Virus record (IMG/VR): IMGVR_UViG_2563366805_000003
Strand: one strand, 5' to 3'
Source: a virus
Lineage: Duplodnaviria; Heunggongvirae; Uroviricota; Caudoviricetes
Length of the DNA: 29,513 bases
The position numbers and the translations under genes were made by a program. Each line of letters begins with the position of its first letter. Positions within the stretch are counted from its first letter, which is position 1. Below the pieces are notes generated by a model, which saw only the letters and a list, made by a program, of their open reading frames with translations, ran no database searches and was not told the origin of the DNA. This document shows positions 1 through 29,513 of the stretch, in pieces.

Positions 1-103
1 CTGGCGCAGTAAACAGCAAAATCAGCAGACGTCTTCTGAACGTGAACTGGAGATGTCTACCGAGGCATTGCGGCGGACGGCCAGAAGAACGGAACGCCAA
101 TAG
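1..103 (+). mobile_element. IS3-family orfA 3' fragment; first 64 nt identical to the IS3 copy at 1741-1804, then diverged
   Basis: Positions 1-64 match 1741-1804 base for base. After a 2-nt difference the frame continues as ...STEALRRTARRTERQ and stops at TAG 101-103, versus ...[18 protein letters not shown] in the intact IS3 OrfA. No orfB follows. Confidence 0.6.
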
Positions 104-113
104 CTGGAGCACC

Positions 114-139
114 TTCTCCCAAACCAACGTTTATGAAAA
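114..139. promoter_or_regulatory. putative invertase crossover site (hix/gix-like 26-bp site)
   Basis: TTCTCCCAAACCAACGTTTATGAAAA has imperfect dyad half-sites around a central AA and matches the recalled hixL sequence at about 20 of 26 positions. It lies 55 bp upstream of the invertase start, the usual place for the invertase-proximal site. This region is also weakly similar to IS3 orfA, so the call is tentative. Confidence 0.4.
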
Positions 140-193
140 TGCAGAAATAACGAGCAAATGGCATCATTCCTGCTTTTGTCAGGGAGATCCACC

Positions 194-748
194 ATGCTTA
201 TTGGCTATGTACGCGTATCAACAAATGACCAGAACACCGATCTACAACGTAATGCGTTGAACTGTGTAGGATGTGAACTGATTTTTGAAGACAAGATAAG
301 CGGTACGAAGTCCGAAAGGCCCGGACTGAAAAAACTGCTCAGGACATTATCGGCAGGTGACACTCTGGTTGTCTGGAAGCTGGACAGGTTAGGGCGCAGT
401 ATGCGGCATCTTGTTACGCTGATAGAAGAGTTGCGCCAGCGTGGCGTGAATTTCCGAAGCCTGACTGACAGTATTGATACCAGTACCCCAATGGGCCGTT
501 TCTTTTTTCATGTCATGGGTGCCCTGGCTGAAATGGAACGAGAACTGATTGTTGAACGAACAAAAGCTGGACTGGAAGCTGCTCGCGCACAGGGACGAAT
601 TGGTGGACGTCGTCCCAAACTTACACCAGAACAATGGGCGCAGGCCGGGCGATTAATTGCATCAGGCGTTCCTCGCCAGAAGGTGGCGATCATCTATGAT
701 GTTGGTATATCGACACTGTATAAGAAGTTTCCGGTCGGAGATAAATGA
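194..748 (+). CDS. pin: serine recombinase, Hin/Gin/Pin-type DNA invertase
   Basis: MLIGYVRVSTNDQNTDLQ... with the catalytic Ser motif, GRFFFHVMGALAEMERELI, and a C-terminal HTH (GRIGGRRPKLT...STLYKK), typical of Pin/Gin/Hin. Start taken at the internal ATG at 194 rather than the ORF-track start at 158. Confidence 0.9.
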   Translation: MLIGYVRVSTNDQNTDLQRNALNCVGCELIFEDKISGTKSERPGLKKLLRTLSAGDTLVVWKLDRLGRSMRHLVTLIEELRQRGVNFRSLTDSIDTSTPMGRFFFHVMGALAEMERELIVERTKAGLEAARAQGRIGGRRPKLTPEQWAQAGRLIASGVPRQKVAIIYDVGISTLYKKFPVGDK

Positions 749-789
749 AACCGTAGCACGTCGTATGCAAGAAGATCGTGCTGCGGTTT
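731..789. repeat. imperfect direct repeat containing a stem-loop, copy A; overlaps the pin stop and may act as its terminator
   Basis: CCGTAGCACG...CGTGCTGCGG forms a 10-bp stem (one wobble pair) followed by TTTATGCTTAT. A similar copy lies at 3017-3068. Confidence 0.4.
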
Positions 790-808
790 ATGCTTATCAC
801 TTAAAGAC

Positions 809-1537
<729 letters not shown>

Positions 1538-1597
1538 TTACCCAGCAATAGTGGACACGCGGCTAAGTGAGTAAACTCTCAGTCAGAGGTGACTCAC

Positions 1598-1897
1598 ATG
1601 ACAAAAACAGTATCAACCAGTAAAAAACCCCGTAAACAGCATTCGCCTGAATTTCGCAGTGAAGCCCTGAAGCTTGCTGAACGCATCGGTGTTACTGCCG
1701 CAGCCCGTGAACTCAGCCTGTATGAATCACAGCTCTACAACTGGCGCAGTAAACAGCAAAATCAGCAGACGTCTTCTGAACGTGAACTGGAGATGTCTAC
1801 CGAGATTGCACGTCTCAAACGCCAGCTGGCAGAACGGGATGAAGAGCTGGCTATCCTCCAAAAGGCCGCGACATACTTCGCGAAGCGCCTGAAATGA
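1598..1897 (+). CDS. insE: IS3 OrfA (transposase N-terminal HTH/leucine-zipper protein)
   Basis: [40 protein letters not shown]... matches the recalled IS3 InsE sequence. The ORF-track start at 1589 is GTG; the ATG at 1598 is used here. Confidence 0.85.
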
Positions 1898-2760
1898 AGT
1901 ATGTCTTTATTGAAAAACATCAGGCTGAGTTCAGCATCAAAGCAATGTGCCGCGTGCTCCGGGTGGCCCGCAGCGGCTGGTATACGTGGTGTCAGCGGCG
2001 GACAAGGATAAGCACGCGTCAGCAGTTCCGCCAACACTGCGACAGCGTTGTCCTCGCGGCTTTTACCCGGTCAAGACAGCGTTACGGTGCCCCACGCCTG
2101 ACGGATGAACTGCGTGCTCAGGGTTACCCCTTTAACGTAAAAACCGTGGCGGCAAGCCTGCGCCGTCAGGGACTGAGGGCAAAGGCCTCCCGGAAGTTCA
2201 GCCCGGTCAGCTACCGCGCACACGGCCTGCCTGTGTCAGAAAATCTGTTGGAGCAGGATTTTTACGCCAGTGGCCCGAACCAGAAGTGGGCAGGAGACAT
2301 CACGTACTTACGTACAGATGAAGGCTGGCTGTATCTGGCAGTGGTCATTGACCTGTGGTCACGTGCCGTTATTGGCTGGTCAATGTCGCCACGCATGACG
2401 GCGCAACTGGCCTGCGATGCCCTGCAGATGGCGCTGTGGCGGCGTAAGAGGCCCCGGAACGTTATCGTTCACACGGACCGTGGAGGCCAGTACTGTTCAG
2501 CAGATTATCAGGCGCAACTGAAGCGGCATAATCTGCGTGGAAGTATGAGCGCAAAAGGTTGCTGCTACGATAATGCCTGCGTGGAAAGCTTCTTTCATTC
2601 GCTGAAAGTGGAATGTATCCATGGAGAACACTTTATCAGCCGGGAAATAATGCGGGCAACGGTGTTTAATTATATCGAATGTGATTACAATCGGTGGCGG
2701 CGGCACAGTTGGTGTGGCGGCCTCAGTCCGGAACAATTTGAAAACAAGAACCTCGCTTAG
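1894..2760 (+). CDS. insF: IS3 OrfB transposase catalytic (DDE) domain; expressed as an OrfAB fusion by -1 frameshift in IS3-family elements
   Basis: [32 protein letters not shown]... with DDE integrase-fold motifs ([27 protein letters not shown]). The ATG overlaps the orfA stop (ATGA). Confidence 0.9.
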
Positions 2761-3016
2761 GCCTGTGTCCATATTACGTGGGTAGGATCAACATACCAGC
2801 CAAGGTGTTCATTACTCCAGAAGGAAACTCAGTAATATCCATTTTGCAATATCTATGAATTATTTGTGAGACGTATATTAATGAACATTGCAAGGGCTCA
2901 CAACTAGTAGTGTTGAGAAATCCATCGGGAAAATGAGGCTAACCCTTTGAATTTACATAGCGCAAAAAGATACCTTTCCTCATAATGTGAGCTAATTTTA
3001 TGTTTCGTTTGATGAT

Positions 3017-3068
3017 CGGGTCGGTCTCGAAACCCGTAGCCACGTCATATGCAAGAACGTGCTACGAC
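3017..3068. repeat. imperfect direct repeat containing a stem-loop, copy B
   Basis: CGGGTCGGTCTCGAAACCCGTAGCCACGTCATATGCAAGAACGTGCTACGAC resembles 731-789. Stem CCGTAGCCACG / CGTGCTACG. Confidence 0.4.
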
Positions 3069-3346
3069 TGGCTGGTGAACTTCCGATAGTGCGAGTATTG
3101 AATGATTTCCAACTGTTATCGATTTTGCGTATTTTTTGCATGAGAGGATTTTTACCTCCTCCCACCGATCCTCCATGGCTTTACGCCAGTGTCTCTGGTC
3201 TGCTATGTGCCAAAAGTAGACATTGCTGACATAAAATATATGATTTGACCAACTACAACCGAAGAATAGTCCAATACATCTTGGGTCTACATCCAACTAG
3301 TTATAGAATCCCGAGTATACATGTTAGTTTTGGACATTCTAATCAC

Positions 3347-3766
3347 ATGAAATATTGCTACCTGATAATTTTAAGCTTGACTATTTCTTCTGCTCAGGCT
3401 GAGACATTTCCCGCCAAGCTAACCTGTAATACGGGTGAACAAATTACTCTTAAAGTTACTGGTCCAGAGCAGCGACTGATCTACACTTCTTCACTCTATG
3501 GAACATTCCATGGATATCTCGATGTATTTAAAGGGTTATCACCTGAGCGTCAATATGAGGTACTTGCCAATATTCATGGAATAGCTCGATATAGGGACAG
3601 CCCGTTACATTTTACTCTCCTAATGAAACGAACCAATGGTGAGATGGATAATGGCTCAATTATCTATCGATATACCTACCTGAAAGACGAGCAACTGATT
3701 GATGAAGAAGGACATTGCAGTCCGATAAAAGATGGCGGATTTATTGAGGGGAGCAAAAGTTACTAA
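3347..3766 (+). CDS. hypothetical secreted protein with N-terminal signal peptide
   Basis: MKYCYLIILSLTISSAQA-ETF is a classic Sec signal with an AQA cleavage motif. Strongly AT-rich. Start at the internal Met of ORF 3245-3766. Confidence 0.55.
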   Translation: MKYCYLIILSLTISSAQAETFPAKLTCNTGEQITLKVTGPEQRLIYTSSLYGTFHGYLDVFKGLSPERQYEVLANIHGIARYRDSPLHFTLLMKRTNGEMDNGSIIYRYTYLKDEQLIDEEGHCSPIKDGGFIEGSKSY

Positions 3767-4081
3767 GGCCAAGCGTATAGTTATCGGTATGCTTACCGTT
3801 TGCAGACCCCACGGCGCTCAGGCAGCCCGCTCCGTGCCAATAGCAGGCATTACTATGGTCTGTTCCGTAACAGTCATTTTTACCAAAGTATATGGTTAGA
3901 ACTATGCCGAAAATGCCCTCATACCATAATTAGAACTAACAATTAATTTTTTAAATTAAAATAGTTTAAAGAGTCATTTTTAATCACTTATTTATCGTGC
4001 TTATAGCTCGAAAGATACACCTTATCATCATCCCCTGTTACAATGTAGGGAGTAGGTCAATAAGATTAGAAGGAGATTTAA

Positions 4082-5548
4082 GTGAAAAAAATCAGTGACG
4101 AACAAATTAATATCGAGGCTCAATCAGGATATAGACCATGGACTATAGATTCTGGTATCGGATTGCTTCCCTTTTCAGAATTAGGTGATCGAGAATTTGA
4201 GTTGCTATGTTATTTGTTAGTAAAGAACGAAATTGAAGATGGAAAGCATAAAAATATATCCTCAATATCTTTAATGCAAGGAGTTTCTGAAAGAGGACGC
4301 GACTGCGTGCTATACCATAACGGTGTTGTAAGTGGTTTAATACAATGTAAAAAAATGCAAGGTAGAATAACTAGACCGCAAGCATTAAGAGAAATAATTA
4401 AATTTTTATTGTTTTCCATTATTGATAATAGTTTGCTTCCCGCTCCTGATTGTTTCGAATATAAGTTGTATGTATCAAATGACATCGCTGAAACTACAAA
4501 CTCACTAATTCATTCTTACTCAACCGAAGTTGAGGTGGAAATAAAGTCTGATACTATCAGTAAGTATATAAAAGATGTTGTATCTGAATACGAGTCATTC
4601 AAAATTTTTGAAAACAGCCTACCAATTAGTAAAGTTATTGATCTTTTGAGACGGATAAATGTAACCGCATCAAATGCAACAGATTTAACCTTGCGAGTTC
4701 ATAAGTATGATTCATTGTTATCATTGTTTTTTAATGTAAAAACTGTAATCGACTTAGAATCTGCAGATAAAGTTATACGTAACGCGCTTGATGACTATGG
4801 TTTAAAATACTTGACCGATGAAGACTTAAAACAACTTCAAATTCGCATTTCAAATACTAAAGAAGAAAATCGAATAAATTTAGGTTTTGTGGATTTCTTT
4901 GGTTATAACAAAGAGTTTTTTAAATCCTTGAAAGGCGAGCCATTTAAACAAGTGATAGAAGCGGTTGCGTCGGTAACATTATCATTAGATAAGTATTTAA
5001 TGGAATTCATAAATAGTAAAATCAATGAGCTAGTTTTTGAAAACGTCACAATAAAATTATTAAATCCAGGGAGGATTCACCCTTTCAGTGTGGGCGTGGT
5101 GGCACCTTACCTATTTCAGAGACTGTCCATTAAAGTCGTCTCAAGAAAGTTGCCAACAGAGTTAGTCACCAAATTTTATGAACAAGCATCTCTGTCCAAA
5201 AAGGAATTAATCGACTCGATAGCAATACAGCTCTTTGAAACAAGCGAAAGAGTTATGAAAGGAGATTTCAGTCAGTTAGTGGGAAATCCAGAAGACATAC
5301 AGTTTAAAAAGAGAATATTCACTCATATACATAATGGATTCAACAGTATAGAAGATGCAAAAACTACTTTTTCTCGAGACATCCAGATTATAATGCCAAC
5401 ATTAGATTTTATAGAAGAAAAAATAGGTGAGCTATTACAAGAAGAGCGTACTGTGGTAATAAAAGACGCCTCTTTTTTGGATAATGATGATGAGATTAAG
5501 AAAATAGCAAAAACGCTGAGTATGATCGAACCCAATCCAGGCGCATAG
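4082..5548 (+). CDS. hypothetical protein, N-terminal Mrr-like (PD-(D/E)xK) restriction-endonuclease catalytic motif plus about 380-aa C-terminal region of unknown function
   Basis: 488-aa ORF with GTG start and AGGAGA RBS 5-10 nt upstream. Residues about 70-95 read ERGRDCVLYHNGVVSGLIQCKK, matching the D...(Q/E)xK pattern of Mrr-type nucleases. Very AT-rich compared with its neighbours. Confidence 0.7.
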   Translation: MKKISDEQINIEAQSGYRPWTIDSGIGLLPFSELGDREFELLCYLLVKNEIEDGKHKNISSISLMQGVSERGRDCVLYHNGVVSGLIQCKKMQGRITRPQALREIIKFLLFSIIDNSLLPAPDCFEYKLYVSNDIAETTNSLIHSYSTEVEVEIKSDTISKYIKDVVSEYESFKIFENSLPISKVIDLLRRINVTASNATDLTLRVHKYDSLLSLFFNVKTVIDLESADKVIRNALDDYGLKYLTDEDLKQLQIRISNTKEENRINLGFVDFFGYNKEFFKSLKGEPFKQVIEAVASVTLSLDKYLMEFINSKINELVFENVTIKLLNPGRIHPFSVGVVAPYLFQRLSIKVVSRKLPTELVTKFYEQASLSKKELIDSIAIQLFETSERVMKGDFSQLVGNPEDIQFKKRIFTHIHNGFNSIEDAKTTFSRDIQIIMPTLDFIEEKIGELLQEERTVVIKDASFLDNDDEIKKIAKTLSMIEPNPGA

Positions 5549-5941
5549 AATAACTGTAGTTTTGGTATTTTTATTTTTAGTAGCTGTGTTAGTGTAATTG
5601 CACTAACACACTCCTTGAGCTGCTCCCCGTTGCTTAGGACACTTCAATGTTAGTCATGAAGTAGTGAACTTCCGCTCATCGCTCATAACAGACATAAACT
5701 TCAGTTATGGCATAAAGGTATGCATGCTGGGTGGGGAAAGTATGAAGGAAAAGAAGACTGCTGCGCCGTTTGTCGTCACGTTTATCTTCATTGGCTATGC
5801 AAGTCGTAATACAAGGTGGGACAAAACTGAGACACATAAGGCCTCGCAATGGCTTGCAAGGCTTTACATGTTTTGATGTGGTGGGACGTGTGAGCGCAGT
5901 GTTGATGGGGTAATGCTTTGAATTAGAAGTGGATTCTTATA

Positions 5942-5987
5942 ATTCGTAATGCGAAGGTCGTAGGTTCGACTCCTATTATCGGCACCA
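5942..5987 (+). tRNA. tRNA-Thr 3' fragment (46 nt, anticodon loop to CCA); att-site remnant, not an intact tRNA
   Basis: ATTCGTAATGCGAAGGTCGTAGGTTCGACTCCTATTATCGGCACCA matches the recalled 3' part of enterobacterial tRNA-Thr(CGU) (thrW type). The preceding 30 nt do not form the acceptor or D arm. Confidence 0.75.
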
Positions 5988-6004
5988 TTCAAACATCTCC
6001 CCAA

Positions 6005-6088
6005 GTCTACTAAAGTCTTTCAAAACCCCTTATAATCCGCGTATTAAAGCCCCGTTCGTCTTTTGACGTCTACTAAAGTCCCTCAAAA
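6005..6088. repeat. two direct repeats GTCTACTAAAGTC(Y)(Y)TCAAAA upstream of int; possible integrase arm-type sites
   Basis: Copies at 6005-6025 and 6068-6088, between the tRNA fragment and the int start. Confidence 0.35.
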
Positions 6089-6152
6089 TCTACGGTCAGA
6101 TGGGGGTACTTATGGGGGTATTTGCTGTTCGGTTTAGTGGAGGTACCCCCAA

Positions 6153-7367
6153 GTGAAACTCAATGCCCGTCAAATAGACACAGCCAAGCCAAAAGAGAAG
6201 GCTTACAAGCTGGCCGATGGTGGCGGTTTGTATCTCTTGGTAAAACCTAATGGAGGTAAATACTGGCGACTTAAATATCGTGTAGCTGGTAAAGAGAAGC
6301 TATTGGCACTAGGTGTGTATCCTGAGGTTACTCTAGCCGATGCTCGGGCAAAACGTGAAGATGCGAAAAGAGGTATCGCTGGTGGTATCGATCCGATGGA
6401 AGCGAAACGAGAGGAAAAGATTGCCCGGGAAACGCAGTTAAACAACACCTTCAAAGATATTGCCCTTGAGTGGCACAGCAGCAAATTAAAAAAATGGTCT
6501 GCTGGTTATGCTTCAGACATCCTCGAAGCCTTCAACAAAGATGTGTTCCCTTACATTGGCAAAAAACCAATCGCCGAAATCAAACCACTTGAACTTCTGA
6601 ATGTGCTGCGGCGCATCGAGGGGCGCGGTGCTACAGAAAAAGCCAAAAAAGTGAGGCAGCGGTGCGGGGAAGTTTTCCGCTATGCAATAGTCACTGGTCG
6701 CGCAGAGTATAACCCTGCACCAGACCTTACTAGCGCGATGCAAGGCCATGAATCTAATCATTACCCTTTCCTTACAGCCAAAGAATTACCTGATTTTTTC
6801 AAGGCATTGTCCAGTTACTCAGGAAGCGCATTGGTTGTTATGGCGGCTCGTCTACTGATTATCACCGGCTTGCGAACTGGCGAACTACGTGGCGCATTAT
6901 GGGATGAAATTGATTTCAACAAGGCTATATGGGAGATACCCGCTTCACGTATGAAAATGCGGCGGCCTCATATTGTGCCATTGTCTGAGCAGGCTCTTTC
7001 GCTTATTGGGAAGATTAGAGAAATAACAGGCAATTACCCTCTTATGTTTCCCGGGCGCAATGATCCAAGGAAAACAATGAGTGAGGCCAGCATAAACCAA
7101 GTGTTTAAGCGCATTGGCTACGCTGGACGTGTAACTGGTCATGGGTTCCGACACACTATGAGCACGATTTTGCATGAGCAGGGCTATAACACCGCGTGGA
7201 TAGAAACGCAGCTCGCTCACGTTGATAAGAACTCAATTCGTGGCACATACAACCATGCGCAATATCTGGATGGAAGGCGGGAGATGCTTCAATGGTATGC
7301 CGACTATATGGATTCTCTCGAGCATGGCGGAAATGTGGTGCATATGGTGTTTGAAAAACACGCATGA
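6153..7367 (+). CDS. int: tyrosine site-specific integrase, P4-like family
   Basis: GTG start with GGAGGT RBS. The N-terminus MKLNARQIDTAKPKEKAYKLADGGGLYLLVKPNGGKYWRLKYR is typical of P4-type integrases. C-terminal catalytic region contains HGFRHT and AHVDKN...RGTYNHAQY. Confidence 0.9.
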   Translation: MKLNARQIDTAKPKEKAYKLADGGGLYLLVKPNGGKYWRLKYRVAGKEKLLALGVYPEVTLADARAKREDAKRGIAGGIDPMEAKREEKIARETQLNNTFKDIALEWHSSKLKKWSAGYASDILEAFNKDVFPYIGKKPIAEIKPLELLNVLRRIEGRGATEKAKKVRQRCGEVFRYAIVTGRAEYNPAPDLTSAMQGHESNHYPFLTAKELPDFFKALSSYSGSALVVMAARLLIITGLRTGELRGALWDEIDFNKAIWEIPASRMKMRRPHIVPLSEQALSLIGKIREITGNYPLMFPGRNDPRKTMSEASINQVFKRIGYAGRVTGHGFRHTMSTILHEQGYNTAWIETQLAHVDKNSIRGTYNHAQYLDGRREMLQWYADYMDSLEHGGNVVHMVFEKHA

Positions 7368-7510
7368 AACAACTGGACAAGTATACAGAGGTTTACTAAA
7401 GTATAGGGGAGTAGATTGATAAAAACTCACAGAGGATTGCTATTTAACAGTTAGCCCTGGAGAAGGGCAATCGCTCTTTTACAAACGAAGGTGTATTGAG
7501 CCTTCTACGT

Positions 7511-7573
7511 CGCTGACAAAGCGGAATGTTCTTTAACAGGCTTTGGCGCTGACAAAGCGCAATTGTTCTTTAA
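7511..7573. promoter_or_regulatory. tandem direct repeats CGCTGACAAAGCG(G/C)AAT(T)GTTCTTTAA upstream of the alpA-like gene; candidate operator
   Basis: Two copies, 7511-7536 and 7547-7573. A 14-bp-stem hairpin follows at 7676-7708 (AAGACCGCAATATG ttttt CATATTGTGGTCTT). Confidence 0.35.
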
Positions 7574-7795
7574 AACTACTGGATGTCACGCCTAATAGCG
7601 TGATCCTGCCGAAATGCAGGGTAGCTCTACCCTTGTGGAGCAAACAAACCAAAACAATCTGACTATCTTTTATAAAAGACCGCAATATGTTTTTCATATT
7701 GTGGTCTTTGGCGTATTCGACATTTGACGCAAATAAAACTCTCGCCATTCGTTGCAGGAGGGGGTTATTGCGTCATTAGTACAGGATATTAATAA

Positions 7796-7999
7796 ATGGC
7801 TAATTACAATTCATTAATTCGTCTCTCTGAAGTTCAAAGGCGAACTGGTTATAGCAAAGCATGGATTTATCGTCTTATTAGTCAGGGGAGGTTCCCTAAA
7901 CAGGTAAAAATTGGAAGTCGGGCAATTGCTTTTGTTGAGTCTGAAATAGATGAATGGATTGAGAAGTGTATATTAGAATCTAGAGACGAGGTGGCCTGA
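7796..7999 (+). CDS. alpA: AlpA-family (prophage CP4-57 regulatory / Vis-like) DNA-binding protein
   Basis: 67 aa. LSEVQRRTGYSKAWIYRLISQGRFPKQVKIGSRAIAFVESEIDEWI is the characteristic AlpA HTH signature. Sits directly downstream of int. Confidence 0.75.
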   Translation: MANYNSLIRLSEVQRRTGYSKAWIYRLISQGRFPKQVKIGSRAIAFVESEIDEWIEKCILESRDEVA

Positions 8000-8430
8000 T
8001 GGAAAAGAAAAACCGCCCATTACAGGCGGCTAATTCAGATATTCGTGTATCTGATGTTACGCCCCTTACAAAATCCCCTCAAGCACCAAAGCGCACACCG
8101 AAAAAGCATCGTGCCAGAGTCTATATGCTGCGTACTGGTATAGAGGGATGGACAGAAAATGACATTCTTCGCTACTGCCGTCTGTCTTCTGGTCGTAACT
8201 ATGCAACAGAGTTAGAACGCCAGCTTGGAATCACTCTGGAGCGTATCGACGAAAAGAATCCTGATGGTATCGGAACACACCTTCGCTACCGTTTCTCCTG
8301 CCGTGGTGATGTTCTGAAAGTGATCACTCATATTAACCATCTTGCGAACATAAATGATCACAACGGACTTTCTCAGCAGGAAATTGCCGACATTCTGAAA
8401 CTCTACCCGGACGCGTTTAACGCCGCCTAA
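7999..8430 (+). CDS. hypothetical protein
   Basis: 143-aa ORF whose ATG overlaps the alpA stop (translational coupling). Confidence 0.55.
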   Translation: MEKKNRPLQAANSDIRVSDVTPLTKSPQAPKRTPKKHRARVYMLRTGIEGWTENDILRYCRLSSGRNYATELERQLGITLERIDEKNPDGIGTHLRYRFSCRGDVLKVITHINHLANINDHNGLSQQEIADILKLYPDAFNAA

Positions 8431-8442
8431 CGGAGACTGAAA

Positions 8443-9276
8443 ATGAACATCGAAAAAAGCAGATTAATTTCTGAGGCCGCCCCTCATCTGAACGCCTCTC
8501 TGGGCACAATTAACGGTAATGAATTTGCCGCAATTGTCCCGGTTATTCCTGGTCATATCGGTGGGCGTGAAACCAATATTGTTAGCGCAAAAGCGTTACA
8601 CAAAGCGTTGGGCGTGGGAAAAGACTTCTCTACATGGATCACTGATCGCATCTCTGAATATGACTTCACCATTGGGCACGATTACTCAGTCCATAAAACA
8701 ATTTCCCCAAATTTGGGGAAAAGCCCGAATGGCGCGGCTTACAGCAAGATAAAGCACTCTGGCAGACCCGGCAAAGACTATCTGTTAAGTGTCGGAATGG
8801 CGAAAGAACTGGCAATGATCGAACGCAATGATCAGGGTCGCGCTATCCGCCGTTATTTCATCCAGTGCGAGGAAGAATTACAGCGTAGCGTGCCTGAAAT
8901 CGCCGCCCGCTATCGTCGCCAGCTAAAAGCCCGTATTAGTGCCGCAAACAACTTTAAGCCAATGTGCGATGCGCTGAATATGGCCCGTGCCGAGATGGGG
9001 AAAACGACGCAGCAACACCACTACACAAACGAGAGCAATATGATTTCTCGTATCGTTCTTGGTGGGCTAACTGCTAAGCAGTGGGCGCGGATAAATGGCT
9101 ATTCTGGCGAACCTCGCGACCATATGAACGCAGAACAGCTTGAGCACCTCTCATATCTCGAAAGCACCAATATCACGTTAATTGATATGGGCATGGAATA
9201 TGAGCAGCGCAAAGGAGAACTCACCCGCCTGTCGCAACGCTGGCTCGCCAAGCGTCTGGAGGCGCTCAATGTCTAA
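8443..9276 (+). CDS. phage antirepressor-like protein (AntA/AntB-type N-terminal domain)
   Basis: 277 aa. N-terminal NIVSAKALHKALGVGKDFSTWITDRISEYDFTIGHDY and central DYLLSVGMAKELAMIERNDQGRAIRRYFIQCEE resemble AntA-type domains, from recalled motifs only. Confidence 0.5.
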   Translation: MNIEKSRLISEAAPHLNASLGTINGNEFAAIVPVIPGHIGGRETNIVSAKALHKALGVGKDFSTWITDRISEYDFTIGHDYSVHKTISPNLGKSPNGAAYSKIKHSGRPGKDYLLSVGMAKELAMIERNDQGRAIRRYFIQCEEELQRSVPEIAARYRRQLKARISAANNFKPMCDALNMARAEMGKTTQQHHYTNESNMISRIVLGGLTAKQWARINGYSGEPRDHMNAEQLEHLSYLESTNITLIDMGMEYEQRKGELTRLSQRWLAKRLEALNV

Positions 9277-9448
9277 GCCAACAGGAATACCACAACCACA
9301 AAAACGCTACAAAGATGCCCACGGAGCACTCGTTACTGTCGAAAGCGTGTCTCACAACCGAGTGACGTTTTATCGCGACGGGTATCAATCGCCATGCGTA
9401 CAACCGCTGGCGCGTTTCATGAAGGAGTTCGCGGAGGTTAACCAATGA
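9269..9448 (+). CDS. hypothetical small protein
   Basis: [59 protein letters not shown]. Start overlaps the stop of the preceding gene. Confidence 0.45.
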   Translation: MSKPTGIPQPQKRYKDAHGALVTVESVSHNRVTFYRDGYQSPCVQPLARFMKEFAEVNQ

Positions 9449-10182
9449 TACCCGTCCAGAAGAAGACATTTTCACTGGCTGGTATGTCGCCAAAATCCAG
9501 CAATATGACGGCAAAGTCAGGCATTAATACAGCAGATACAAGCAAAGTTTATCATTTGCTGGTGGTCGGAACGGATGCCTTAACCATACCAGAAATCTCG
9601 GGCGATGATATTAGCATTGAGAAGGTCAGCGGCTGCGCCAGAGAATTTCTGGTCGTAGATGATGTCTTCCGCTCGTGTAGTGACTCCACAAAAACATTCG
9701 TCCACGCGCGTGACGTTAACGAAATGAGCGCGATGTACTGTGCATCTGGTGCTTCCAATAGCGAGTTTTCGGAGTCCATAAAAAAGAGCTTGCCGTTATG
9801 CGGCAACACGGTTTATGGTTATAAGGCACCTCATAAAACGGGTGCCGGGATTGGCGTCCTGAAAATTCTGAAGGCGACATATGACGCGCCGAGCGTCTTT
9901 TTTTATGTCGTAGGTCTGACTCACCCATTTTTTGGGCGTTGGTGTATAATCCAGCGCCTTTGTCAATCAATGGTGGCTCAGGCGGGGGCTTCTTCGGAAG
10001 CGCCGGTATCCTTCAGAGCCGGTTACGCCAACCCTGTCTGGGCTACCACCAGCGAAATTGGCGTTTCCGGTGGTAGCGTAACCTGCTATCTGAAGGAGGC
10101 TGCCACATGCTGGCTACTACCCCTACCCAAAAACCGCAATTTATCTGGATTATCGCCGCAGTTCGCCGCGATTGCCCGATAA
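9445..10182 (+). CDS. hypothetical protein; 3' extent uncertain
   Basis: ATGA start-stop overlap with the previous gene supports a real 5' end. The last third overlaps a promoter-like TATAAT (9946-9951) and hairpins, and overlaps the next ORF by 75 nt, so it may be non-coding leader. Confidence 0.35.
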
Positions 10183-10301
10183 TTACCGCCAAAATTCATC
10201 ATATTGCTGCCGAGTCTGAACGCGATGCTCGCCGTTCTCTGGTGCGCGATCACGTCTGCTTTTTTGCTGGTCGTATCCGCATGGAGGTGGCACATGATTA
10301 A
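10107..10301 (+). CDS. hypothetical small protein
   Basis: Strong RBS AAGGAGG 12 nt upstream; 64 aa. Confidence 0.5.
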   Translation: MLATTPTQKPQFIWIIAAVRRDCPIITAKIHHIAAESERDARRSLVRDHVCFFAGRIRMEVAHD

Positions 10302-10512
10302 AACCTACGATGTGCATATGGATCCCCTCGAACGCACAAGCCAGATCATCACACTGACAGAAGTGATTAATGACATTCTGGTGAGCAACTCTCCCTCACG
10401 AGACGAAAAACTGAAGGCGTTACTCGCGATATTGGATCTCGCCGTTCGTGACGTTCATTTCCTGCTGGAAGGTGGACAAATGCCATGCAAAACGGGGGCA
10501 ACCAATGAATAA
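10288..10512 (+). CDS. hypothetical small protein
   Basis: Internal ATG of ORF 10204-10512 preceded by GGAGGTG; overlaps the previous stop. Confidence 0.5.
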   Translation, partial: WHMIKTYDVHMDPLERTSQIITLTEVINDILVSNSPSRDEKLKALLAILDLAVRDVHFLLEGGQMPCKTGATNE

Positions 10513-10699
10513 CTCAATTAATACCCCTCGCCTTACGTCCGCACTTCAATTAATCGAGCAAGCAGCGGCTGTCCTGCTTGCTGTCAGTCTTTCGGCTGAA
10601 GAGATGGACGCTGCTGATGTCGTGGATGCGATTAAAGCGTGCTCATCTTTGGTTAACGATGCCCGTGCAGAGCTGGTAATTCTTGGGGGTGAAAAATGA
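10505..10699 (+). CDS. hypothetical small protein
   Basis: MNNSINTPRLTSALQLIEQAAAV...; start overlaps the previous gene's end. Confidence 0.45.
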   Translation: MNNSINTPRLTSALQLIEQAAAVLLAVSLSAEEMDAADVVDAIKACSSLVNDARAELVILGGEK

Positions 10700-10959
10700 A
10701 TATCAACTTAATTTATCGTCATCCGTGTGAGCTGGAAATTGAATCATTGCTGGGGCGCGAAGAGCCATATCCAGACACATTCACTCCCGCAGATTGCGCG
10801 ACTGAACGGCTTACCAGAGCGCGCACAGGTCTGGTTCATGTGATGAATGAGATTATTCCCTCGGTGGGAGGGGAACAGGCGACAGTAATCAATAGCTGGC
10901 TACAAAAAGTCACCTCCCTGATAGATATCAGTTTAATCGATGTGGAGAGTGCGAAATGA
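10696..10959 (+). CDS. hypothetical protein
   Basis: 87 aa; ATGA overlap with flanking genes. Confidence 0.5.
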   Translation: MNINLIYRHPCELEIESLLGREEPYPDTFTPADCATERLTRARTGLVHVMNEIIPSVGGEQATVINSWLQKVTSLIDISLIDVESAK

Positions 10960-11177
10960 CCAACATCCAGCTCATTGAAGCGCAATGTCGCATCGAACAG
11001 GTTCAGACTGTTTTAGGGTTCTGGCTTGAAGGGGCCAGCCCAAGCAACAGAGACAAGTTAATGATTGGCGCGGTTATGTCACTGCTCAATGGCGTACCAG
11101 AAGCTATTCAGGAAGCAGACGAATTGTTGGGCAAATATGAGTTACAGAATCATTCAGGCGAGGCGAAACATGAATAA
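10956..11177 (+). CDS. hypothetical protein
   Basis: 73 aa; ATGA overlap with flanking genes. Confidence 0.5.
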   Translation: MTNIQLIEAQCRIEQVQTVLGFWLEGASPSNRDKLMIGAVMSLLNGVPEAIQEADELLGKYELQNHSGEAKHE

Positions 11178-11772
11178 TTTCTTAACTTTCCATGCAGAAG
11201 CAACGCCTGACGGCGTAAACATCATGCACCGCAGCAACGATGGCATGACAGAACGCGTTGAGACCGTCTCATATATTGATGCCGTAAATCGTCTGGATGC
11301 CGGGGATTATGACGATAAACCAGATGAAGGTATGTCAATACATCTCGCTATAGCCGATGGCGGCAACCAGGGATATTTCGATTACACATCACAGCATAAC
11401 GTCATTATGTGGAGATGGCTGATCGCAACAGTATTCATGCTGGAAATGAGAGAGGAAAACGGCACTGTCAGCATCATTGATGATACTGGCAATCCTTCCG
11501 AAGTGGCTGTTTATTCCAACGGCATCGTTGCCATGCCGCTGTATCCAGTAGCAGAGCGCCTCGCTATGGCAAACAACATTGAGGGAGCGATGATAGAACG
11601 TTTTGGCATCGAGTCTGGCACAGAACGCTCCATCATTTTCTACAGAGCCATGATGGATGTGGAACAAGGAGCACTGACTCCATTTGGTCGTGAAACGCTT
11701 GCTGAACTTCACAACAGCTTTATAGCTGAACTGAATGAAAACGGCATGCCATCGGAACCAGTGACGCACTGA
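11170..11772 (+). CDS. hypothetical protein
   Basis: Internal ATG (MNNFLTFHAEATPDG...) preceded by GAGG; 200 aa. Confidence 0.5.
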   Translation: MNNFLTFHAEATPDGVNIMHRSNDGMTERVETVSYIDAVNRLDAGDYDDKPDEGMSIHLAIADGGNQGYFDYTSQHNVIMWRWLIATVFMLEMREENGTVSIIDDTGNPSEVAVYSNGIVAMPLYPVAERLAMANNIEGAMIERFGIESGTERSIIFYRAMMDVEQGALTPFGRETLAELHNSFIAELNENGMPSEPVTH

Positions 11773-11782
11773 GGATGGAACC

Positions 11783-12124
11783 ATGATTACTAAAAATTTC
11801 CGACTGAATGCGCTGGCAAATAAGTATGCGTCGGCACTGTATAACCACATTACCTCCACCAGCGGAGGGGACTATTTCATGGTTGATGCGGACGGCGAGG
11901 CCGTACGTGTGGAAATCGTCAATGGAGTAAAAGGCGTTCGCAGCCTGATCGATAGCTACACACTGGCAGCCATGAAAGTGTTCTACCCGCAGTGGGAAAC
12001 CGTGGGGATCGAGCTTATTGAGCGTTGCGTCACTAAGGACGGATTGACTGACGTCGGGCGTGAGATATGGCAAAGCATGGTTAATGACATGGGCGCAACT
12101 GTAGCGGGAGGTTCTCATGCGTGA
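11783..12124 (+). CDS. hypothetical protein
   Basis: 113-aa ORF preceded by GAGGATGG. Confidence 0.5.
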   Translation: MITKNFRLNALANKYASALYNHITSTSGGDYFMVDADGEAVRVEIVNGVKGVRSLIDSYTLAAMKVFYPQWETVGIELIERCVTKDGLTDVGREIWQSMVNDMGATVAGGSHA

Positions 12125-12488
12125 AAATGCAGAAATGGCGCTTAGCTCCGCAATCGGAGAGCAGGTGGCAAAGATTGCTGGTGCTGTGTGGATTCATAAC
12201 CTTCATTCTACTGGTGAAGAGAAAATGGCAATTCAGACGCCAGAGGGACGCACCATTACTACATCTCTGAAGCCGTCAGATGTTTGTGATCTGATTTGCG
12301 CATTCATGTACCCAGCAATGAGGACTGTCCACGGCGATAAGTGGAAACTTGCGACAACCGCTGAATTTGATATGTGGCTAAACAATGATGGCATGCTGAC
12401 TGATTACGGAATAACCAAGTGGCAGATGCTGGTTAGCCATATCGCAAACGCTATAGACCACGTGGGGTACGGTGATGCGAAACATTGA
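12117..12488 (+). CDS. hypothetical protein
   Basis: 123-aa ORF overlapping the previous and next genes. Confidence 0.5.
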   Translation: MRENAEMALSSAIGEQVAKIAGAVWIHNLHSTGEEKMAIQTPEGRTITTSLKPSDVCDLICAFMYPAMRTVHGDKWKLATTAEFDMWLNNDGMLTDYGITKWQMLVSHIANAIDHVGYGDAKH

Positions 12489-15231
12489 TCTTATCCGTCA
12501 GGTTATCAGTGCGTCTGAAAACAACTGGCCTCATGTGCTGGGCTGCCTGAACATAAATGTCCCTGACTCTCCGCGCCGTCATGCTCCCTGCCCTGCATGT
12601 GGGGGCAAAGATCGATTCCGGTTCGATGACAACGGGCGCGGTAGCTTCATCTGTAATCAGTGCGGCGCTGGTGATGGGCTGGATTTAATTAAACGCGTAA
12701 ATAACTGCGACACAACAGAGGCGGCGCTTCTTGCCGCTGATGTTCTGGGTATTGATTACCGGACAACGGAAACACCAGAAGCCACCAGCCAGAAACGGGA
12801 ACAACTGGAAACCGAGCGCCAGCGACGCGAACAGGAGCGCCTGAAAAGGGCAGAGAAGGACGAACAACAAAGACGGGATACGTTTTCCCGTCAGTTTGAT
12901 GACATGCGCAGAAAGGCTGTAAACGGCAAATCTGATTATCTGGTTGCGAAAGGGGTAGGTGATTTTACATTCCCCGTGTTGCCCGATGGATCTCTGTTGC
13001 TGGCGCTGGTGGATAAATCCGGCGCAGTAACAGCAGCACAGACTATTACCTCACATGGTGAAAAAAGACTCCTGACAGGTTCAGCAAAGCGAGGGGCATA
13101 TCACGCCATAAACGCACCAGAAACAACACAGAGCATCTTAATCGCAGAAGGGCTGGCAACGGCATTATCTGCCCATTTAATGCGTCCAGAGGCGCTGACA
13201 GTGGCGGCGATTGATGCCGGGAACCTGTTATATGTCGCCCAGGTACTGCGGGATAAATTTCCTTCAGCACAAATCATCATTGCTGCGGATAACGACCACA
13301 GCGAAGGAAGACAAAACACGGGGAGAATAGCAGCAGAAAAAGCAGCTTTATCTGTTTCTGGATGGGTGGCATTACCCCCGACAGATCACAAAGCAGACTG
13401 GAATGATTACCACCAAAAACACGGCATTAAATGCGCCACAGAAGCGTTCAATAAGTCAATGTACCAACCACAGGGTAATGGCGTGAAACAGGAGCCACAG
13501 ACCATTGAGGGAAGCGATTTTAAGGTTATGGATACCGATCCACTGAAACCAAGAATAGAAAGCCGCGAGGATGGTATTTATTGGGTATCTCCGAGAGCTG
13601 ACAGCCAGAGTGGAGAAATCATCAATAACGAAAGCTGGTTATGTTCTCCGTTAAGCGTTATCGGTACTGGCAGAGACGATAAAGACCAGTATCTCATTCT
13701 TCGCTGGCTGTCGTTTGGTTCTGAAACGCCGACAACCGCTGCCATTCCACTGGCTGATATTGGTGAACGTGAAGGATGGCGCACACTTAAAGCTGGTGGG
13801 GTAAATGTCACGACCAAAAGCAGCCTCAGAGCAATACTGGCAGACTGGCTACAACGCAGTGGCTCTCGTGAATTGTGGCGTGTTGCTCATGCCACTGGCT
13901 GGCAATGCGGAGCGTACATCATGCCTGATGGGGAAATCATCGGAACACCTGAAAATCCTGTGCTGTTCAGCGGGAGAAGCTCAGCCGCAGCCGGATATAC
14001 CGTCTCAGGGAGCGCGAAAAGCTGGCGTGATAACGTGGCGCGTCTGGCCTTTGGTAACTATTCAATGATGACCGGGATCGGCGCAGCACTGGCAGCGCCA
14101 TTGATTGGGCTGGTGGGCGCTGACGGGTTCGGCATTCATTTCTATGAGCAGTCGAGCGCAGGTAAGACCACCACGGCAAACGTGGCGAGCAGCTTATACG
14201 GCAACCCTGATTTACTGCGGCTGACGTGGTACGGAACCGCGCTGGGGCTGGCAAATGAGGCCGCCGCCCACAATGACGGACTAATGCCGCTTGATGAAGT
14301 TGGTCAGGGCGCTGATCCTGTCAGCGTTTCACAGTCTGCCTATGCGTTATTTAACGGTGTAGGGAAACTGCAAGGCGCTAAAGATGGTGGAAACCGGGAT
14401 CTAAAACGCTGGCGTACAGTGGCAATCAGCACCGGAGAAATGGATTTAGAAACATTTATCGCTACTTCCGGGCGAAAAACCAAAGCCGGGCAACTGGTGC
14501 GACTGCTGAATATTCCGTTGAGTAAAGCAGTACGCTTTCACGATTACCAGAACGGAAAACAGCACGCAGACGCACTGAAAGACGCTTACCAGCATCACCA
14601 CGGCGCGTCCGGGCGTGAGTGGATTAAATGGCTGGCAGACCACCAGCAACAGGCTATTAAAACCGTTCGTGATTGCGAAAGCAGATGGAGAAGCCTGATC
14701 CCATCCGATTATGGTGAGCAGGTTCACCGTGTAGCCGCGCGATTTGCCATTCTGGAGGCCGCATTGTTGTTAGGCGAGGTTGTAACAGGCTGGGATGCTC
14801 AGACATGCCGTGATGCGATACAGCACAGCTATAACGCATGGTTGCGCGAGTTCGGCACAGGTAACAAAGAGCATCAGCAGATTATTGAACAAACGGAGGC
14901 ATTTCTTAATGCCTATGGGCTTAGCCGTTTTGCACCATTTCCATACAGCCCGGCAGATTTGCCCATCAAAGATTTAGCCGGATACCGTCAGCGTGGAGAA
15001 CATGACGAAAGCCCAATGATTTTCTACACATTCCCGGCCACATTTGAAAAGGAGATCGCATGTGGTTTCAACGCAAAACAGTTTGCTGAAGTGTTGAAAA
15101 AAGCCGGGATGCTAACCCCACCAAACAGCGGTCGTGGATACCAAAGAAAATCACCACGTATTCAGGGACGACAAATAAACGTTTATGTACTCAATTACCA
15201 GCCAGGAGATTATAACTCATCTGAAGAATGA
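12472..15231 (+). CDS. primase-helicase (phage P4 alpha-like): zinc-binding primase N-terminus plus P-loop NTPase/helicase C-terminus
   Basis: 919 aa. Zinc finger CPACGGKDRFRFDD...FICNQCGAGDGLDLI is typical of P4 alpha / PICI Pri-Rep primases. Walker A-like GIHFYEQSSAGKTT further on. Iterons follow the stop immediately. Confidence 0.85.
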   Translation: MMRNIDLIRQVISASENNWPHVLGCLNINVPDSPRRHAPCPACGGKDRFRFDDNGRGSFICNQCGAGDGLDLIKRVNNCDTTEAALLAADVLGIDYRTTETPEATSQKREQLETERQRREQERLKRAEKDEQQRRDTFSRQFDDMRRKAVNGKSDYLVAKGVGDFTFPVLPDGSLLLALVDKSGAVTAAQTITSHGEKRLLTGSAKRGAYHAINAPETTQSILIAEGLATALSAHLMRPEALTVAAIDAGNLLYVAQVLRDKFPSAQIIIAADNDHSEGRQNTGRIAAEKAALSVSGWVALPPTDHKADWNDYHQKHGIKCATEAFNKSMYQPQGNGVKQEPQTIEGSDFKVMDTDPLKPRIESREDGIYWVSPRADSQSGEIINNESWLCSPLSVIGTGRDDKDQYLILRWLSFGSETPTTAAIPLADIGEREGWRTLKAGGVNVTTKSSLRAILADWLQRSGSRELWRVAHATGWQCGAYIMPDGEIIGTPENPVLFSGRSSAAAGYTVSGSAKSWRDNVARLAFGNYSMMTGIGAALAAPLIGLVGADGFGIHFYEQSSAGKTTTANVASSLYGNPDLLRLTWYGTALGLANEAAAHNDGLMPLDEVGQGADPVSVSQSAYALFNGVGKLQGAKDGGNRDLKRWRTVAISTGEMDLETFIATSGRKTKAGQLVRLLNIPLSKAVRFHDYQNGKQHADALKDAYQHHHGASGREWIKWLADHQQQAIKTVRDCESRWRSLIPSDYGEQVHRVAARFAILEAALLLGEVVTGWDAQTCRDAIQHSYNAWLREFGTGNKEHQQIIEQTEAFLNAYGLSRFAPFPYSPADLPIKDLAGYRQRGEHDESPMIFYTFPATFEKEIACGFNAKQFAEVLKKAGMLTPPNSGRGYQRKSPRIQGRQINVYVLNYQPGDYNSSEE

Positions 15232-15256
15232 GCTTCTTCATGTGCGTAGAAAAGGT

Positions 15257-15367
15257 GTTGGTTCAGTTGGTTCAGTTGGTTCAATTTGTAAAGAGTATTG
15301 TTTTATAAGGATTTTATTCTTTTTATTGAACCAACACTGAACCAACAACACGGTATTTTGAACCAAC
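15257..15367. repeat. iteron cluster (putative replication origin): 3 tandem GTTGGTTCA (10-bp period), AT-rich spacer, 3 inverted TGAACCAAC
   Basis: GTTGGTTCA at 15257, 15267 and 15277. TGAACCAAC at 15327, 15338 and 15359. Spacer is ATTTGTAAAGAGTATTGTTTTATAAGGATTTTATTCTTTTTAT. Starts 26 bp after the primase stop. Confidence 0.7.
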
Positions 15368-15815
15368 ACAATGTGACTGAATTGATGCGCACAACACCTG
15401 GCTGGCATCAGAGAGTGTTTTACGAGACTTTCGTAAAATCCTGTGTACAAGGGCGTGACGTTTTTGAAAGTGAGCACTACGAAATTTTCGTAGTTCAAAA
15501 AACAGCCTCTGAGAAGTTGTTATGCCTGTTCAGCAAACCATCCGCATAGCTGATCGCGAATCAAATTACCAATGGAGCCAGAAGCAAGGGCAGAACTGAA
15601 AAGCGCCTGCCGTGAAGAGTAATGCGACACCATAAATATAGTTTTTAGAGTCCATAAAAAACCTGTCAAAACCTGACACACAGAACGATGCCACCAGCTA
15701 CTGAGCGGTGGCATTTTTTTGTGCTATTTGTTTCATATTTTGCAATTATGATGATGAATATTGCGATTTGTGAAACTATAATAACTGTTGTTTTATACAG
15801 TTCTAAGGGGGCGTT

Positions 15816-15977
15816 ATGGCTATTTCAGTAAAGCCGGTATTGATAAGTGAGAAGCAAATGGAAGCGATAAAGAAAATTCAGGAAGAGCAGCGTAAAAAAT
15901 CAGGAATTGGAGTAGCGCCAACTCTGCATGAAATTGCACGAGGGTTAATAGATAAGGCGCTGGCAGGCTGTATGTGA
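15816..15977 (+). CDS. hypothetical small protein (53 aa), not in the supplied ORF track
   Basis: ATG at 15816 preceded by AAGGGGGCG. Translation MAISVKPVLISEKQMEAIKKIQEEQRKKSGIGVAPTLHEIARGLIDKALAGCM. Stop at 15975-15977, 16 nt before the next gene. Confidence 0.4.
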   Translation: MAISVKPVLISEKQMEAIKKIQEEQRKKSGIGVAPTLHEIARGLIDKALAGCM

Positions 15978-15993
15978 AAATGGATGGCATCGC

Positions 15994-16455
15994 ATGGAAC
16001 TAAAATTTATTGATAACCCTGTGCGATTACAGGCCTTTCTTAACGAGCCAGGCAATACCGAAAATATTGTTGAGCCGGGGCACACGTACTACATCAAGCC
16101 TGATGCGGTATATCTCGGCATCTACGAAGGATTAGTGCTGGCTGGCGTTCATGAAGTGCGTAACTTCTGGCATAGCGTTGTTGAATGCCATGCGGTGTAC
16201 GACCCCGGATTCCGTGGTGAATATGCACTGCAAGGACATCGATTATTCTGCAAATGGCTTCTCGAAAACTCACCATTCCTTAACAGCATCACTATGGTTC
16301 CTGACACCACGAAATACGGACGGGCAATTATCCGTTTGCTTGGCGCTACCCGTGTTGGTCACCTTGATGATGCTTATATCAGATGTGGTAAACCCGTCGG
16401 CGTAACGCTTTATCAGTTAACTCGGCAACAATATAAGGAATTCAGCGAATGTTAA
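15994..16455 (+). CDS. hypothetical phage-like protein; first gene of the putative ejection-protein cassette
   Basis: 153-aa ORF overlapping the start of the next gene. Confidence 0.5.
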   Translation: MELKFIDNPVRLQAFLNEPGNTENIVEPGHTYYIKPDAVYLGIYEGLVLAGVHEVRNFWHSVVECHAVYDPGFRGEYALQGHRLFCKWLLENSPFLNSITMVPDTTKYGRAIIRLLGATRVGHLDDAYIRCGKPVGVTLYQLTRQQYKEFSEC

Positions 16456-17126
16456 TTACCCATATAGCTCATAAACATCTCAATCGTGCCGTATACGAAA
16501 AAGGCGGTGATGGTGGTGCCTCTAAAGCTCAGGCGAAGGCCCAGCAGCAGGCAATTGATTTGCAGCGCGAGCAGTGGAATACTGTGATGAATAATCTCAA
16601 GCCGTATGCAGAAGTCGGATTGCCTGCTTTACAACAACTGCAAGGACTGATGACTCTGGAAGGGCAGAATAAAGCCGCGAATGATTTCTTTGGTTCTGGT
16701 TTATATAAAACACAGGCAGATCAGGCCCGTTATCAGAACCTTGTCTCAGCAGAAGCTACCGGGGGGCTTGGCTCAACAGCTACCAGTAACCAGTTATCTT
16801 CCATTGCGCCCATGCTTTATAACAATTGGCTTAGTGGGCAAATGCAAAATTATGGAAACCTGCTAAATGTCGGGATGAATGCGGCATCAGGGCAGGCAAC
16901 AGCAGGGCAAAACTACGCCAATAATACCGGGCAACTCTTGCAGGGGCTTGGCGCTATTCGTGCAGGTCAGGCGCAGCAGCCATCCAGTCTTGCGCGTGGT
17001 ATTGGTGGGGCGGCATCAGGCGCTTTAGCGGGTGCGCAACTTGGTTCCGTTGTTCCGGGTATAGGTAATGTCGCCGGGGCTATTGGTGGTGGGCTTATTG
17101 GTCTTGTTGGGGGGCTTGGATTCTAA
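16449..17126 (+). CDS. putative DNA-ejection / internal virion protein, small (gp7-like by size and position), Gly-rich hydrophobic C-terminus
   Basis: 225 aa. C-terminus GAASGALAGAQLGSVVPGIGNVAGAIGGGLIGLVGGLGF is a glycine-zipper-like segment. Stop overlaps the next ATG. Confidence 0.45.
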   Translation: MLITHIAHKHLNRAVYEKGGDGGASKAQAKAQQQAIDLQREQWNTVMNNLKPYAEVGLPALQQLQGLMTLEGQNKAANDFFGSGLYKTQADQARYQNLVSAEATGGLGSTATSNQLSSIAPMLYNNWLSGQMQNYGNLLNVGMNAASGQATAGQNYANNTGQLLQGLGAIRAGQAQQPSSLARGIGGAASGALAGAQLGSVVPGIGNVAGAIGGGLIGLVGGLGF

Positions 17127-18445
17127 TGGCGACATGGCAACTTGGCGGGCTGCCTAGCATGGCACCGCAAAATGATAATGCTCCTCGTTCTTCCGTTCCT
17201 CAGCCTGTGCAGTATCAGCAGCAGCCAAACGTAGGTTTAATGGCGCTACAGGGGCTAAGAGGCGTTGCTGAGATTAATCAGCAGGCGCAAATTTCCCAGC
17301 AGCTAAAAGAATATCAGGCACGGTTGGGTAGTGCGGTAGCTAATAATGATCGTGTTGGCGTGCAGAAGTTAATGGCCCAGTATCCCCAGTTTATGGCTGA
17401 TTCTCAAAAACAGATGGGATTCATTGATGCTGAGCAAAATCGGCAGACCGCTGACGCTGCCATGAATCTGCGTCTTGCGTCACAAACTGGAGATCCACTG
17501 ACCATGCAGAAGGCCATTCAGCAGGCAAATCCAGTATTACAGCGATTTGGTCTTCCTGCTGAAGAGGTTTATCAGTCTTGGCAGAATGACCCACAGGAAT
17601 TCAACAGAATCACTGACCTCATCCACCTCCATGCTGATCCAAATAGTTACTTTAGTGTTCAAGAGAAGCAGCAAGGGCAGAGTATTGCACAGCAGAACGC
17701 AGATACATCTGCATATAATGCTCAGGTTAATGCGGAGCAGGGTAATCGGCGTCTCGATATGGAGCAGTTCAAAGTCATATCCGATAACCAACTACGCACG
17801 AGAGAAATGGTTCTGAAAGCACGACTTGGACGTGCTCAAAATGACATCGAGAGAGACAAGCTCAATGCTGAACTGAGCAAGGTACAGCAGGCGAAAGTGG
17901 AGAAGATGAACGATAAAATTAATACTGTTGCAGGTAATATCGACTCCTTGAACTCTGCGCTTGAAGTGGGTCATGAACTGGCGGGAATTGTAGGGAAACA
18001 TCCTTCGGCCGTTACCCGTTCGCAGAACTATAACCCCCTGACGCTGGGGTTTGGATTCCTCCCTGATGTAGCAGAAGACACACGAAGCCTACGCGCCAAA
18101 GCTGATGAATACAACCTAAAGGTTATTCTGCCTAGCCTAAAAGGTACTTTTGGCTCTAACCCAACCGAAGGGGAAAGGGCTGCCCTTATGCAATCTCAAA
18201 ATGGCATTAAGTCAGCAACCAGCAATGAGGCATTTTTGCGAGAGTTGAATAAAGCGCAGGACGTAATTATTCGAATGCAGAAACGACAGATTGCCGGGCT
18301 CGGTATTCCTGTAACCAAATCTAAGGACGAAGAAACTGATACCAAAATGCTGTTGCAGGATCCTTCACTGGTTAAGGATTATGTGACCGCACATGGCTAT
18401 CTGCCGGAAAGTTACTATCAGGCAAAACTTAAGGGATGGCAATGA
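17126..18445 (+). CDS. putative DNA-ejection / internal virion protein, middle (gp20-like by size), Gln-rich
   Basis: 439 aa, Q-rich with coiled-coil-like stretches. Translationally coupled on both sides. Confidence 0.45.
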   Translation: MATWQLGGLPSMAPQNDNAPRSSVPQPVQYQQQPNVGLMALQGLRGVAEINQQAQISQQLKEYQARLGSAVANNDRVGVQKLMAQYPQFMADSQKQMGFIDAEQNRQTADAAMNLRLASQTGDPLTMQKAIQQANPVLQRFGLPAEEVYQSWQNDPQEFNRITDLIHLHADPNSYFSVQEKQQGQSIAQQNADTSAYNAQVNAEQGNRRLDMEQFKVISDNQLRTREMVLKARLGRAQNDIERDKLNAELSKVQQAKVEKMNDKINTVAGNIDSLNSALEVGHELAGIVGKHPSAVTRSQNYNPLTLGFGFLPDVAEDTRSLRAKADEYNLKVILPSLKGTFGSNPTEGERAALMQSQNGIKSATSNEAFLRELNKAQDVIIRMQKRQIAGLGIPVTKSKDEETDTKMLLQDPSLVKDYVTAHGYLPESYYQAKLKGWQ

Positions 18446-21162
18446 TGGCACAACTGACAGAAAAACAGAAAGCCTATTCCCGTCATCTCGATGAAAAATA
18501 TGGTTTCCCATCAGGGACGATGGAAACATTAGTTGGCAATGAATCTAGTGGTAACGGAAGTGCCGAGTCACCGAAAGGAGCTAGAGGATTTGCTCAACTG
18601 ATGCCCTCAGTAATGAGTGATGCTGGTTATCGTGGAACAGATCCGCGCTCACTGCCATTTGAAAAGCAAATGGATATCGCAGCAAACCATCTCAATAAAG
18701 GAATGAAGCGATTTGGTGATATAGGTATGGCATTGGCTGGGTATAATTCTGGCTATGCTCGTATTAATGCCGTAAGAAACGGTAAATCTACACTGCCAGA
18801 TGAAACGGCTAATTACGTAAGTAAATTTGCAGATGCCGGAATAATCCCTGATGACAGTGAAATCTTGCAGTTTGCACAAACCAGTCAACATCGCAATCTT
18901 CAGCAGCCTGACTACTCAGAGCTTGATAAAGAAATCTCTCAGGTGGGAGATATTTCTGCATGGGAAGCAAAACGTCAGCAATTTAAGAACATAGAAGCAG
19001 GACTACCAACAGCCAGTTCATGGGAGCAGAAAAGAGCTCAGTTTCTCGCCGATGAAAATGCCGGGGAACCGCAGCAGCAAGTAGCCAAGTCTAACCTTAA
19101 TCCTGAGATGGAATATCTTTCGCCAGGACTGAAAGCTGCGCCAGAGCAGATGGCCAGAGGGATTGCTAATATACCGTTTGATGTAATGGACGCAGGCGTG
19201 GGGGTAGTCAATGCGGCGCAATCAGCCGGAGCATGGGCAGCTCAGAAGCTTGGTGTGGGTGATGGCACATACACGCCCATATCACCTGTCTTTCGCCCAG
19301 TAGACCAACCTACAGATCCATACGCGCAGGCTGGTGAGCAGCTAGCACCTTACCTTATTACAGGATTAGGTGCAGGAAAGGCAGCTACCGCAGCTTCTTC
19401 AGTTGCCAACGCTCCACGTGCTGAACGTGCGGCCACAAAGGTGGCTAGTATGTTGGCAGAAAACCTGCCAGGTACATTGGTGAACGCCCAAAAGAACGGG
19501 CAGATCAGCCCAGAAGACCTAGCAAAAGAGACAGGTATTGGCCTAGCAGGATCGCTAGGAGCACGCGCTTTAATAAAGAGCGGACAGACAGCCAGTGACG
19601 TAATGCGAGATGTATTGCGGAGTAATACAAATCAATCAGGCCATGTGTTAGGGGCAGCAAATACTCTGGAAACCGCCAATGATGTATCGAAAGCAGCGCG
19701 TTCTGCCGTAGGCCGAGAGCATATCGCATCGCAGGCATCAAACGTCAGAGATGATGTCGCTAAGGCGGCGAAAATCACTGGTATTAATATCAACACCCTG
19801 ACGCCTGGAATGCGCTCAGGTAGTCGTGGAATTGCCCAAGCAGAAGGTGTTCTGGCATCAACTCCTGGGAATGTTCAGGATGCTCACCTTACGGCCTTCA
19901 ATGAAATATCCTCAAAGTTGAATAAGCAGTTGTCTGATTTCGGTGCTGAGTCTGGAAGCGCATCAGAAAAAAGCGCAGCAATTAAAGAGCGCATCATCGC
20001 GAGCCTCAGTGATATGAAAACAGCAGAGAATATGGCATGGGCAGAACTGCGAAGCACGATGCCACGCGAAAGGATGAAAATGAGTAATGGGATGGCTGTC
20101 GTCCAAGCAGAAAAAGCAGCCAATGTTCCACTCAGCCCGGAGATGAAACAGTTTCAGGCTGCCAACAACCAAGGTGGCGGCATAACCTTCGACGGGATGA
20201 AGGCATGGCGTGCTAAGTTTGCTGATGCTGAACAAGCAAACACCCGGGCAGGTAAGGCCAATGCCGCCCGGATTGCCGGAGAAATGCGCAGAGCTATCAC
20301 TGATGACATGCGCATCATGGCTGAAAAAGGAAACTTCCTCACAGAATGGCAGAAAGCTAACGATCTCTCTAAAAGTTACATTATCGCCAAACAAAATGCC
20401 GAATCTGTTTTTGGTCGAGATCTCGCATCAGACGCTATGGTAAGAAAAGGTGCCGATACGCTTAAGGCATCCGCAAACACTGGAACTGGAGCTTTTCACC
20501 GTCTTATCTCCGCGCTGCCGGAAGCAGAACGCCAACCAGCAATAGCATCTATTCTTCAGCATGCTGTGGCGCAGGGAGAGAAGGGAGGAATCGGTGAAGA
20601 GTCTGGTATCCAGTATTTTGCCAAGCTCATGACCCAGCAGAATGTAAACGCCATCAGTCGTCATGCGCCAGATCTCGGTAGAATGATGAAAGAGTTCGGT
20701 GTACTCGCTAAAGCCAGCACCAGACCGCAGCGATACGTAGAGCGCACGGGAAGAACAACTGAGGCTCTCAAAACGCTCGATTCAGGCCTTCCAAAGATCG
20801 TCGGCGTGATTATGAACGGAGTTCAACAGTCAGGTGCGATCGCTGGAGGCTTTGGCGGTGGTGTAATTGGTTCGATTAGTGGTTTGGTTGCTGGTGGCGC
20901 GCTGAGAAATACTGTGGCTAAGATTGGGGCGACAAGAAGTGGTAGGTATGCGATAGAGAAAGCCGTTCAGGAAGCTACAAAAGCAGTGCGCGCAGGGGCA
21001 TCACCAGCAGCGATCGCCGCAGCAGAGAAACGATTTTCGGCCAATAAAATTGCCATGAAAGCAATTCGTGATGCCGTTGGGGCTGAAGAATTCGTGAAAC
21101 TGACAAGGGCCGGGATTGTAGCTACCCTCAGTGGCATGAAAGATGTTAGCGAATGGGAATAG
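18436..21162 (+). CDS. large virion-associated protein with N-terminal lytic transglycosylase (SLT) domain
   Basis: 908 aa. SLT signature GNESSGNGSAESPKGARGFAQLMPSV ... LAGYNSGYARINAV (ES / GLMQ-like / YN-G motifs). Long alpha-rich C-terminus with a Gly-rich segment GAIAGGFGGGVIGSISGLVAGGAL. Confidence 0.7.
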   Translation: MAMMAQLTEKQKAYSRHLDEKYGFPSGTMETLVGNESSGNGSAESPKGARGFAQLMPSVMSDAGYRGTDPRSLPFEKQMDIAANHLNKGMKRFGDIGMALAGYNSGYARINAVRNGKSTLPDETANYVSKFADAGIIPDDSEILQFAQTSQHRNLQQPDYSELDKEISQVGDISAWEAKRQQFKNIEAGLPTASSWEQKRAQFLADENAGEPQQQVAKSNLNPEMEYLSPGLKAAPEQMARGIANIPFDVMDAGVGVVNAAQSAGAWAAQKLGVGDGTYTPISPVFRPVDQPTDPYAQAGEQLAPYLITGLGAGKAATAASSVANAPRAERAATKVASMLAENLPGTLVNAQKNGQISPEDLAKETGIGLAGSLGARALIKSGQTASDVMRDVLRSNTNQSGHVLGAANTLETANDVSKAARSAVGREHIASQASNVRDDVAKAAKITGININTLTPGMRSGSRGIAQAEGVLASTPGNVQDAHLTAFNEISSKLNKQLSDFGAESGSASEKSAAIKERIIASLSDMKTAENMAWAELRSTMPRERMKMSNGMAVVQAEKAANVPLSPEMKQFQAANNQGGGITFDGMKAWRAKFADAEQANTRAGKANAARIAGEMRRAITDDMRIMAEKGNFLTEWQKANDLSKSYIIAKQNAESVFGRDLASDAMVRKGADTLKASANTGTGAFHRLISALPEAERQPAIASILQHAVAQGEKGGIGEESGIQYFAKLMTQQNVNAISRHAPDLGRMMKEFGVLAKASTRPQRYVERTGRTTEALKTLDSGLPKIVGVIMNGVQQSGAIAGGFGGGVIGSISGLVAGGALRNTVAKIGATRSGRYAIEKAVQEATKAVRAGASPAAIAAAEKRFSANKIAMKAIRDAVGAEEFVKLTRAGIVATLSGMKDVSEWE

Positions 21163-21312
21163 ACGCTCTAACTAACAAAACCATAATAGCCAAGGACGGC
21201 ATACTGATATTGAGCCAACTATCAAAATTCCATATCACATTACGGGCCTGTGGCTTACATTCGCTTACAGTGATGATAATTTATAACCACGCAATTCTTA
21301 GGTGAGATTATC

Positions 21313-22011
21313 ATGATTAAAAATCTTCTTTTAATATTATCCCTGTCATTATTGGCTGGATGCGTACAAAAACCGTTAGTAACGGTCAATGCTTTATCTT
21401 CCGGGCAATCTGTCGGTAAGAAGTTCTTGATCATCCCCGCAAGCCAAGAACTTTGGAACACCAAACAGATTGAATACACTCAAATAGCTACGGTAGTAGC
21501 CGCCAGTTTATCAAGCCAAGGATATACACAAGTTAAAGATGAAAAATTGGCTGACCAGGTAATTCTCTTGAACTTTTTGAGAAGCGGGGCCATTTCAAAT
21601 ACTCGTAATGTAACCATCCCAATATACGGGCAAACTGGTGTGAGCTCAGCAACAACGTACGGAAACTCGAACACCACGTTCAATAGTTATGGTGGTGGCT
21701 ACGGTACAGCTAATACCACTGGAACGGCAACAACAGTTTATACGCCTACTTATGGAATTACTGGCGCGTATAACACAACTGTGACGGACACGTTCTACGG
21801 CGCAGGGGTGATACTCCAGTCGTTTGATGCCAAGGCTTATCTCAATAATAGGCAGATTAATATGTTATGGAAAGTTGGTAGCTCAGTCGTCTCGCAACAG
21901 TCTGATGGAATTGCTGATTACAAGGGGTTGGCGAGAATAGCCGCTAGCTATGCCGGGAAAAATACAGAAGGTGATATAACTTTTAATGTTGACCCTAAAG
22001 CACCAAATTAA
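21313..22011 (+). CDS. lipoprotein (signal peptide plus lipobox LLAGC), Thr/Gly/Tyr/Asn-rich; possible surface exclusion lipoprotein
   Basis: MIKNLLLILSLSLLAGCVQ fits a signal peptidase II lipobox. Low-complexity T/G/Y/N-rich middle. AT-rich gene with its own terminator. Confidence 0.65.
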   Translation: MIKNLLLILSLSLLAGCVQKPLVTVNALSSGQSVGKKFLIIPASQELWNTKQIEYTQIATVVAASLSSQGYTQVKDEKLADQVILLNFLRSGAISNTRNVTIPIYGQTGVSSATTYGNSNTTFNSYGGGYGTANTTGTATTVYTPTYGITGAYNTTVTDTFYGAGVILQSFDAKAYLNNRQINMLWKVGSSVVSQQSDGIADYKGLARIAASYAGKNTEGDITFNVDPKAPN

Positions 22012-22018
22012 CTAATAA

Positions 22019-22040
22019 GCCCGGTACGCCGGGCATTTAT
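22019..22040 (+). terminator. rho-independent terminator of the lipoprotein gene
   Basis: GCCCGG-TACG-CCGGGC hairpin followed by ATTTAT, 8 nt after the stop codon. Confidence 0.6.
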
Positions 22041-22871
22041 GCCCCTATTATTCATGAATCGCTTTTTCTAGAAGGTATGCGACAAACGTTAAGTGACATT
22101 GCCTACACATTCGGGGCGGGATTTCAAATCCGCTCCCAGTTGATGGGGGGCGTTACAGTACGCGCATATCCGCTTTATGTGAAACAGGAAGATTTTTCTG
22201 ATATCACTGCCACAGCAAAACACCAATTTCGTGACCAGTACGCGCGCGAGGGGTATCAGTTGCAAAAAATTTTGCAACTACGTCCGACCAGTACGCACAC
22301 GATGGCGGGGGATACCATGAAACTGTTCTCTACACGAGACAGAGTGGTGGTGATGTGTTGATTATCGGCGTATATGCGCACAGGACGCGCTATGACAATG
22401 TTTTATGCGGGTACACCAATCACATGTATCTGGTGTGATAAATCGCGTTACATGACCTCTCATGTTGTGCTGGTGGTTATCACGACGTTCTGAATCTGGC
22501 TTTTGTCTGATATTTTGCGACAAGTACGCGCGCGTAACATCGAAATTATCGGATGGCGTATGTTGCTGGCAAGATAAAGTCGGCGTAATACAAAGGCGTT
22601 ACTTGATAGCAGCAAGATTACAACAATGGTTGTTGAATTTGAGCGATGTAAGGAATTGATTTAGGGAGGCGCTGATGGCTAAAAAGTTCCACTACCAGCG
22701 GATGAATGCGCCAGCGATGGCCGTTTGGTAGTAAAAGAGGAGCCATTCCTCAATCAGTTGAATACATTATGCCAACTAAATGGGTGGGGGCACTGTGTGG
22801 GTATTCAGCGGTGACGGTATTTTTTAAGCCAAGGACTATCCGTAGCAGGGGGACTCATTTTGAAATATTTA

Positions 22872-23309
22872 TCATATGTAACTTATTATTTTAGATAAAG
22901 ATTTCCAGTTAAAGAAAAAAGTTATCATTGATATAATCAAATATGCCCCTGCGAGTAGCAGGGCATAATAATCCAGAGGCAGATTGCTGACAACAGGGGC
23001 AAACATCGAGATCATTGCTAATAGGCAGGCTGTGATCAGCGTAGTTCCTGTATCAAAAAGCCCCTCAATAATGCCTTTTAGTACTCCGTTACTTTTTAGA
23101 GCGCCTACAATTCCCTTTGAACTATCAAAGCTACTTAGCATGGTGACTGATGCCAAAACAAAACCAAAGAGAACTCCAGAAATAGTTGAAAGAGCACCAG
23201 CAGCCGAAATGACAGCATTGTGATCTAGGTCGTGTAAAAAATGGGCACCAGCAATAGCCATAGCTAGAGCAAACAATGACTTGGCAGCAAACAATTTCCG
23301 AGAACTCAT
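22872..23309 (-). CDS. small integral membrane protein, about four predicted TM helices; second gene of a two-gene operon
   Basis: 145 aa with four hydrophobic stretches: FALAMAIAGAHFL, ISAAGALSTISGVLFGFVLASVTML, TTLITACLLAMISMFAPVV, YYALLLAGAYLIISMITFFF. RBS AGGAAT; 12-nt gap after the upstream gene. Confidence 0.65.
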   Translation of the reverse strand: MSSRKLFAAKSLFALAMAIAGAHFLHDLDHNAVISAAGALSTISGVLFGFVLASVTMLSSFDSSKGIVGALKSNGVLKGIIEGLFDTGTTLITACLLAMISMFAPVVSNLPLDYYALLLAGAYLIISMITFFFNWKSLSKIISYI

Positions 23310-23321
23310 AATGTATTCCTG

Positions 23322-24407
23322 TTACGTTTGACTAACCAAATAGTACTGGGTTAGATACCTAAGGTTGTCATTCTTTGCTTGTAGCATAGCATTTTTAACG
23401 TCAGTATCGGTCGGATACCCATCTGCTTGGATAGGCACCATCTTCTTTACCGTAAGAACTTCGTCTACAAGACTTTTCTTCTTTTTATCGCCCTGAGCAA
23501 CAACATTTGCTTTCTCAAAAGTTAAACGACCATCACCACCAGGGAACTTTTCTAGCATCTCCTTAAGGCTTTTTTTAACGTCATCCTCAAGCCATCCCTT
23601 TGCTTTTCTTTTTAATGGAGAATGTCCGCGTAACGAAATAGTCAGGTGGCTTGAACTGGTGCCTCTGATCATCTCAATCATCTGATTCGCGAACATTCCA
23701 TCGAGTTGATACTGTGCGGCATTGAAGTTTCTTGGGATGGCCACAGAAATCTCGCAGCTTCTTAGATTGGATCCAGTTTCGAGTAGTTCTTTGATGCTTT
23801 CTTCTTTCCAAATGGCTTCAAAAGAAACAGGGACTCCGCGATCACTGGAGTTGAAAAGAAGGAAGGCTAAGTCACTATGGCGTGGACCTAAATGATTTAA
23901 AGACAATACTAGAATGTCTGTCTGAGGATAATAAATAAAGTATGTACGTTCTGAAAGAGTCTTTGCCCCGGCTAGAGGGATTTTCTCTTCCACCCACTCT
24001 TTATCTGTAATATATGCCAGTGTTGCGCTTTTTCTTCTTCGAGACATGAATCCGAAGTAGGAGCCATCCTCGGGTGAGATGTCTAGAAAATGAATTTTAA
24101 GTTCTCTTTCACCAAAGTCTGCATAGTGGGTCATCTTGAAGTCTTTAGAACACCGATCATACAGATTTTTAAAGGCCTCTGCGGTTAACCCCTTGTTACT
24201 AGTGCGAATATTCTCAGAGCTTGTGTAAAAGCCCACCCTTACAGATTTCAAACTTTGATCTTTTGGTGCCACAGTCATTTGAGCTCCATTGTACTCTGCG
24301 ATAGTTTTTGCACACCTTGAAATCAAAATCTCCATGTCAGTCACGAGAAAATAACTATGGATGAAACCCATCAAAGGCATTGAATACAGGTGGCTTTTGA
24401 GAATCAT
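23322..24407 (-). CDS. hypothetical cytoplasmic protein, no recognisable motif; first gene of the two-gene operon
   Basis: 361-aa ORF on the minus strand, no signal peptide or TM segment. AT-rich relative to the flanks. A long upstream non-coding region includes the second iteron cluster. Confidence 0.6.
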   Translation of the reverse strand: MILKSHLYSMPLMGFIHSYFLVTDMEILISRCAKTIAEYNGAQMTVAPKDQSLKSVRVGFYTSSENIRTSNKGLTAEAFKNLYDRCSKDFKMTHYADFGERELKIHFLDISPEDGSYFGFMSRRRKSATLAYITDKEWVEEKIPLAGAKTLSERTYFIYYPQTDILVLSLNHLGPRHSDLAFLLFNSSDRGVPVSFEAIWKEESIKELLETGSNLRSCEISVAIPRNFNAAQYQLDGMFANQMIEMIRGTSSSHLTISLRGHSPLKRKAKGWLEDDVKKSLKEMLEKFPGGDGRLTFEKANVVAQGDKKKKSLVDEVLTVKKMVPIQADGYPTDTDVKNAMLQAKNDNLRYLTQYYLVSQT

Positions 24408-24748
24408 CCTAACCTGGTGACGGTGGTTCGCATATCCTGATGGATGATCAGTGATTAATCAATGCGCCAAGCAGATGTGTCTATGTGTTTGTTAATCATT
24501 GCATGACAGTAGATCGACATGGGAGATCACGTTATATAGTTGAATTGTTAGGATATCCATGCACCGATCAACTGACTAGGCTGATGTGCTTTTTAGCAGG
24601 TGCCATATAGTAGTTAGGCGGTTCTGTGAAATGATTACTGTTCCAGCATAACTGCGGCATAAAGCGGTGCTATATAAGCTATTTGCTGGCGGATTTAGTC
24701 TTCACCGTTAATATATGTAGTGACTATTTGACAGAGTGTTAGTTCACG

Positions 24749-24848
24749 GACACTTTTTGTTGGTTCAAAATGAGTTGATGTTGGTTCAATATTTTAGAAA
24801 AAACACAATAAAAACAACGCTCTTTACAAATTGAACCAACTGAACCAA
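24749..24848. repeat. second iteron cluster, inverted relative to 15257-15367: 2 GTTGGTTCA, AT-rich spacer, 3 tandem TGAACCAAC
   Basis: GTTGGTTCA at 24749 and 24770. TGAACCAAC at 24822, 24831 and 24840. The reverse complement of 24808-24862 is near-identical to 15246-15300. Confidence 0.7.
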
Positions 24849-24894
24849 CTGAACCAACACCTTTTTGCTTATCTATATAATCTGAGAGGCAGAA

Positions 24895-25176
24895 ATGATA
24901 AGGGACAGGAAAGCTGAAGAGCTGGAGTCAAAAGGGCTATACCGGAGAGCTGCCGCACGATGGATGGAAGTCATGCTGTTATGCACCGAGGACGATGATC
25001 GGGAATGGATAAAGCGCCGCCGTGAAACGTGTCTGGAGAACGTGAAGCGCCCGCCCGTGAAGGTTGAGGAATTTGGCGACCTGCATAAAGCTGTTACCGA
25101 AACGCAACACCGCATGGGGATAGCGCAACCGAACGGTAACGCCTTCCGGTTAAATGGCGGCAAGAGGCAAAGGTAG
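24895..25176 (+). CDS. PerC-family transcriptional activator-like protein
   Basis: 93 aa. MIRDRKAEELESKGLYRRAAARWMEVM matches the recalled PerC/Pch N-terminal signature (AEELE..G.YRRAA.RW). Confidence 0.55.
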   Translation: MIRDRKAEELESKGLYRRAAARWMEVMLLCTEDDDREWIKRRRETCLENVKRPPVKVEEFGDLHKAVTETQHRMGIAQPNGNAFRLNGGKRQR

Positions 25177-25473
25177 ACCACCAGAGGGAAATCATCCTCT
25201 GGCTGGCGGTTTCTGGTATTTCGGGACAAGTACGCGCACGCGTAGCACCCAATCGGTGAGGAAATAGCGGCGACCTGAATGGTCAAAATCACAACGCAGC
25301 TATCCCCGTAAGCATCGCTTAACGGAATAGCAGTAACCTGAATCCAGTGGGGAGGGGGTAGTCAAATCTCTACAGGCCTGACTATCCGGGACTGCCCGCC
25401 CCATCGTTTTTTTATACCCGCGAAAAATGAAATTTAATCCGGGCGTGTTTCATCCTTCCAGAGGGTATGACGT

Positions 25474-25659
25474 ATGACACCACGCGAAATAGCCTTATTG
25501 ACCATCGCCAAACTTGAGCACGGAGGCCACCAGCTTACACAGGCAGATCAACGGGAGATAGAACGATCAGTTAATGCCGATATAGCCCGGCGCGACAGGT
25601 TCCGCGAAATGATGCGAGCACCTGCCTACCAGTGGAAGAAGCCAGCGCCGCGCAGGTAG
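25474..25659 (+). CDS. hypothetical small basic protein
   Basis: 61-aa ORF with plausible RBS GAGGGT. Confidence 0.35.
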   Translation: MTPREIALLTIAKLEHGGHQLTQADQREIERSVNADIARRDRFREMMRAPAYQWKKPAPRR

Positions 25660-25779
25660 ATATGGGATTATTCCACATGTAACTTATGCGTATTAAGCAA
25701 ATTTCCTTTATTCACCTTTACAGAATTGTGAGTACGTCAGTATCGTTATCCTTCCGATTCGCATTTATTCAGGATTTGC

Positions 25780-26322
25780 ATGTACCAGCTAAAGATAACC
25801 ATCCGAGACAGCAAACCACCTATATGGCGGCGTGTGCTGGTTCCAGAGCAAATCCCCTTTAGTAAACTTCATGCCGTGATCCAGTTAGCTTTTGGCTGGA
25901 ATGACGAACACCTGTATATGTTCGAGAAAGGGCGTAAAGGTGATCCAGGTAGCGAGTATCGCGTATGGGGTGAGGATGAAAGCATGGGTAACGCGGCAAT
26001 CACGCCACTATGGGCGGCGCTCCAGAATGAGGGTGACAAGCTGGTTTACACGTATGACTTTGGCGACTGGTGGGATTGCGTCATTGTGCTGGAGAAGCAA
26101 ACACACGATACGAGTAATCAGCCCATTAGCTGCCTGCGTGGGAAAGGCACCACCCCGGCGGAAAACTCAGGCGGCTTGCATGGTTACAATGAATTGCTAT
26201 TACAGGCCAGAGAGTCTGATAATCCTGAGCAGGCCGAGATCCACAATTTCCTGATGCTGGATATTGAACGCCGGGTTTACGACCTGAGCCGCATCAACGA
26301 CAGATTGCAGGCTATTAACTGA
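25780..26322 (+). CDS. pRiA4b ORF-3-like family protein
   Basis: 180 aa. MYQLKITIRDSKPPIWRRVLVPEQIPFSKLHAVIQLAFGWNDEHLYMF...YTYDFGDWWDCVI fits the recalled PRiA4_ORF3 pattern (YxLK..PPIWRR, FGW, DFGDWW). Confidence 0.6.
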   Translation: MYQLKITIRDSKPPIWRRVLVPEQIPFSKLHAVIQLAFGWNDEHLYMFEKGRKGDPGSEYRVWGEDESMGNAAITPLWAALQNEGDKLVYTYDFGDWWDCVIVLEKQTHDTSNQPISCLRGKGTTPAENSGGLHGYNELLLQARESDNPEQAEIHNFLMLDIERRVYDLSRINDRLQAIN

Positions 26323-26674
26323 CCCGCATGTATTCACCTGATATTGCGTTATCAGCGCCGCCAGTATCGCGCATAACAGCACAATGACCGGGTAAACCGT
26401 AACGCACGACCGTTGCGTTAGTCTCACCGCCGCGCCGTATCTGGCGCGATTCATACACTGTCACCCGCTCAAGCAGTCCACCAGCAACCATGCTTTCCAG
26501 TGTGCGCCGGGTTGATTCGAGCTGGTGACGCTTATCGAACGACACCATGCCATGAAGCAGGTAGGCCACACCCGACACATCGAACGGCGGCGCACCAATC
26601 TCACCAGTCACCCATTCGAGGTTATCCGGTTCAAAGTAGCTAAGTATCTCTTTTTTGCGGCTGGTCATTCTCAT
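26315..26674 (-). CDS. hypothetical protein
   Basis: 119-aa ORF converging on the previous gene, 8-nt overlap. Confidence 0.4.
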   Translation of the reverse strand: MRMTSRKKEILSYFEPDNLEWVTGEIGAPPFDVSGVAYLLHGMVSFDKRHQLESTRRTLESMVAGGLLERVTVYESRQIRRGGETNATVVRYGLPGHCAVMRDTGGADNAISGEYMRVS

Positions 26675-27272
26675 GGCTGGCTGATTCCTTATTGTGGGAT
26701 AGCACTATCATACAATAAGTGGGTTAAAGGGAGAGCGTTACCGCCTGATATGCTGTATGAATAACAACCAAATTTCAGGGGCGGAAAAAGATATGGGGGT
26801 ACTTTTGGGGGTATCTATAAAAAATGAACAATAAAAAAGGCAACAAAAACAAAGCTTATCGCCTATGTGTATTGTTCCTATTATCGCACCATTAAAATCA
26901 AATTGTTACGTAAGATCTTATCATTCTCCCACCAAAAAATTATCTTAATGTAACAGCTGGTGTAAGTAAATTCTATCAACGAAGATCAATCTTATCTACT
27001 GACCAAAAAGGCCTGATAGGGCTTCGCTCACTATACATCCTTGGCTGCAGGTTTAGTTGTACACCACTCCTAAATTTAATGTGTTGGCAATGTGTTCAAT
27101 AAAGCTCGAACAAATTAGCTCATTATGATCGGTTAATACTTCAACTTCTGGTTGCATGATTGTTTGTCCGTAAAAAGATAACGCGCCTGCCGGGTAGTAG
27201 CAGGCGCATTACGCAATAGGTAAACAAGGGAGGAAGTTCAGAAATGTAAATCGGGAAGGTTGTACGCAATGT

Positions 27273-27952
<680 letters not shown>

Positions 27953-27970
27953 TACAGTTCTCCACTATTG

Positions 27971-28192
27971 TCAGTTCAGGGTGATGCTCATCAGGCAGGT
28001 ATAGGGCCCATTGCGGTCCTGGCGGCGTTCGGCGTATACCGCGAGGACTCCGGCGATATCCGGAACGTCCCTGCCGGTGTAATGACAGACGCTACCGTGC
28101 CACTGGTATTTGCCGGTGCAGTAGCGAAAGATTCGGGACTCAGGATGCTGGCGGTATATCGTCATTGCCCTGCGTTTACTGATAATTTTCAT
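27971..28192 (-). CDS. ykfH: DUF987-family protein (YkfH/YeeT-like)
   Basis: MKIISKRRAMTIYRQHPESRIFRYCTGKYQWHGSVCHYTGRDVPDIAGVLAVYAERRQDRNGPYTCLMSITLN. Confidence 0.8.
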   Translation of the reverse strand: MKIISKRRAMTIYRQHPESRIFRYCTGKYQWHGSVCHYTGRDVPDIAGVLAVYAERRQDRNGPYTCLMSITLN

Positions 28193-28200
28193 GTAATACC

Positions 28201-28677
28201 TCAAAGCAGACCGTGTTCTGCGAACGAATAGATTTGCCTGCCACCGACAATCAGGTGGTCAGGGACGCGGATATCCACCAGCTGAAGCACCTGAACCAGT
28301 CGCTGCGTGAGGGTTTTGTCGGCCTGGCTAGGTGTCGTCTCGCCGGAAGGATGGTTATGCGCGAGTATCACCGCCGCCGCGTTGAAGTGCAGAGCACGTT
28401 TGACCACCTCCCGGGGATGCACCTCGGTGCGGTTAATCGTGCCGGTGAAGAGCGTTTCATGGGCAATCAACTGATTCTGGTTGTCCAGATACAACACCCG
28501 GAACTCTTCCCGCTCAAGCGCGGCCATATGCAGTCGCAGCCATTCACGTACGGCGTGGGTAGAGGTGAAGGCTACGCCGGGCTCATGCAGGTGGCGGTCC
28601 AGAGCCCTGAGCGCCCGCTGAATGAGACGCCGGTCCTGTGGCGTCATCTCGCCGGGTAAAAAGGAAAGCTGTTTCAT
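28201..28677 (-). CDS. ykfG: RadC-like JAB/MPN domain protein (YkfG/YeeS/YfjY family)
   Basis: JAMM motif HNHPSGETTPSQAD inside a 158-aa RadC-like protein. Confidence 0.85.
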   Translation of the reverse strand: MKQLSFLPGEMTPQDRRLIQRALRALDRHLHEPGVAFTSTHAVREWLRLHMAALEREEFRVLYLDNQNQLIAHETLFTGTINRTEVHPREVVKRALHFNAAAVILAHNHPSGETTPSQADKTLTQRLVQVLQLVDIRVPDHLIVGGRQIYSFAEHGLL

Positions 28678-28692
28678 CTGTTGCTCCTTCGG

Positions 28693-29151
28693 TCAGTCGA
28701 TAATACGCAGAATGGCGTGAGCCTCTGGATGTTGCATGGCATACTCCCGCAGGCGGTAATAGTGTGCGGTCATCGCGTCACATTCTGTACGGCAGGCATG
28801 GTGGCTATACGCAATCAGGCAGACAGCAATACCTGCTGCTTCTGCACTCATTTGGGCATCGTTACCGTTCAGGCAGTTAAACAGACGCCATGTCTCATCG
28901 TTGTCAGGCTCGGGGGACATAAATGCGCCGCCATTGCTGAGGGTGTAGAACGACCAGATACCACCGCTGTAGCCCTCACAGAAGCGGTCCATCCAGGCGA
29001 AGATATGCGGCTCCAGGAGTAGCCACTGCGGGATAGCGCCAAAGTACTGTGGCCAGAAATCGATACGCTGTTCATCGGGTACCTGCGTGACGGTCAGTTC
29101 AAATTCGGGTTGGTTAGCGGGTGCGAGATCGTGCTGCGTCTGTGTTGTCAT
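28693..29151 (-). CDS. yafX: antirestriction protein (KlcA/ArdB-like; YafX/YfjX family)
   Basis: MTTQTQHDLAPANQPEFELTVTQVPDEQRIDFWPQYFG...FYTLSNGGAFMSPEP...LREYAMQHPEA. Start at the internal Met of ORF 28693-29364. Confidence 0.8.
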   Translation of the reverse strand: MTTQTQHDLAPANQPEFELTVTQVPDEQRIDFWPQYFGAIPQWLLLEPHIFAWMDRFCEGYSGGIWSFYTLSNGGAFMSPEPDNDETWRLFNCLNGNDAQMSAEAAGIAVCLIAYSHHACRTECDAMTAHYYRLREYAMQHPEAHAILRIID

Positions 29152-29248
29152 GGGTATGTCTCCGTCAATAAAAACGCCAGCGGCGATGGCTGGCGTATGG
29201 GGATATAAAGTGTGTTCGGGGAGGTGAATGCGGGTAAATGCTTCGCGA

Positions 29249-29488
29249 TCAGCGGGTGGCCGTGTCTGTACGGATGCCTGAGGTGCGGATATAGCGGTTA
29301 AGACCTTCACCGGCATCCGGCTCAAAGTTCCATGCCCGCCAGACCATCCGGCCTTCAGTATCACGAACCACCAGACGGAAGTGACTGCCCTGGTCGTCTT
29401 CGAGTGTGATATTGCTGTACGTGGTAGTGACCGCTTGCGCTTGTCTCCGGGTGAAAGGCCCCGGTGGCAGCAACACGGATTGGGTCAT
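29249..29488 (-). CDS. ykfF: DUF905-family protein (YkfF-like)
   Basis: 79-aa [79 protein letters not shown]. Confidence 0.75.
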
Positions 29489-29513
29489 TTTCGGGCTCCT
29501 GATAAAAGAAAAC

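Follow-up and report, generated by a model that had tools for sequence, protein, structure and literature searches.

The question raised by the first lines of this sequence is whether a phage DNA-inversion switch has been remodelled by an insertion sequence, or whether the two only meet at the edge of an assembly. The window, by which we mean the whole stretch of 29,513 nucleotides analysed here (IMG/VR virus record IMGVR_UViG_2563366805_000003, Caudoviricetes), opens with 64 nt of IS3 sequence and reaches an invertase gene of the Pin type within its first 200 nt. In the first-pass annotation the IS3-like DNA was taken to continue, in a diverged form, almost to a hix/gix-like crossover site, and it was suggested that the invertase may have been orphaned or its switch rewired. 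According to our analysis, everything that can be verified at this locus is the e14 Pin system and is already known, while the IS3 "remodelling" of the switch rests on 64 nt at the edge of a draft contig and cannot be confirmed. The e14 Pin system has been studied since the 1980s.

The crossover site and the Pin invertase

The 26-bp site TTCTCCCAAACCAACGTTTATGAAAA is found at positions 114–139 of the + strand, 54 nt before the ATG of pin (194). Its two half-sites of 12 bp form an imperfect dyad on either side of a 2-bp core, with the inner half-site at 114–125 on the side of the P segment, the AA core at 126–127, at which strand exchange would take place, and the outer half-site at 128–139 on the side of pin. 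The resemblance to hixL recorded in the first pass, about 20 of 26 positions, is correct (20/26), and the identity to the hix, gix, cix and mix sites ranges from 16 to 20 of 26; the match to the published e14 pixR (PMC3241671 Table 3, Din-family sites) is, however, complete (26/26), as is the match to the e14 pixR in the K-12 genome (NC_000913, L015 4606–4631). Judged by its sequence, the site is e14 pixR more than it is hix-like.

With a weight matrix trained on hix, gix, cix, mix and bix sites only, the Pin sites having been left out, positions 114–139 score 28.6 bits, compared with 20.0 bits for the top of 300 composition-matched random windows, which places the site well above chance. The runner-up among the real positions of the 29.5-kb window scores 6.8 bits. 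Since nothing else exceeds this value, the matrix scan yields no partner crossover site inside the window, and hence none downstream of pin within it. The same 26 bp are also the end-point of the inversion that distinguishes the sister isolates 0H24 and 0H26.

The pin gene (194–748, + strand) encodes a Fis-dependent serine DNA invertase of 184 aa, with the Resolvase domain (PF00239, E = 2.6e-52) followed by HTH_7 (PF02796, E = 4.6e-13), a catalytic Ser9 and the motif QAGRL at residues 150–154. The protein is identical to K-12 PinE at 174 of 184 positions (94.6%) and is readily matched to Gin (PDB 3UJ3, E = 1.9e-93), with which the QAGRL motif aligns, so the earlier impression of an apparently intact Pin-type invertase holds. 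The leader of the gene, presumably containing its promoter (140–193, + strand), is 100% identical to that of 0H24 and identical to that of K-12 at 47 of 54 positions; a simple promoter scan detected no convincing strong sigma-70 consensus upstream of pin.

A weak candidate for the recombinational enhancer, proposed by analogy, may be placed in the 5' part of pin (216–278, + strand), where a pair of 15-mers resembling the Fis consensus have their centres at 223 and 271, with 48 bp between them and about 97 bp to the crossover core; the consensus is very degenerate and is matched 12 times in 380 nt. This region hardly differs from the corresponding part of K-12 pinE, and its position is analogous to that of the Hin enhancer, which lies 99 bp from hix (PMC3798978); the residues contacting Fis are conserved in the invertase family (PMC3798978).

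A tail-fibre exon between the IS3 fragment and pixR

The first 64 nt of the window (+ strand) are, as had been reported, an exact copy (100%) of positions 1741–1804, that is, of nt 209–272 of IS3, which are internal to orfA. The next 49 nt had been described as a diverged IS3-like orfA tail. This description does not survive comparison: bases 65–113 are identical to IS3 positions 1805–1853 at only 15 of 49 positions in register, and their best local alignment with IS3 is not significant, 7% of shuffled sequences aligning equally well or better. On the minus strand they instead open exon A, as we call one of the variable tail-fibre exons of the invertible P segment, and supply its first 49 nt; they are 100% identical (49/49) to 0H24 L003 9002–9050, which lies within a gene annotated as a phage tail protein. 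From base 64 on, the window is matched at 100% by many complete E. coli genomes, in which this stretch is likewise annotated as phage tail protein. Read on the minus strand, 65–113 gives ...GAPAIGVPFFWPSAAMP, and the exon reading runs ...GLGEGAPAIGVPFFWPSAAMP and on into NTVIDSW...

The + strand frame entering from orfA is indeed open as far as a TAG at 101–103, as the first-pass annotation stated, but the stop is fortuitous, being located in a fibre exon that is encoded by the opposite strand. The diverged orfA tail is therefore rejected as tail-fibre DNA read on the wrong strand. For the same reason the DNA beyond the crossover site can be called IS-derived only from 49 nt beyond it, the nearest 49 nt being the fibre exon, and the exact-then-diverged pattern, which had been attributed to recombination between IS3 copies, is a breakpoint into non-IS DNA. 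More generally, an open reading frame that continues out of an IS fragment can be phage DNA of the opposite strand, and caution is warranted when such frames are interpreted.

The inversion switch in related prophages

Between base 64 and the point where IS3 is inserted, the window is 99.9% identical to the prophage of 0H24 (L003), and the similarity resumes after IS3. The flanks of the switch in 0H24 and 0H26 are 100% identical over 7.2 kb on one side and 99.99% identical over 9.7 kb on the other, and the two isolates differ only by an inversion between the inverted TTCTCCCAAACCAAGGTTTTCGAGAG, which is the published pixL, and pixR. The mismatches are restricted to the outer half-sites, which stay in place. 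In these relatives the invertible segment carries two variable fibre exons and two tail-fibre-assembly (Caudo_TAP) genes, as it does in e14. On the strength of these matches, positions 65–748 of the window are best described as the end nearest the invertase of a Pin/P-segment switch of the e14 type, carried by an E. coli prophage with a Mu-like tail.

The course of inversion is established for the Hin/Gin/Cin/Pin family. By analogy, Pin dimers would bind pixR (114–139) and the inverted pixL, about 1.87 kb away; the enhancer in the 5' part of pin, occupied by Fis, would assemble the invertasome; and strand exchange would follow at the central AA. The inversion would then swap the variable C-terminal exon, together with its chaperone gene, that is fused to the constant fibre gene, and this is the outcome seen between 0H24 and 0H26. 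The e14 P segment is present in both orientations within clonal cultures (PMC4272514), and it is inverted by PinE and, in trans, by the orphan paralogue PinQ (PMC12529663). Through PinQ, Pin systems have recently been linked to anti-phage defence.

The source scaffold upstream of the window

Positions 1–11453 of the window are 100% identical to the draft scaffold KE137155.1 (GCA_000408565.1; L017 11453–1), in which a run of 7,766 N lies directly upstream of window base 1 (L017 11454–19219). No genes are called inside this run, so it belongs to the original record, and its position means that a WGS contig begins with window base 1.

The sequence beyond the gap (L017 19220–20645) is 100% identical to 0H26. 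It contains the first 233 nt of a chaperone (tail-fibre-assembly) gene, a complete variable exon A, a pixL matching at 26/26 and inverted relative to pixR, and the constant fibre region, with an intact fibre ORF of 273 aa identical to that of 0H26. The suggestion that the invertase is orphaned is not supported by this arrangement, as pixL, the full variable exon and the intact fibre gene are all present across the gap. The fibre exons and the second, inverted crossover site that the first-pass annotation proposed to seek upstream have thus both been found, on the far side of 7,766 N from pixR, which goes most of the way towards refuting the first-pass reading; the two sides may be continuous.

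In the coordinates of KE137155.1 the distance from pixL to pixR is about 8.5 kb, including the gap, whose size is an estimate. The relatives would lead one to expect a gap of about 1.05 kb, so the estimate is about 6.7 kb larger, and the gap may hide extra DNA. The far contig ends inside the chaperone gene, 80 nt before a module that is conserved among prophages (L004 7905). An ending at a repeat boundary was considered for this contig and is not supported, because the conserved chaperone module begins 80 nt past the contig end. Within the scaffold the exon-A start occurs twice, next to pixL with the full exon and next to pixR as a stub of 49 nt, an arrangement at odds with a single simple segment. 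This double attachment is consistent with a culture of mixed orientation; a duplication would also explain it.

Origin of the joint between IS3 and the fibre exon

The joint at 64/65 lies at nt 272 of IS3, an internal position away from any inverted repeat, and base 64 (G) is common to IS3 and the fibre sequence, which amounts to a microhomology of 1 nt. We consider that the joint is probably a construct of the assembly graph, and on that view the switch has not been remodelled by IS3. The region would be hard to assemble, because the invertible segment would occur in both orientations in the culture and IS3 is a multi-copy repeat.

The first base by which pixR can be told from pixL is the C at 128. 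The IS3 piece is 64 nt long, and the fibre sequence together with the inner half-site and the core, from 64/65 to 127, measures 63–64 nt. The stretch 64/65–127 is therefore the full extent of a unipath of k = 64/65 specific to the junction of exon A with pixR, which favours an origin in the assembly graph; a biological breakpoint would have no reason to fall at a distance of one k-mer (63–64 nt) from where pixR becomes distinguishable. Other draft assemblies likewise have contigs that end at the pixR site. The joint of IS3 nt 272 with the fibre sequence is absent from 5,426 complete E. coli genomes and from the collections of genome and metagenome contigs that were scanned for exact matches, and neither the ORFs across the junction nor the hypothetical OrfA fusion had a match in an exact protein look-up.

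Several observations speak against a purely artefactual joint. Reads spanning a joint are a prerequisite for a strict de Bruijn assembler, and a joint of this kind would therefore require a step outside the graph. The foreign piece comes from the IS3 located 1.7 kb downstream and has the same orientation, and the resulting 1804/65 permutation is what a tandem duplication or a circle would leave. The excess size of the scaffold gap and the position of the far contig end, short of the conserved module, also count against an artefact.

The joint may alternatively have arisen by a real tandem duplication or amplification of a 1,740-bp unit, 65–1804, comprising the fibre stub, pixR, pin, the 3' fragment of the GIY-YIG gene and IS3 nt 1–272. 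We regard this as unlikely. The 1804/65 junction is exactly the novel junction that such a duplication would create, and nothing beyond the IS3 copy of the window is needed for it; illegitimate recombination at the 1-nt microhomology (G), at a time when exon A adjoined pixR, would suffice, and it might have been seeded by aberrant replication from the left end of IS3. The attachment of the exon-A start to pixL as a full exon and to pixR as a stub would follow without any mixture of orientations, closure of a cycle would explain why the contig begins k nt ahead of the joint, and the duplication would also account for an oversized gap. The gap predicted in this way is 2,723 + 1,740 × (n − 2) nt, n being the total number of pin copies, which gives 6,203 nt for n = 4 and 7,943 nt for n = 5 against the 7,766 nt estimated. 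The fit is, however, obtained with four to five copies only, and tandem duplications are unstable. The joint is present in no other genome searched, and the end of the far contig inside the chaperone gene is left unexplained. Moreover, the location of the breakpoint one k-mer from the first pixR-specific base would have to be a coincidence, the probability of which is well under 1%.

If the duplication were real, the strain would carry at least two copies of pin and a third pix site, and an ordinary P segment, able to flip independently, would stay with the upstream copy. That the source strain harbours the 1.74-kb amplification, with several pin copies and a switch of three sites (pixL, pixR1 and pixR2), appears to us rather doubtful. 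Such a switch would allow alternative inversions, one of which would join the constant fibre gene to the 49-nt stub while flipping a copy of pin.

It is similarly improbable, in our estimate, that a deletion or some other illegitimate event brought a second, 3'-truncated IS3 (nt 1–272) up against the fibre exon, this IS3 possibly belonging to a larger insertion within the P segment. The switch would then be broken and pin effectively orphaned, able to act only in trans, as PinQ and PinR do, and it might be read through from the IS3 orfA promoter. IS-mediated decay of the same exon does exist: in ECONIH5 an IS26 end adjoins exon A 74 nt from pixR. Orphan Pin paralogues are known to work in trans (PMC12529663), no + strand terminator was predicted between the orfA fragment and pin, and the gap, some 6.7 kb longer than a normal P segment would leave, could accommodate such an insertion. 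On the other hand, a joint at an internal position of IS3 is not a product of transposition, and a simple deletion running from an upstream IS3 to nt 50 of exon A would have removed the rest of that exon, while the full exon A, pixL and the intact fibre gene persist across the gap. The coincidence of one k-mer applies here as well, and the joint is unique among the collections searched.

Two further explanations were rejected: a transposition joint, as the breakpoint at nt 272 is no IS terminus; and Pin-mediated recombination at a pseudo-site in IS3, as 62 nt separate the joint from the crossover core and nothing in IS3 resembles a site (the top other hit in the window being the one at 6.8 bits). 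An IS3 polymorphism giving rise to a single-k-mer unitig of nt 209–272 is not supported, as the apparent variants were ordinary IS3 copies with chance matches in their flanks.

The assembly-edge origin that we prefer also carries a practical caution: the first bases of a draft contig ought not to be given a biological meaning where they border a scaffold gap, and this applies with most force next to an invertible segment and a multi-copy IS. Should the joint prove real, it would be one more case of a prophage switch decaying or being duplicated in association with an IS, and of local interest only.

Comparison with other inversion systems

The closest known system is that of e14 in K-12 (pinE, pixL/pixR, stfP/stfE, tfaP/tfaE). 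Besides the full identity of pixR and the near-identity of Pin given above, the pixL of the source scaffold and of the relatives is identical to the published one, and the layout is the same, pin being preceded by a pix site at a distance of about 54 nt, and the fibre exons and chaperones lying in a segment of about 1.8–1.9 kb. There are, however, several differences. The exon next to pixR in the window is a different allele from K-12 stfE, the place of K-12 mcrA downstream of pin is taken by a GIY-YIG gene, here split by IS3, and a complete Mu-like baseplate and tail module is present in the relatives of the window prophage. The latter is located beside a CP4-6-like element and not at icd, and the source assembly has no more than 49 nt of the segment joined directly to pixR.

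With the Gin/G system of Mu, Cin/C of P1, Min of p15B and Hin/H of Salmonella (the Din family) the locus shares the recombinase family and the 12-nt half-sites around an AA core, while the sequence of its site is pix-specific. The output, alternative C-termini of a tail fibre, is shared with Gin, Cin and Min; Hin, in contrast, controls a flagellin promoter from a gene inside its segment, whereas the pin of the window lies outside the segment, like the genes for Gin and Cin. If the segment were truly broken, a likeness could also be drawn to PinQ and PinR of the cryptic prophages Qin and Rac, invertases without a substrate of their own. PinQ is only 38% identical to PinE (PMC12529663), and the pin of the window differs from both paralogues in having an intact cognate pixR, and a pixL in the same scaffold.

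The strain ECONIH5 (NZ_CP026202.1) offers a parallel of another kind, being 100% identical to the window over 64–800, which includes pin and pixR, and having exon A cut near pixR by an IS. There the interruption is a canonical terminal inverted repeat of IS26 in a closed genome, in contrast to the internal IS3 position at a draft contig edge in the window. The ECONIH5 locus (L002 7208–8076), with exon A cut 74 nt from pixR by the IS26 end, represents an independent and real truncation that leaves pin without its segment.

Other features of the window

The intact IS3 (1533–2790, + strand, 1,258 bp) has all the features of a complete element of the IS3 group of the IS3 family: the length, imperfect terminal inverted repeats, orfA (1589–1897) and orfB (1894–2760), with HTH_Tnp_1 and rve domains, and a 3-bp target duplication, ACA. 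It is 99.84% identical to the IS3 of strain E4, the differences being confined to nt 200 and 543. In strain E4 the IS3 is located elsewhere, between pin and the same GIY-YIG gene.

The gene split by IS3 in the window is a LEM-3-like GIY-YIG gene (PF22945) on the minus strand, and it occupies the place of mcrA in K-12 e14. Its 3' part (C-terminal 241 codons) is found at 809–1532 and its 5' remnant at 2791 to about 2842, collinear with the intact gene of 774 nt in 0H24. The junction of IS3 with the GIY-YIG gene was not found in the 5,426 complete E. coli genomes, and the other searches for this junction were also empty. The metagenome scaffold ERZ28664506 scaffold_7696 (L010, ENA), 99.8–100% identical to the window, joins position 1528 to 2829 and so is missing both IS3 and, around the insertion point, some 40 nt of the GIY-YIG gene; it may be a deletion variant or the result of an imprecise loss of IS3.

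Further downstream, a block of 20.9 kb (5997–26876) is absent from 0H24 and 0H26, which are otherwise 99.9% identical. It encodes a tyrosine integrase (6153–7367), AntA (8443–9276), a primase/DUF927 protein (12472–15231), the P22-type ejection proteins gp7 (16449–17126) and gp20-like (17126–18445), a 908-aa protein with an SLT domain at the position of gp16 (18436–21162) and a PRiA4_ORF3 protein (25780–26322). The block looks like a P4-like integrative satellite carrying podovirus ejection-protein genes. An inverted repeat of 55 nt (15250–15304 and 24811–24865, 96% complementary), made of units of the GTTGGTTCA type, brackets about 9.5 kb with the ejection-protein genes, and a weaker inverted pair lies alongside (15333–15375 and 24751–24793). 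These repeats could be an array of binding sites or delimit another invertible or recombining segment.

The remainder of the window (26876–29513) is a module of a CP4-6-like cryptic prophage with the ykfI/yafW toxin–antitoxin pair, RadC, the antirestriction gene yafX and ykfF, and most genomes that carry this module have two copies of it.

Follow-up and report, generated by a model that had tools for sequence, protein, structure and literature searches.

The gene at positions 4082–5548 of the window (the whole 29,513-nt stretch of DNA that was analysed) encodes a two-domain protein whose N-terminal domain is, according to a structural model, a PD-(D/E)xK nuclease fold with a conserved active site, and whose C-terminal domain (CTD) is specific to its own family. 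In eight contexts the gene or its homologues are carried on mobile elements, frequently with known defence genes close by. We estimate a probability of roughly 0.5 that this prophage accessory gene (“moron”) encodes a self-contained immune nuclease directed against phages or other mobile genetic elements (MGEs), with the CTD controlling its activation. The original prediction had seen in it a candidate single-gene defence nuclease, and the fold, the invariant catalytic motif and the solo status of the gene support that reading, with the defence role itself being putative.

The open reading frame starts with a GTG codon, which is credible because this residue is also the first one in homologues from other genera, and its product is identical to RefSeq WP_000723924.1, which is annotated as “hypothetical protein” and was not found in the searchable literature. 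Several features predicted for the gene were recovered: its ribosome binding site is indeed good (AAGGAG), it is clearly AT-rich (33.4% GC and 28.8% GC3 vs 47.8% GC for the rest of the window), its stop codon lies 402 nt before the tRNA fragment that begins at 5951, where about 400 bp had been given, and no methyltransferase ORF adjoins it in the window. The sliding window of lowest GC (1467 nt, 561 windows) starts at 3901 and overlaps most of the ORF. A pattern scan for promoters and terminators gave no convincing sites for the gene, and no sigma-70 consensus promoter in the 315-bp spacer upstream of it. A perfect 9-bp hairpin (GTGTTAGTG-taattg-CACTAACAC) is located at 5587–5610, 39 nt past the stop codon; it is not a canonical intrinsic terminator because no T-run follows it. 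Rfam and tandem-repeat scans of positions 3200–6200 revealed no ncRNA and no repeat array flanking the gene.

Table. Positions of the nuclease gene, its domains and its surroundings in the window
Feature	Position	Strand	Basis or remark
pinE invertase gene	158..748		
GIY-YIG gene, PD-T4-3 homologue	809..1522	-	PADLOC E 3.5e-127
IS3-family insertion, 1257 bp	1534..2790		comparison with strains D2 and ECONIH4
orfA of the IS3-family insertion	1589..1897		
orfB of the IS3-family insertion	1894..2760		
139-aa ORF	3347..3766	+	WP_001333214.1; GC 40%
Shine-Dalgarno sequence AAGGAG, 6 nt before GTG	4070..4075	+	read from sequence
Complete ORF, 488 aa plus stop codon, predicted stand-alone nuclease	4082..5548	+	identical to RefSeq WP_000723924.1
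PD-(D/E)xK nuclease core, residues 1–135	4082..4486	+	
Codon E40, invariant acidic residue, first core helix, DRxFE motif	4199..4201	+	invariant in both alignments
Codon D74, predicted metal-binding Asp, RGRDC motif	4301..4303	+	invariant; directly before strand 75–79
Codons Q88-C89-K90, (E/Q)xK half of the catalytic motif	4343..4351	+	invariant; end of strand 82–90
Helical extension of the nuclease domain, residues 136–235, with invariant F216-F217	4487..4786	+	pLDDT, LmuA profile
Low-confidence interdomain linker, residues 236–245	4787..4816	+	pLDDT <50
Family-specific, mostly helical CTD, residues 246–488	4817..5545	+	
3' tRNA fragment, 37 nt, att core, right end of the nuclease-carrying prophage	5951..5987	+	unique 37-mer
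P4-type integrase gene of the ~21-kb element	6153..7367		
DUF927/Toprim primase gene of the ~21-kb element	12472..15231		
P22-like ejection proteins gp7 and gp20 plus transglycosylase, ~21-kb element	16449..21162		

The PD-(D/E)xK fold that a predicted structure was expected to contain is present. In the AlphaFold2 model of the 488-aa protein (mean pLDDT 85.3), the alpha-beta-beta-beta-alpha-beta core of this superfamily is formed within residues 1–135 by helix 36–52, strands 61–65, 75–79 and 82–90, helix 98–114 and strand 126–131, and the acidic residues and the (D/E/Q)xK motif on strands 2 and 3 are represented by E40, D74, Q88 and K90. Beyond this core, the model remains at a pLDDT of 90–95 up to about residue 210 before it falls to 85 and then to 55 by residue 230. 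This helical extension is covered in part by the PADLOC LmuA profile (PDLC03852), which matches the protein at residues 36–181 with an E-value of 0.0036, and the nuclease module is therefore about 235 rather than about 100 aa long. Accordingly, the roughly 380-aa region that had been described as unassignable has to be cut back: only about 245 aa (246–488) are left of it once residues ~136–235 are counted with the nuclease. The same profile matches 40 of 47 family members (best E 2.1e-9), and the top Foldseek matches in the PDB are LmuA chains. The match table of the N-terminal domain lists Mrr-like AF1548 (10.2), LlaBIII (8.9), AspBHI (8.5), VC1899 and FokI (8.4 each), MspJI (8.3), Cdn1 (7.8), Cap4 and Can2 (7.5 each), Card1 (7.4) and LmuA (6.8); HamA and SduA are likewise among the matches.

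At the level of sequence, the protein had no significant match in Pfam, NCBIfam or PHROGs, and searches of PDB sequences with the protein, the whole-family profile and the profile of the N-terminal domain reached no nuclease and no LmuA. The Pfam 2CompART hit (E 0.042) was dismissed since it is below threshold and falls in the helical region, and the PADLOC hits to WYL (E 0.0038; 5 of 47 members) and to Csn2 and Cas5d (one member each) were set aside as helical-region noise. The sole PDB sequence match below 0.01, weak but obtained repeatedly with the family profiles, was a “putative monooxygenase” (3mcs; E 0.002–0.007) at residues ~157–229, corresponding to window positions 4550–4770; monooxygenase domains are listed among the effector types of LmuA (bioRxiv 10.1101/2025.06.23.660979).

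A search of 5.8 billion proteins yielded 120 homologue clusters, nearly all of 483–491 aa and aligned over their full length. The family ranges over Gamma-, Beta- and Alphaproteobacteria as well as Bacteroidota, with named members from Pectobacterium, Pantoea, Stutzerimonas, Vibrio, Enterobacter, Kluyvera, Citrobacter, Cronobacter, Acinetobacter, Burkholderia, Pseudomonas, Marinifilum and Flavobacteriales. The whole-family alignment comprises 47 members of 32–84% identity, and a wider alignment of the N-terminal domain (21 sequences) adds relatives of 21–32% identity. D36, R37, F39, E40, R71-G72-R73-D74-C75, Q88-C89-K90, E104 and K107 are, among others, invariant in all 47 members, and F39, E40, R73, D74, Q88, C89 and K90 stay invariant when the more distant relatives are included. 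The D...(Q/E)xK pattern recognised at about residues 70–95 thus corresponds to RGRDC (71–75) and QCK (88–90), and since these residues are invariant across the 47 members and down to 21% identity, it is not a chance match. Searched against the same 5.8-billion-protein set, the profile of the N-terminal domain retrieved only fragments of this family and gave no bridge to LmuA, Cap4 or Mrr. The profile search for Mrr_cat (PF04471) that had been suggested divided the family: the window protein itself had no match at E <= 10, whereas 9 of its 47 relatives did (best E 5.7e-6), and distant members reached 16.6–17.8 bits against a gathering cut-off of 21.

In a distant subclade of 16–23% identity (P0183, P0206, P0219, P0231; L020:6001–7458), D74 and the QxK residues are replaced, and the full two-domain architecture is retained. 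The gene of one of these proteins, P0219, is flanked by prfC-like and WecG-like genes and has no genes of mobile elements in its vicinity, a chromosomal context which suggests that the protein is an exapted, catalytically dead paralogue. Because the subclade keeps the architecture without the catalytic residues, the scaffold of the family may have a non-nucleolytic role.

The CTD is joined to the nuclease by a low-confidence linker, and the pTM of the whole protein is only 0.48 though both halves are modelled confidently; the arrangement of the two domains is therefore not fixed. Modelled alone, residues 240–488 reach a pLDDT of 85 and a pTM of 0.75 and are predicted to fold into a bundle of long helices that is preceded by a small beta hairpin. 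Conserved motifs in this domain include LTDxDL, LGFVDFFGY, PYLxxR, GDYS and RTVVIKD. The CTD model had no specific match in the PDB and none to SAVED or CARF domains, it resembles no known sensor or oligomerisation domain, and the domain contains no transmembrane segment and is slightly acidic (median pI 6.1). An exhaustive search of 1.84 billion representatives (50% identity) with a CTD HMM found 122 proteins, nearly all of 470–500 aa with the domain at ~240–485. As nearly all of them share the nuclease-CTD architecture, the CTD is hardly ever combined with any other domain.

The window is E. coli DNA, and the layout of the locus was derived from alignment with E. coli strains D2 and ECONIH4 and from their annotation. 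A prophage whose baseplate and tail genes are Mu-like ends with the nuclease gene: its tail-fibre genes are followed by the pinE invertase gene, a minus-strand GIY-YIG gene, an ORF of 139 aa, the nuclease gene and finally the att fragment. This att fragment is the 3' part of a tRNA gene, which we take to be E. coli thrW; ARAGORN detected no complete tRNA, and the window contains the 37-mer once, whereas 0 copies would be expected by chance alone. Homology to ECONIH4 ends at 5997 and picks up again at 26876, the site of a second, degenerate copy of att (TCCTATTATCG-CACCA, 26876–26892), and positions 5998–26875 therefore represent a separate integrated element of about 21 kb, flanked on its left by an att-like repeat (CTCCTATTATCGGCACCA, 5970–5987). 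The tRNA fragment thus marks a junction between integrated elements, and the nuclease gene belongs to the left-hand prophage, at an accessory position adjoining its attachment site. In gene makeup, the ~21-kb element is an odd satellite/P22 hybrid (see Table), and a 22-nt repeat, ATGGGGGTACTT(A/T)TGGGGGTAT, is present just inside both of its ends (6100 and 26793).

The GIY-YIG gene is a homologue of PD-T4-3, and in E. coli the nuclease gene lies about 1.2 kb from this defence gene. PD-T4-3 comes from a functional selection for E. coli anti-phage systems, in which it was reportedly validated experimentally. In comparison with D2 and ECONIH4, the 5' end of the homologue in the window has been removed by the IS3-family insertion. 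The 139-aa ORF is always found upstream of the nuclease gene in the E. coli prophage and is missing from the other contexts; neither Pfam nor PADLOC returned a match to it, PHROGs gave just a weak one (phrog_24265, E 0.006, function not known), and it may be a local accessory factor.

The nuclease gene occurs as a solo gene in eight independent mobile-element contexts from several phyla. Besides the end of the E. coli prophage near the PD-T4-3 homologue, these are an integrase island in Stutzerimonas, an island in Acinetobacter where a PAAR gene and umuDC flank the gene, the end of a P2-like prophage in Pseudomonas, a degraded P2-like prophage in Enterobacter in which a type I-A retron and an Old-like gene are no more than 8 kb away, a site adjoining an integrase fragment in Burkholderia, a metagenomic prophage in which the gene directly follows the integrase, and the transfer region of a conjugative plasmid in Agrobacterium. 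When all ORFs located up to 4 kb to either side of the gene were compared with one another by BLASTP in seven contexts, integrases and S24 peptidases were the only genes to recur. No SMC-like LmuB or LmuC was found within ±4 to 8 kb in the eight contexts and no conserved methyltransferase in any of them, and neither a HerA/FtsK-like gene nor a CD-NTase (cyclase) was called in the contexts examined. The proposed single-gene status therefore held up, with no conserved partner in eight contexts. In Enterobacter, the retron (RT plus PtuA-like ATPase) and the Old-like ATPase/TOPRIM gene (L013:254–3488 and L013:14828–16567) form a small defence cluster together with the nuclease homologue.

Among 5426 complete E. 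coli genomes, 30 carry the nuclease gene at an identity of at least 99.5%. The gene is intact in 26 of the 31 E. coli copies and disrupted in five (ECONIH5, PD7, B1S11, ETEC1738 and 1297KP), either by IS5 or IS1 or by a one-base frameshift which splits the annotation; these disruptions may reflect a fitness cost. A tblastn search of 50,697 phage genomes gave no match to the gene, and because of this absence the picture of a prophage moron rests on prophage annotations. Two plasmid records carry the gene or a homologue. One is the conjugative Agrobacterium plasmid with a 25%-identical homologue. The other, NZ_CP081745.1 (E. coli CX15, 18,368 bp, annotated as a non-mobilizable plasmid), carries the nuclease gene with its flanks, and the same locus is also present on the CX15 chromosome; this record may represent a piece of the prophage that was excised or duplicated, or else an artefact of assembly.

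Nucleases of the Mrr/Cap4/LmuA type cut DNA only when two nuclease domains come together. In the mechanism that we favour, the N-terminal ~235 residues would constitute a Mg-dependent PD-(D/E)xK DNase of this type with E40, D74, Q88 and K90 as catalytic residues, and the helical CTD on its flexible linker would keep this nuclease inactive. Upon sensing of an infection cue, which could be a protein of the phage or DNA of abnormal structure, the CTD would change its conformation or oligomerise and thereby pair the nuclease domains, so that DNA would be degraded and the infection halted either directly or by cell killing. The proposed silence until such a cue follows what is established for related nucleases, of which LmuA and the Cap4/DUF4297 type are described below, and the part played by the CTD in activation is likewise assigned by analogy. 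More specifically, and with somewhat less confidence, we suggest that the protein could be the founding member of a new family of stand-alone immune nucleases, which would be LmuA/Cap4-like and free of an SMC, HerA or cyclic-nucleotide partner, and in which the ~245-aa CTD would serve as the protein’s own sensor and oligomerisation switch and recognise a phage-derived cue directly.

Other functions have been considered for the same set of observations. The protein might be a type IV restriction endonuclease, in which an Mrr-like nuclease cuts phage DNA with modified bases and the CTD acts as a new reader of modified DNA, resulting in direct, non-abortive immunity. The solo status, the matches to MspJI, AspBHI and Mrr and the precedent of the END nucleases are in line with this, but the CTD is acidic and unrecognisable, and we regard such an activity as rather unlikely. 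Still a little less probable is that the nuclease serves its mobile element in another way, through exclusion or degradation of competing plasmids or MGEs, as an addiction-type toxin or in the element’s own DNA metabolism. This would fit the restriction of the gene to mobile elements, including integrase islands and the conjugative transfer region in Agrobacterium, and the finding that the related Lamassu/DdmABC acts on plasmids in addition to phages (bioRxiv 10.1101/2025.06.23.660979). However, the gene has neither a conserved antitoxin-like partner nor an adjacent ncRNA or repeat array, it is found at accessory positions outside of replication and recombination modules, and its absence from sequenced phage genomes argues against a core phage function.

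The five interrupted copies raise the question whether the gene is a decaying or silenced passenger without current function in E. coli. Very low-GC genes are expected to be silenced by H-NS, and the upstream spacer without a sigma-70 consensus would agree with a silent gene. On the other hand, the full-length frame and the catalytic residues have been kept over the whole divergence of the 47 sequences (32–84%) from many genera, most E. coli copies are intact and the RBS is strong, which makes a mere passenger quite improbable. Least probable, at a very small chance, is an orphan Lamassu effector (LmuA) that relies on LmuB and LmuC encoded elsewhere in the genome. Although the LmuA profile matches most members of the family and LmuA chains head the Foldseek list, no SMC-like or LmuC gene is located nearby in the eight contexts, the CTD is about 100 aa longer than LmuA CTDs and has no detectable similarity to them, and its profile retrieves a single architecture only.

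If the gene does provide defence, a compact one-gene system of about 1.5 kb would be added to the repertoire of E. coli prophage defences, and the family would show, as a natural experiment, by what means nucleases of the LmuA/Cap4 type can be controlled when their usual partners are missing. As the CTD has no structural or sequence relatives outside of the family, to find what binds or triggers it could uncover a new sensing module. Moreover, this small family, whose genes are carried on mobile elements, bears on the competition between prophages and plasmids. Should its function turn out to be ordinary, the protein would be one more accessory nuclease of a well-known fold.

Compared with known systems, the protein differs from classical members of the Mrr family and the modification-dependent endonucleases (Mrr_cat, AF1548, MspJI, AspBHI) mainly in its domain order. 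Mrr consists of a winged-helix Mrr_N followed by a C-terminal catalytic domain, whereas in the window protein the nuclease is N-terminal (1–135), the remainder is helical and no Mrr_N winged helix or SRA-like reader was found, in agreement with the earlier remark that an N-terminal motif is unlike classical Mrr. Type IV modification-dependent enzymes possess a recognisable modified-base reader or DNA-binding domain, which was not found here either. Cap4 of CBASS has a SAVED domain and a CD-NTase neighbour, both of which are absent, and HerA-DUF4297 (Gao_Her_DUF) has an adjacent HerA gene, which is missing here, as is a match to Pfam DUF4297. Among single-protein sensor-nucleases, those of Shedu (SduA, DUF4263) and END (PLD) belong to other nuclease subfamilies, and their domain order and sensor domains are unrelated to those of the window protein. 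Among the profiles of PADLOC-DB 2.0, which covers the PD-T4, PD-T7 and PD-lambda series, none matched the protein over its full length.

LmuA (Lamassu; DdmA of Vibrio cholerae DdmABC; PDB 9nxx, 9hr5, 9uxh and 9hqx) is among the closest systems. Both proteins begin with a PD-(D/E)xK nuclease that is extended by helices (~230 aa) and connected through a flexible linker, around residues 235–260, to a helical CTD, and the homology of the effector domain is reflected in the 40 of 47 profile matches, weak as the match of the window protein itself is (E 0.0036); neither the whole-family profile nor that of the N-terminal domain reaches a solved LmuA sequence. The CTD of LmuA is a bundle of five to six helices, which binds LmuB/LmuC and mediates tetramerisation, while that of the window protein (~245 aa) shows no detectable structural or sequence similarity to it. 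As both an LmuA-type CTD and the lmuB operon (SMC-like ATPase, with or without lmuC) are absent, the latter from all eight contexts, the protein is not a Lamassu member. Within the Lamassu complex LmuA is monomeric and inactive, and it becomes active when its CTD tetramerises and the linker (234–259) is rearranged (bioRxiv 10.1101/2025.06.23.660979; PMC12663957), and Cap4/DUF4297-type nuclease domains carry variable CTDs which control activation (bioRxiv 10.1101/2024.10.24.620088). The window protein probably shares the logic of LmuA, that is, a nuclease which is silent as a monomer and active once its CTD drives oligomerisation. Overall, the protein falls outside Lamassu, CBASS, HerA-DUF4297 and classical Mrr, and in its way of working it would by analogy come closest to LmuA or Cap4, as an effector nuclease under the control of its C-terminal domain. 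Familiar are the nuclease fold and the general logic of a single-protein sensor-nuclease; what is new is the regulatory C-terminal domain.

Follow-up and report, generated by a model that had tools for sequence, protein, structure and literature searches.

Why does only the 3′ end of a tRNA-Thr gene lie directly in front of a P4-type integrase gene in this DNA, and what does so short a fragment separate? The window, by which we mean the whole stretch of 29,513 nt that was analysed, carries at 5942–5987 on the plus strand the sequence ATTCGTAATGCGAAGGTCGTAGGTTCGACTCCTATTATCGGCACCA, which agrees with the last 46 nt of E. coli K-12 thrW (tRNA-Thr CGU) at 46 of 46 positions. The match ends there: base 5941 is A, vs. 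C in thrW, which gives the fragment a length of exactly 46 nt. Searched for as a 46-mer, it has a single hit in the window and is present in 0 of 100 shuffles. A first-pass annotation of this DNA had described just such a piece, 46 nt from a tRNA-Thr 3′ end that finishes in CCA and has no 5′ half, with a P4-type integrase starting about 166 bp to the right. Both descriptions are borne out: the thrW match is complete and the 5′ half is absent, and the open reading frame with P4-type domains (6153–7367) opens with a GTG 165 nt past the CCA. The same annotation had staked its reading on the absence of an intact tRNA-Thr gene here, and none is present. ARAGORN found no tRNA in the window, the Rfam tRNA model scores the fragment at 14 bits vs. 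a gathering score of 29 and covers the T-arm and the 3′ acceptor strand only, and the 30-nt 5′ half of thrW was not found in the whole 29,513-nt window with 3 mismatches allowed. A complete tRNA-Thr cloverleaf with acceptor, D, anticodon and T arms cannot be drawn from the fragment. Judged by its sequence, the fragment is not a tRNA gene, and its sole role would be that of a recombination site.

5942–5987, plus strand: last 46 nt of thrW; predicted SfV/SfIV-type attR core, which contains the predicted P4-type attL core

We consider it highly probable that several elements have integrated in tandem at thrW and that the fragment is a hybrid attachment site within this array. More specifically, it reads as attR for the integrase of a phage whose DNA lies to the left and as attL for the P4-type integrase to the right. 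The case for this depends on what is found on the two sides of the fragment, and the left side carries the following features.

1–64, no strand assigned: internal piece of IS3, identical to 1741–1804, joined at base 65 to prophage tail-fibre DNA
158–748, plus strand: Pin-type serine invertase (Pfam Resolvase and HTH_7; pinE in the annotation of strains D2 and E8)
809–1522, minus strand: LEM-3-like GIY-YIG protein, prophage cargo (padloc PD-T4-3 anti-phage defence model, E=1.4e-127; Pfam)
1533–2790, plus strand: complete IS3 of 1258 bp with a 3-bp target duplication, ACA; without a counterpart in D2
2791–5665, plus strand: variable cargo slot at the prophage right end (here with ORFs 3245–3766 and 4082–5548)
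5666–5941, plus strand: left (P) arm of an SfV/SfIV-type attP, the prophage side of attR (alignment with SfIV, SfII, SfI and phi458)

The stretch 5817–5993 of the window matches the SfIV, SfII and SfI attP regions at 96–97% identity, and 5667–5993 is 90% identical to phage phi458; in the SfII record, attP is annotated within the matched stretch, between gtrA and int. The attP of SfIV has been described as a 46-bp sequence that is identical in SfI and SfV, is present at both prophage ends and directs integration at thrW (PMC3851460). The window, SfIV, SfII and K-12 thrW have the same 46-nt core, and the flanking arm 5817–5941, about 125 bp long, is homologous to the phage attP arm at the identity given above. 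These matches identify the DNA on the left as part of a temperate prophage of the Shigella SfV/SfIV/SfII type, of which it forms the right end (attR), and the window starts inside this prophage. The earlier description of the left-hand DNA as unrelated accessory sequence therefore holds only in part, as the attP arm, the Pin invertase gene, the PD-T4-3 gene and the cargo slot together read as one prophage end. The 46 nt together with 5666–5941 would constitute the phage attR. It differs from the attR of SfV, SfIV, SfI and SfII in what lies beyond the core, which is another mobile element instead of the chromosome. The fragment is 46 nt long because its length is set by the core of the SfV/SfIV-type phage and not by the P4-type integrase, whose own core measures only about 17–19 nt.

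On the right side, the P4-type element spans 5988–26875 (20.9 kb), and its two ends carry matching sets of features.

5971–5989, plus strand: core common to both element ends, the last 17 nt of thrW plus TT (comparison with 26876–26893)
5988–6152, plus strand: P′ arm of the P4-type att site and upstream region of the integrase gene (geometry as in the annotated arm repeats of P4 attP)
6005–6025 and 6068–6088, within the P′ arm: direct repeats GTCTACTAAAGTC..TCAAAA
6101–6108 and 6113–6120: TGGGGGTA arm repeats, with an inverted copy at 6144–6151 abutting the start codon
6153–7367, plus strand: P4-type tyrosine integrase, 404 aa, GTG start (Pfam; similarity to P4 Int)
26794–26813, plus strand: P arm of the P4-type att site, with TGGGGGTA arm-type repeats, two in tandem
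26876–26891, plus strand: degenerate thrW tail TCCTATTATCG-CACCA, P4-type attR core (last 17 nt of thrW minus one G)

The integrase contains the domains Arm-DNA-bind_3 (PF13356), Phage_int_M (PF22022) and Phage_integrase (PF00589), aligns with P4 Int over its full length at 42% identity (E=3e-116), and has a counterpart annotated by RefSeq in strain D2. Six copies of TGGGGGTA are present vs. 0.5 expected by chance, and the degenerate tail begins 60 bases past the right-hand pair. A core from a tRNA 3′ end is hence accompanied on both sides by putative arm-type direct repeats, which is the arrangement of a P4-type att site. In P4 itself (NC_001609), the 20-nt core is a tRNA 3′ end with CCA, and two tandem TGGGGGCA stand on each side of it, with an inverted copy over the int start. 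The att/int region of P4, which integrates at leuX, resembles that of the window in the three Int domains and in a core at the extreme tRNA 3′ end including CCA, and its TGGGGG(C/T)A repeats, two in tandem on each side and one inverted over the int start, are spaced similarly to those of the window. The last 17 nt of the fragment, the TT and 5988–6152 would form the P4-type attL, in which the integrase would bind the TGGGGGTA arm repeats. Between the core and these repeats lies a further pair, GTCTACTAAAGTC[T/C][T/C]TCAAAA, its members 63 bp apart; at the corresponding place in P4 there is a related “gaaagtccaaat”-like stretch.

The tail at 26876–26891 is a second, shorter thrW end that the first-pass annotation had missed. 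It was found by alignment to K-12; mismatch-only searches with the 46-, 25- and 17-mer are blind to its 1-nt deletion. This tail alters the reading of the locus as a junction of two islands: that islands have accreted here stands, while their number becomes three, with the tail separating the P4-type element from the left end of CP4-6.

26892–29513, minus strand: left end of the cryptic prophage CP4-6 (ykfI, yafW, ykfH, ykfG, yafX, ykfF)
27273–27677, minus strand: ykfI (CbtA_toxin, E=3.9e-68)
27635–27952: yafW
28201–28677: ykfG

From the last 17 nt of thrW through ykfF, the window (26876–29513) is 99.7% identical to K-12. The ykfI/yafW module directly adjoins thrW in K-12, and the order of genes is the same here; the statement in the first-pass annotation, that a CP4-type toxin module follows the element and sits next to thrW in K-12, was correct. 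In K-12, CP4-6 is bounded by thrW and by a second copy of the thrW end beside intF. Here, on the other hand, it is removed by about 21 kb of P4-type element from the nearest long thrW copy, the prophage adds a further distance, and only its first 2.6 kb lie in the window. At the far end of CP4-6 in K-12, at 5207–5255 of the K-12 locus (L008), the copy beside intF is identical over 46 nt (49 nt are annotated, with a preceding CGC) and is followed by TTAAAATCAAAGAGTTACCCC. The same TTAAAATCAAAGAGTTACCCC follows the P4-type element in D2 and E8, both of which are without CP4-6, and it is therefore the native downstream flank of thrW. If the P4-type element were absent from the present array, the junction would read phage arm, 46 nt, and then TTAAAATCAAATTG of CP4-6.

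The single G missing from the core at the right end of the P4-type element deserves separate consideration. One explanation, a private mutation that disables excision, was rejected, as the single-G core is common to all five of the five genomes checked and is found in three contexts: it is followed by the native thrW flank in D2 and E8, by CP4-6 in the window and A29, and by a remnant of an SfV-type integrase gene in KP63. Its presence in five genomes with three downstream contexts argues that the single-G version is probably native to the attP of the element, which in turn would place the crossover in the last ~7 nt of the core. Strand exchange would then occur to the right of the missing G, within approximately CACCATT, so that thrW, once regenerated, would retain its GG, and the single-G copy of the element would stay at the right end.

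Taken together, these features suggest the order proA, intact thrW, SfV/SfIV-type prophage, 46-nt core, P4-type element, 16-nt degenerate tail and CP4-6. Each element would have entered by tyrosine-integrase recombination between the thrW gene and an attP with its own copy of the thrW 3′ end, and each integration would regenerate an intact tRNA gene at one end and leave a partial copy at the other. According to the Islander rule, the regenerated tDNA and the displaced fragments delimit islands, tandem arrays included (PMC4383910). Here the fragments that belong to the members are the 46 nt at 5942–5987 and the 16-nt tail at 26876–26891, both on the plus strand. Of the integrase genes, that of the P4-type element is full-length in the window; those of the phage and of CP4-6 (intF) would lie outside it, and they are present in D2 and K-12, respectively. 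We find no essential difference from the tandem arrays of Islander and TIGER, whose members each come with an integrase and with a tDNA fragment oriented like the gene (PMC4383910). In the Islander survey, arrays with at least three members were rare, with 4 cases among 3919 islands (PMC4383910), and thrW is a recognised integration hotspot (PMC7545054).

Comparison with other genomes supports the serial integration at one tRNA gene that the first-pass annotation had proposed, and each of the intermediate states exists in a complete genome. Among the complete E. coli genomes, coverage of the first 25 kb of the window reaches 84% at most, and the source genome is not in this set. Strain D2 is 99.1–99.9% identical to the window from 64 to 13803, IS3 aside. 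Its order is proB, proA, intact thrW, int, a 41-kb prophage, pinE, the GIY-YIG gene, cargo, the 46-nt fragment and the P4-type int. The phage int of D2 is convergent with the tRNA gene, and there are exactly two copies of the core, one in thrW and one at the junction. D2 and K-12 thus served as proxies for the mapping of core copies that the first-pass annotation had suggested for the full genome. The D2 prophage also relates the left-hand DNA to the SfV-type phages, as it has an Int 99.7% identical to that of SfIV and the same layout of an HK97-type head and a Mu-type tail. From the order in D2, an intact thrW and a phage int would be expected upstream of the window in the source genome.

In KP63 and A29, which lack the phage at this place, proA is followed by an intact thrW and this directly by the P4-type int; aligning such strains, which lack one of the islands, had been suggested as a check on the serial-integration reading. 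Their match to the window begins exactly at 5942, as it does in many genomes. In a five-way alignment, SfIV attP consists of the left flank of the window, the 46 nt and an arm X, and D2 thrW is an intact gene followed by the same arm X. The window, in turn, consists of the SfIV left arm, the 46 nt and a sequence Y, while KP63 and A29 have an intact thrW followed by Y. This is the pattern of an attP × attB product, in which an SfV-type attP would have recombined with a thrW already followed by the P4-type element. In KP63 the P4-type element at thrW has its right-end core followed by the SfV-type integrase remnant (L003 26886–27080), so that the two types of element stand in the reverse order to that of the window.

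Among 5426 complete E. coli genomes, the tandem junction, counted when at least 80% of 5666–6152 was present, was found in 135, an intact thrW directly before the P4-type arm in 712, and an intact thrW directly before an SfV-type int in 1481. The window itself is a mosaic, D2-like up to 13803 and A29-like from 22113.

Did the junction form in this strain? It may instead have formed once or a few times elsewhere and have come here by descent or by homologous recombination of the proA–thrW region. We regard this as a serious possibility, if a little less probable than its opposite. The identity of 99.1–99.9% with D2 extends over 13.7 kb across the junction, and the D2-like/A29-like mosaic suggests recombination within the region. 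An imported junction is nevertheless compatible with a site-specific origin, which it would merely place earlier in time, and the occurrence of the right end of the P4-type element beside three different downstream contexts argues for repeated integration.

The second question concerns the order of arrival. We infer that CP4-6 came first, then the P4-type element and then the phage, each into the regenerated intact gene; this order fits the gradient of decay, as CP4-6 is cryptic and the D2 prophage looks complete. The structure itself does not reveal the order, as every copy of the core has the same sequence. For the same reason, one part of the earlier interpretation must be modified: the fragment does separate an upstream island from a downstream element, but it is not distinguishable as the “displaced original” 3′ end. 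The same array could have arisen in reverse, with the SfV-type phage arriving first and the P4-type element entering the 46-nt attR copy. The P4-type core needs just ~17–19 nt, all of which are contained in that copy, the final structure would be identical, and the opposite physical order in KP63 implies that the order of arrival at thrW is not fixed. Integration into a copy without the chromosomal B arm is, however, usually disfavoured, the P4-type element is found directly at an intact thrW in the 712 genomes mentioned above, and the complete-looking D2 prophage appears younger. None of these points is decisive, and we consider the reversed arrival unlikely, though not negligibly so.

Before the relation between the two elements can be discussed, the content of the P4-type element has to be described, and the following features were found in its interior.

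7796–7999, plus strand: AlpA-family regulator, probable excisionase (Pfam Phage_AlpA, E=7e-20)
9826–10053, plus strand: isrK-like and C4 antisense RNAs, immunity RNAs of the P1/P4 type (Rfam, 67.8 and 79.9 bits, both above the gathering score)
12472–15231, plus strand: primase-helicase with Zn ribbon, Toprim and DUF927 (N-terminal 360 aa 33% identical to P4 alpha)
15250–15304, plus strand: iteron block of GTTGGTTCA repeats, left arm of a 55-nt inverted repeat
15994–21162, plus strand: P22-type ejection-protein genes, namely DUF2824, gp7, gp20 and an SLT-domain gene in the gp16 position (Pfam), inside the P4-type element
24811–24865, minus strand: right arm of the 55-nt inverted iteron repeat, 96% complementary

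The integrase, AlpA and alpha-type primase genes are thus combined in one element, which also encodes AntA- and Ash-family proteins. The isrK-like and C4 RNAs are consistent with an immunity system of the P1/P4 RNA type in the element; both matches, at 9826–9903 and 9966–10053, sit within the annotation of the Ash-family gene. An AlpA/Vis-type regulator, a C4/CI-type RNA, an alpha-like primase and iterons just past the primase are all shared with P4. On the other hand, P4 targets leuX and is 11.6 kb long, in contrast to thrW and 20.9 kb here, and the element of the window differs further in the DUF927 helicase part, the P22-type ejection-protein genes and the right-end core that lacks one G. 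A P4-like satellite would combine int, alpA, alpha and epsilon with sid, delta and psu, the genes for capsid size and the hijacking of a helper. For none of the ORFs from int to the right end did Pfam or PHROG give a match to Psu, Sid or Delta, and RefSeq calls the homologues hypothetical. As no homologue of sid, delta or psu was found, we call it a P4-type integrase/primase element and not a P4-like satellite.

The part from 15.2 to 26.9 kb has almost no DNA match to sequenced phages. We considered that it might be a separate remnant of a P22-like prophage and rejected this, as it contains no arm or core of the SfV/P22 type and the P4-type arm repeats lie to its right. The segment is treated here as putative cargo of the P4-type element. 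A literature search found nothing specific on satellites that carry ejection proteins. In A29 and D2 another set of ejection-protein genes takes the place of this module. The GTTGGTTCA iteron regions, at 15250–15375 and 24731–24865, bracket a segment of 9.5 kb.

Could the P4-type element be a satellite of the thrW-integrating phages with P22/SfV-type integrases, so that the array would be more than a passive pile-up? If this were true, the att fragment shared with the helper prophage would allow co-amplification or co-excision of the element. The genome counts do not favour such a partnership, which we regard as very doubtful: there is no enrichment of the association, as the element follows 135 of 1481 SfV-type prophages at thrW (9.1%) and is present at 712 of 3945 thrW genes without an SfV-type prophage (18.0%), both being raw counts that ignore kinship. 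The alternative named in the first-pass annotation was that a rearrangement truncated the tRNA gene. In this case a deletion, inversion or IS-mediated event would have cut an intact tRNA-Thr gene, and the adjoining integrase would be a coincidence. This is extremely improbable, for although IS3 copies nearby (1–64 and 1533–2790) indicate that the region does rearrange, the breakpoint coincides exactly with the limit of the 46-bp attP core published for SfV/SfIV (PMC3851460), the DNA to its left matches the phage attP arm at 96–97% identity, 135 genomes have the same junction, and the nearest IS end is 3.1 kb away.

The fragment serves as a reliable boundary marker: it delimits three mobile elements in the window and implies that thrW has been used at least three times in this strain. 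For annotation, this means that the fragment should not be recorded as a tRNA pseudogene that arose by damage, and that the prophage and the P4-type element can both be delimited, at these ends, to the exact base. Nothing new is added to the biology of integration, as the 46-bp core of the SfV/P22 type, the att anatomy of P4, the thrW hotspot and tandem arrays are all documented already.

The prophage end itself offers some further observations. In SfV-type phages, the O-antigen module (gtrA, gtrB and gtr) is located by attP. In the window, the corresponding prophage end carries instead the PD-T4-3 GIY-YIG gene and strain-variable genes. The two ORFs in the cargo slot, 3245–3766 (173 aa) and 4082–5548 (488 aa), gave no usable match in padloc, Pfam, NCBIfam or PHROGs; in other strains the same slot is occupied by AAA ATPase, SIR2, DUF262 or AraC genes. 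The prophage end beside attP looks like a defence hotspot. It also appears to be decaying, with IS3 sequences at two places, and what remained of the prophage may have been lost. The abrupt joint between the IS3 piece at 1–64 and tail-fibre DNA may point to an IS3-mediated deletion that removed some of the prophage. An ORF that runs across this joint, at base 64, has no record in the contig collection. The complete IS3 sits between the GIY-YIG gene and the cargo slot.

Follow-up and report, generated by a model that had tools for sequence, protein, structure and literature searches.

The thrW island and its junctions

The window analysed here, a stretch of 29,513 nucleotides from a Caudoviricetes virus (IMG/VR record IMGVR_UViG_2563366805_000003), carries an element that, on alignment, is an EcCIMP1-type phage-inducible chromosomal island (PICI) in thrW, a 98%-identical variant of the E. 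coli satellite EcCIMP1. This PICI of E. coli MP1 is 98.2% identical to the window over positions 5942–22579 and 98.6% over 24736–26893, with 22580–24735 of the window standing in place of a shorter MP1 segment, and the two share the thrW site, the attR and the 20-mers at both ends that are the subject of this work. Along with the near-identical sequence and the thrW insertion, we found int, alpA, a TOPRIM/DUF927 primase gene and genes for P22-type ejection proteins. The int gene (6153–7367, plus strand) codes for a tyrosine integrase of the P4/SXT type (404 aa), whose N-terminal part is an arm-DNA-binding domain. Its Pfam matches are Arm-DNA-bind_3 (PF13356, 1.4e-28), Phage_int_M and Phage_integrase, and the arm domain also matches PDB 3JU0 (2e-27) and 3JTZ (1.3e-20). 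Downstream, an alpA-like ORF (7796–7999, plus strand) codes for a small HTH protein of 67 aa with a counterpart in EcCIMP1, an island whose excision requires both int and alpA and whose helper is the P22-like phage Kapi1 (PMC11773190).

On the left, a partial 3' fragment of the tRNA-Thr gene thrW (5942–5988, plus strand, from alignment to K-12 thrW) joins the satellite, as its left junction, to an SfV-like prophage upstream, of which it is the right junction, and megablast homology with other carriers of the element begins at 5942. ARAGORN found no complete tRNA in the window because only this 47-nt fragment of thrW is present. The attL core (TCCTATTATCGGCACCATT, 5971–5989, plus strand) contains the crossover segment, the same segment as the published EcCIMP1 direct repeat TCCTATTATC, and the attR core (TCCTATTATCGCACCATT, 26876–26893, plus strand), delimited by comparison with K-12, lacks one G that is present in attL. 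PICIs in which the tRNA fragment is damaged at attR have been described (PMC10111431), and the attR found here is that of the excision-proficient EcCIMP1. The paper on that island defines a 10-bp core repeat only, without mention of arm sites (PMC11773190).

Five repeat units around the att core

The sequence-only reading had pointed to two near-identical 20-mers in direct orientation close to the two ends of the element. Both are indeed present on the plus strand, GGGGGTACTTATGGGGGTAT at 6102–6121 and GGGGGTACTTTTGGGGGTAT at 26795–26814, identical at 19 of 20 positions and 20.7 kb apart as claimed, with 31 nt between the left copy and int, in agreement with the distance given. They are the only two matches in the window in a search allowing 3 mismatches, and 100 dinucleotide-preserving shuffles yielded 0 matches. 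The repeat is longer than 20 bp, extending over 22 nt (21/22 identical, 6100–6121 and 26793–26814), and within each copy a 12-bp unit occurs twice in tandem. The left doublet consists of ATGGGGGTACTT (6100–6111) and ATGGGGGTATTT (6112–6123), and the right one of ATGGGGGTACTT (26793–26804) and TTGGGGGTATCT (26805–26816), all on the plus strand. We refer to these putative arm-type units, recovered by the window search together with conservation across loci (left) and far-arm comparison (right), as P'1, P'2, P1 and P2, respectively. A fifth, inverted unit, P'3, is found at 6141–6152 (AGGTACCCCCAA, reading TTGGGGGTACCT on the minus strand), between the Shine-Dalgarno sequence GGAGG (6139–6143) and the GTG start of int at 6153, which it immediately precedes; phage P4 has an equivalent inverted unit. 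The heptamer GGGGGTA occurs 8 times in the window against 1.9 expected, and 5 of these 8 adjoin the att ends. A full-text literature search for this heptamer returned primers and unrelated sequences only.

The repeats, at 6100–6123 and 26793–26816, are internal to the element and have a copy of the common core TCCTATTATCG(G)CACCATT beyond them, 62 nt away on the right and ~110 nt away on the left. The excised circle would thus have the core flanked by them at about -78 and +134, in the order P1 and P2, an A/T-rich spacer of ~62 nt, the core (TCCTATTATCG/CACCATT), a stretch of ~110 nt, P'1 and P'2, 17 nt, the inverted P'3 and the start of int. The spacer between the P units and the core (26817–26875, plus strand, ~60 nt) keeps its length among relatives, though not its sequence. 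The ~110-nt stretch from the core to P'1 carries three copies of a conserved repeat, GTCTAC at 6005–6010 (conserved in alignment A2) and 6068–6073 and ATCTAC at 6088–6093, all on the plus strand. They are confined to the P' arm, and all three have changed to GTCAAC in the clade of loci L024–L029. As they correspond by position to the TorI sites in the attL of KplE1, we infer by analogy that they are candidate sites for a recombination directionality factor (RDF). No exact IHF consensus was found in either arm or in the P-side spacer, the only nearby match being located at 26896–26908 in the chromosomal flank.

Conservation and co-variation with the integrase

We compared 79 loci with Int homologs 61–98% identical, coming from many Enterobacterales genera. 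In nearly all of them two units at a 12-bp period were followed by an inverted unit abutting the start codon, and in the same set the tRNA end was located ~165 nt upstream of int, with five different tRNAs targeted. The far end was reached in 7 of the 79 (L017, L028, L035, L036, L040, L074 and L081), and each time there was a doublet of the same type, separated from the attR core by ~60–65 nt of spacer unrelated in sequence. The far arm is arranged alike in four related E. coli elements (D2, RM9088, 30COLEC and MP1). In IMG/VR, where the scan recovered close relatives only (86–100% identity) and no further unit types, the doublet and the inverted unit were kept in 56 of 57 close relatives with upstream sequence. 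In the decayed island L005, with a truncated int, one unit has been lost and the other mutated.

The sequence of the unit changes jointly at all copies, giving the types GGGGGTA, GGGGGCA, GGGGGCC, TGTATAG and TGGTATA, and the type follows residues 29, 50 and 53 of the Int arm-binding domain without exception (71/71 loci). Loci with GGGGTA have L29 and L50 (42/42), those with GGGGCA have E or Q at 29, R50 and F53 (20/20), those with GTATAG or GGTATA have M50 (9/9), and the single GGGGCC locus has K50. The pair L019 and L020 illustrates this concerted change, since the C-terminal part of their Int is 92% identical and the core-proximal P' arm near-identical, while the units and the Int N-domain have been swapped as one. 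As the P' units are physically adjacent to the sequence coding for the N-domain, part of the co-variation could be due to linkage and not to recognition. This is countered by the doublets of the far P arm, which match the P' type of their own element, although only 7 far arms of the 79 loci, together with those of close E. coli relatives, could be read.

Phage P4, whose record (NC_001609) annotates units as "attP arm sequence repeat", has the same plan. In it, as in the window, a tandem pair of 12-nt units on the P arm is followed by a core within a tRNA 3' end, a P' arm of ~112 nt, two further tandem 12-nt units and an inverted unit, which in P4 abuts the ATG of int, and the two Int N-termini are alike (MKLNARQ...). 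The P4 unit GGGGGCA goes with E29, R50 and F53, in contrast to GGGGGTA with L29, L50 and L53 in the window, so that P4, which was left out when the rule between units and residues was derived, obeys it. The two differ as well in the distance from the P doublet to the core (53 nt in P4, 62 nt in the window), in the tRNA target and in the cargo, and a further annotated repeat inside the int of P4 is degenerate in the window.

Other systems have a similar geometry with different units. The IntS/TorI module of KplE1 (CPS-53) has, like the window, an integrase of the P4/SXT subgroup; its int gene is repressed by Int itself and has arm-type P' sites over its regulatory region, and the RDF sites are located in the interval from the core to these sites (PMC2951348). 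The mapped P' sites of IntS have the TAAA motif of the unit of IME10, a P22-like phage, and overlap the intS promoter. This KplE1/IME10 unit, GGGTAAAAT, is unlike that of the window, and there are differences also in the promoter, a clear sigma-70 promoter overlapping P'1 in KplE1 and none being detected in the window, and in the RDF, TorI in one case and an AlpA-like protein in the other. The spacing of the window (12, 198 and 11 nt, measured between unit starts) recurs in the intact attP of phages IME10 and phiEt88, each with units of its own, although IME10 has not one inverted unit at the int ATG but two. In helper-embedded PICIs (HE-PICIs) a doubled motif, tgTGTATTGCantgTGTATTGCa, has been described in attP, with one doublet upstream of the attP centre, at 81 ± 2 bp, and one downstream, at 132 ± 2 bp; it was reported absent from other PICIs, and both the Int arm domain and AlpA were left as possible binders (Mageeney et al., 2023; PMC10111431). 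Both HE-PICIs and the window have two co-oriented copies of a tandem doublet, different in unit sequence, and the doublet centres, ~78 and 134 bp from the crossover in the window, sum to 212, against 213 for the HE-PICI motif.

The role of the repeats

Of the two roles suggested in the sequence-only reading, boundaries of the element or integrase-binding sites used for excision, the former has to be abandoned. As direct repeats situated close to the left and right ends of the island, the 20-mers would fit att sites of crossover, but the empty thrW site has no GGGGGTA (L002 and the K-12 thrW locus), and the comparison with a strain lacking the element, K-12, places the break at 26876 and not at 26795, the empty site aligning to the window from 26876 onward only. 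A relative at a different chromosomal site (L006) has its junctions at the same core, the excision junction of EcCIMP1 was sequenced at the thrW core TCCTATTATC (PMC11773190), and the distance from repeat to core is fixed while element length varies from 13 to 21 kb. The 20-mers are neither common to the empty site nor at the insertion junction, and we regard a role as element ends as virtually discounted; to judge from these alignments, the repeats are inside the element and are not its boundaries. Nor did the dispersed genomic repeat named as a possible refutation materialize. Among 5426 complete E. coli genomes the 20-mer was detected in 544, never at more than 4 places and at a median of 2 per genome, i.e., in the ~10% that carry the element family and not in many copies independent of one mobile element, as REP, ERIC or MITE-like sequences would be. 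Only the shortness of the sequence speaks for chance or dispersal, against the result of the shuffles and the conservation across genera despite diverged flanks, leaving this explanation a negligible probability.

Sites for the RDF, the AlpA-like HTH protein, instead of Int would be a less far-fetched identity for the doublets, since RDF sites typically occur as direct repeats with a spacing of one helical turn (PMC7498355) and Mageeney et al. left open whether AlpA binds the equivalent doubled motif (PMC10111431). However, AlpA-like proteins are almost identical between loci in which the units differ completely (TGTATAG against GGGGGTA or GGGGGCA against GGGGGTA; L079 compared with L048 and L052, and L062 and L044 with L042 and L043), and it is the Int N-domain that the unit type follows in all 71 loci. 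The units occupy both arms in both orientations, instead of one arm between the core and the Int arm sites, and at the place where the RDF sites of KplE1 were mapped the window has a different repeat, the three copies of GTCTAC. We consider RDF binding improbable; as to whether Int or AlpA is the binder, the question that was left open for the HE-PICI motif, the comparison favours, on sequence grounds, the arm domain of the integrase. A purely transcriptional role, with the units as operators of int bound by Int or another regulator and no part in recombination, would agree with the presence of three units in the final 53 nt before the int start, one of them over the ribosome-binding region, and with the negative autoregulation of intS and P4 int. 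It does not account for a second doublet 20.7 kb away at the opposite end, beside the other copy of the core and downstream of the 3' end of a minus-strand ORF (26315–26674), where we identified no int promoter or other gene start needing an operator (outward-reading promoters were not covered), nor for the fixed position at about -80 and +132 around the crossover, which holds in intact phage attP too. Operators alone are a still poorer candidate than RDF sites, and we have rejected this role together with boundary and dispersed repeats.

With high probability, therefore, the two 20-mers are arm-type sites, one doublet in the P arm and one in the P' arm, to which the P4-type integrase of the element would bind through its N-terminal domain. 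This is the part of the sequence-only reading that stands, supported by position, conservation across genera, concerted change with the arm-binding domain and the repeats annotated in P4. In phage lambda, Int is heterobivalent, its N-domain binding arm-type sites P1, P2 and P'1–P'3 on both arms flanking the core, and these sites are needed for integrative and excisive intasomes. The logic would be the same here, but the sites are different in sequence, number, spacing and pattern of orientation, and the N-domain of lambda Int belongs to a different Pfam family, that of the window being Arm-DNA-bind_3 with an extra strand and helix. We infer that Int would physically bind the units in recombination, its C-terminal domains binding and cutting the core and its N-terminal domains holding the arm units, with four protomers linking the arms to the cores in one intasome. 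While the element is integrated, the P' units belong to attL and the P units to attR, and both sets would be needed for the synapsis of attL and attR in excision, a step that would additionally require AlpA, as in EcCIMP1. Int bound at P'1–P'3 probably represses its own gene as well, although, since no sigma-70 consensus promoter was found upstream of int (scan of 5900–6300), autoregulation is proposed from analogy alone.

This gives a predicted function to the one non-coding repeat that stands out in a widespread family of E. coli satellites, with a motif carried by ~10% of complete genomes of the species, and defines the attP of EcCIMP1-type islands as roughly 260 bp. Current understanding is not overturned, this being the expected anatomy of a heterobivalent integrase with a kind of arm site already known. 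The general layout of P4-type integrases, with a doublet at about -80, another at about +132 and an inverted unit at the int start, is usable in annotation to locate crossover sites and element ends. More tentatively, and with the balance somewhat against it, the arm units and the Int N-domain might be exchangeable together as a specificity module governed by a simple residue-to-base code, in which Leu at residue 50 would correspond to T at unit position 6, Arg or Lys to C and Met to TGTATAG units, residues 29 and 53 changing alongside. If so, exchange between near-identical integrases, as in L019 and L020, would create orthogonal arm specificities, satellites or islands stacked at one tRNA gene (e.g., L040) could excise independently, and there would be a rational route to orthogonal P4-type integrases.

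Repeats and element ends at thrW

The 20-mer has two copies on the plus strand, GGGGGTACTTATGGGGGTAT (6102-6121) and GGGGGTACTTTTGGGGGTAT (26795-26814). At up to three mismatches the window has no other site for it, and the similarity of the two copies runs to 22 nt (21 of 22 matching). Both are built of two 12-bp units, (A/T)TGGGGGTAYYT, placed head to tail. We refer to the right-hand units (attR side) as P1 and P2 and to the left-hand ones (attL side) as P'1 and P'2. A fifth unit, P'3, is inverted; it occupies 6141-6152, between the GGAGG of the Shine-Dalgarno sequence (6139-6143) and the GTG start codon of int (6153). The heptamer GGGGGTA is present eight times in the window (1.9 expected), and five of the eight adjoin the att ends. 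A chance match or a dispersed repeat can be dismissed with near certainty: none of 100 dinucleotide-preserving shuffles yielded a match, and of 5426 complete E. coli genomes 544 have the 20-mer, at a median of two places per genome (maximum four).

The sequence-only reading had also offered the repeats as possible boundaries of the element, given their direct orientation near its two ends. We give this next to no credence, as the junctions are located at the thrW core, outside both repeats. In the comparison with K-12, which is without the element, the alignment to the window begins only at 26876, and the segment that the empty site has in common with the two junctions is TCCTATTATCG(G)CACCATT (5971-5989 and 26876-26893). 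This core begins 62 nt past the end of the right repeat, and the left repeat begins ca. 110 nt past the core. The circular junction of EcCIMP1, amplified and Sanger-sequenced, contains the direct repeat TCCTATTATC (PMC11773190). A relative in E. coli 30COLEC, with 82% nucleotide identity over the segment upstream of int and the 5' third of int, sits at another, tRNA-like site upstream of torI, and its junctions fall at the same core. Among five E. coli strains the element is ca. 13 to 21 kb long, with constant repeat-to-core distances.

Arm layout of attP and its conservation

When the two ends are joined, attP consists of P1 and P2, 62 A/T-rich nt, the core, ca. 110 nt, P'1 and P'2, 17 nt, the inverted P'3 and int. 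We surveyed 79 loci from many genera of Enterobacterales, each species being represented by a single genome; the Int homologs that they encode have 61-98% identity. Almost all of them have two units repeating every 12 bp and then an inverted one that touches the start codon, and the end of a tRNA gene (Thr, Arg, Gly, SeC or Ser) lies ca. 165 nt upstream of int. The unit sequence varies by lineage, and all copies within a locus shift together, the direct and inverted forms being GGGGGTA and TACCCCC, GGGGGCA and TGCCCCC, GGGGGCC and GGCCCC, GTGTATAG and CTATACAC, TTGTATAG and CTATACAA, or TGGTATA and TACCA. The far end was reached in seven of the 79 loci (L017, L028, L035, L036, L040, L074 and L081), and all seven have there a doublet of their own unit type, 60-65 nt ahead of a partial tRNA copy, across spacers that are non-homologous. 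The E. coli relatives D2, RM9088, 30COLEC and MP1 have the same far-end arrangement, and 56 of the 57 close IMG/VR relatives with upstream sequence keep the doublet and the inverted unit next to int. Sixteen thrW-type P' arms were aligned, and the columns without variation fell mainly in the core, three GTCTAC-like motifs, the unit heptamers, a TGTTCGG block and the inverted unit. In L005, a decayed island whose int is truncated, one unit is gone and the other mutated.

Arm repeats of the P4 type are a known kind of feature, as are the EcCIMP1 family and its core att site. The GenBank record of P4 annotates 12-mers as "attP arm sequence repeat" in the layout of the window: two tandem P-arm units at 4151-4174, the core at 4078-4097, a second tandem pair at 3942-3965, 112 nt past the core, and an inverted unit at 3915-3926 that abuts the ATG of MKLNARQVETAK. 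The intact attP of the P22-like phage IME10 and that of phiEt88, with units GGGTAAAAT and GCGGGCATA, have the start-to-start spacing of the window (12, 198 and 11 nt), and inverted units at the int ATG. Helper-embedded PICIs have a doubled motif, described by Mageeney et al., whose two copies lie upstream (81 ± 2 bp) and downstream (132 ± 2 bp) of the attP centre (PMC10111431); the doublet centres in the window are ca. 78 and 134 bp from the crossover (sum 212, against 213 for that motif). Arm sites go unmentioned in the EcCIMP1 paper (PMC11773190), and our literature search found no description of GGGGGTA arm sites for this PICI.

Some further copies were noted. A lone GGGGGTA followed by AAATCTCTAC lies at 25354-25378, 1.4 kb inward of the right end, and is kept in D2, MP1 and 30COLEC. 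Several relatives carry a doublet within int, GGGGTATCGCTGGGGGTATC, encoding RGIAGGI (at 20376 in L004 and at int +217 in L008-L017), which is degenerate in the window (6370-6391). An arm repeat is likewise annotated within int of P4 (3621-3632). The doublet within int may be one more site or arise by coincidence from the coding sequence.

Unit sequence, integrase residues and alternative readings

Three residues of the Int N-terminal domain (29, 50 and 53) follow the unit type without exceptions. With GGGGTA units (42 loci) they are L, L, and L, I or V, respectively; with GGGGCA units (20 loci) E or Q, R, and F; with GTATAG or GGTATA units (nine loci) L, M, and L or F; and with GGGGCC units (one locus) L, K and I. 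P4, with GGGGGCA units and E29, R50 and F53, fits the rule and is an independent check, because the rule was derived without it. The association does not reflect a single ancestral split, since the clades based on the C-terminal part of Int include GGGGGCA-type integrases in three cases (Thr, Arg and SeC). Direct readout, Arg or Lys with the C:G pair and Leu with T:A, would be chemically plausible. Solved arm-type binding domains, those of the HAI7 and HPI integrases, match the Int N-domain. Two loci, L019 (GGGGGTA) and L020 (GGGGGCA), are 92% identical in the C-terminal part of Int and have a near-identical core-proximal P' arm, and differ in the units and the Int N-domain; the apparent recombination breakpoint is just upstream of the units. 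That arm sites and N-domain form a swappable specificity module with a simple code is a tentative proposal, about which we are rather doubtful; our literature search found no report of a family-wide link between unit sequence and these residues.

Both the Int arm domains and AlpA had been left as possible binders of the doubled motif (PMC10111431). That the units are sites of a recombination directionality factor (RDF) is improbable, because they occur on both arms and the AlpA-like proteins are independent of unit type: they are nearly the same in L079 (TGTATAG) and L048 (GGGGGTA), and in L062 and L044 (GGGGGCA) as compared with L042 and L043 (GGGGGTA). By position, the better candidates for RDF sites are the three GTCTAC/ATCTAC repeats (6005-6010, 6068-6073 and 6088-6093), which are restricted to the int-proximal arm and correspond to the TorI sites of KplE1 attL. 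The P' units occupy the last 53 nt before int, as an operator might, but a role as operator only is very improbable given the remote P doublet and the fixed geometry around the crossover. From the position, geometry, conservation, co-variation and homology of the units we infer that Int binds them, as the sequence-only reading had suggested, and that recombination needs them.

The 20-mers are very probably Int arm sites that serve excision and integration. Int would be heterobivalent: the catalytic and core-binding domains would act at the thrW core, and the N-domains would hold the five units. In the prophage state P'1-P'3 would lie in attL and P1-P2 in attR, and an Int tetramer bridging arm and core sites would form the excisive complex together with AlpA and, probably, a DNA-bending protein of the host; in the circle the same sites would drive integration. 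Since P'3 also overlaps the ribosome-binding region, Int probably represses itself. Negative autoregulation has been demonstrated for intS (PMC2951348) and reported for P4 int. In the KplE1 module, which IME10 shares (IntS/TorI), the arm-type P' sites have a common TAAA motif, P'1 overlaps the -10 box, TorI sites are found between the core and these P' sites, and the intS promoter is repressed by IntS itself (PMC2951348). We found no consensus promoter upstream of int and no exact IHF site in either arm; an exact IHF consensus is located at 26896-26908, just right of the attR core, in the flank common with K-12.

In the L024-L029 clade all three GTCTAC copies read GTCAAC, and the small HTH protein is TorI-like, not AlpA-like.

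The element and its neighbours

The window corresponds to the proA-thrW region of E. coli A29 (NZ_CP028746), with 100% identity over the 601-bp segment of the right junction (26600-27200). Three elements are stacked at thrW: the right end of an SfV-like myovirus prophage (tail fibre assembly genes, Pin invertase and a GIY-YIG protein), terminated by a 47-nt thrW fragment at 5942-5988; the 20.9-kb PICI; and CP4-6-type genes (the ykfI/yafW toxin-antitoxin and ykfG), the flanking parts being 1-5941 and 26894-29513. The PICI codes for a P4-type integrase (Arm-DNA-bind_3, Phage_int_M and Phage_integrase domains), an AlpA-like HTH protein, AntA and Ash family proteins, a TOPRIM/DUF927 primase, P22-type ejection proteins (gp7, an Inj_translocase protein and an SLT-domain protein) and a PRiA4_ORF3 protein. 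Its identity to EcCIMP1, a phage-inducible chromosomal island of E. coli MP1 that the P22-like phage Kapi1 mobilises (PMC11773190), is 98.2% across 5942-22579 and 98.6% across 24736-26893. A second stacking was seen in Photorhabdus asymbiotica (L040, 17111-17400), where a GGGGGTA-type element is directly followed at the same tRNA-Arg by another with GGGGGCA units and its own integrase, i.e., stacked islands that differ in arm specificity.

The thrW fragment at attR is one G short of attL and K-12 (26886-26887). Relatives show greater losses, TCCTATTATC-CCATT in L004 and deletions in L035, L040, L074 and L081, in agreement with the "tRNA fragment damage" reported in PICIs whose targets are Thr, Pro and SeC tRNAs (PMC10111431).

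At the secondary site of 30COLEC, GGTTCGATTCCCTATTCGG|AGATAGCAC, the EcCIMP1-like island (L006, 19950-20165 and 33000-33110) lies directly upstream of torI, in a KplE1 remnant at argW. IME10 carries this site uninterrupted (L087, 318-350), indicating that the satellite family can enter P22-like (pro)phage DNA beside the excisionase gene.

The only segment of the element without a counterpart in EcCIMP1 of MP1 is 22580-24735, with two minus-strand ORFs (22872-23309, 145 aa, and 23322-24407, 361 aa) for which Pfam gave no match. The segment has the look of swapped cargo, possibly in an accessory or defence slot. An inverted repeat of 55 nt, 96% complementary and rich in GTTGGTTCA iterons, is present at 15250-15304 and 24811-24865, and another at 15333-15375 and 24751-24793. 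One copy is directly downstream of the primase gene and the second 9.5 kb off, with the ejection-protein cargo between them, and EcCIMP1 has both. By analogy with P4, where iteron clusters (ori and crr) flank the primase gene, they may represent a replication origin and a cis-required region.

Follow-up and report, generated by a model that had tools for sequence, protein, structure and literature searches.

Two mirror-image iteron clusters in an EcCIMP1-like phage satellite as probable units of a PICI/SaPI-type replication origin

What is the role of two inverted clusters of a 9-bp repeat that lie 9.4 kb apart, the first of them directly downstream of a primase-helicase gene? The question is raised by a 29,513-nt stretch of Caudoviricetes DNA (IMG/VR record IMGVR_UViG_2563366805_000003; hereafter, the window), for which a preliminary description had proposed a putative bipartite origin on the pattern of phage P4, with possible inversion or excision of the bracketed segment. 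We find it probable, from comparison with related loci and published systems, that the clusters, here termed X and Y, are two mirror-image units of a PICI/SaPI-type replication origin belonging to the adjacent initiator, Pri-Rep. Such an origin extends known PICI biology and is not a new kind of system.

The clusters lie within an EcCIMP1-like PICI, a phage satellite, delimited by blastn and Pfam domains at 5942..26893 (plus strand). Its gene content, with int (6153-7367), alpA (7796-7999) and pri-rep in about 20 kb (Pfam), and its 98% identity to EcCIMP1 are those of a PICI; antA (8443-9276), ash (9445-10182) and a gene for a PRiA4_ORF3 protein (25780-26322) also fall within it. EcCIMP1 of Escherichia coli MP1 matches the window by blastn at 98.2% identity over 5942-22579 and at 98.6% over 24736-26893, with identical gene order and a matching chromosomal neighbourhood (the thrW/yagU side); the window departs from it at 22580-24735, where two minus-strand ORFs replace alpA_1 of EcCIMP1. 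Excision and circularisation of EcCIMP1, and its transduction by the P22-like phage Kapi1, have been demonstrated (Pick et al., ISME J 2025, PMC11773190); these properties are known for EcCIMP1, and the present copy is known from its sequence. That paper mentions neither origin nor iterons. The origin of EcCIMP1-type satellites, not previously described, is placed by the present analysis, and EcCIMP1 has both clusters too, each with 6 exact TGAACCAAC sites, 8.4 kb apart.

Each cluster is ∼115 bp long. X occupies 15257-15367, as first described, and begins 25 nt past the stop of pri-rep, whose ORF ends at 15231; Y occupies 24738-24858, its earlier limits (24749-24848) having missed about 10 nt on either side. 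The outer set of X is three tandem 9-bp iterons, GTTGGTTCA (that is, TGAACCAAC on the minus strand; 15257..15283, by exact search), followed by a 43-nt spacer of 84% A+T that is presumably the melting region (15284..15326) and by an inner set of plus-strand TGAACCAAC copies starting at 15327, 15338 and 15359 (15327..15367), spaced 11 and 21 bp. Y runs the other way, with a minus-strand inner set of GTTAGTTCA/GTTGGTTCA at 24738, 24759 and 24780 (24738..24788; 21-bp spacing), a 43-nt spacer of 79% A+T (24789..24831) that ends, by alignment of relatives, in the conserved TCTTTACAAAT, and an outer set of three tandem TGAACCAAC on the plus strand (24832..24858). Thus X and Y each present two oppositely oriented iteron sets flanking an AT-rich spacer, the anatomy of PICI/SaPI-type origins, and X has the position of such an origin, immediately 3' of pri-rep. 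The near-identity of about 55 bp noted earlier corresponds to a 55-nt arm, 15250-15304 versus 24811-24865, that is 96% reverse-complementary; the inner parts are 79% complementary. All 11 exact copies of TGAACCAAC in the window, and one copy with a single mismatch (GTTAGTTCA at 24738, the first of the Y inner set), fall inside X or Y, and an exact search of the 29.5 kb found none elsewhere. As 100 shuffles of the window gave a mean of 0.28 copies and a maximum of 2, with none reaching 11, the paired inverted clusters are borne out. The motif is also specific to the element on a wider scale, the 151-bp X region matching only 574 of 5426 complete E. coli genomes, with a median of 2 occurrences in each of these.

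The gene that X follows (12472..15231, plus strand) encodes Pri-Rep, a 919-aa protein in which Pfam, PHROG and PDB matches delineate a zinc ribbon, a Toprim primase, a DUF927 helicase and a C-terminal putative iteron-recognition region. Its Pfam domains are Zn_Ribbon_Prim, Toprim_3 and DUF927, it matches phrog_1139 DNA primase (2.4e-178), and residues 403-814 match PDB 8tch, the SaPIbov1 Rep (phmmer, E 1.4e-11 over 412 residues), with a further match to PDB 5dgk. The helicase part is thus homologous to SaPI Rep, and Pri-Rep is a SaPI-Rep-related initiator with a primase fused to it. When the C-terminal domain (CTD) was compared with the winged helix of PICI/SaPI-type initiators, its AF2 model had a mean pLDDT of only 50.6, Foldseek returned no significant match (the highest-probability one being the SaPIbov1 Rep chain, E 0.49, prob 0.72), and a CTD profile found no match in PDB.

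The tie between repeats and initiator comes from covariation across a comparison set of 77 related loci. Their iterons fall into eight sequence classes, and to each belongs a distinct short patch within the C-terminal 30 residues of the primase: class A, TGAACCAAC, with QRKSPRI; class B, TGAGACAAC, with QGRV-RE; class D, TGAACCGAC, with TRK[ST]LRI or QRKTPRI; and classes C, E, F, G and H with other patches. The X-type and Y-type units of one origin are always of one class. Among 919 aligned columns, the only ones that fully separate the 32 TGAACCAAC-class from the 5 TGAGACAAC-class primases are 892-895, 897 and 911; the codons for R892-K893-S894-P895-R896-I897 (15145..15162, plus strand), the likely iteron-specificity determinant, belong to the QRKSPRI patch, which is invariant in 32 of 32 class-A proteins. 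In the reciprocal test, with 74 IMG/VR contigs chosen by the iteron pair alone, Q[RQK]K[SG]PR[IV] was encoded directly upstream in 73. This covariation, of the kind expected of PICI/SaPI-type origins, indicates that iteron specificity is set by a patch of 5-6 residues in the initiator CTD. The class-by-class matching therefore suggests that X and Y are cognate initiator-binding sites of a PICI/SaPI-type origin; the early reading of the repeats as PICI-like iterons of the adjacent primase-helicase gains support from these eight classes and from the SaPI Rep homology.

Published origins offer close parallels. In the text of Fillol-Salom et al. (ISME J 2018, PMC6092414), the origin of Gram-negative PICIs is placed 3' of rep and described as an AT-rich region flanked by two sets of iterons, and the pri-ori of EcCICFT073 is shown to replicate in a plasmid assay; PICIs of that type resemble the present element in having int and alpA and rightward transcription. 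Compared with the EcCICFT073-type origin as given in that text, rather than in its figure, the window has the unit doubled in mirror image, with 12 iterons, two AT-rich spacers and cargo between. In SaPIs, the Rep CTD binds the iterons, of which 6-12 lie downstream of rep around an AT-rich centre (Qiao et al., NAR 2022, PMC9371898). Pri-Rep shares with these systems a homologous helicase domain, iterons just downstream of the gene and specificity apparently residing in the CTD, and the fusion of primase and helicase recalls PriRep5 of SaPI5 (PMC9371898). It differs in that SaPI iterons are 5-6 bp whereas those of the window are 9 bp, and in its primase, which is of the Toprim type with a zinc ribbon.

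The comparison first drawn was with P4, whose layout was given correctly: in GenBank X51522, crr (4291-4590) lies directly 3' of the alpha gene (4636-6969), within 50 bp, and the same type-1 repeats recur in ori (9310-9413), at a distance of 4.7 kb, just as the window has an iteron cluster directly beyond the 3' end of its primase-helicase gene and another one, of the same iterons, kilobases off. The resemblance does not extend to an alpha-like initiator or to a crr of direct repeats. The helicase of Pri-Rep is of the DUF927/SaPI-Rep rather than the P4/D5 type, and the CTDs lack detectable similarity (hhalign of the Pri-Rep CTD profile against P4 alpha, probability 0.07%); on these two grounds, we rejected membership of Pri-Rep in the P4 alpha family. 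Furthermore, the two 120-bp repeats that make up crr are direct, whereas X comprises one unit only and is the mirror image of Y, and in relatives of the window element the two clusters are adjacent. The P4 ori/crr analogy is good for layout only.

That adjacency bears on whether both clusters are obligatory. Across the 77 related loci, the same layout of tandem iterons, AT-rich spacer, spaced iterons and a mirror-image second unit recurs downstream of every primase homologue, in all more than 50 homologues from many Enterobacterales genera, with a gap of 21-29 nt from primase stop to tandem array in nearly all relatives; the X spacer core 'tttataagg.ttttatt' is kept across iteron classes, and the inner-set spacing of 11 and 21 bp is common to all. 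In compact origins, seen in classes C-G and in at least nine class-A loci, the two tandem arrays are 229-299 bp apart, and the midpoint between the units is CTGGCTGG; in the window, conserved origin sequence reaches as far as this motif (15398..15405, plus strand), and cargo follows. Split origins, at 1187-9575 bp, occur in 11 class-A loci (the window element and ten others), with differing cargo and unrelated junction sequences; ∼11 class-A loci yielded no Y within 10 kb, which counts against the double-origin reading. The IMG/VR contigs comprise 25 compact and 3 split forms. Because the units are contiguous in most relatives, forming one double origin, separation is not the basic design, contrary to the bipartite arrangement first proposed, and the 9.4-kb gap here represents cargo lodged between the halves.

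An obligate bipartite origin of the P4 kind, in which X (like crr) and Y (like ori) would both be needed in cis, Pri-Rep would loop out 9.4 kb and one site would initiate, is therefore unlikely. It would account for the match to the P4 crr/ori layout with shared type-1 repeats and for the cognate iterons of both clusters, nearly intact in all 11 split loci, which come from different genera. Yet distance cannot be part of a design whose units touch in most relatives, the initiator is not alpha-like, and each unit alone corresponds to the published PICI/SaPI origin (PMC9371898 and the text of PMC6092414). Recombinant elements, including those with an orphan Y, also speak against it. Homology between the window and the MSB1_1A element ends at primase residue ∼337 and again at 15413/15414, just after X, and from these two breakpoints helicase, CTD and X were exchanged as one cassette, without Y; where a DUF5906 cassette replaces helicase and CTD, it has repeats only beside its own gene.

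Recombination between the clusters themselves was the other early suggestion. The cargo between the origin halves (15414..24735, plus strand; defined by Pfam, PHROGs and comparison with EcCIMP1) comprises a 53-aa ORF (15816-15977), homologues of P22 gp14 (15994-16455), gp7 (16449-17126), gp20 (17126-18445) and gp16/SLT (18436-21162), recognised by PHROGs and by the Pfam domains DUF2824, P22_gp7, Inj_translocase and SLT, further ORFs at 21313-22011 and 22077-22361, and minus-strand ORFs at 22872-23309 and 23322-24407; PADLOC gave no matches in it. If the inverted repeats served for recombination, this segment could be expected to invert or excise as a cassette, or else to resemble a transposon with the repeats as its terminal inverted repeats. 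The 55-nt, 96% inverted arm and the variable cargo would fit, as would a serine invertase gene at 158-748 of the window, but that gene belongs to a prophage remnant next to the PICI and not to the PICI itself, and Pfam, PHROGs and PADLOC found no recombinase or transposase among the ten largest cargo ORFs. A synthetic inverted-junction query was covered to at least 80% nowhere in the 527 E. coli genomes carrying the parts (0/527). Compact loci, moreover, carry the same repeats with no cargo. We rejected an invertible DNA segment on the single orientation in these genomes and the lack of a recombinase in the cargo ORFs searched; recombination sites of any of these kinds are highly improbable.

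The relation of Y to its neighbour might suggest a different division of labour. A perC-family regulator gene (24895..25176, plus strand; Pfam PerC, 3.7e-30) lies immediately downstream of Y, and a TATAAT box read from the sequence (24876..24881, plus strand) lies between Y and perC, 17 nt past the final iteron and 13 nt short of the ATG, with no -35 consensus, which raises the possibility of an initiator-controlled promoter. X alone might then be the origin, with Y either a decaying relic of a double origin or mainly a control element where Pri-Rep bound to the tandem array turns the perC promoter, and genes further downstream, on or off. Besides the lone TATAAT, a 'tttt..ttatata' box after the Y tandem array, conserved in most relatives of all classes and absent from the outer flank of X, agrees with such a role. 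So do elements that have a helicase and CTD of another type, with its own repeats, and yet retain beside perC an orphan Y containing six exact TGAACCAAC sites; in one locus (L059), a class-A Y is retained alongside a complete class-G origin. That Y is kept in recombinants lacking the cognate primase suggests that it may not be essential, and that it may be a relic or have another role. However, Y retains the full origin-like anatomy of AT-rich spacer and phased inner iterons, and in every compact locus its iterons change with the class of the initiator, something not required of a simple promoter; a consensus promoter scan found no full sigma-70 promoter at Y, and in three loci (L015, L023 and L029) the perC-like gene follows X instead. 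We consider restriction of origin function to X quite unlikely.

We thus return to X and Y as two units of one double origin, for which the following course may be proposed. The Pri-Rep CTD would bind the iterons, through its QRKSPRI patch in the case of TGAACCAAC; protomers would assemble on both sides of the AT-rich spacer and melt it; and the DUF927 helicase would load itself, by analogy with the loading established for SaPI Rep, while the Toprim domain primes. After helper-induced excision, the circle of ∼21 kb could initiate at X, which is probably sufficient, as it travels with the helicase/CTD cassette in recombinants. Y would remain a second cognate binding and loading site that probably still fires or assists, its tandem array also overlapping the perC promoter region, and accessory genes would gather, and be exchanged, in the slot that separates the units. 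A more elaborate reading, possible though rather unlikely, treats this arrangement as a purpose-built device in which either unit would load a single helicase, in one direction only. The compact form would then fire bidirectionally from its conserved CTGGCTGG centre, the interval would be a privileged cargo slot, and split halves would act either as separate origins, each unidirectional, or as a looped pair resembling P4 ori/crr. If so, conserved homology arms on either side of the slot would let satellites swap cassettes, and the initiator bound at the two sites around it could govern the copy number or expression of the slot genes once the element is induced.

EcCIMP1-type satellites, judged by this origin sequence, occur in roughly one in ten complete E. 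coli genomes and have relatives across Enterobacterales. In them, helicase and CTD travel together with the proximal origin unit as a single cassette, and the gap between origin units is a site where accessory genes, including those for P22-like ejection proteins, are carried and swapped. The pairing of a patch of 5-6 residues with a 9-bp iteron, in eight natural specificities, amounts to a recognition code that could predict the replication compatibility of co-resident satellites.

The gene for Pri-Rep, the 919-aa primase-helicase of the satellite (12472-15231, plus strand), is a 919-codon ORF whose stop at 15231 is followed 25 nt downstream by iteron cluster X. An exact search of both strands of the 29.5-kb window finds 11 sites of TGAACCAAC, all in two clusters, as compared to a mean of 0.28 and a maximum of 2 in dinucleotide-preserving shuffles; a twelfth site of the pattern, at 24738, appears once a single mismatch is tolerated. 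Cluster X consists of three tandem copies of GTTGGTTCA (15257-15283), a 43-nt spacer (84% A+T) and inner TGAACCAAC sites at 15327, 15338 and 15359. Its mirror image Y, which precedes perC, has three minus-strand inner copies at 24738, 24759 and 24780, a 43-nt spacer (79% A+T) and three tandem copies of TGAACCAAC (24832-24858). The 55-nt outer arms (15250-15304 and 24811-24865) are 96% reverse-complementary, the inner parts 79%. Exact search thus confirms the two clusters of the preliminary description, with Y extending ∼10 nt further at each end. The repeat cluster is also specific to the element: among 5426 complete E. coli genomes, 574 match the 151-bp X region, at a median of two places per genome. 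A literature search on the iteron sequence returned unrelated uses only, and neither promoters nor terminators scored above shuffles in consensus scans around the two clusters.

The clusters lie in a phage-inducible chromosomal island (PICI) spanning ∼5942 to 26893. It encodes a tyrosine integrase, AlpA, the AntA antirepressor and Ash; the primase-helicase has zinc-ribbon, Toprim and DUF927 domains; and further products include homologues of the P22 ejection proteins gp14, gp7, gp20 and gp16, several unknown proteins, PerC and a PRiA4_ORF3 protein. Over 5942-22579 and 24736-26893 the window shares 98% identity with EcCIMP1, a 19,963-bp PICI from E. coli MP1 that excises and circularises only when its P22-like helper Kapi1, which also transduces it, is present (PMC11773190). 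That paper mentions neither origin nor iterons; EcCIMP1 carries both clusters too, with six exact sites in each, 8.4 kb apart.

A scan of the window found no tRNA gene, and the left neighbour of the PICI in this strain is another element, not thrW. The left flank, which belongs to another element and not to the PICI, holds a gene for the anti-phage defence protein PD-T4-3 (809-1522, minus strand; PADLOC E 1.4e-127, GIY-YIG domain), with a serine invertase gene (158-748) and an IS3-family transposase gene (1894-2760) beside it. Just left of the PICI integrase, a 32-37% G+C island contains a 488-aa ORF (4082-5548, plus strand) with no Pfam or PADLOC match; in strain TUM17668, an Ec67-type retron reverse transcriptase gene lies just upstream of the PICI integrase. 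To the right of the PICI, the CbtA toxin, RadC-like JAB and antirestriction genes (27273-29364, minus strand) are the usual CP4-type island module.

Pri-Rep residues 403-814 match SaPIbov1 Rep (chain 8tch, E 1.4e-11), and a weaker match is to the SCCmec helicase 5dgk. SaPI Reps are self-loading helicases that bind iterons through a C-terminal winged-helix domain, and SaPI origins have 6-12 iterons just downstream of rep with an AT-rich centre (PMC9371898). An identical organisation of the origin is described for Gram-negative PICIs, for which EcCICFT073 pri-ori was shown to replicate (PMC6092414); X alone, and likewise Y alone, fits the PICI origin definition given there. A homologue search with the Pri-Rep C-terminal domain gave short fragments only, and the AF2 model built on the resulting shallow alignment is poor (pLDDT 50.6). 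No significant match came from Foldseek of this domain against the PDB, and none from hmmsearch of its profile against PDB sequences or from hhalign against P4 alpha; the winged helix is therefore a putative assignment, by analogy with SaPI Rep.

We scanned one genome per species for the primase, obtaining 77 loci, mostly from Enterobacterales, at 50-99% identity. In ∼45 of these, TGAACCAAC clusters begin 21-29 nt past the primase stop. When 8-mers were counted de novo over the 500 bp that follow each stop, the remaining loci proved to carry different repeats at the same place: TGAGACAAC, TAACCCGT, TGAACCGAC, TACCCGAC, TAACCCAC, TGGGATAAG and AAACCGACC. All of these repeats share one geometry. 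Two or three tandem copies at 9-bp spacing are followed by an AT-rich spacer of ∼45-52 nt and by three or four oppositely oriented copies spaced by 11 and 21 bp; after a linker of ∼40 nt, usually containing CTGGCTGG(CAG), come two or three more spaced copies and another spacer, and a further two or three tandem copies then lead to a 'tttt..ttatata' box and the gene beyond. Both halves carry the identical repeat in every class. The usual state is a predicted double origin in one piece, spanning about 250-400 bp and comprising 10-12 iterons, so that X and Y of the window would be the halves of one such double origin. Two variants were seen: Yersinia pekkanenii (L036) has three double-origin copies (8154-8421, 12736-13003 and 13917-14214), and an Erwinia MAG (L064, 3988-4050) has seven tandem iterons in X versus three.

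The linker motif CTGGCTGG(CAG) lies midway between the origin units in most iteron classes (15398-15405 in the window, and the linkers of L006, L009, L018, L024, L046 and L049), and also follows the unrelated iterons of a DUF5906-type cassette (L004, 8880-8900, minus strand), in which the N-terminal primase domain shares about 85% identity with that of the window. As CTGGCTGG is an 8-mer frequent in E. coli coding DNA (the window has 8), it is notable for its position alone. The motif does not covary with the C-terminal patch of the initiator discussed below, so that its reader may be the primase domain or a host factor, with a priming site as one possible function.

The preliminary description had likened the clusters to the two cis elements of satellite P4. 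In P4 (X51522), no more than 50 bp separate crr from the 3′ end of the alpha gene, and ori, which shares its type-1 repeats, is 4.7 kb away, so the likeness in layout is sound. It does not go further: the initiator family differs, P4 crr is a direct duplication, unlike X and Y, and in relatives of the window element the two clusters are adjacent.

The link between iterons and initiator comes from covariation. The last 30 primase residues sort exactly by iteron class (A-H, the eight repeat types). All 32 full-length class-A (TGAACCAAC) proteins, a number of them only 60% identical overall, have GRG[YF]QRKSPR[IV], all five class-B (TGAGACAAC) proteins have GRGYQGRV-RE, and the remaining classes have patches of their own. 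Over residues 351-800, two class-B proteins (L009 and L012) match the window protein at 91% identity despite the different patch, and only columns 892, 893, 894, 895, 897 and 911 of the 919-column alignment fully separate class A from class B. Reciprocally, among 120 IMG/VR contigs chosen solely by two tandem TGAACCAAC, a primase C-terminus lies directly upstream in 74, and 73 of these have Q[RQK]K[SG]PR[IV]. These comparisons argue strongly that the iterons of both X and Y would be read by the Pri-Rep C-terminal region.

The distance between X and Y varies among relatives. Measured from tandem array to tandem array, classes C-G and at least nine class-A loci span 229-299 bp, and the five class-B loci are compact by site maps, from which the compact state was taken for all loci missed by the automatic tandem-array classifier (class B and six class-A loci with at least two mismatches in the middle tandem copy). 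Eleven class-A loci, the window included, are split by cargo, at 1187, 2320, 4855, 5969, 6311, 6894, 7265, 8499, 8854, 9049 and 9575 bp, and in the single class-H locus a small ORF occupies this slot, for a distance of 617 bp; IMG/VR adds 25 compact and 3 split loci. The flanks just after X and just before Y differ among split loci, and several different cargos thus use the slot. EcCIMP1 and the window differ by a single non-homologous block, 22580-24735; it stops exactly at the inner boundary of Y and resembles a slot for accessory genes. Compact relatives, varied cargos and this block together indicate that the separation is a derived state, with cargo lodged between origin units. Of the bipartite origin first proposed, the reading of X and Y as cognate origin iterons is upheld by covariation and layout, while their separation would not be a design feature.

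Within the block, minus-strand ORFs at 22872-23309 and 23322-24407 (phrog_8552 and phrog_7651) have no Pfam or PADLOC match, and EcCIMP1 has alpA_1 there; PADLOC had no matches among the unknown cargo ORFs. In several split loci (L015, L022, L023, L029 and L062), a repeated GTAAGACAnTGTAAGACA lies on the inner side of Y, ∼30-60 nt upstream of it and beside a divergent gene start, and may be a cargo-gene operator. In L015, L023, L025, L029 and L030, a perC-like gene (48-55% identity) directly follows X, ∼170 nt past the primase stop and within the stretch that X and Y enclose; in the window, perC comes after Y. With respect to the two origin halves, perC has no fixed place.

The preliminary description also raised inversion of the bracketed segment. 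We rejected this: a synthetic inverted junction (a chimera of primase end, outer arm and reverse complement of the Y inner flank) had no full-length match in the 527 E. coli genomes carrying its parts, searches of the ten largest cargo ORFs gave no recombinase, and the serine invertase is part of the neighbouring prophage remnant.

Some ∼200 E. coli records match X at only 60-80% identity, that is, via a Y-like cluster. Of the two that we examined, one is a degraded element without primase and the other, MSB1_1A, is complete. Its primase shares the N-terminal 350 residues with the window protein and continues into a DUF5906 helicase and a different C-terminus; its own repeats, ACCTGTACCACCTATACCA, directly follow the primase gene, and it keeps Y before perC with six exact TGAACCAAC sites (L003, 9008-9128). 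Homology between the window and MSB1_1A (L004) is lost from primase residue ∼337 onwards and is regained at 15414, immediately past X and CTGGCTGG. These breakpoints delimit an exchanged segment (window 13482-15413), on either side of which the primase domain and the downstream genes are 88-96% identical. The helicase and C-terminal domain are therefore exchanged together with X as a single cassette, and Y can stay behind. Likewise, L059 (Serratia oryzae) has a full class-G double origin and an orphan class-A Y 6 kb downstream (17871-17985). Cassette exchange without Y and this orphan argue that X would be the unit that matters for cognate replication; Y may be either auxiliary, a relic or in a second role. 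Control of a downstream promoter is plausible for the latter from a TATAAT 17 nt past the last Y iteron, which relatives conserve as 'ttatata' and which X lacks on its outer flank; the consensus promoter scan called none at Y. Both orphan class-A Y units (L059 and L003) sit at the distal cargo end, with an initiator of another repeat specificity (class G and DUF5906 type, respectively).

Taken as sequence evidence, X and Y are real clusters and are the predicted cognate origin iterons of the PICI Pri-Rep, of a kind already known from PICI and SaPI origins. Mirror-image doubling of a PICI origin appears to be undescribed; so do the splitting of the origin by a variable cargo slot, the eight-way code of iterons and patches, and the cassette behaviour of the helicase, C-terminal domain and X.

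Follow-up and report, generated by a model that had tools for sequence, protein, structure and literature searches.

Homologues of the P22 DNA-ejection cassette carried by a satellite of the EcCIMP1 family

The window, that is, the whole 29,513-nucleotide stretch of DNA that was analysed, contains an E. coli phage satellite of the EcCIMP1 family in which four genes are, as judged from their sequences, real homologues of the P22 DNA-ejection cassette. On balance the element is read as a parasite of P22-like podoviruses, whose operon would supply a complete P22-type ejection set together with the gp14 assembly factor. Homology, synteny, satellite context, purifying selection and module swapping are all documented for the cassette, and its most likely function would be that of a satellite-supplied ejection conduit in virions built by the helper. 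This type of element is already known from EcCIMP1, a PICI of E. coli MP1 (Pick, Stadel & Raivio, ISME J 2025; PMC11773190), where the self-encoded DNA-delivery module has so far been functionally unexplained. Pick et al. named the cassette genes "DNA transfer" or DUF2824 and regarded them as possible packaging factors (PMC11773190), and did not read them as a gp14-7-20-16 ejection cassette.

Known satellites act on capsid size, terminase specificity or late transcription, or build their own capsids. If the present reading is true, satellite-supplied ejection machinery adds the entry step to the stages under satellite control, and offers a natural system for asking how foreign ejection proteins load into P22-type procapsids and whether the type of ejection protein sets transfer range as against superinfection exclusion. 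The satellite family is common, is found in several enterobacterial genera and carries PerC-type virulence regulators along with variable cargo, and the rules of its transfer therefore matter for gene flow among gut Enterobacterales.

Outside the cassette operon and its downstream motifs, the element is made up of the following features.

5971-26885: EcCIMP1-family satellite (PICI-type island), 20,915 bp (~20.9 kb), with an att core at either end (5971 and 26876)
5942..5987, + strand: attL, a partial 3' half of tRNA-Thr, matched by alignment to the 3' end of thrW in strain HCP6S3_I2
5971-5980: att core TCCTATTATC within attL, the same core as reported for EcCIMP1
6153..7367, + strand: tyrosine integrase (Arm-DNA-bind_3, Phage_int_M and Phage_integrase domains)
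7796..7999, + strand: AlpA-family regulator (Phage_AlpA, 7.4e-20)
8443..9276, + strand: AntA/AntB antirepressor-family protein (PF08346, 2.6e-21)
9445..10512, + strand: ash-family gene, broken in the present copy by an in-frame stop (codon 246, from translation)
12472..15231, + strand: primase/helicase (zinc ribbon, Toprim and DUF927 by Pfam matches)
15257..15370, no strand: origin-like iterons, three copies of GTTGGTTCA, an AT-rich spacer and three copies of TGAACCAAC
22872..24407, - strand: variable cargo of the hotspot, two genes of unknown function that encode a membrane protein of 145 aa (phrog_8552) and a protein of 361 aa (phrog_7651)
24731..24865, no strand: second block of TGAACCAAC iterons, inverted
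24895..25176, + strand: PerC-family regulator (PF06069, 3.7e-30)
26876..26885, + strand: attR core TCCTATTATC

The layout is thus int, alpA, antA, primase, cassette and perC, and the inverted-repeat arms of the two iteron blocks are 55 nt long and 96% complementary. The att core occurs twice in the window, once at each end of the element, against 0.04 occurrences expected. These exact bounds, together with 98% identity to the Kapi1-transduced EcCIMP1, bear out the suggestion, made earlier from the sequence alone, of a satellite with ejection proteins of its own. The identity amounts to 98.2% over 5971-22579, cassette included, and 98.6% over 24736-26885, and gene order, att core, thrW site and the four-gene cassette are all shared. 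Unlike EcCIMP1, which has alpA_1 at the hotspot, the present copy carries the phrog_7651 and phrog_8552 genes there, on a segment (22580-24735) that is absent from both EcCIMP1 and L001. Its ash-family gene, interrupted here, is uninterrupted and encodes 355 aa in L001 and L141. In EcCIMP1 AlpA was shown to be the master activator, induction is alpA-dependent, and in MP1 excision of the element, as a unit, takes place only upon induction of the P22-like podovirus Kapi1, which also transduces it (PMC11773190).

A further difference from EcCIMP1 is that the satellite stands here in a tandem array, with the end of a prophage on one side and CP4-6-like genes on the other; in strains HCP6S3_I2 and CV839-06 core genes flank it directly. 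Comparison with strain E8 identifies the pin and GIY-YIG genes as the terminal part of a lambda-like siphovirus prophage. The full morphogenetic module whose presence just outside the window would have spoken against a satellite probably does lie just to the left, yet it belongs to this prophage beyond attL, which was inserted separately, in tandem, and is of a kind in which P22 ejection proteins play no part.

No ORF of 5971-26885 matched a capsid, portal, terminase, tail or lysis family in Pfam or PHROG, in agreement with the sequence-only reading, and the RefSeq annotation of near-identical copies is likewise devoid of such genes. This absence, together with the int-alpA-primase order, flanking att repeats and a size to be set beside the usual ~10-20 kb (here 20,915 bp), places the element among the PICIs and in the EcCIMP1 family. 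The int-alpA-primase backbone is shared with the classical Gram-negative PICIs (EcCICFT073, EcCIEDL933) and SaPIs, as would be helper-dependent induction and piracy of the helper virion; for EcCIMP1, helper-dependent induction and transfer are published. Those elements redirect packaging by means of Rpp, TerS, cos sites or capsid-size proteins, and no report of ejection proteins encoded by them was found in the literature searched. In the Pfam and PHROG scans no ORF matched the Psu, Delta or Sid families of P4-like satellites, and the major capsid, portal, protease and terminase genes that a capsid-forming PICI (cf-PICI) would own are absent.

The cassette operon lies behind the replication module. 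A terminator-like hairpin (15697-15712) and a -10 element, TATAAT (15777-15782), precede its first ORF.

15816..15977, + strand: small 53-aa ORF at the head of the operon (WP_001018524 in relatives), with no family match
15994..16455, + strand: P22 gp14 homologue, 153 aa (DUF2824/PF11039, 1.5e-61; phrog_651, 1e-66)
16449..17126, + strand: P22 gp7 homologue (ejection protein), 225 aa (P22_gp7/PF25688, 1.9e-72; phrog_598, 1.2e-69)
17126..18445, + strand: P22 gp20 homologue (ejection protein), 439 aa (Inj_translocase/PF16928, 3.7e-22; phrog_917, 3e-44; phrog_2534)
18436..21162, + strand: P22 gp16-family ejection protein with N-terminal SLT domain, 908 aa (SLT, phrog_770); RefSeq relatives begin at 18442, giving 906 aa
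21313..22011, + strand: lipoprotein of unknown function (lipobox LAGC), final gene of the operon
22019-22044: terminator past the lipoprotein gene (terminator scan)

The tight translational coupling that had been proposed for the four genes is real, because their junctions overlap: the gp7 ATG at 16449 lies within gp14, ahead of the gp14 stop codon (16453-16455), gp7 and gp20 meet in TAATG at 17124-17128, and gp20 and gp16 in ATGA at 18442-18445. Profile searches against ejection-protein families, a check suggested beforehand, matched each product, at levels well above chance, to a family defined by P22 (gp14, gp7, gp20 and gp16), although gp14 is not itself among the three classical ejection proteins. 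The order 14-7-20-16 and the abutting or overlapping spacing are those of P22, Kapi1 and Dewey, and the four families, their order and the overlapping starts are common to the cassettes of CUS-3, epsilon34 and HK620 as well. In P22, Kapi1 and Dewey the order reads needle-14-7-20-16, within the virion-assembly operon and right behind the tail-needle gene, whereas here what precedes the cassette is the primase with the origin iterons and the 53-aa ORF, in an element without coat, portal, scaffold, terminase or tailspike genes.

The degree of divergence differs along the cassette. The gp14 homologue is 84% identical to Kapi1_055 (83% to Kapi1 at the DNA level) and the gp7 homologue 57% identical to Kapi1_056, while the gp20 homologue is just 25-28% identical to deposited phage versions and the gp16-family protein 47-52% identical to any such version, with 47% identity over 97% of its length to phages Dewey and Huey. 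Compared with Kapi1 itself, both gp20 and gp16 of the satellite are only 24-26% identical. Most of the gp16-family protein (residues 189-864) matches phrog_770, 'DNA transfer protein', at 1.8e-120, and its close relatives carry PF26808 Phage_P22_gp16. The lytic transglycosylase signature seen earlier near its N-terminus was recovered as SLT (PF01464) at residues 17-119 (1.1e-12; score 48 bits, cut-off 21.3), and the translation contains the Family 1 motifs NES (Glu36), GARGFAQLM and GYNSG, so that the domain is a predicted lytic transglycosylase. As in T7 gp16, an SLT domain stands at the N-terminus of a large protein (phrog_342, 2.5e-16, residues 9-217). The match is confined to that region, the remainder belonging to the P22 gp16 family; homologues of T7 gp14 or gp15 are absent, and the partners are of the P22 gp7 and gp20 families. 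Of the dual likeness once drawn to P22-like and T7-like phages, the former consequently holds and the latter is reduced to a shared SLT domain.

The four ORFs are intact in every copy compared, and dN/dS values of 0.065-0.079 against the Leclercia copy (at dS ~1.0-1.8) indicate that the cassette is under strong purifying selection and is functional rather than decaying. A comparison of synteny, also proposed at the outset, found the primase-then-cassette layout again in Salmonella, Pectobacterium and Serratia as well as in Leclercia, so that five genera and two integration sites in all share it; between yicC and dinD the same cassette stands in a satellite whose integrase is of another kind. 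On a single satellite backbone the gp20-gp16 pair has been exchanged among at least three unrelated types, a finding that is new here. Satellites of types 1 and 2 have identical gp14 and gp7 (WP_000420674/WP_000909175), type 3 (L139) has the same gene layout, and the three carry unrelated gp16 types. The N-terminus of one satellite gp16 type is nearly identical to that of Kapi1 gp16, and one satellite lineage retains gp20 and gp16 only.

Just downstream of the operon stand motif arrays resembling helper pac sites, which are likewise new here.

22156..22538, + strand: pac-like motif cluster
22224, 22277 and 22510 (complete) and 22156 (partial): TTTCGnGAC(A/C)AGTACGCGC (Kapi1-type)
22188: P22-type copy GAAGATTTTTCTGATATCAC
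25216..25240, + strand: isolated extra Kapi1-type pac-like motif

Both resemblance and position suggest a pac function for these arrays, which provide a testable answer to the packaging question left open by the EcCIMP1 paper. The motif ACMAGTACGCRC occurs four times against 0.02 expected and is identical to a 14-mer within the Kapi1 terS gene; in Gally, whose TerS is 99% identical to that of Kapi1, the published packaging-start peak is ~30-40 bp away from it. Within terS genes the Kapi1-type motif also codes for a conserved TerS peptide, RDKYA, and this could explain why it is conserved there. A Salmonella relative has a 28-mer in nine copies, the best of which equals the annotated P22 pac site and its flank at 24/28 positions and the others of which are 71-79% identical to that copy, and the hits of the published P22 pseudo-pac consensus fall precisely within the Salmonella and Leclercia arrays.

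From induction onward the steps are inferred for the present copy, helper-dependent induction and transfer having been published for EcCIMP1. Once a helper is induced, AlpA would activate the satellite, leading to its excision and replication, and the products of the operon (small ORF, gp14, gp7, gp20, SLT-gp16 and lipoprotein) would be expressed from behind the replication module. Cassette proteins would then be loaded into helper-built procapsids, beside or in place of the ejection proteins of the helper, whose terminase would recognise the pac-like array and package about two satellite copies per headful; 2 x 20.9 kb gives 41.8 kb, compared with the 40.1-kb headful steps reported for Gally. 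In the next cell, satellite gp7, gp20 and gp16 would form a trans-envelope conduit while the SLT domain cuts peptidoglycan. Whole foreign sets of ejection proteins are known to assemble into functional P22 virions, gp16 and gp20 need to be cognate, and both are targets of SieA (PMC10883804). A gp20-gp16 pair of its own would make the entry step independent of the helper that supplies the capsid, and may help the satellite to evade SieA-type injection blocks. Escape by divergence alone is not guaranteed, since the SieA proteins of P22 and HS1 exclude phages with several divergent ejection-protein sets (PMC10883804). Moreover, ejection proteins enter procapsids before DNA, so that the satellite has no way of keeping its proteins for those particles that will carry it, and Kapi1 titres after induction are unaltered by EcCIMP1, hence competition for procapsid loading is not evident. 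Counting against a conduit are the low frequency at which Kapi1 transduces EcCIMP1 and the packaging role proposed by Pick et al.

A more ambitious and distinctly less probable version is that the family follows a distinct piracy strategy in which capsid, tail and terminase are stolen and the conduit is self-supplied. The gp20-gp16 types, at least three in number, would be swapped with phages to fit recipients or to escape SieA-like blocks in helper lysogens, and pac mimics of more than one TerS specificity would allow one satellite to be packaged by different helpers.

Rather improbable is that the cassette or the lipoprotein acts in the resident cell as a weapon or immunity factor, poisoning the conduit of incoming P22-like phages or spoiling helper progeny. 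Such a role would explain why Kapi1 lysogens gain superinfection immunity from EcCIMP1, and would suit both the low identity of gp20 and gp16 to those of Kapi1, non-cognate pairs giving non-infectious P22 particles (PMC10883804), and the lipoprotein, which has no match in Pfam, PHROG, PADLOC or phage tblastn searches and is kept in L001, MP1, L132 and L141. However, the unchanged Kapi1 titres argue against it, the immunity also requires the Kapi1 prophage, and a conserved four-gene set that includes gp14 and is under such selection across genera exceeds what a decoy needs. It is improbable, too, that the proteins serve satellite capsid assembly or DNA packaging in the sense of Pick et al. The cassette does occupy the usual position of a PICI packaging module, and DUF2824/phrog_651 is labelled 'head morphogenesis', but three of the four proteins fall in families defined by P22 ejection proteins, whose mutants give DNA-filled particles that fail at injection (PMC10883804). 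The pac-like arrays beside the operon are a separate candidate for packaging specificity, and no TerS-like or Rpp-like protein was found in the element by Pfam and PHROG scans.

The other option in the sequence-only reading, in which the element is a mosaic that includes a decayed podovirus prophage and the cassette a functionless remnant fused to the island, is very improbable and is not sustained. The genes are of phage origin, and gp14 is close to that of Kapi1 at the DNA level, but intact ORFs, the low dN/dS (~0.07), the recurrence of the layout across genera and sites, excision as a unit in MP1 and the absence of flanking needle, tailspike, sieA and arc/ant remnants all speak for a working module. 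SLT domains are also found in VirB1-type and tape-measure proteins, which might point to a conjugation/T4SS or tape-measure system, the least credible of the alternatives. The best family matches are all to P22 ejection families, phrog_770 covering the SLT protein beyond its SLT domain, full-length homologues directly follow gp20 in P22-like phages, and neither T4SS nor tape-measure homology was found in the element by Pfam and PHROG profile searches.

With regard to the preferred reading of an ejection set, a survey of 5426 complete E. coli genomes showed the cassette type of the window in 72 and type 2 in 299. The fusion of an SLT domain to gp16 occurs in true phages too, namely in Dewey, Huey and a Serratia prophage, where it directly follows gp20.

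The window is E. coli DNA and contains an element bounded by two copies of the att core TCCTATTATC, at 5971 and 26876 (two matches in the window against 0.04 expected), the left copy lying within the 3' end of a partial tRNA-Thr gene. Between these cores the gene order is int, alpA, a 143-aa ORF, antA, DUF4222, an ash-family gene and several small ORFs, followed by a Toprim/DUF927 primase, a four-gene cassette, a lipoprotein gene, a variable region, perC and a PRiA4_ORF3 gene. The sequence-only reading had seen no capsid, portal, terminase or tail genes in the element, and Pfam and PHROG family searches of its ORFs agree, returning no match to capsid, portal, terminase, tail or lysis families. 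A P4-like satellite and a cf-PICI are both ruled out by the family matches.

Across 5971-22579 the element shares 98.2% identity, and across 24736-26885 98.6%, with the part of the E. coli MP1 genome published as the PICI EcCIMP1. This satellite of 19,963 bp resides at tRNA-Thr with the att core TCCTATTATC, is excised only upon induction of the P22-like podovirus Kapi1, a process requiring int and alpA, and is specifically transduced by Kapi1 (Pick et al., PMC11773190). Given this near-identity and the data on EcCIMP1, the element is already known, as a variant of a published and experimentally validated satellite. The same paper, the only one returned by literature searches for satellites with ejection proteins, likened genes _017 to _019 to 'DNA transfer' and DUF2824 proteins with a possible packaging role (PMC11773190); that the genes form a complete ejection cassette is not stated explicitly in it.

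The cassette comprises the following genes, with profile-search E-values in brackets.

Genes of the ejection cassette
15994-16455, gp14 homologue, DUF2824/phrog_651 (1.5e-61 and 1e-66)
16449-17126, gp7 homologue, P22_gp7/phrog_598 (1.9e-72)
17126-18445, gp20 homologue, Inj_translocase of the P22 gp20 family (3.7e-22) and phrog_917 (3e-44)
18436-21162, gp16-family protein of 908 aa, SLT domain at residues 17-119 (1.1e-12) and phrog_770 'DNA transfer protein' at residues 189-864 (1.8e-120)

The four coupled ORFs described from the sequence have the coordinates then assigned to them, and the junction sequences show that at each junction the start overlaps the stop of the gene before. The lytic transglycosylase signature noticed at the N-terminus of the 908-aa protein corresponds to the SLT domain. 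Profile searches against phage ejection families give an unambiguous P22-family identity, and the needle-14-7-20-16 block of the P22-like phages P22, Kapi1 and Dewey has the same order and spacing; the cassette is therefore P22-like. Of the resemblance to both P22-like and T7-like phages that had been proposed, only the former survives, since the SLT domain is the sole link to T7, and a T7-like cassette is ruled out by the family matches, as are T4SS and tape-measure readings. No PDB entry was matched by the sequences of gp7, gp20 or gp16.

Two origins had been offered for such a cassette, namely a satellite that carries its own ejection proteins or a mosaic with a degraded podovirus prophage. 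The latter fails, as the four ORFs are undisrupted in all copies compared, the dN/dS values of the four genes against the Leclercia adecarboxylata copy are 0.073, 0.072, 0.065 and 0.079 (dS 1.0-1.8), and the layout is kept across genera. A gp20 search of genome contigs returned two loci and a protein-database search more relatives, such that the gp20 lineage is found at 70% identity or above in Salmonella, Pectobacterium and Serratia, where all loci share the arrangement int-alpA-(Bro/AntA)-DUF4222-primase-cassette-PerC. True P22-like prophages have the cassette only with more distant gp20 relatives (45% identity in Serratia, 38% in Providencia), positioned 3' of portal, scaffold, coat and needle genes, and one of these prophages also has an SLT-gp16 fusion. 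Against Kapi1, gp14 is 84% and gp7 57% identical; gp20 has 25-28% identity to any deposited phage, and gp16 is 47-52% identical to the P22-like phages Dewey, Huey, CUS-3 and epsilon34 and 24% to Kapi1. The cassette is a long-standing satellite lineage, not a recent fragment, and a satellite carrying its own ejection proteins is the reading that holds for this att-bounded, EcCIMP1-like element with its conserved cassette.

In many E. coli genomes the match to the cassette is confined to its first 1293 nt (~99% identity). Strain 98234 has the same backbone, gp14 and gp7 proteins as the window, accompanied by a gp20 of 473 aa and a gp16 of 701 aa; this gp16 shows no similarity to that of the window by BLASTP, and N7 and HZ41 are its nearest relatives among phages (67%). 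A third type, in satellite L139, has a gp20 of 432 aa and a gp16 of 705 aa; this gp16 is unrelated to that of strain 98234; it shares 41% identity with Kapi1 gp16, and ~180 residues at the two N-termini are nearly identical. A satellite lineage with a different replicase (DUF5906), as in E. coli AR_0017 (L131, 10588-14159), carries only gp20 and gp16, without gp14 or gp7. With a match covering at least 80% of the query, the window's type is present in 72 of 5426 complete E. coli genomes and the strain 98234 type in 299. The unit that is swapped is the gp20-gp16 pair.

What the cassette is for is best answered by the equipping of helper-built particles, to which it would be fitted as the satellite's own DNA-delivery conduit. 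In P22, gp20 and gp16 have to be cognate, the SieA exclusion protein acts on this pair, and the ejection proteins can be replaced by whole foreign sets with virions still functional (Leavitt et al., PMC10883804); because of these results, loading of satellite-encoded ejection proteins into helper procapsids is plausible. The main rival is a role of the cassette in immunity or interference. A SieA-like identity is not supported for the small membrane proteins encoded beside gp16: neither the window protein at 22872-23309 nor the one at 18721-19158 of locus L007 resembles P22 SieA, and the two are also dissimilar from one another. Of interest is why a capsid-less satellite would retain, conserve and swap a complete ejection module.

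The surroundings of the operon contain the following features.

Features flanking the ejection operon
15257-15370, origin-like iterons 3' of the primase, three GTTGGTTCA, an AT-rich spacer and three TGAACCAAC
15697-15712, terminator-like hairpin 5' of the operon
21313-22011, lipoprotein with lipobox LAGC and a Thr/Gly/Tyr-rich middle
22019-22044, strong terminator 3' of the lipoprotein gene
24731-24865, inverted recurrence of the iteron block

A consensus -10 with a poor -35 precedes the operon. The conserved lipoprotein gene follows gp16 and is predicted to be co-transcribed; its product has no Pfam, PHROG or PADLOC match and no tblastn match in phage genomes, and is a candidate for EcCIMP1's unexplained superinfection immunity. 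The variable cargo hotspot at 22580-24735 holds a two-gene minus-strand unit, encoding a protein of 361 aa (phrog_7651) and a membrane protein of 145 aa (phrog_8552), and in other copies an Abi-family gene or a second alpA. The two inverted TGAACCAAC blocks, with 55-nt arms that are 96% complementary, bracket the ejection operon and hotspot. From their sequence, the iteron blocks resemble either a replication origin with an additional cis site, on the pattern of ori/crr in P4, or a shared operator.

Ordinary blastn of the element against Kapi1 matched only the gp14/gp7 region and gave no pac mimic; a pac-like motif was discovered only through k-mer sharing with the Kapi1 terS region, with which the element has a single 14-mer in common, GCGACAAGTACGCG. 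Its core, ACMAGTACGCRC, is present four times in the window, against 0.02 expected.

Pac-like features
22156-22538 and 25216-25240, direct-repeat arrays resembling helper pac sites, just 3' of the ejection operon
22234, 22287, 22520 and 25226, plus strand, ACMAGTACGCRC cores
15035-15606 of L132, 14823-15400 of L005 and 14598-14824 of L135, arrays in related loci

The core copies occupy different reading frames of a dubious ORF, and the motif is therefore one at the DNA level. In the E. coli arrays the motif is one internal to Kapi1/HK620/Gally terS, and further E. coli satellites and Leclercia have the Kapi1-type motif in the corresponding location. The TerS of the P22-like phage Gally is 99% identical to that of Kapi1 and its motif copy lies at LF82 1,019,183-193; the packaging-start coverage peak of Gally is at 1,019,224, within terS (PMC9928086). 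The TerS of L116, only 43% identical, retains CGCGACAAGTACGCGCGCG at the same position. In IMG/VR at least 120 stretches match the 14-mer, 18 of them in Kapi1-type terS genes; the scan was mostly uninformative, the TerS of these 18 being at least 98% identical to Kapi1's and essentially one allele.

The arrays of Salmonella, Serratia and Leclercia contain a P22-pac-like 28-mer, in some interleaved with the other motif type. The Salmonella satellite has nine direct copies at the same location, interspersed with the Kapi1-type motif; the best, GAAGGTTTATCTGATGTCACTACGCGAG, agrees at 24 of 28 positions with the P22 pac site annotated in RefSeq and the six bases after it, and the remainder are 71-79% identical to it. 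Serratia has three P22-type motifs, and Leclercia both types. The experimentally derived P22 pseudo-pac consensus (PMC11226127) has exact matches inside the Salmonella and Leclercia arrays and matches window 22189 with one mismatch. We infer that the arrays are candidate pac-site mimics, some of which may span two TerS specificities. Two satellite copies amount to 41.8 kb, near the 40.1-kb headful steps of Gally (PMC9928086).

A single P22-pac-like GAATGTTTTTGTGGAGTCACTACACGAG also lies on the minus strand, opposite that of the main array, at window 9672-9699 inside the ash-family gene; every E. coli satellite examined has it at this position. Codon 246 of the window's ash-family gene (9445-10512) is an in-frame stop; the gene is intact in strains HCP6S3_I2 and CV839-06 and disrupted differently in MP1.

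Window 1-5940 and the genes right of attR are insertions at thrW separate from the satellite.

Neighbours of the satellite
158-748, pin invertase, left of attL
809-1522, PD-T4-3 GIY-YIG defence gene (3.5e-127), left of attL
1589-2760, IS3 element, left of attL
4082-5548, low-GC gene of 488 aa with only faint LmuA and WYL matches, left of attL
27273-29364, minus strand, putative CP4-6-like CbtA/YeeV-type toxin, antitoxin, RadC and antirestriction gene, read from translations, right of attR

A complete lambda-like siphovirus prophage in strain E8 has the pin and GIY-YIG genes at its right end. Because of the putative CP4-6-like genes right of attR, thrW appears to carry at least three tandem elements. 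The satellite of strain HCP6S3_I2 has no such neighbours, with thrW on one side and core genes on the other, and in CV839-06 (L141) the same satellite with the full cassette has a different integrase and lies between yicC and dinD.

Follow-up and report, generated by a model that had tools for sequence, protein, structure and literature searches.

What is encoded by two adjacent genes near one end of the thrW island, lying between a P22-type ejection-protein cassette and perC, and is the pair related to any known phage defence system? The window, by which we mean the whole 29,513-nt stretch of DNA that was analysed (IMG/VR record IMGVR_UViG_2563366805_000003), carries the two as minus-strand ORFs at 22872-23309 (145 aa) and 23322-24407 (361 aa for the maximal ORF), parted by a 12-nt gap. 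GC content is 0.409 in the pair, against 0.471 in the whole window and 0.481 over island positions 6000-22000. An original prediction made from the sequence had described two co-directional genes in an AT-richer segment and proposed a candidate undescribed exclusion or abortive-infection module with RexAB-like architecture, and the layout and composition it gave are borne out by the ORF coordinates and GC values. The pair is probably a remote homologue of lambda rexA-rexB, and we infer by analogy with lambda that it probably works as a two-component module of Rex type, excluding phages through abortive infection. The pair is missed by both Pfam and PADLOC.

Both ORFs are evidently real genes and not chance reading frames, because each has dozens of homologues and a PHROG family of its own. 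Their layout (Table 1) implies that both would be translated from one mRNA, with an AGGA placed 7 nt ahead of the ATG of the small gene. The large protein had been taken to be 361 aa, and this length has to be revised. A length of 318 aa, with translation beginning at the ATG at 24278 (M44 of the ORF), is almost certain, because GGAG lies 5 nt upstream of this codon, PGAP calls a protein of 318 aa, and homologues align from M44. All homologues are 309-323 aa long and their alignments begin at M44; those at 91% identity begin at its equivalent, and the alignment of phrog_7651 to the ORF begins at residue 46. The 43-codon extension is open only at loci where the large protein is identical to that of the window, and 24279-24407 is most likely an untranslated leader rather than coding.

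Nucleotide homology to a Klebsiella-type locus (L016) spans 22876-24463, with module homology stopping at 22876, and a 58-nt patch at 24400-24457 is kept in another locus (L020) as well. The best explanation is that the module moves as a unit of ~1.6 kb, corresponding to 22872-24463 of the window. Its upstream part, 24279-24463, presumably holds the promoter and leader; a sigma-70 consensus scan upstream of the pair found no convincing promoter site. Downstream of the small gene there is a weak hairpin, and the number of sites returned by the consensus scan for it was not above the shuffled expectation.

Table 1. Coordinates of the gene pair and its associated features in the window
Feature	Position	Strand	Remark
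rexA-like gene, 318 aa, DUF6731 family, predicted cytoplasmic	23322..24278 (including stop codon)	-	
43-codon 5' extension of the maximal ORF	24279..24407	-	homologues do not reach into the extension
Upstream region co-travelling with the module	24279..24463	-	nucleotide homology to L016
Shine-Dalgarno GGAG of the large gene	24284..24287	-	5-nt spacer to ATG 24278, read in the sequence
Intergenic spacer, 12 nt, with AGGA at 23317-23320 as ribosome-binding site of the small gene	23310..23321	-	
rexB-like gene, 145 aa, four helices, predicted inner-membrane	22872..23309 (including stop codon)	-	
Weak terminator-like hairpin	22737..22751	-	~120 nt 3' of the small gene, outside the conserved module

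The large protein of the window has no Pfam match, PF20505 (DUF6731) included. PF20505 is carried by homologues at 41-49% identity, and it was matched by 52 of the 59 distant relatives that were retrieved with the window protein's profile; because of this transitive homology, we regard the large protein as a divergent member of DUF6731. The family contains ~254 clusters at 50% identity, and we found no literature on it. The motif NHLGP...D is conserved in the large protein.

The AF2 model of the large protein (pLDDT 81.5) begins with seven strands, followed by four strands with helices and then by C-terminal helices, and this order of elements agrees with the split globular and dimerisation domains of RexA. 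A fold search had been proposed as a check, and Foldseek run with this model against the PDB placed lambda RexA (8twq) at the top, with E 5.1e-7 and a probability of 1.0, and RdgC next; two methods agreed in putting lambda RexA ahead of every other solved structure. Both parts of the RexA fold are found in the model, namely the 7-stranded split globular domain and the dimerisation domain made of four strands and helices. Identity in the Foldseek alignment is ~14%, and the model scores low against RexA in global TM-score (0.35-0.39), which we attribute to a putative hinge-related domain orientation. When the family profile was compared with the sequences of solved structures, the sole match was IF3, and it was insignificant. 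From the model we predict a RexA-type two-domain fold and, by analogy, a role as DNA-binding sensor. Counter-evidence named beforehand would have been homology between the large protein and some metabolic or structural family; none was found.

Homology to RexA was also detected by profile comparison. A deep DUF6731 profile (A3) aligned by hhalign with a RexA profile of 31 sequences gave E 3.6e-5 to 3.3e-4, probabilities of 38-71% and 221-261 colinear columns, the best run having E 3.6e-5 and a probability of 71%; reversed controls were at E 0.08-0.31. The RexA HMM matched 7 of 194 DUF6731 proteins at E <=0.01, always through RexA 85-149, and the reversed control yielded 0. Only the deep profile succeeded, as a shallow one (A2) scored weakly against the RexA family (E 0.05), and comparing a profile with one individual sequence of RexA or RexB gave no significant score. 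The Rex models of Pfam, PF15969 for RexA and PF15968 for RexB, and those of PADLOC matched neither window protein even at E 1, and their RexA models matched none of the 59 distant relatives at E <=1; lambda RexA is recognised by these models at E 1e-97 and 9e-110. The PADLOC search suggested in the original prediction therefore gave no known-system call. The phage collection contains four diverged RexA/RexB pairs, and when viral and genome contigs were scanned by pattern for further members, only close relatives were returned. Weak matches to TubZ_C and DUF2649 in the Pfam, NCBIfam and PADLOC scans were rejected as noise. On these scores, homology between DUF6731 and RexA appears real and is detectable, if remote and below the level of family membership. 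The likeness to RexAB had been described as architectural only; the architecture stands, and the restriction falls with the profile homology and the fold.

For the small protein, hydropathy gives four hydrophobic segments at ~6-24, 34-58, 87-107 and 114-134, and the AF2 model, whose pLDDT is only 63, has helices at 3-24, 30-61, 76-103 and 112-144. Lambda RexB is 144 aa long, compared with 145 aa for the window protein. When the two are set side by side, hydrophobic segments fall at 9-21, 39-57, 86-103 and 117-131 in the window protein and at 10-20, 49-63, 85-107 and 118-134 in RexB. The hydropathy profile of the family correlates with that of RexB (r 0.74), and K/R residues at the N-terminus, in the central loop and at the C-terminus are common to both. 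The RexB-like size and four-helix topology that had been claimed for this protein agree with hydropathy, the AF2 model and the correlation. A motif in TM2 is conserved, comprising H30...S41 T42 G45 L47 F48 G49 F50 L52 A53 (H30/STxxGxLFGFxLA). We predict that the small protein is a membrane effector, forming a channel or pore.

Direct similarity of the small family to RexB is weak and below significance: hhalign gave E 0.023, or 0.0022 with a more diverse profile, at a probability of 13%, with controls at 0.13-0.42 overall and at 0.26-0.42 for the more diverse profile, and under relaxed settings the alignment ran end to end. A relationship through an intermediate is suggestive, although sub-threshold. 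The intermediate, L113p, is encoded beside P0100, a distant member of DUF6731, as its partner. Its match to Pfam RexB had E 0.0035 (18.3 bits, cut-off 27 bits) and covered 123 of 139 positions; it also matched a RexB HMM, at E 4e-6, and the HMM of the window's small family, at E 1.9e-5. These bridging scores are weak (~18 bits) and come from tiny search spaces, and membrane proteins are prone to compositional matches. A BFVD fold search with the low-confidence model of the small protein gave no significant match, and lambda RexB was absent from the top 50; the second-ranked match was a 165-aa Sbash protein, of the length of gp31 (probability 0.93, E 0.12, not significant).

Co-conservation of the two genes was among the checks that had been proposed. 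They are adjacent and in identical order in 91 of 91 loci (~10 of which had the partner confirmed by tblastn), with spacers of -1 to 28 nt, and both order and adjacency are kept in two members at ~20% identity. The partners co-diverge (r = 0.91 for 42 unique pairs, 0 of them discordant or swapped). A few loci carry a truncated large gene together with an intact small one. The distribution points to an obligate partnership. In E. coli and Serratia prophages the pair lies on the opposite strand between Q and the lysis genes, and other sites include the end of a Rahnella prophage, a position beside an integrase, and IMG/VR contigs. The pair is accessory (moron) cargo of integrated elements. Among the loci examined the cI repressor was never next to a pair of the window's family, which is therefore not expected to be under PRM-type control.

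Gene order is the same in lambda rexA-rexB, with a spacer of 15 nt compared with 12 nt here, and lambda RexA is 279 aa, compared with 318 aa for the large protein. The canonical rexAB genes lie beside cI, whereas the window's family occupies moron slots and a position near one island end. A RexAB-type pair of comparable remoteness was validated in 2026, namely RexABpp of Pseudomonas putida prophage P1 (PP_5643/PP_5644; Rosendahl et al. 2026, PMC12894663). Defence by RexABpp depends on both genes, and overexpression of RexA leads to RexB-dependent membrane damage (PMC12894663). RexABpp comes from another genus, with a CI-like repressor two genes upstream of it, and we liken it to the window pair by description; a primer-derived 22-mer for PP_5643/5644 had no match in viral or metagenome contigs, and its terminal peptides were absent among the proteins gathered. 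Rex-like systems of actinobacteriophages (Sbash gp30/gp31, CarolAnn gp44/gp43, Butters gp30/gp31) have, as here, a gene for a cytoplasmic protein directly ahead of one for a 4-TM protein, and they are expressed from the prophage and exclude heterotypic phages. The Sbash pair is likewise away from the repressor, adjoining tail and lysis genes, while the large proteins of these systems are longer, at 337-372 aa. Profiles of Sbash gp30/gp31 scored no better than controls against lambda RexA/RexB or the window's families (E 0.1-0.9), and no Pfam or PADLOC model matched them. Five Rex-like systems, RexABpp included, have been described by the count of one 2026 paper, and the window pair would be a further lineage beside them. 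The module had been called undescribed, which is right for the family, as DUF6731 is without literature, and wrong for the kind of system, which was already known.

How such a module would act can be sketched from lambda RexAB, P. putida RexABpp and Sbash gp30/gp31. The large protein would dimerise and bind DNA irrespective of its sequence, and it would sense a DNA-protein intermediate, or a protein, of the infecting phage. The small protein, once activated by the large one, would assemble into an oligomeric channel or pore lined by TM2 with its conserved small and polar residues. Collapse of the membrane potential and of ATP would then stop growth and abort the infection, so that sister cells and the resident element would be protected. 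The exclusion or abortive-infection reading of the original prediction gains support from the RexA fold, the RexA profile homology and the RexB-like small protein, with the phenotype itself drawn by analogy.

The roles may also be reversed, the membrane protein being a sensor, anchor or antidote and the RexA-fold binder being an effector that clamps incoming or replicating phage DNA and blocks replication. We hold this to be unlikely, and the computed evidence fits either assignment of sensor and effector to the two proteins. Non-specific DNA binding is a property of proteins with the RexA fold, and RdgC forms a ring around DNA (PMC11077077); for Butters gp30/gp31, PMC12894663 describes the RexA-like protein as the effector and the membrane protein as sequestering it. 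Kiwa offers a comparable design, as a two-gene defence in which a four-helix membrane protein (KwaA) acts with a dimeric ~315-aa cytoplasmic non-specific DNA binder (KwaB) that stalls phage replication. It differs from the window pair in its reversed gene order, in the Rossmann-like and DUF4868 fold of KwaB and in the cytoplasmic beta-barrel of KwaA; PADLOC gave no match to KwaA or KwaB, and no KwaB was found among the PDB fold matches. Kiwa was rejected as the family on fold and HMM grounds and is an analogue, not a relative. A more specific form of the same idea is a membrane-tethered DNA trap, in which the four-helix protein would report, or localise to, the place where phage DNA enters and the RexA-fold dimer would clamp the incoming genome and block its replication. 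This form seems to us similarly improbable. If true, it would be Kiwa- or Butters-like logic made from Rex parts, and its specific targets on this island, which is satellite-like and carries P22-type ejection proteins, could be helper phages or competitors.

Two further readings dispense with abortive infection. The pair might have no role in defence and instead tune the lysis-lysogeny or induction switch of its element, or modulate recombination as RdgC does, with the membrane protein regulating or localising its partner. In lambda, biasing the bistable switch is a second activity of RexA, for which RexB is not required (PMC11077077); the fold is common to the recombination modulator RdgC, and orphan RexA homologues outside prophages were noted by Adams et al. 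RdgC and CENP-L/N (IML3/CHL4) give much weaker matches than RexA, and they are housekeeping proteins that have no membrane partner and are not mobile cargo. We judge the regulatory reading quite improbable. Prophage morons often encode entry blockers, and the pair could be a Sie- or Imm-like system of superinfection exclusion, in which the small protein would block ejection or translocation with help from the large one. The setting would suit such a function, with a small predicted inner-membrane protein carried both by prophages and by an island having P22-type ejection proteins of its own. However, known entry blockers need no cytoplasmic partner with the RexA DNA-binding fold, Pfam, PHROGs and PADLOC revealed no similarity to Sie or Imm families, and the homology is specific to Rex; entry exclusion is very improbable.

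If the Rex-type reading is right, an uncharacterised Pfam family, DUF6731, gains a testable function and a constant, unnamed membrane partner, and the very short list of Rex-like systems grows by one lineage. The Rex models of PADLOC and Pfam miss both the DUF6731 family and the validated Sbash pair, which makes Rex-type modules of this kind invisible to current defence finders. The family is present in E. coli, in the slot between Q and the lysis genes of lambdoid prophages, and therefore a problem that has stood for 70 years, the way in which Rex detects an infection and then opens its channel, becomes open to comparative genetics in a host-phage system better developed than any other. For mutagenesis, the large protein offers NHLGP...D as a target, and TM2 of the small protein offers H30/STxxGxLFGFxLA.

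The placement of the pair among a virion cassette, a lipoprotein gene and repeats had been described correctly. A lipoprotein-like gene (21313-22011, N-terminus ...LSLLAGC) and the P22-type ejection cassette lie upstream, and five copies of GTTGGTTCA (24758-24858) stand between the pair and perC. These repeats were considered as a regulator site of the pair, which was judged unlikely because they are 480-580 nt upstream of the start, beside perC, and do not belong to the conserved module. A second copy of att, by which the right end of the island would be defined, was looked for in the window and not found. In strain ABU 83972, perC is the last annotated gene ahead of the integrase fragment of the next island. 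A known defence gene, PD-T4-3, is present in an element inserted in tandem.

The original prediction placed two genes on the minus strand, 12 nt apart, and both were present as described, with the same gap between the open reading frames (ORFs). The pair is also AT-richer than its flanks, as had been noted (GC 40.9%, compared with 47.1% across the window and 48.1% in the island body). The predicted 361 aa of the large protein corresponds to the maximal ORF and had to be corrected: translation almost certainly begins at ATG 24278 (Met44), giving 318 aa, because this codon is preceded by GGAG 5 nt upstream, the PGAP annotation of E. coli ABU 83972 gives a protein of 318 aa, homologues are in all cases 309-323 aa with alignments beginning at Met44, the phrog_7651 alignment begins at residue 46, and the 43-codon extension is open only where a locus encodes a large protein identical to that of the window. 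The small gene has AGGA 7 nt ahead of its ATG. Its product is, as anticipated, a 145-aa protein with four hydrophobic segments, which the AF2 model renders as four long helices at low confidence (pLDDT 63).

The large protein belongs to the DUF6731 family (PF20505), a domain carried by its homologues and by 52 of 59 distant relatives. DUF6731 comprises 254 clusters at 50% identity, single-domain throughout and about 285-320 aa long; no published literature on the family was found. Foldseek comparison of the AF2 model (pLDDT 81.5) with the PDB returned lambda RexA (8TWQ) as the top match (E 5.1e-7, probability 1.0), followed by RdgC and CENP-N, the same list as that of RexA's own structural neighbours in Adams et al. 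(PMC11077077). Seven strands are followed by four strands with helices and then by C-terminal helices, an order that agrees with the split globular and dimerisation domains of lambda RexA. The global TM-score to RexA is low (0.35-0.39), as we would expect for a hinged two-domain protein. Evidence independent of structure came from a RexA profile of 31 sequences, which aligned with a deep DUF6731 profile at E 3.6e-5 (probability 71%, 221-261 colinear columns; reversed controls E 0.08-0.31), and from a RexA HMM, which matched 7 of 194 DUF6731 proteins (E <=0.01) in one consistent segment and none in the reversed control. As modelled, the large protein has the fold of RexA. Four distant DUF6731 members in the family alignment show weak similarity to PDC-M67A, a protein of a PADLOC candidate system (best E 7e-4), so this unvalidated candidate may overlap DUF6731.

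The small protein resembles lambda RexB in length (145 vs 144 aa), in family hydropathy profile (r = 0.74, with four segments at corresponding positions), and in the basic residues at its termini and central loop. Direct profile similarity is suggestive: E improved from 0.023 to 0.0022 with added diversity, short of significance (controls 0.13-0.42), and relaxed settings gave an end-to-end alignment. The 148-aa partner of the distant DUF6731 protein P0100 (locus L113) matched 123 of 139 positions of Pfam RexB at E 0.0035, under the gathering cut-off. It also matched a RexB HMM built in this analysis (E 4e-6) and the window's small family (E 1.9e-5; hhalign E 1.9e-4). The most conserved part of the small family is TM2 (H30, then S41-T42-x-x-G45-x-L-F-G-F-x-L-A53), a helix with many small and polar residues, as expected of one that lines a pore. 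The small protein is probably a RexB-like homologue. The likeness to RexAB had been called architectural only; the architecture stands, and we would now describe the likeness as homologous, probably so for the small protein.

Of 5426 complete E. coli genomes, 42 contain the exact allele, chromosomal in every case, and in 41 of them the match covers at least 80% of the query; phage and plasmid collections lack it at the nucleotide level. Large-protein homologues with 31-91% identity are spread across Enterobacterales, with a gene of 145-153 aa directly after the large gene in all neighbourhoods examined. In E. coli and Serratia lambdoid prophages the pair occupies the opposite strand, with the Q antiterminator on one side and the lysis cassette on the other; in a Rahnella prophage it lies at the prophage end, adjoining dinI; and it is also present, at 31% identity, on a metagenome contig. 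Co-conservation, named beforehand as a point to check, was found throughout: the small partner is adjacent in 91 of 91 loci (spacers -1 to 28 nt), including L007, where the gene caller had overlooked it. Across 42 unique intact pairs, none of them discordant, pairwise identity in one partner tracks that in the other (r = 0.91), so the two genes evolve as a unit. Two DUF6731 members ~20% identical to the window's large protein both have an overlapping downstream membrane gene, and one of these partners shares the TM2 motif. Nucleotide homology between contexts spans 22876-24463, which makes the portable unit ~1.6 kb long, with ~185 nt of upstream sequence and no shared terminator.

In the IMG/VR prophage contigs L053, L055, L057 and L068-L070 the large gene reads as 109 or 237 aa only and the small partner is intact and full length, which could be sensor-gene decay, an alternative start, or a RexB-like function kept alone. 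A Serratia prophage (L009) has an Acb2/Tad1 hairpin-domain gene (3152-3490) adjoining the lysis cassette, ~3.5 kb from the pair. Acb2/Tad1 is an anti-defence sponge family, so this prophage would combine a putative defence module with a counter-defence gene.

The Rex models of Pfam and PADLOC recover lambda RexA and RexB at E <=1e-60; they match neither the window's pair nor the experimentally validated Sbash gp30/gp31. Since the latter have no similarity to the lambda families in hhalign (E 0.9 and 0.37), the window's pair is, by that measure, nearer to lambda RexAB than is a system already accepted as Rex-like. Canonical rexAB is always directly downstream of cI, whereas the DUF6731 pair never is. 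A site away from the immunity region is not disqualifying: Sbash genes 30 and 31 are located by tail and lysis genes. The novelty would lie in a further Rex-like lineage, DUF6731 and its partner, of an already known kind of system.

Beyond the fold, topology and operon structure, the obligate pairing and the mobile-element cargo status shown here, the anti-phage function of the pair is putative. By analogy with lambda, Sbash and P. putida RexABpp, the large protein would be a dimeric, non-specific DNA-binding sensor triggered by an infection-specific DNA-protein intermediate or a phage protein; the activated small protein would form an oligomeric channel or pore, membrane potential and ATP would be lost, and infection would be aborted. 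We regard this sensor-to-channel, abortive-infection reading as likely, and the RexA fold, profile homology, RexB-like partner, operon and pairing support the RexAB-like interpretation proposed originally. A swap of roles between sensor and effector, on the pattern of Butters gp30/gp31 or Kiwa KwaA/KwaB, seems unlikely; Kiwa is analogous in architecture and differs in fold. A regulatory or recombination role outside defence is slightly less probable again, and a block to phage entry is quite improbable.

The window comes from the E. coli chromosome, at the thrW (tRNA-Thr) integration hotspot. ARAGORN found no tRNA genes in it; a copy of the tRNA-Thr 3' end marks an att site, which shows a tandem insertion of two elements at thrW. 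The right end of the island is undefined because no second att copy was found within the window.

Table. Positions of the gene pair and neighbouring features in the window
Feature	Coordinates	Strand	Remarks
Resolvase	158-748		left-hand element
PD-T4-3	809-1522	minus	237-aa GIY-YIG protein; full-length PADLOC match, E 1.4e-127
IS3-type transposase	1894-2760		left-hand element
488-aa ORF	4082-5548	plus	lowest-GC stretch of window, 31-35% GC
tRNA-Thr 3'-end copy	5942-5987		att site; rest of tRNA absent
Small gene	22872-23309	minus	145-aa ORF
Large gene, maximal ORF	23322-24407	minus	361 aa
Repeats, five copies	24758-24858		three tandem at 9-nt spacing, two inverted
perC	24895-25176
PRiA4_ORF3-family protein	25780-26322	plus	E 1e-42
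Antirestriction-domain protein	28693-29364	minus	PF03230, E 4e-39

Left of the att copy, the tandem-inserted element carries the resolvase, the transposase and PD-T4-3, a known single-gene defence system. The 488-aa ORF has no Pfam matches and, in PADLOC, weak matches only (LmuA and WYL models, E about 0.004); it could represent a further defence gene. Right of the att copy lies the island, made up of an integrase, a Toprim/DUF927 primase, DUF2824, P22-type injectosome proteins, a lipoprotein-like gene, the pair and then perC. The primase and DUF2824 share the stretch 12472-21162 with a P22 injectosome translocase-like protein and a 908-aa SLT-domain ejection protein. Neither capsid nor terminase genes were seen where strain ABU 83972 has its corresponding island annotated, and the island looks like a satellite-like element that carries ejection proteins only. 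The GTTGGTTCA/TGAACCAAC repeats, 40-130 nt upstream of perC and beyond the conserved pair module, could be regulator sites or iterons. The PRiA4_ORF3-family and antirestriction-domain proteins are encoded to the right of perC.
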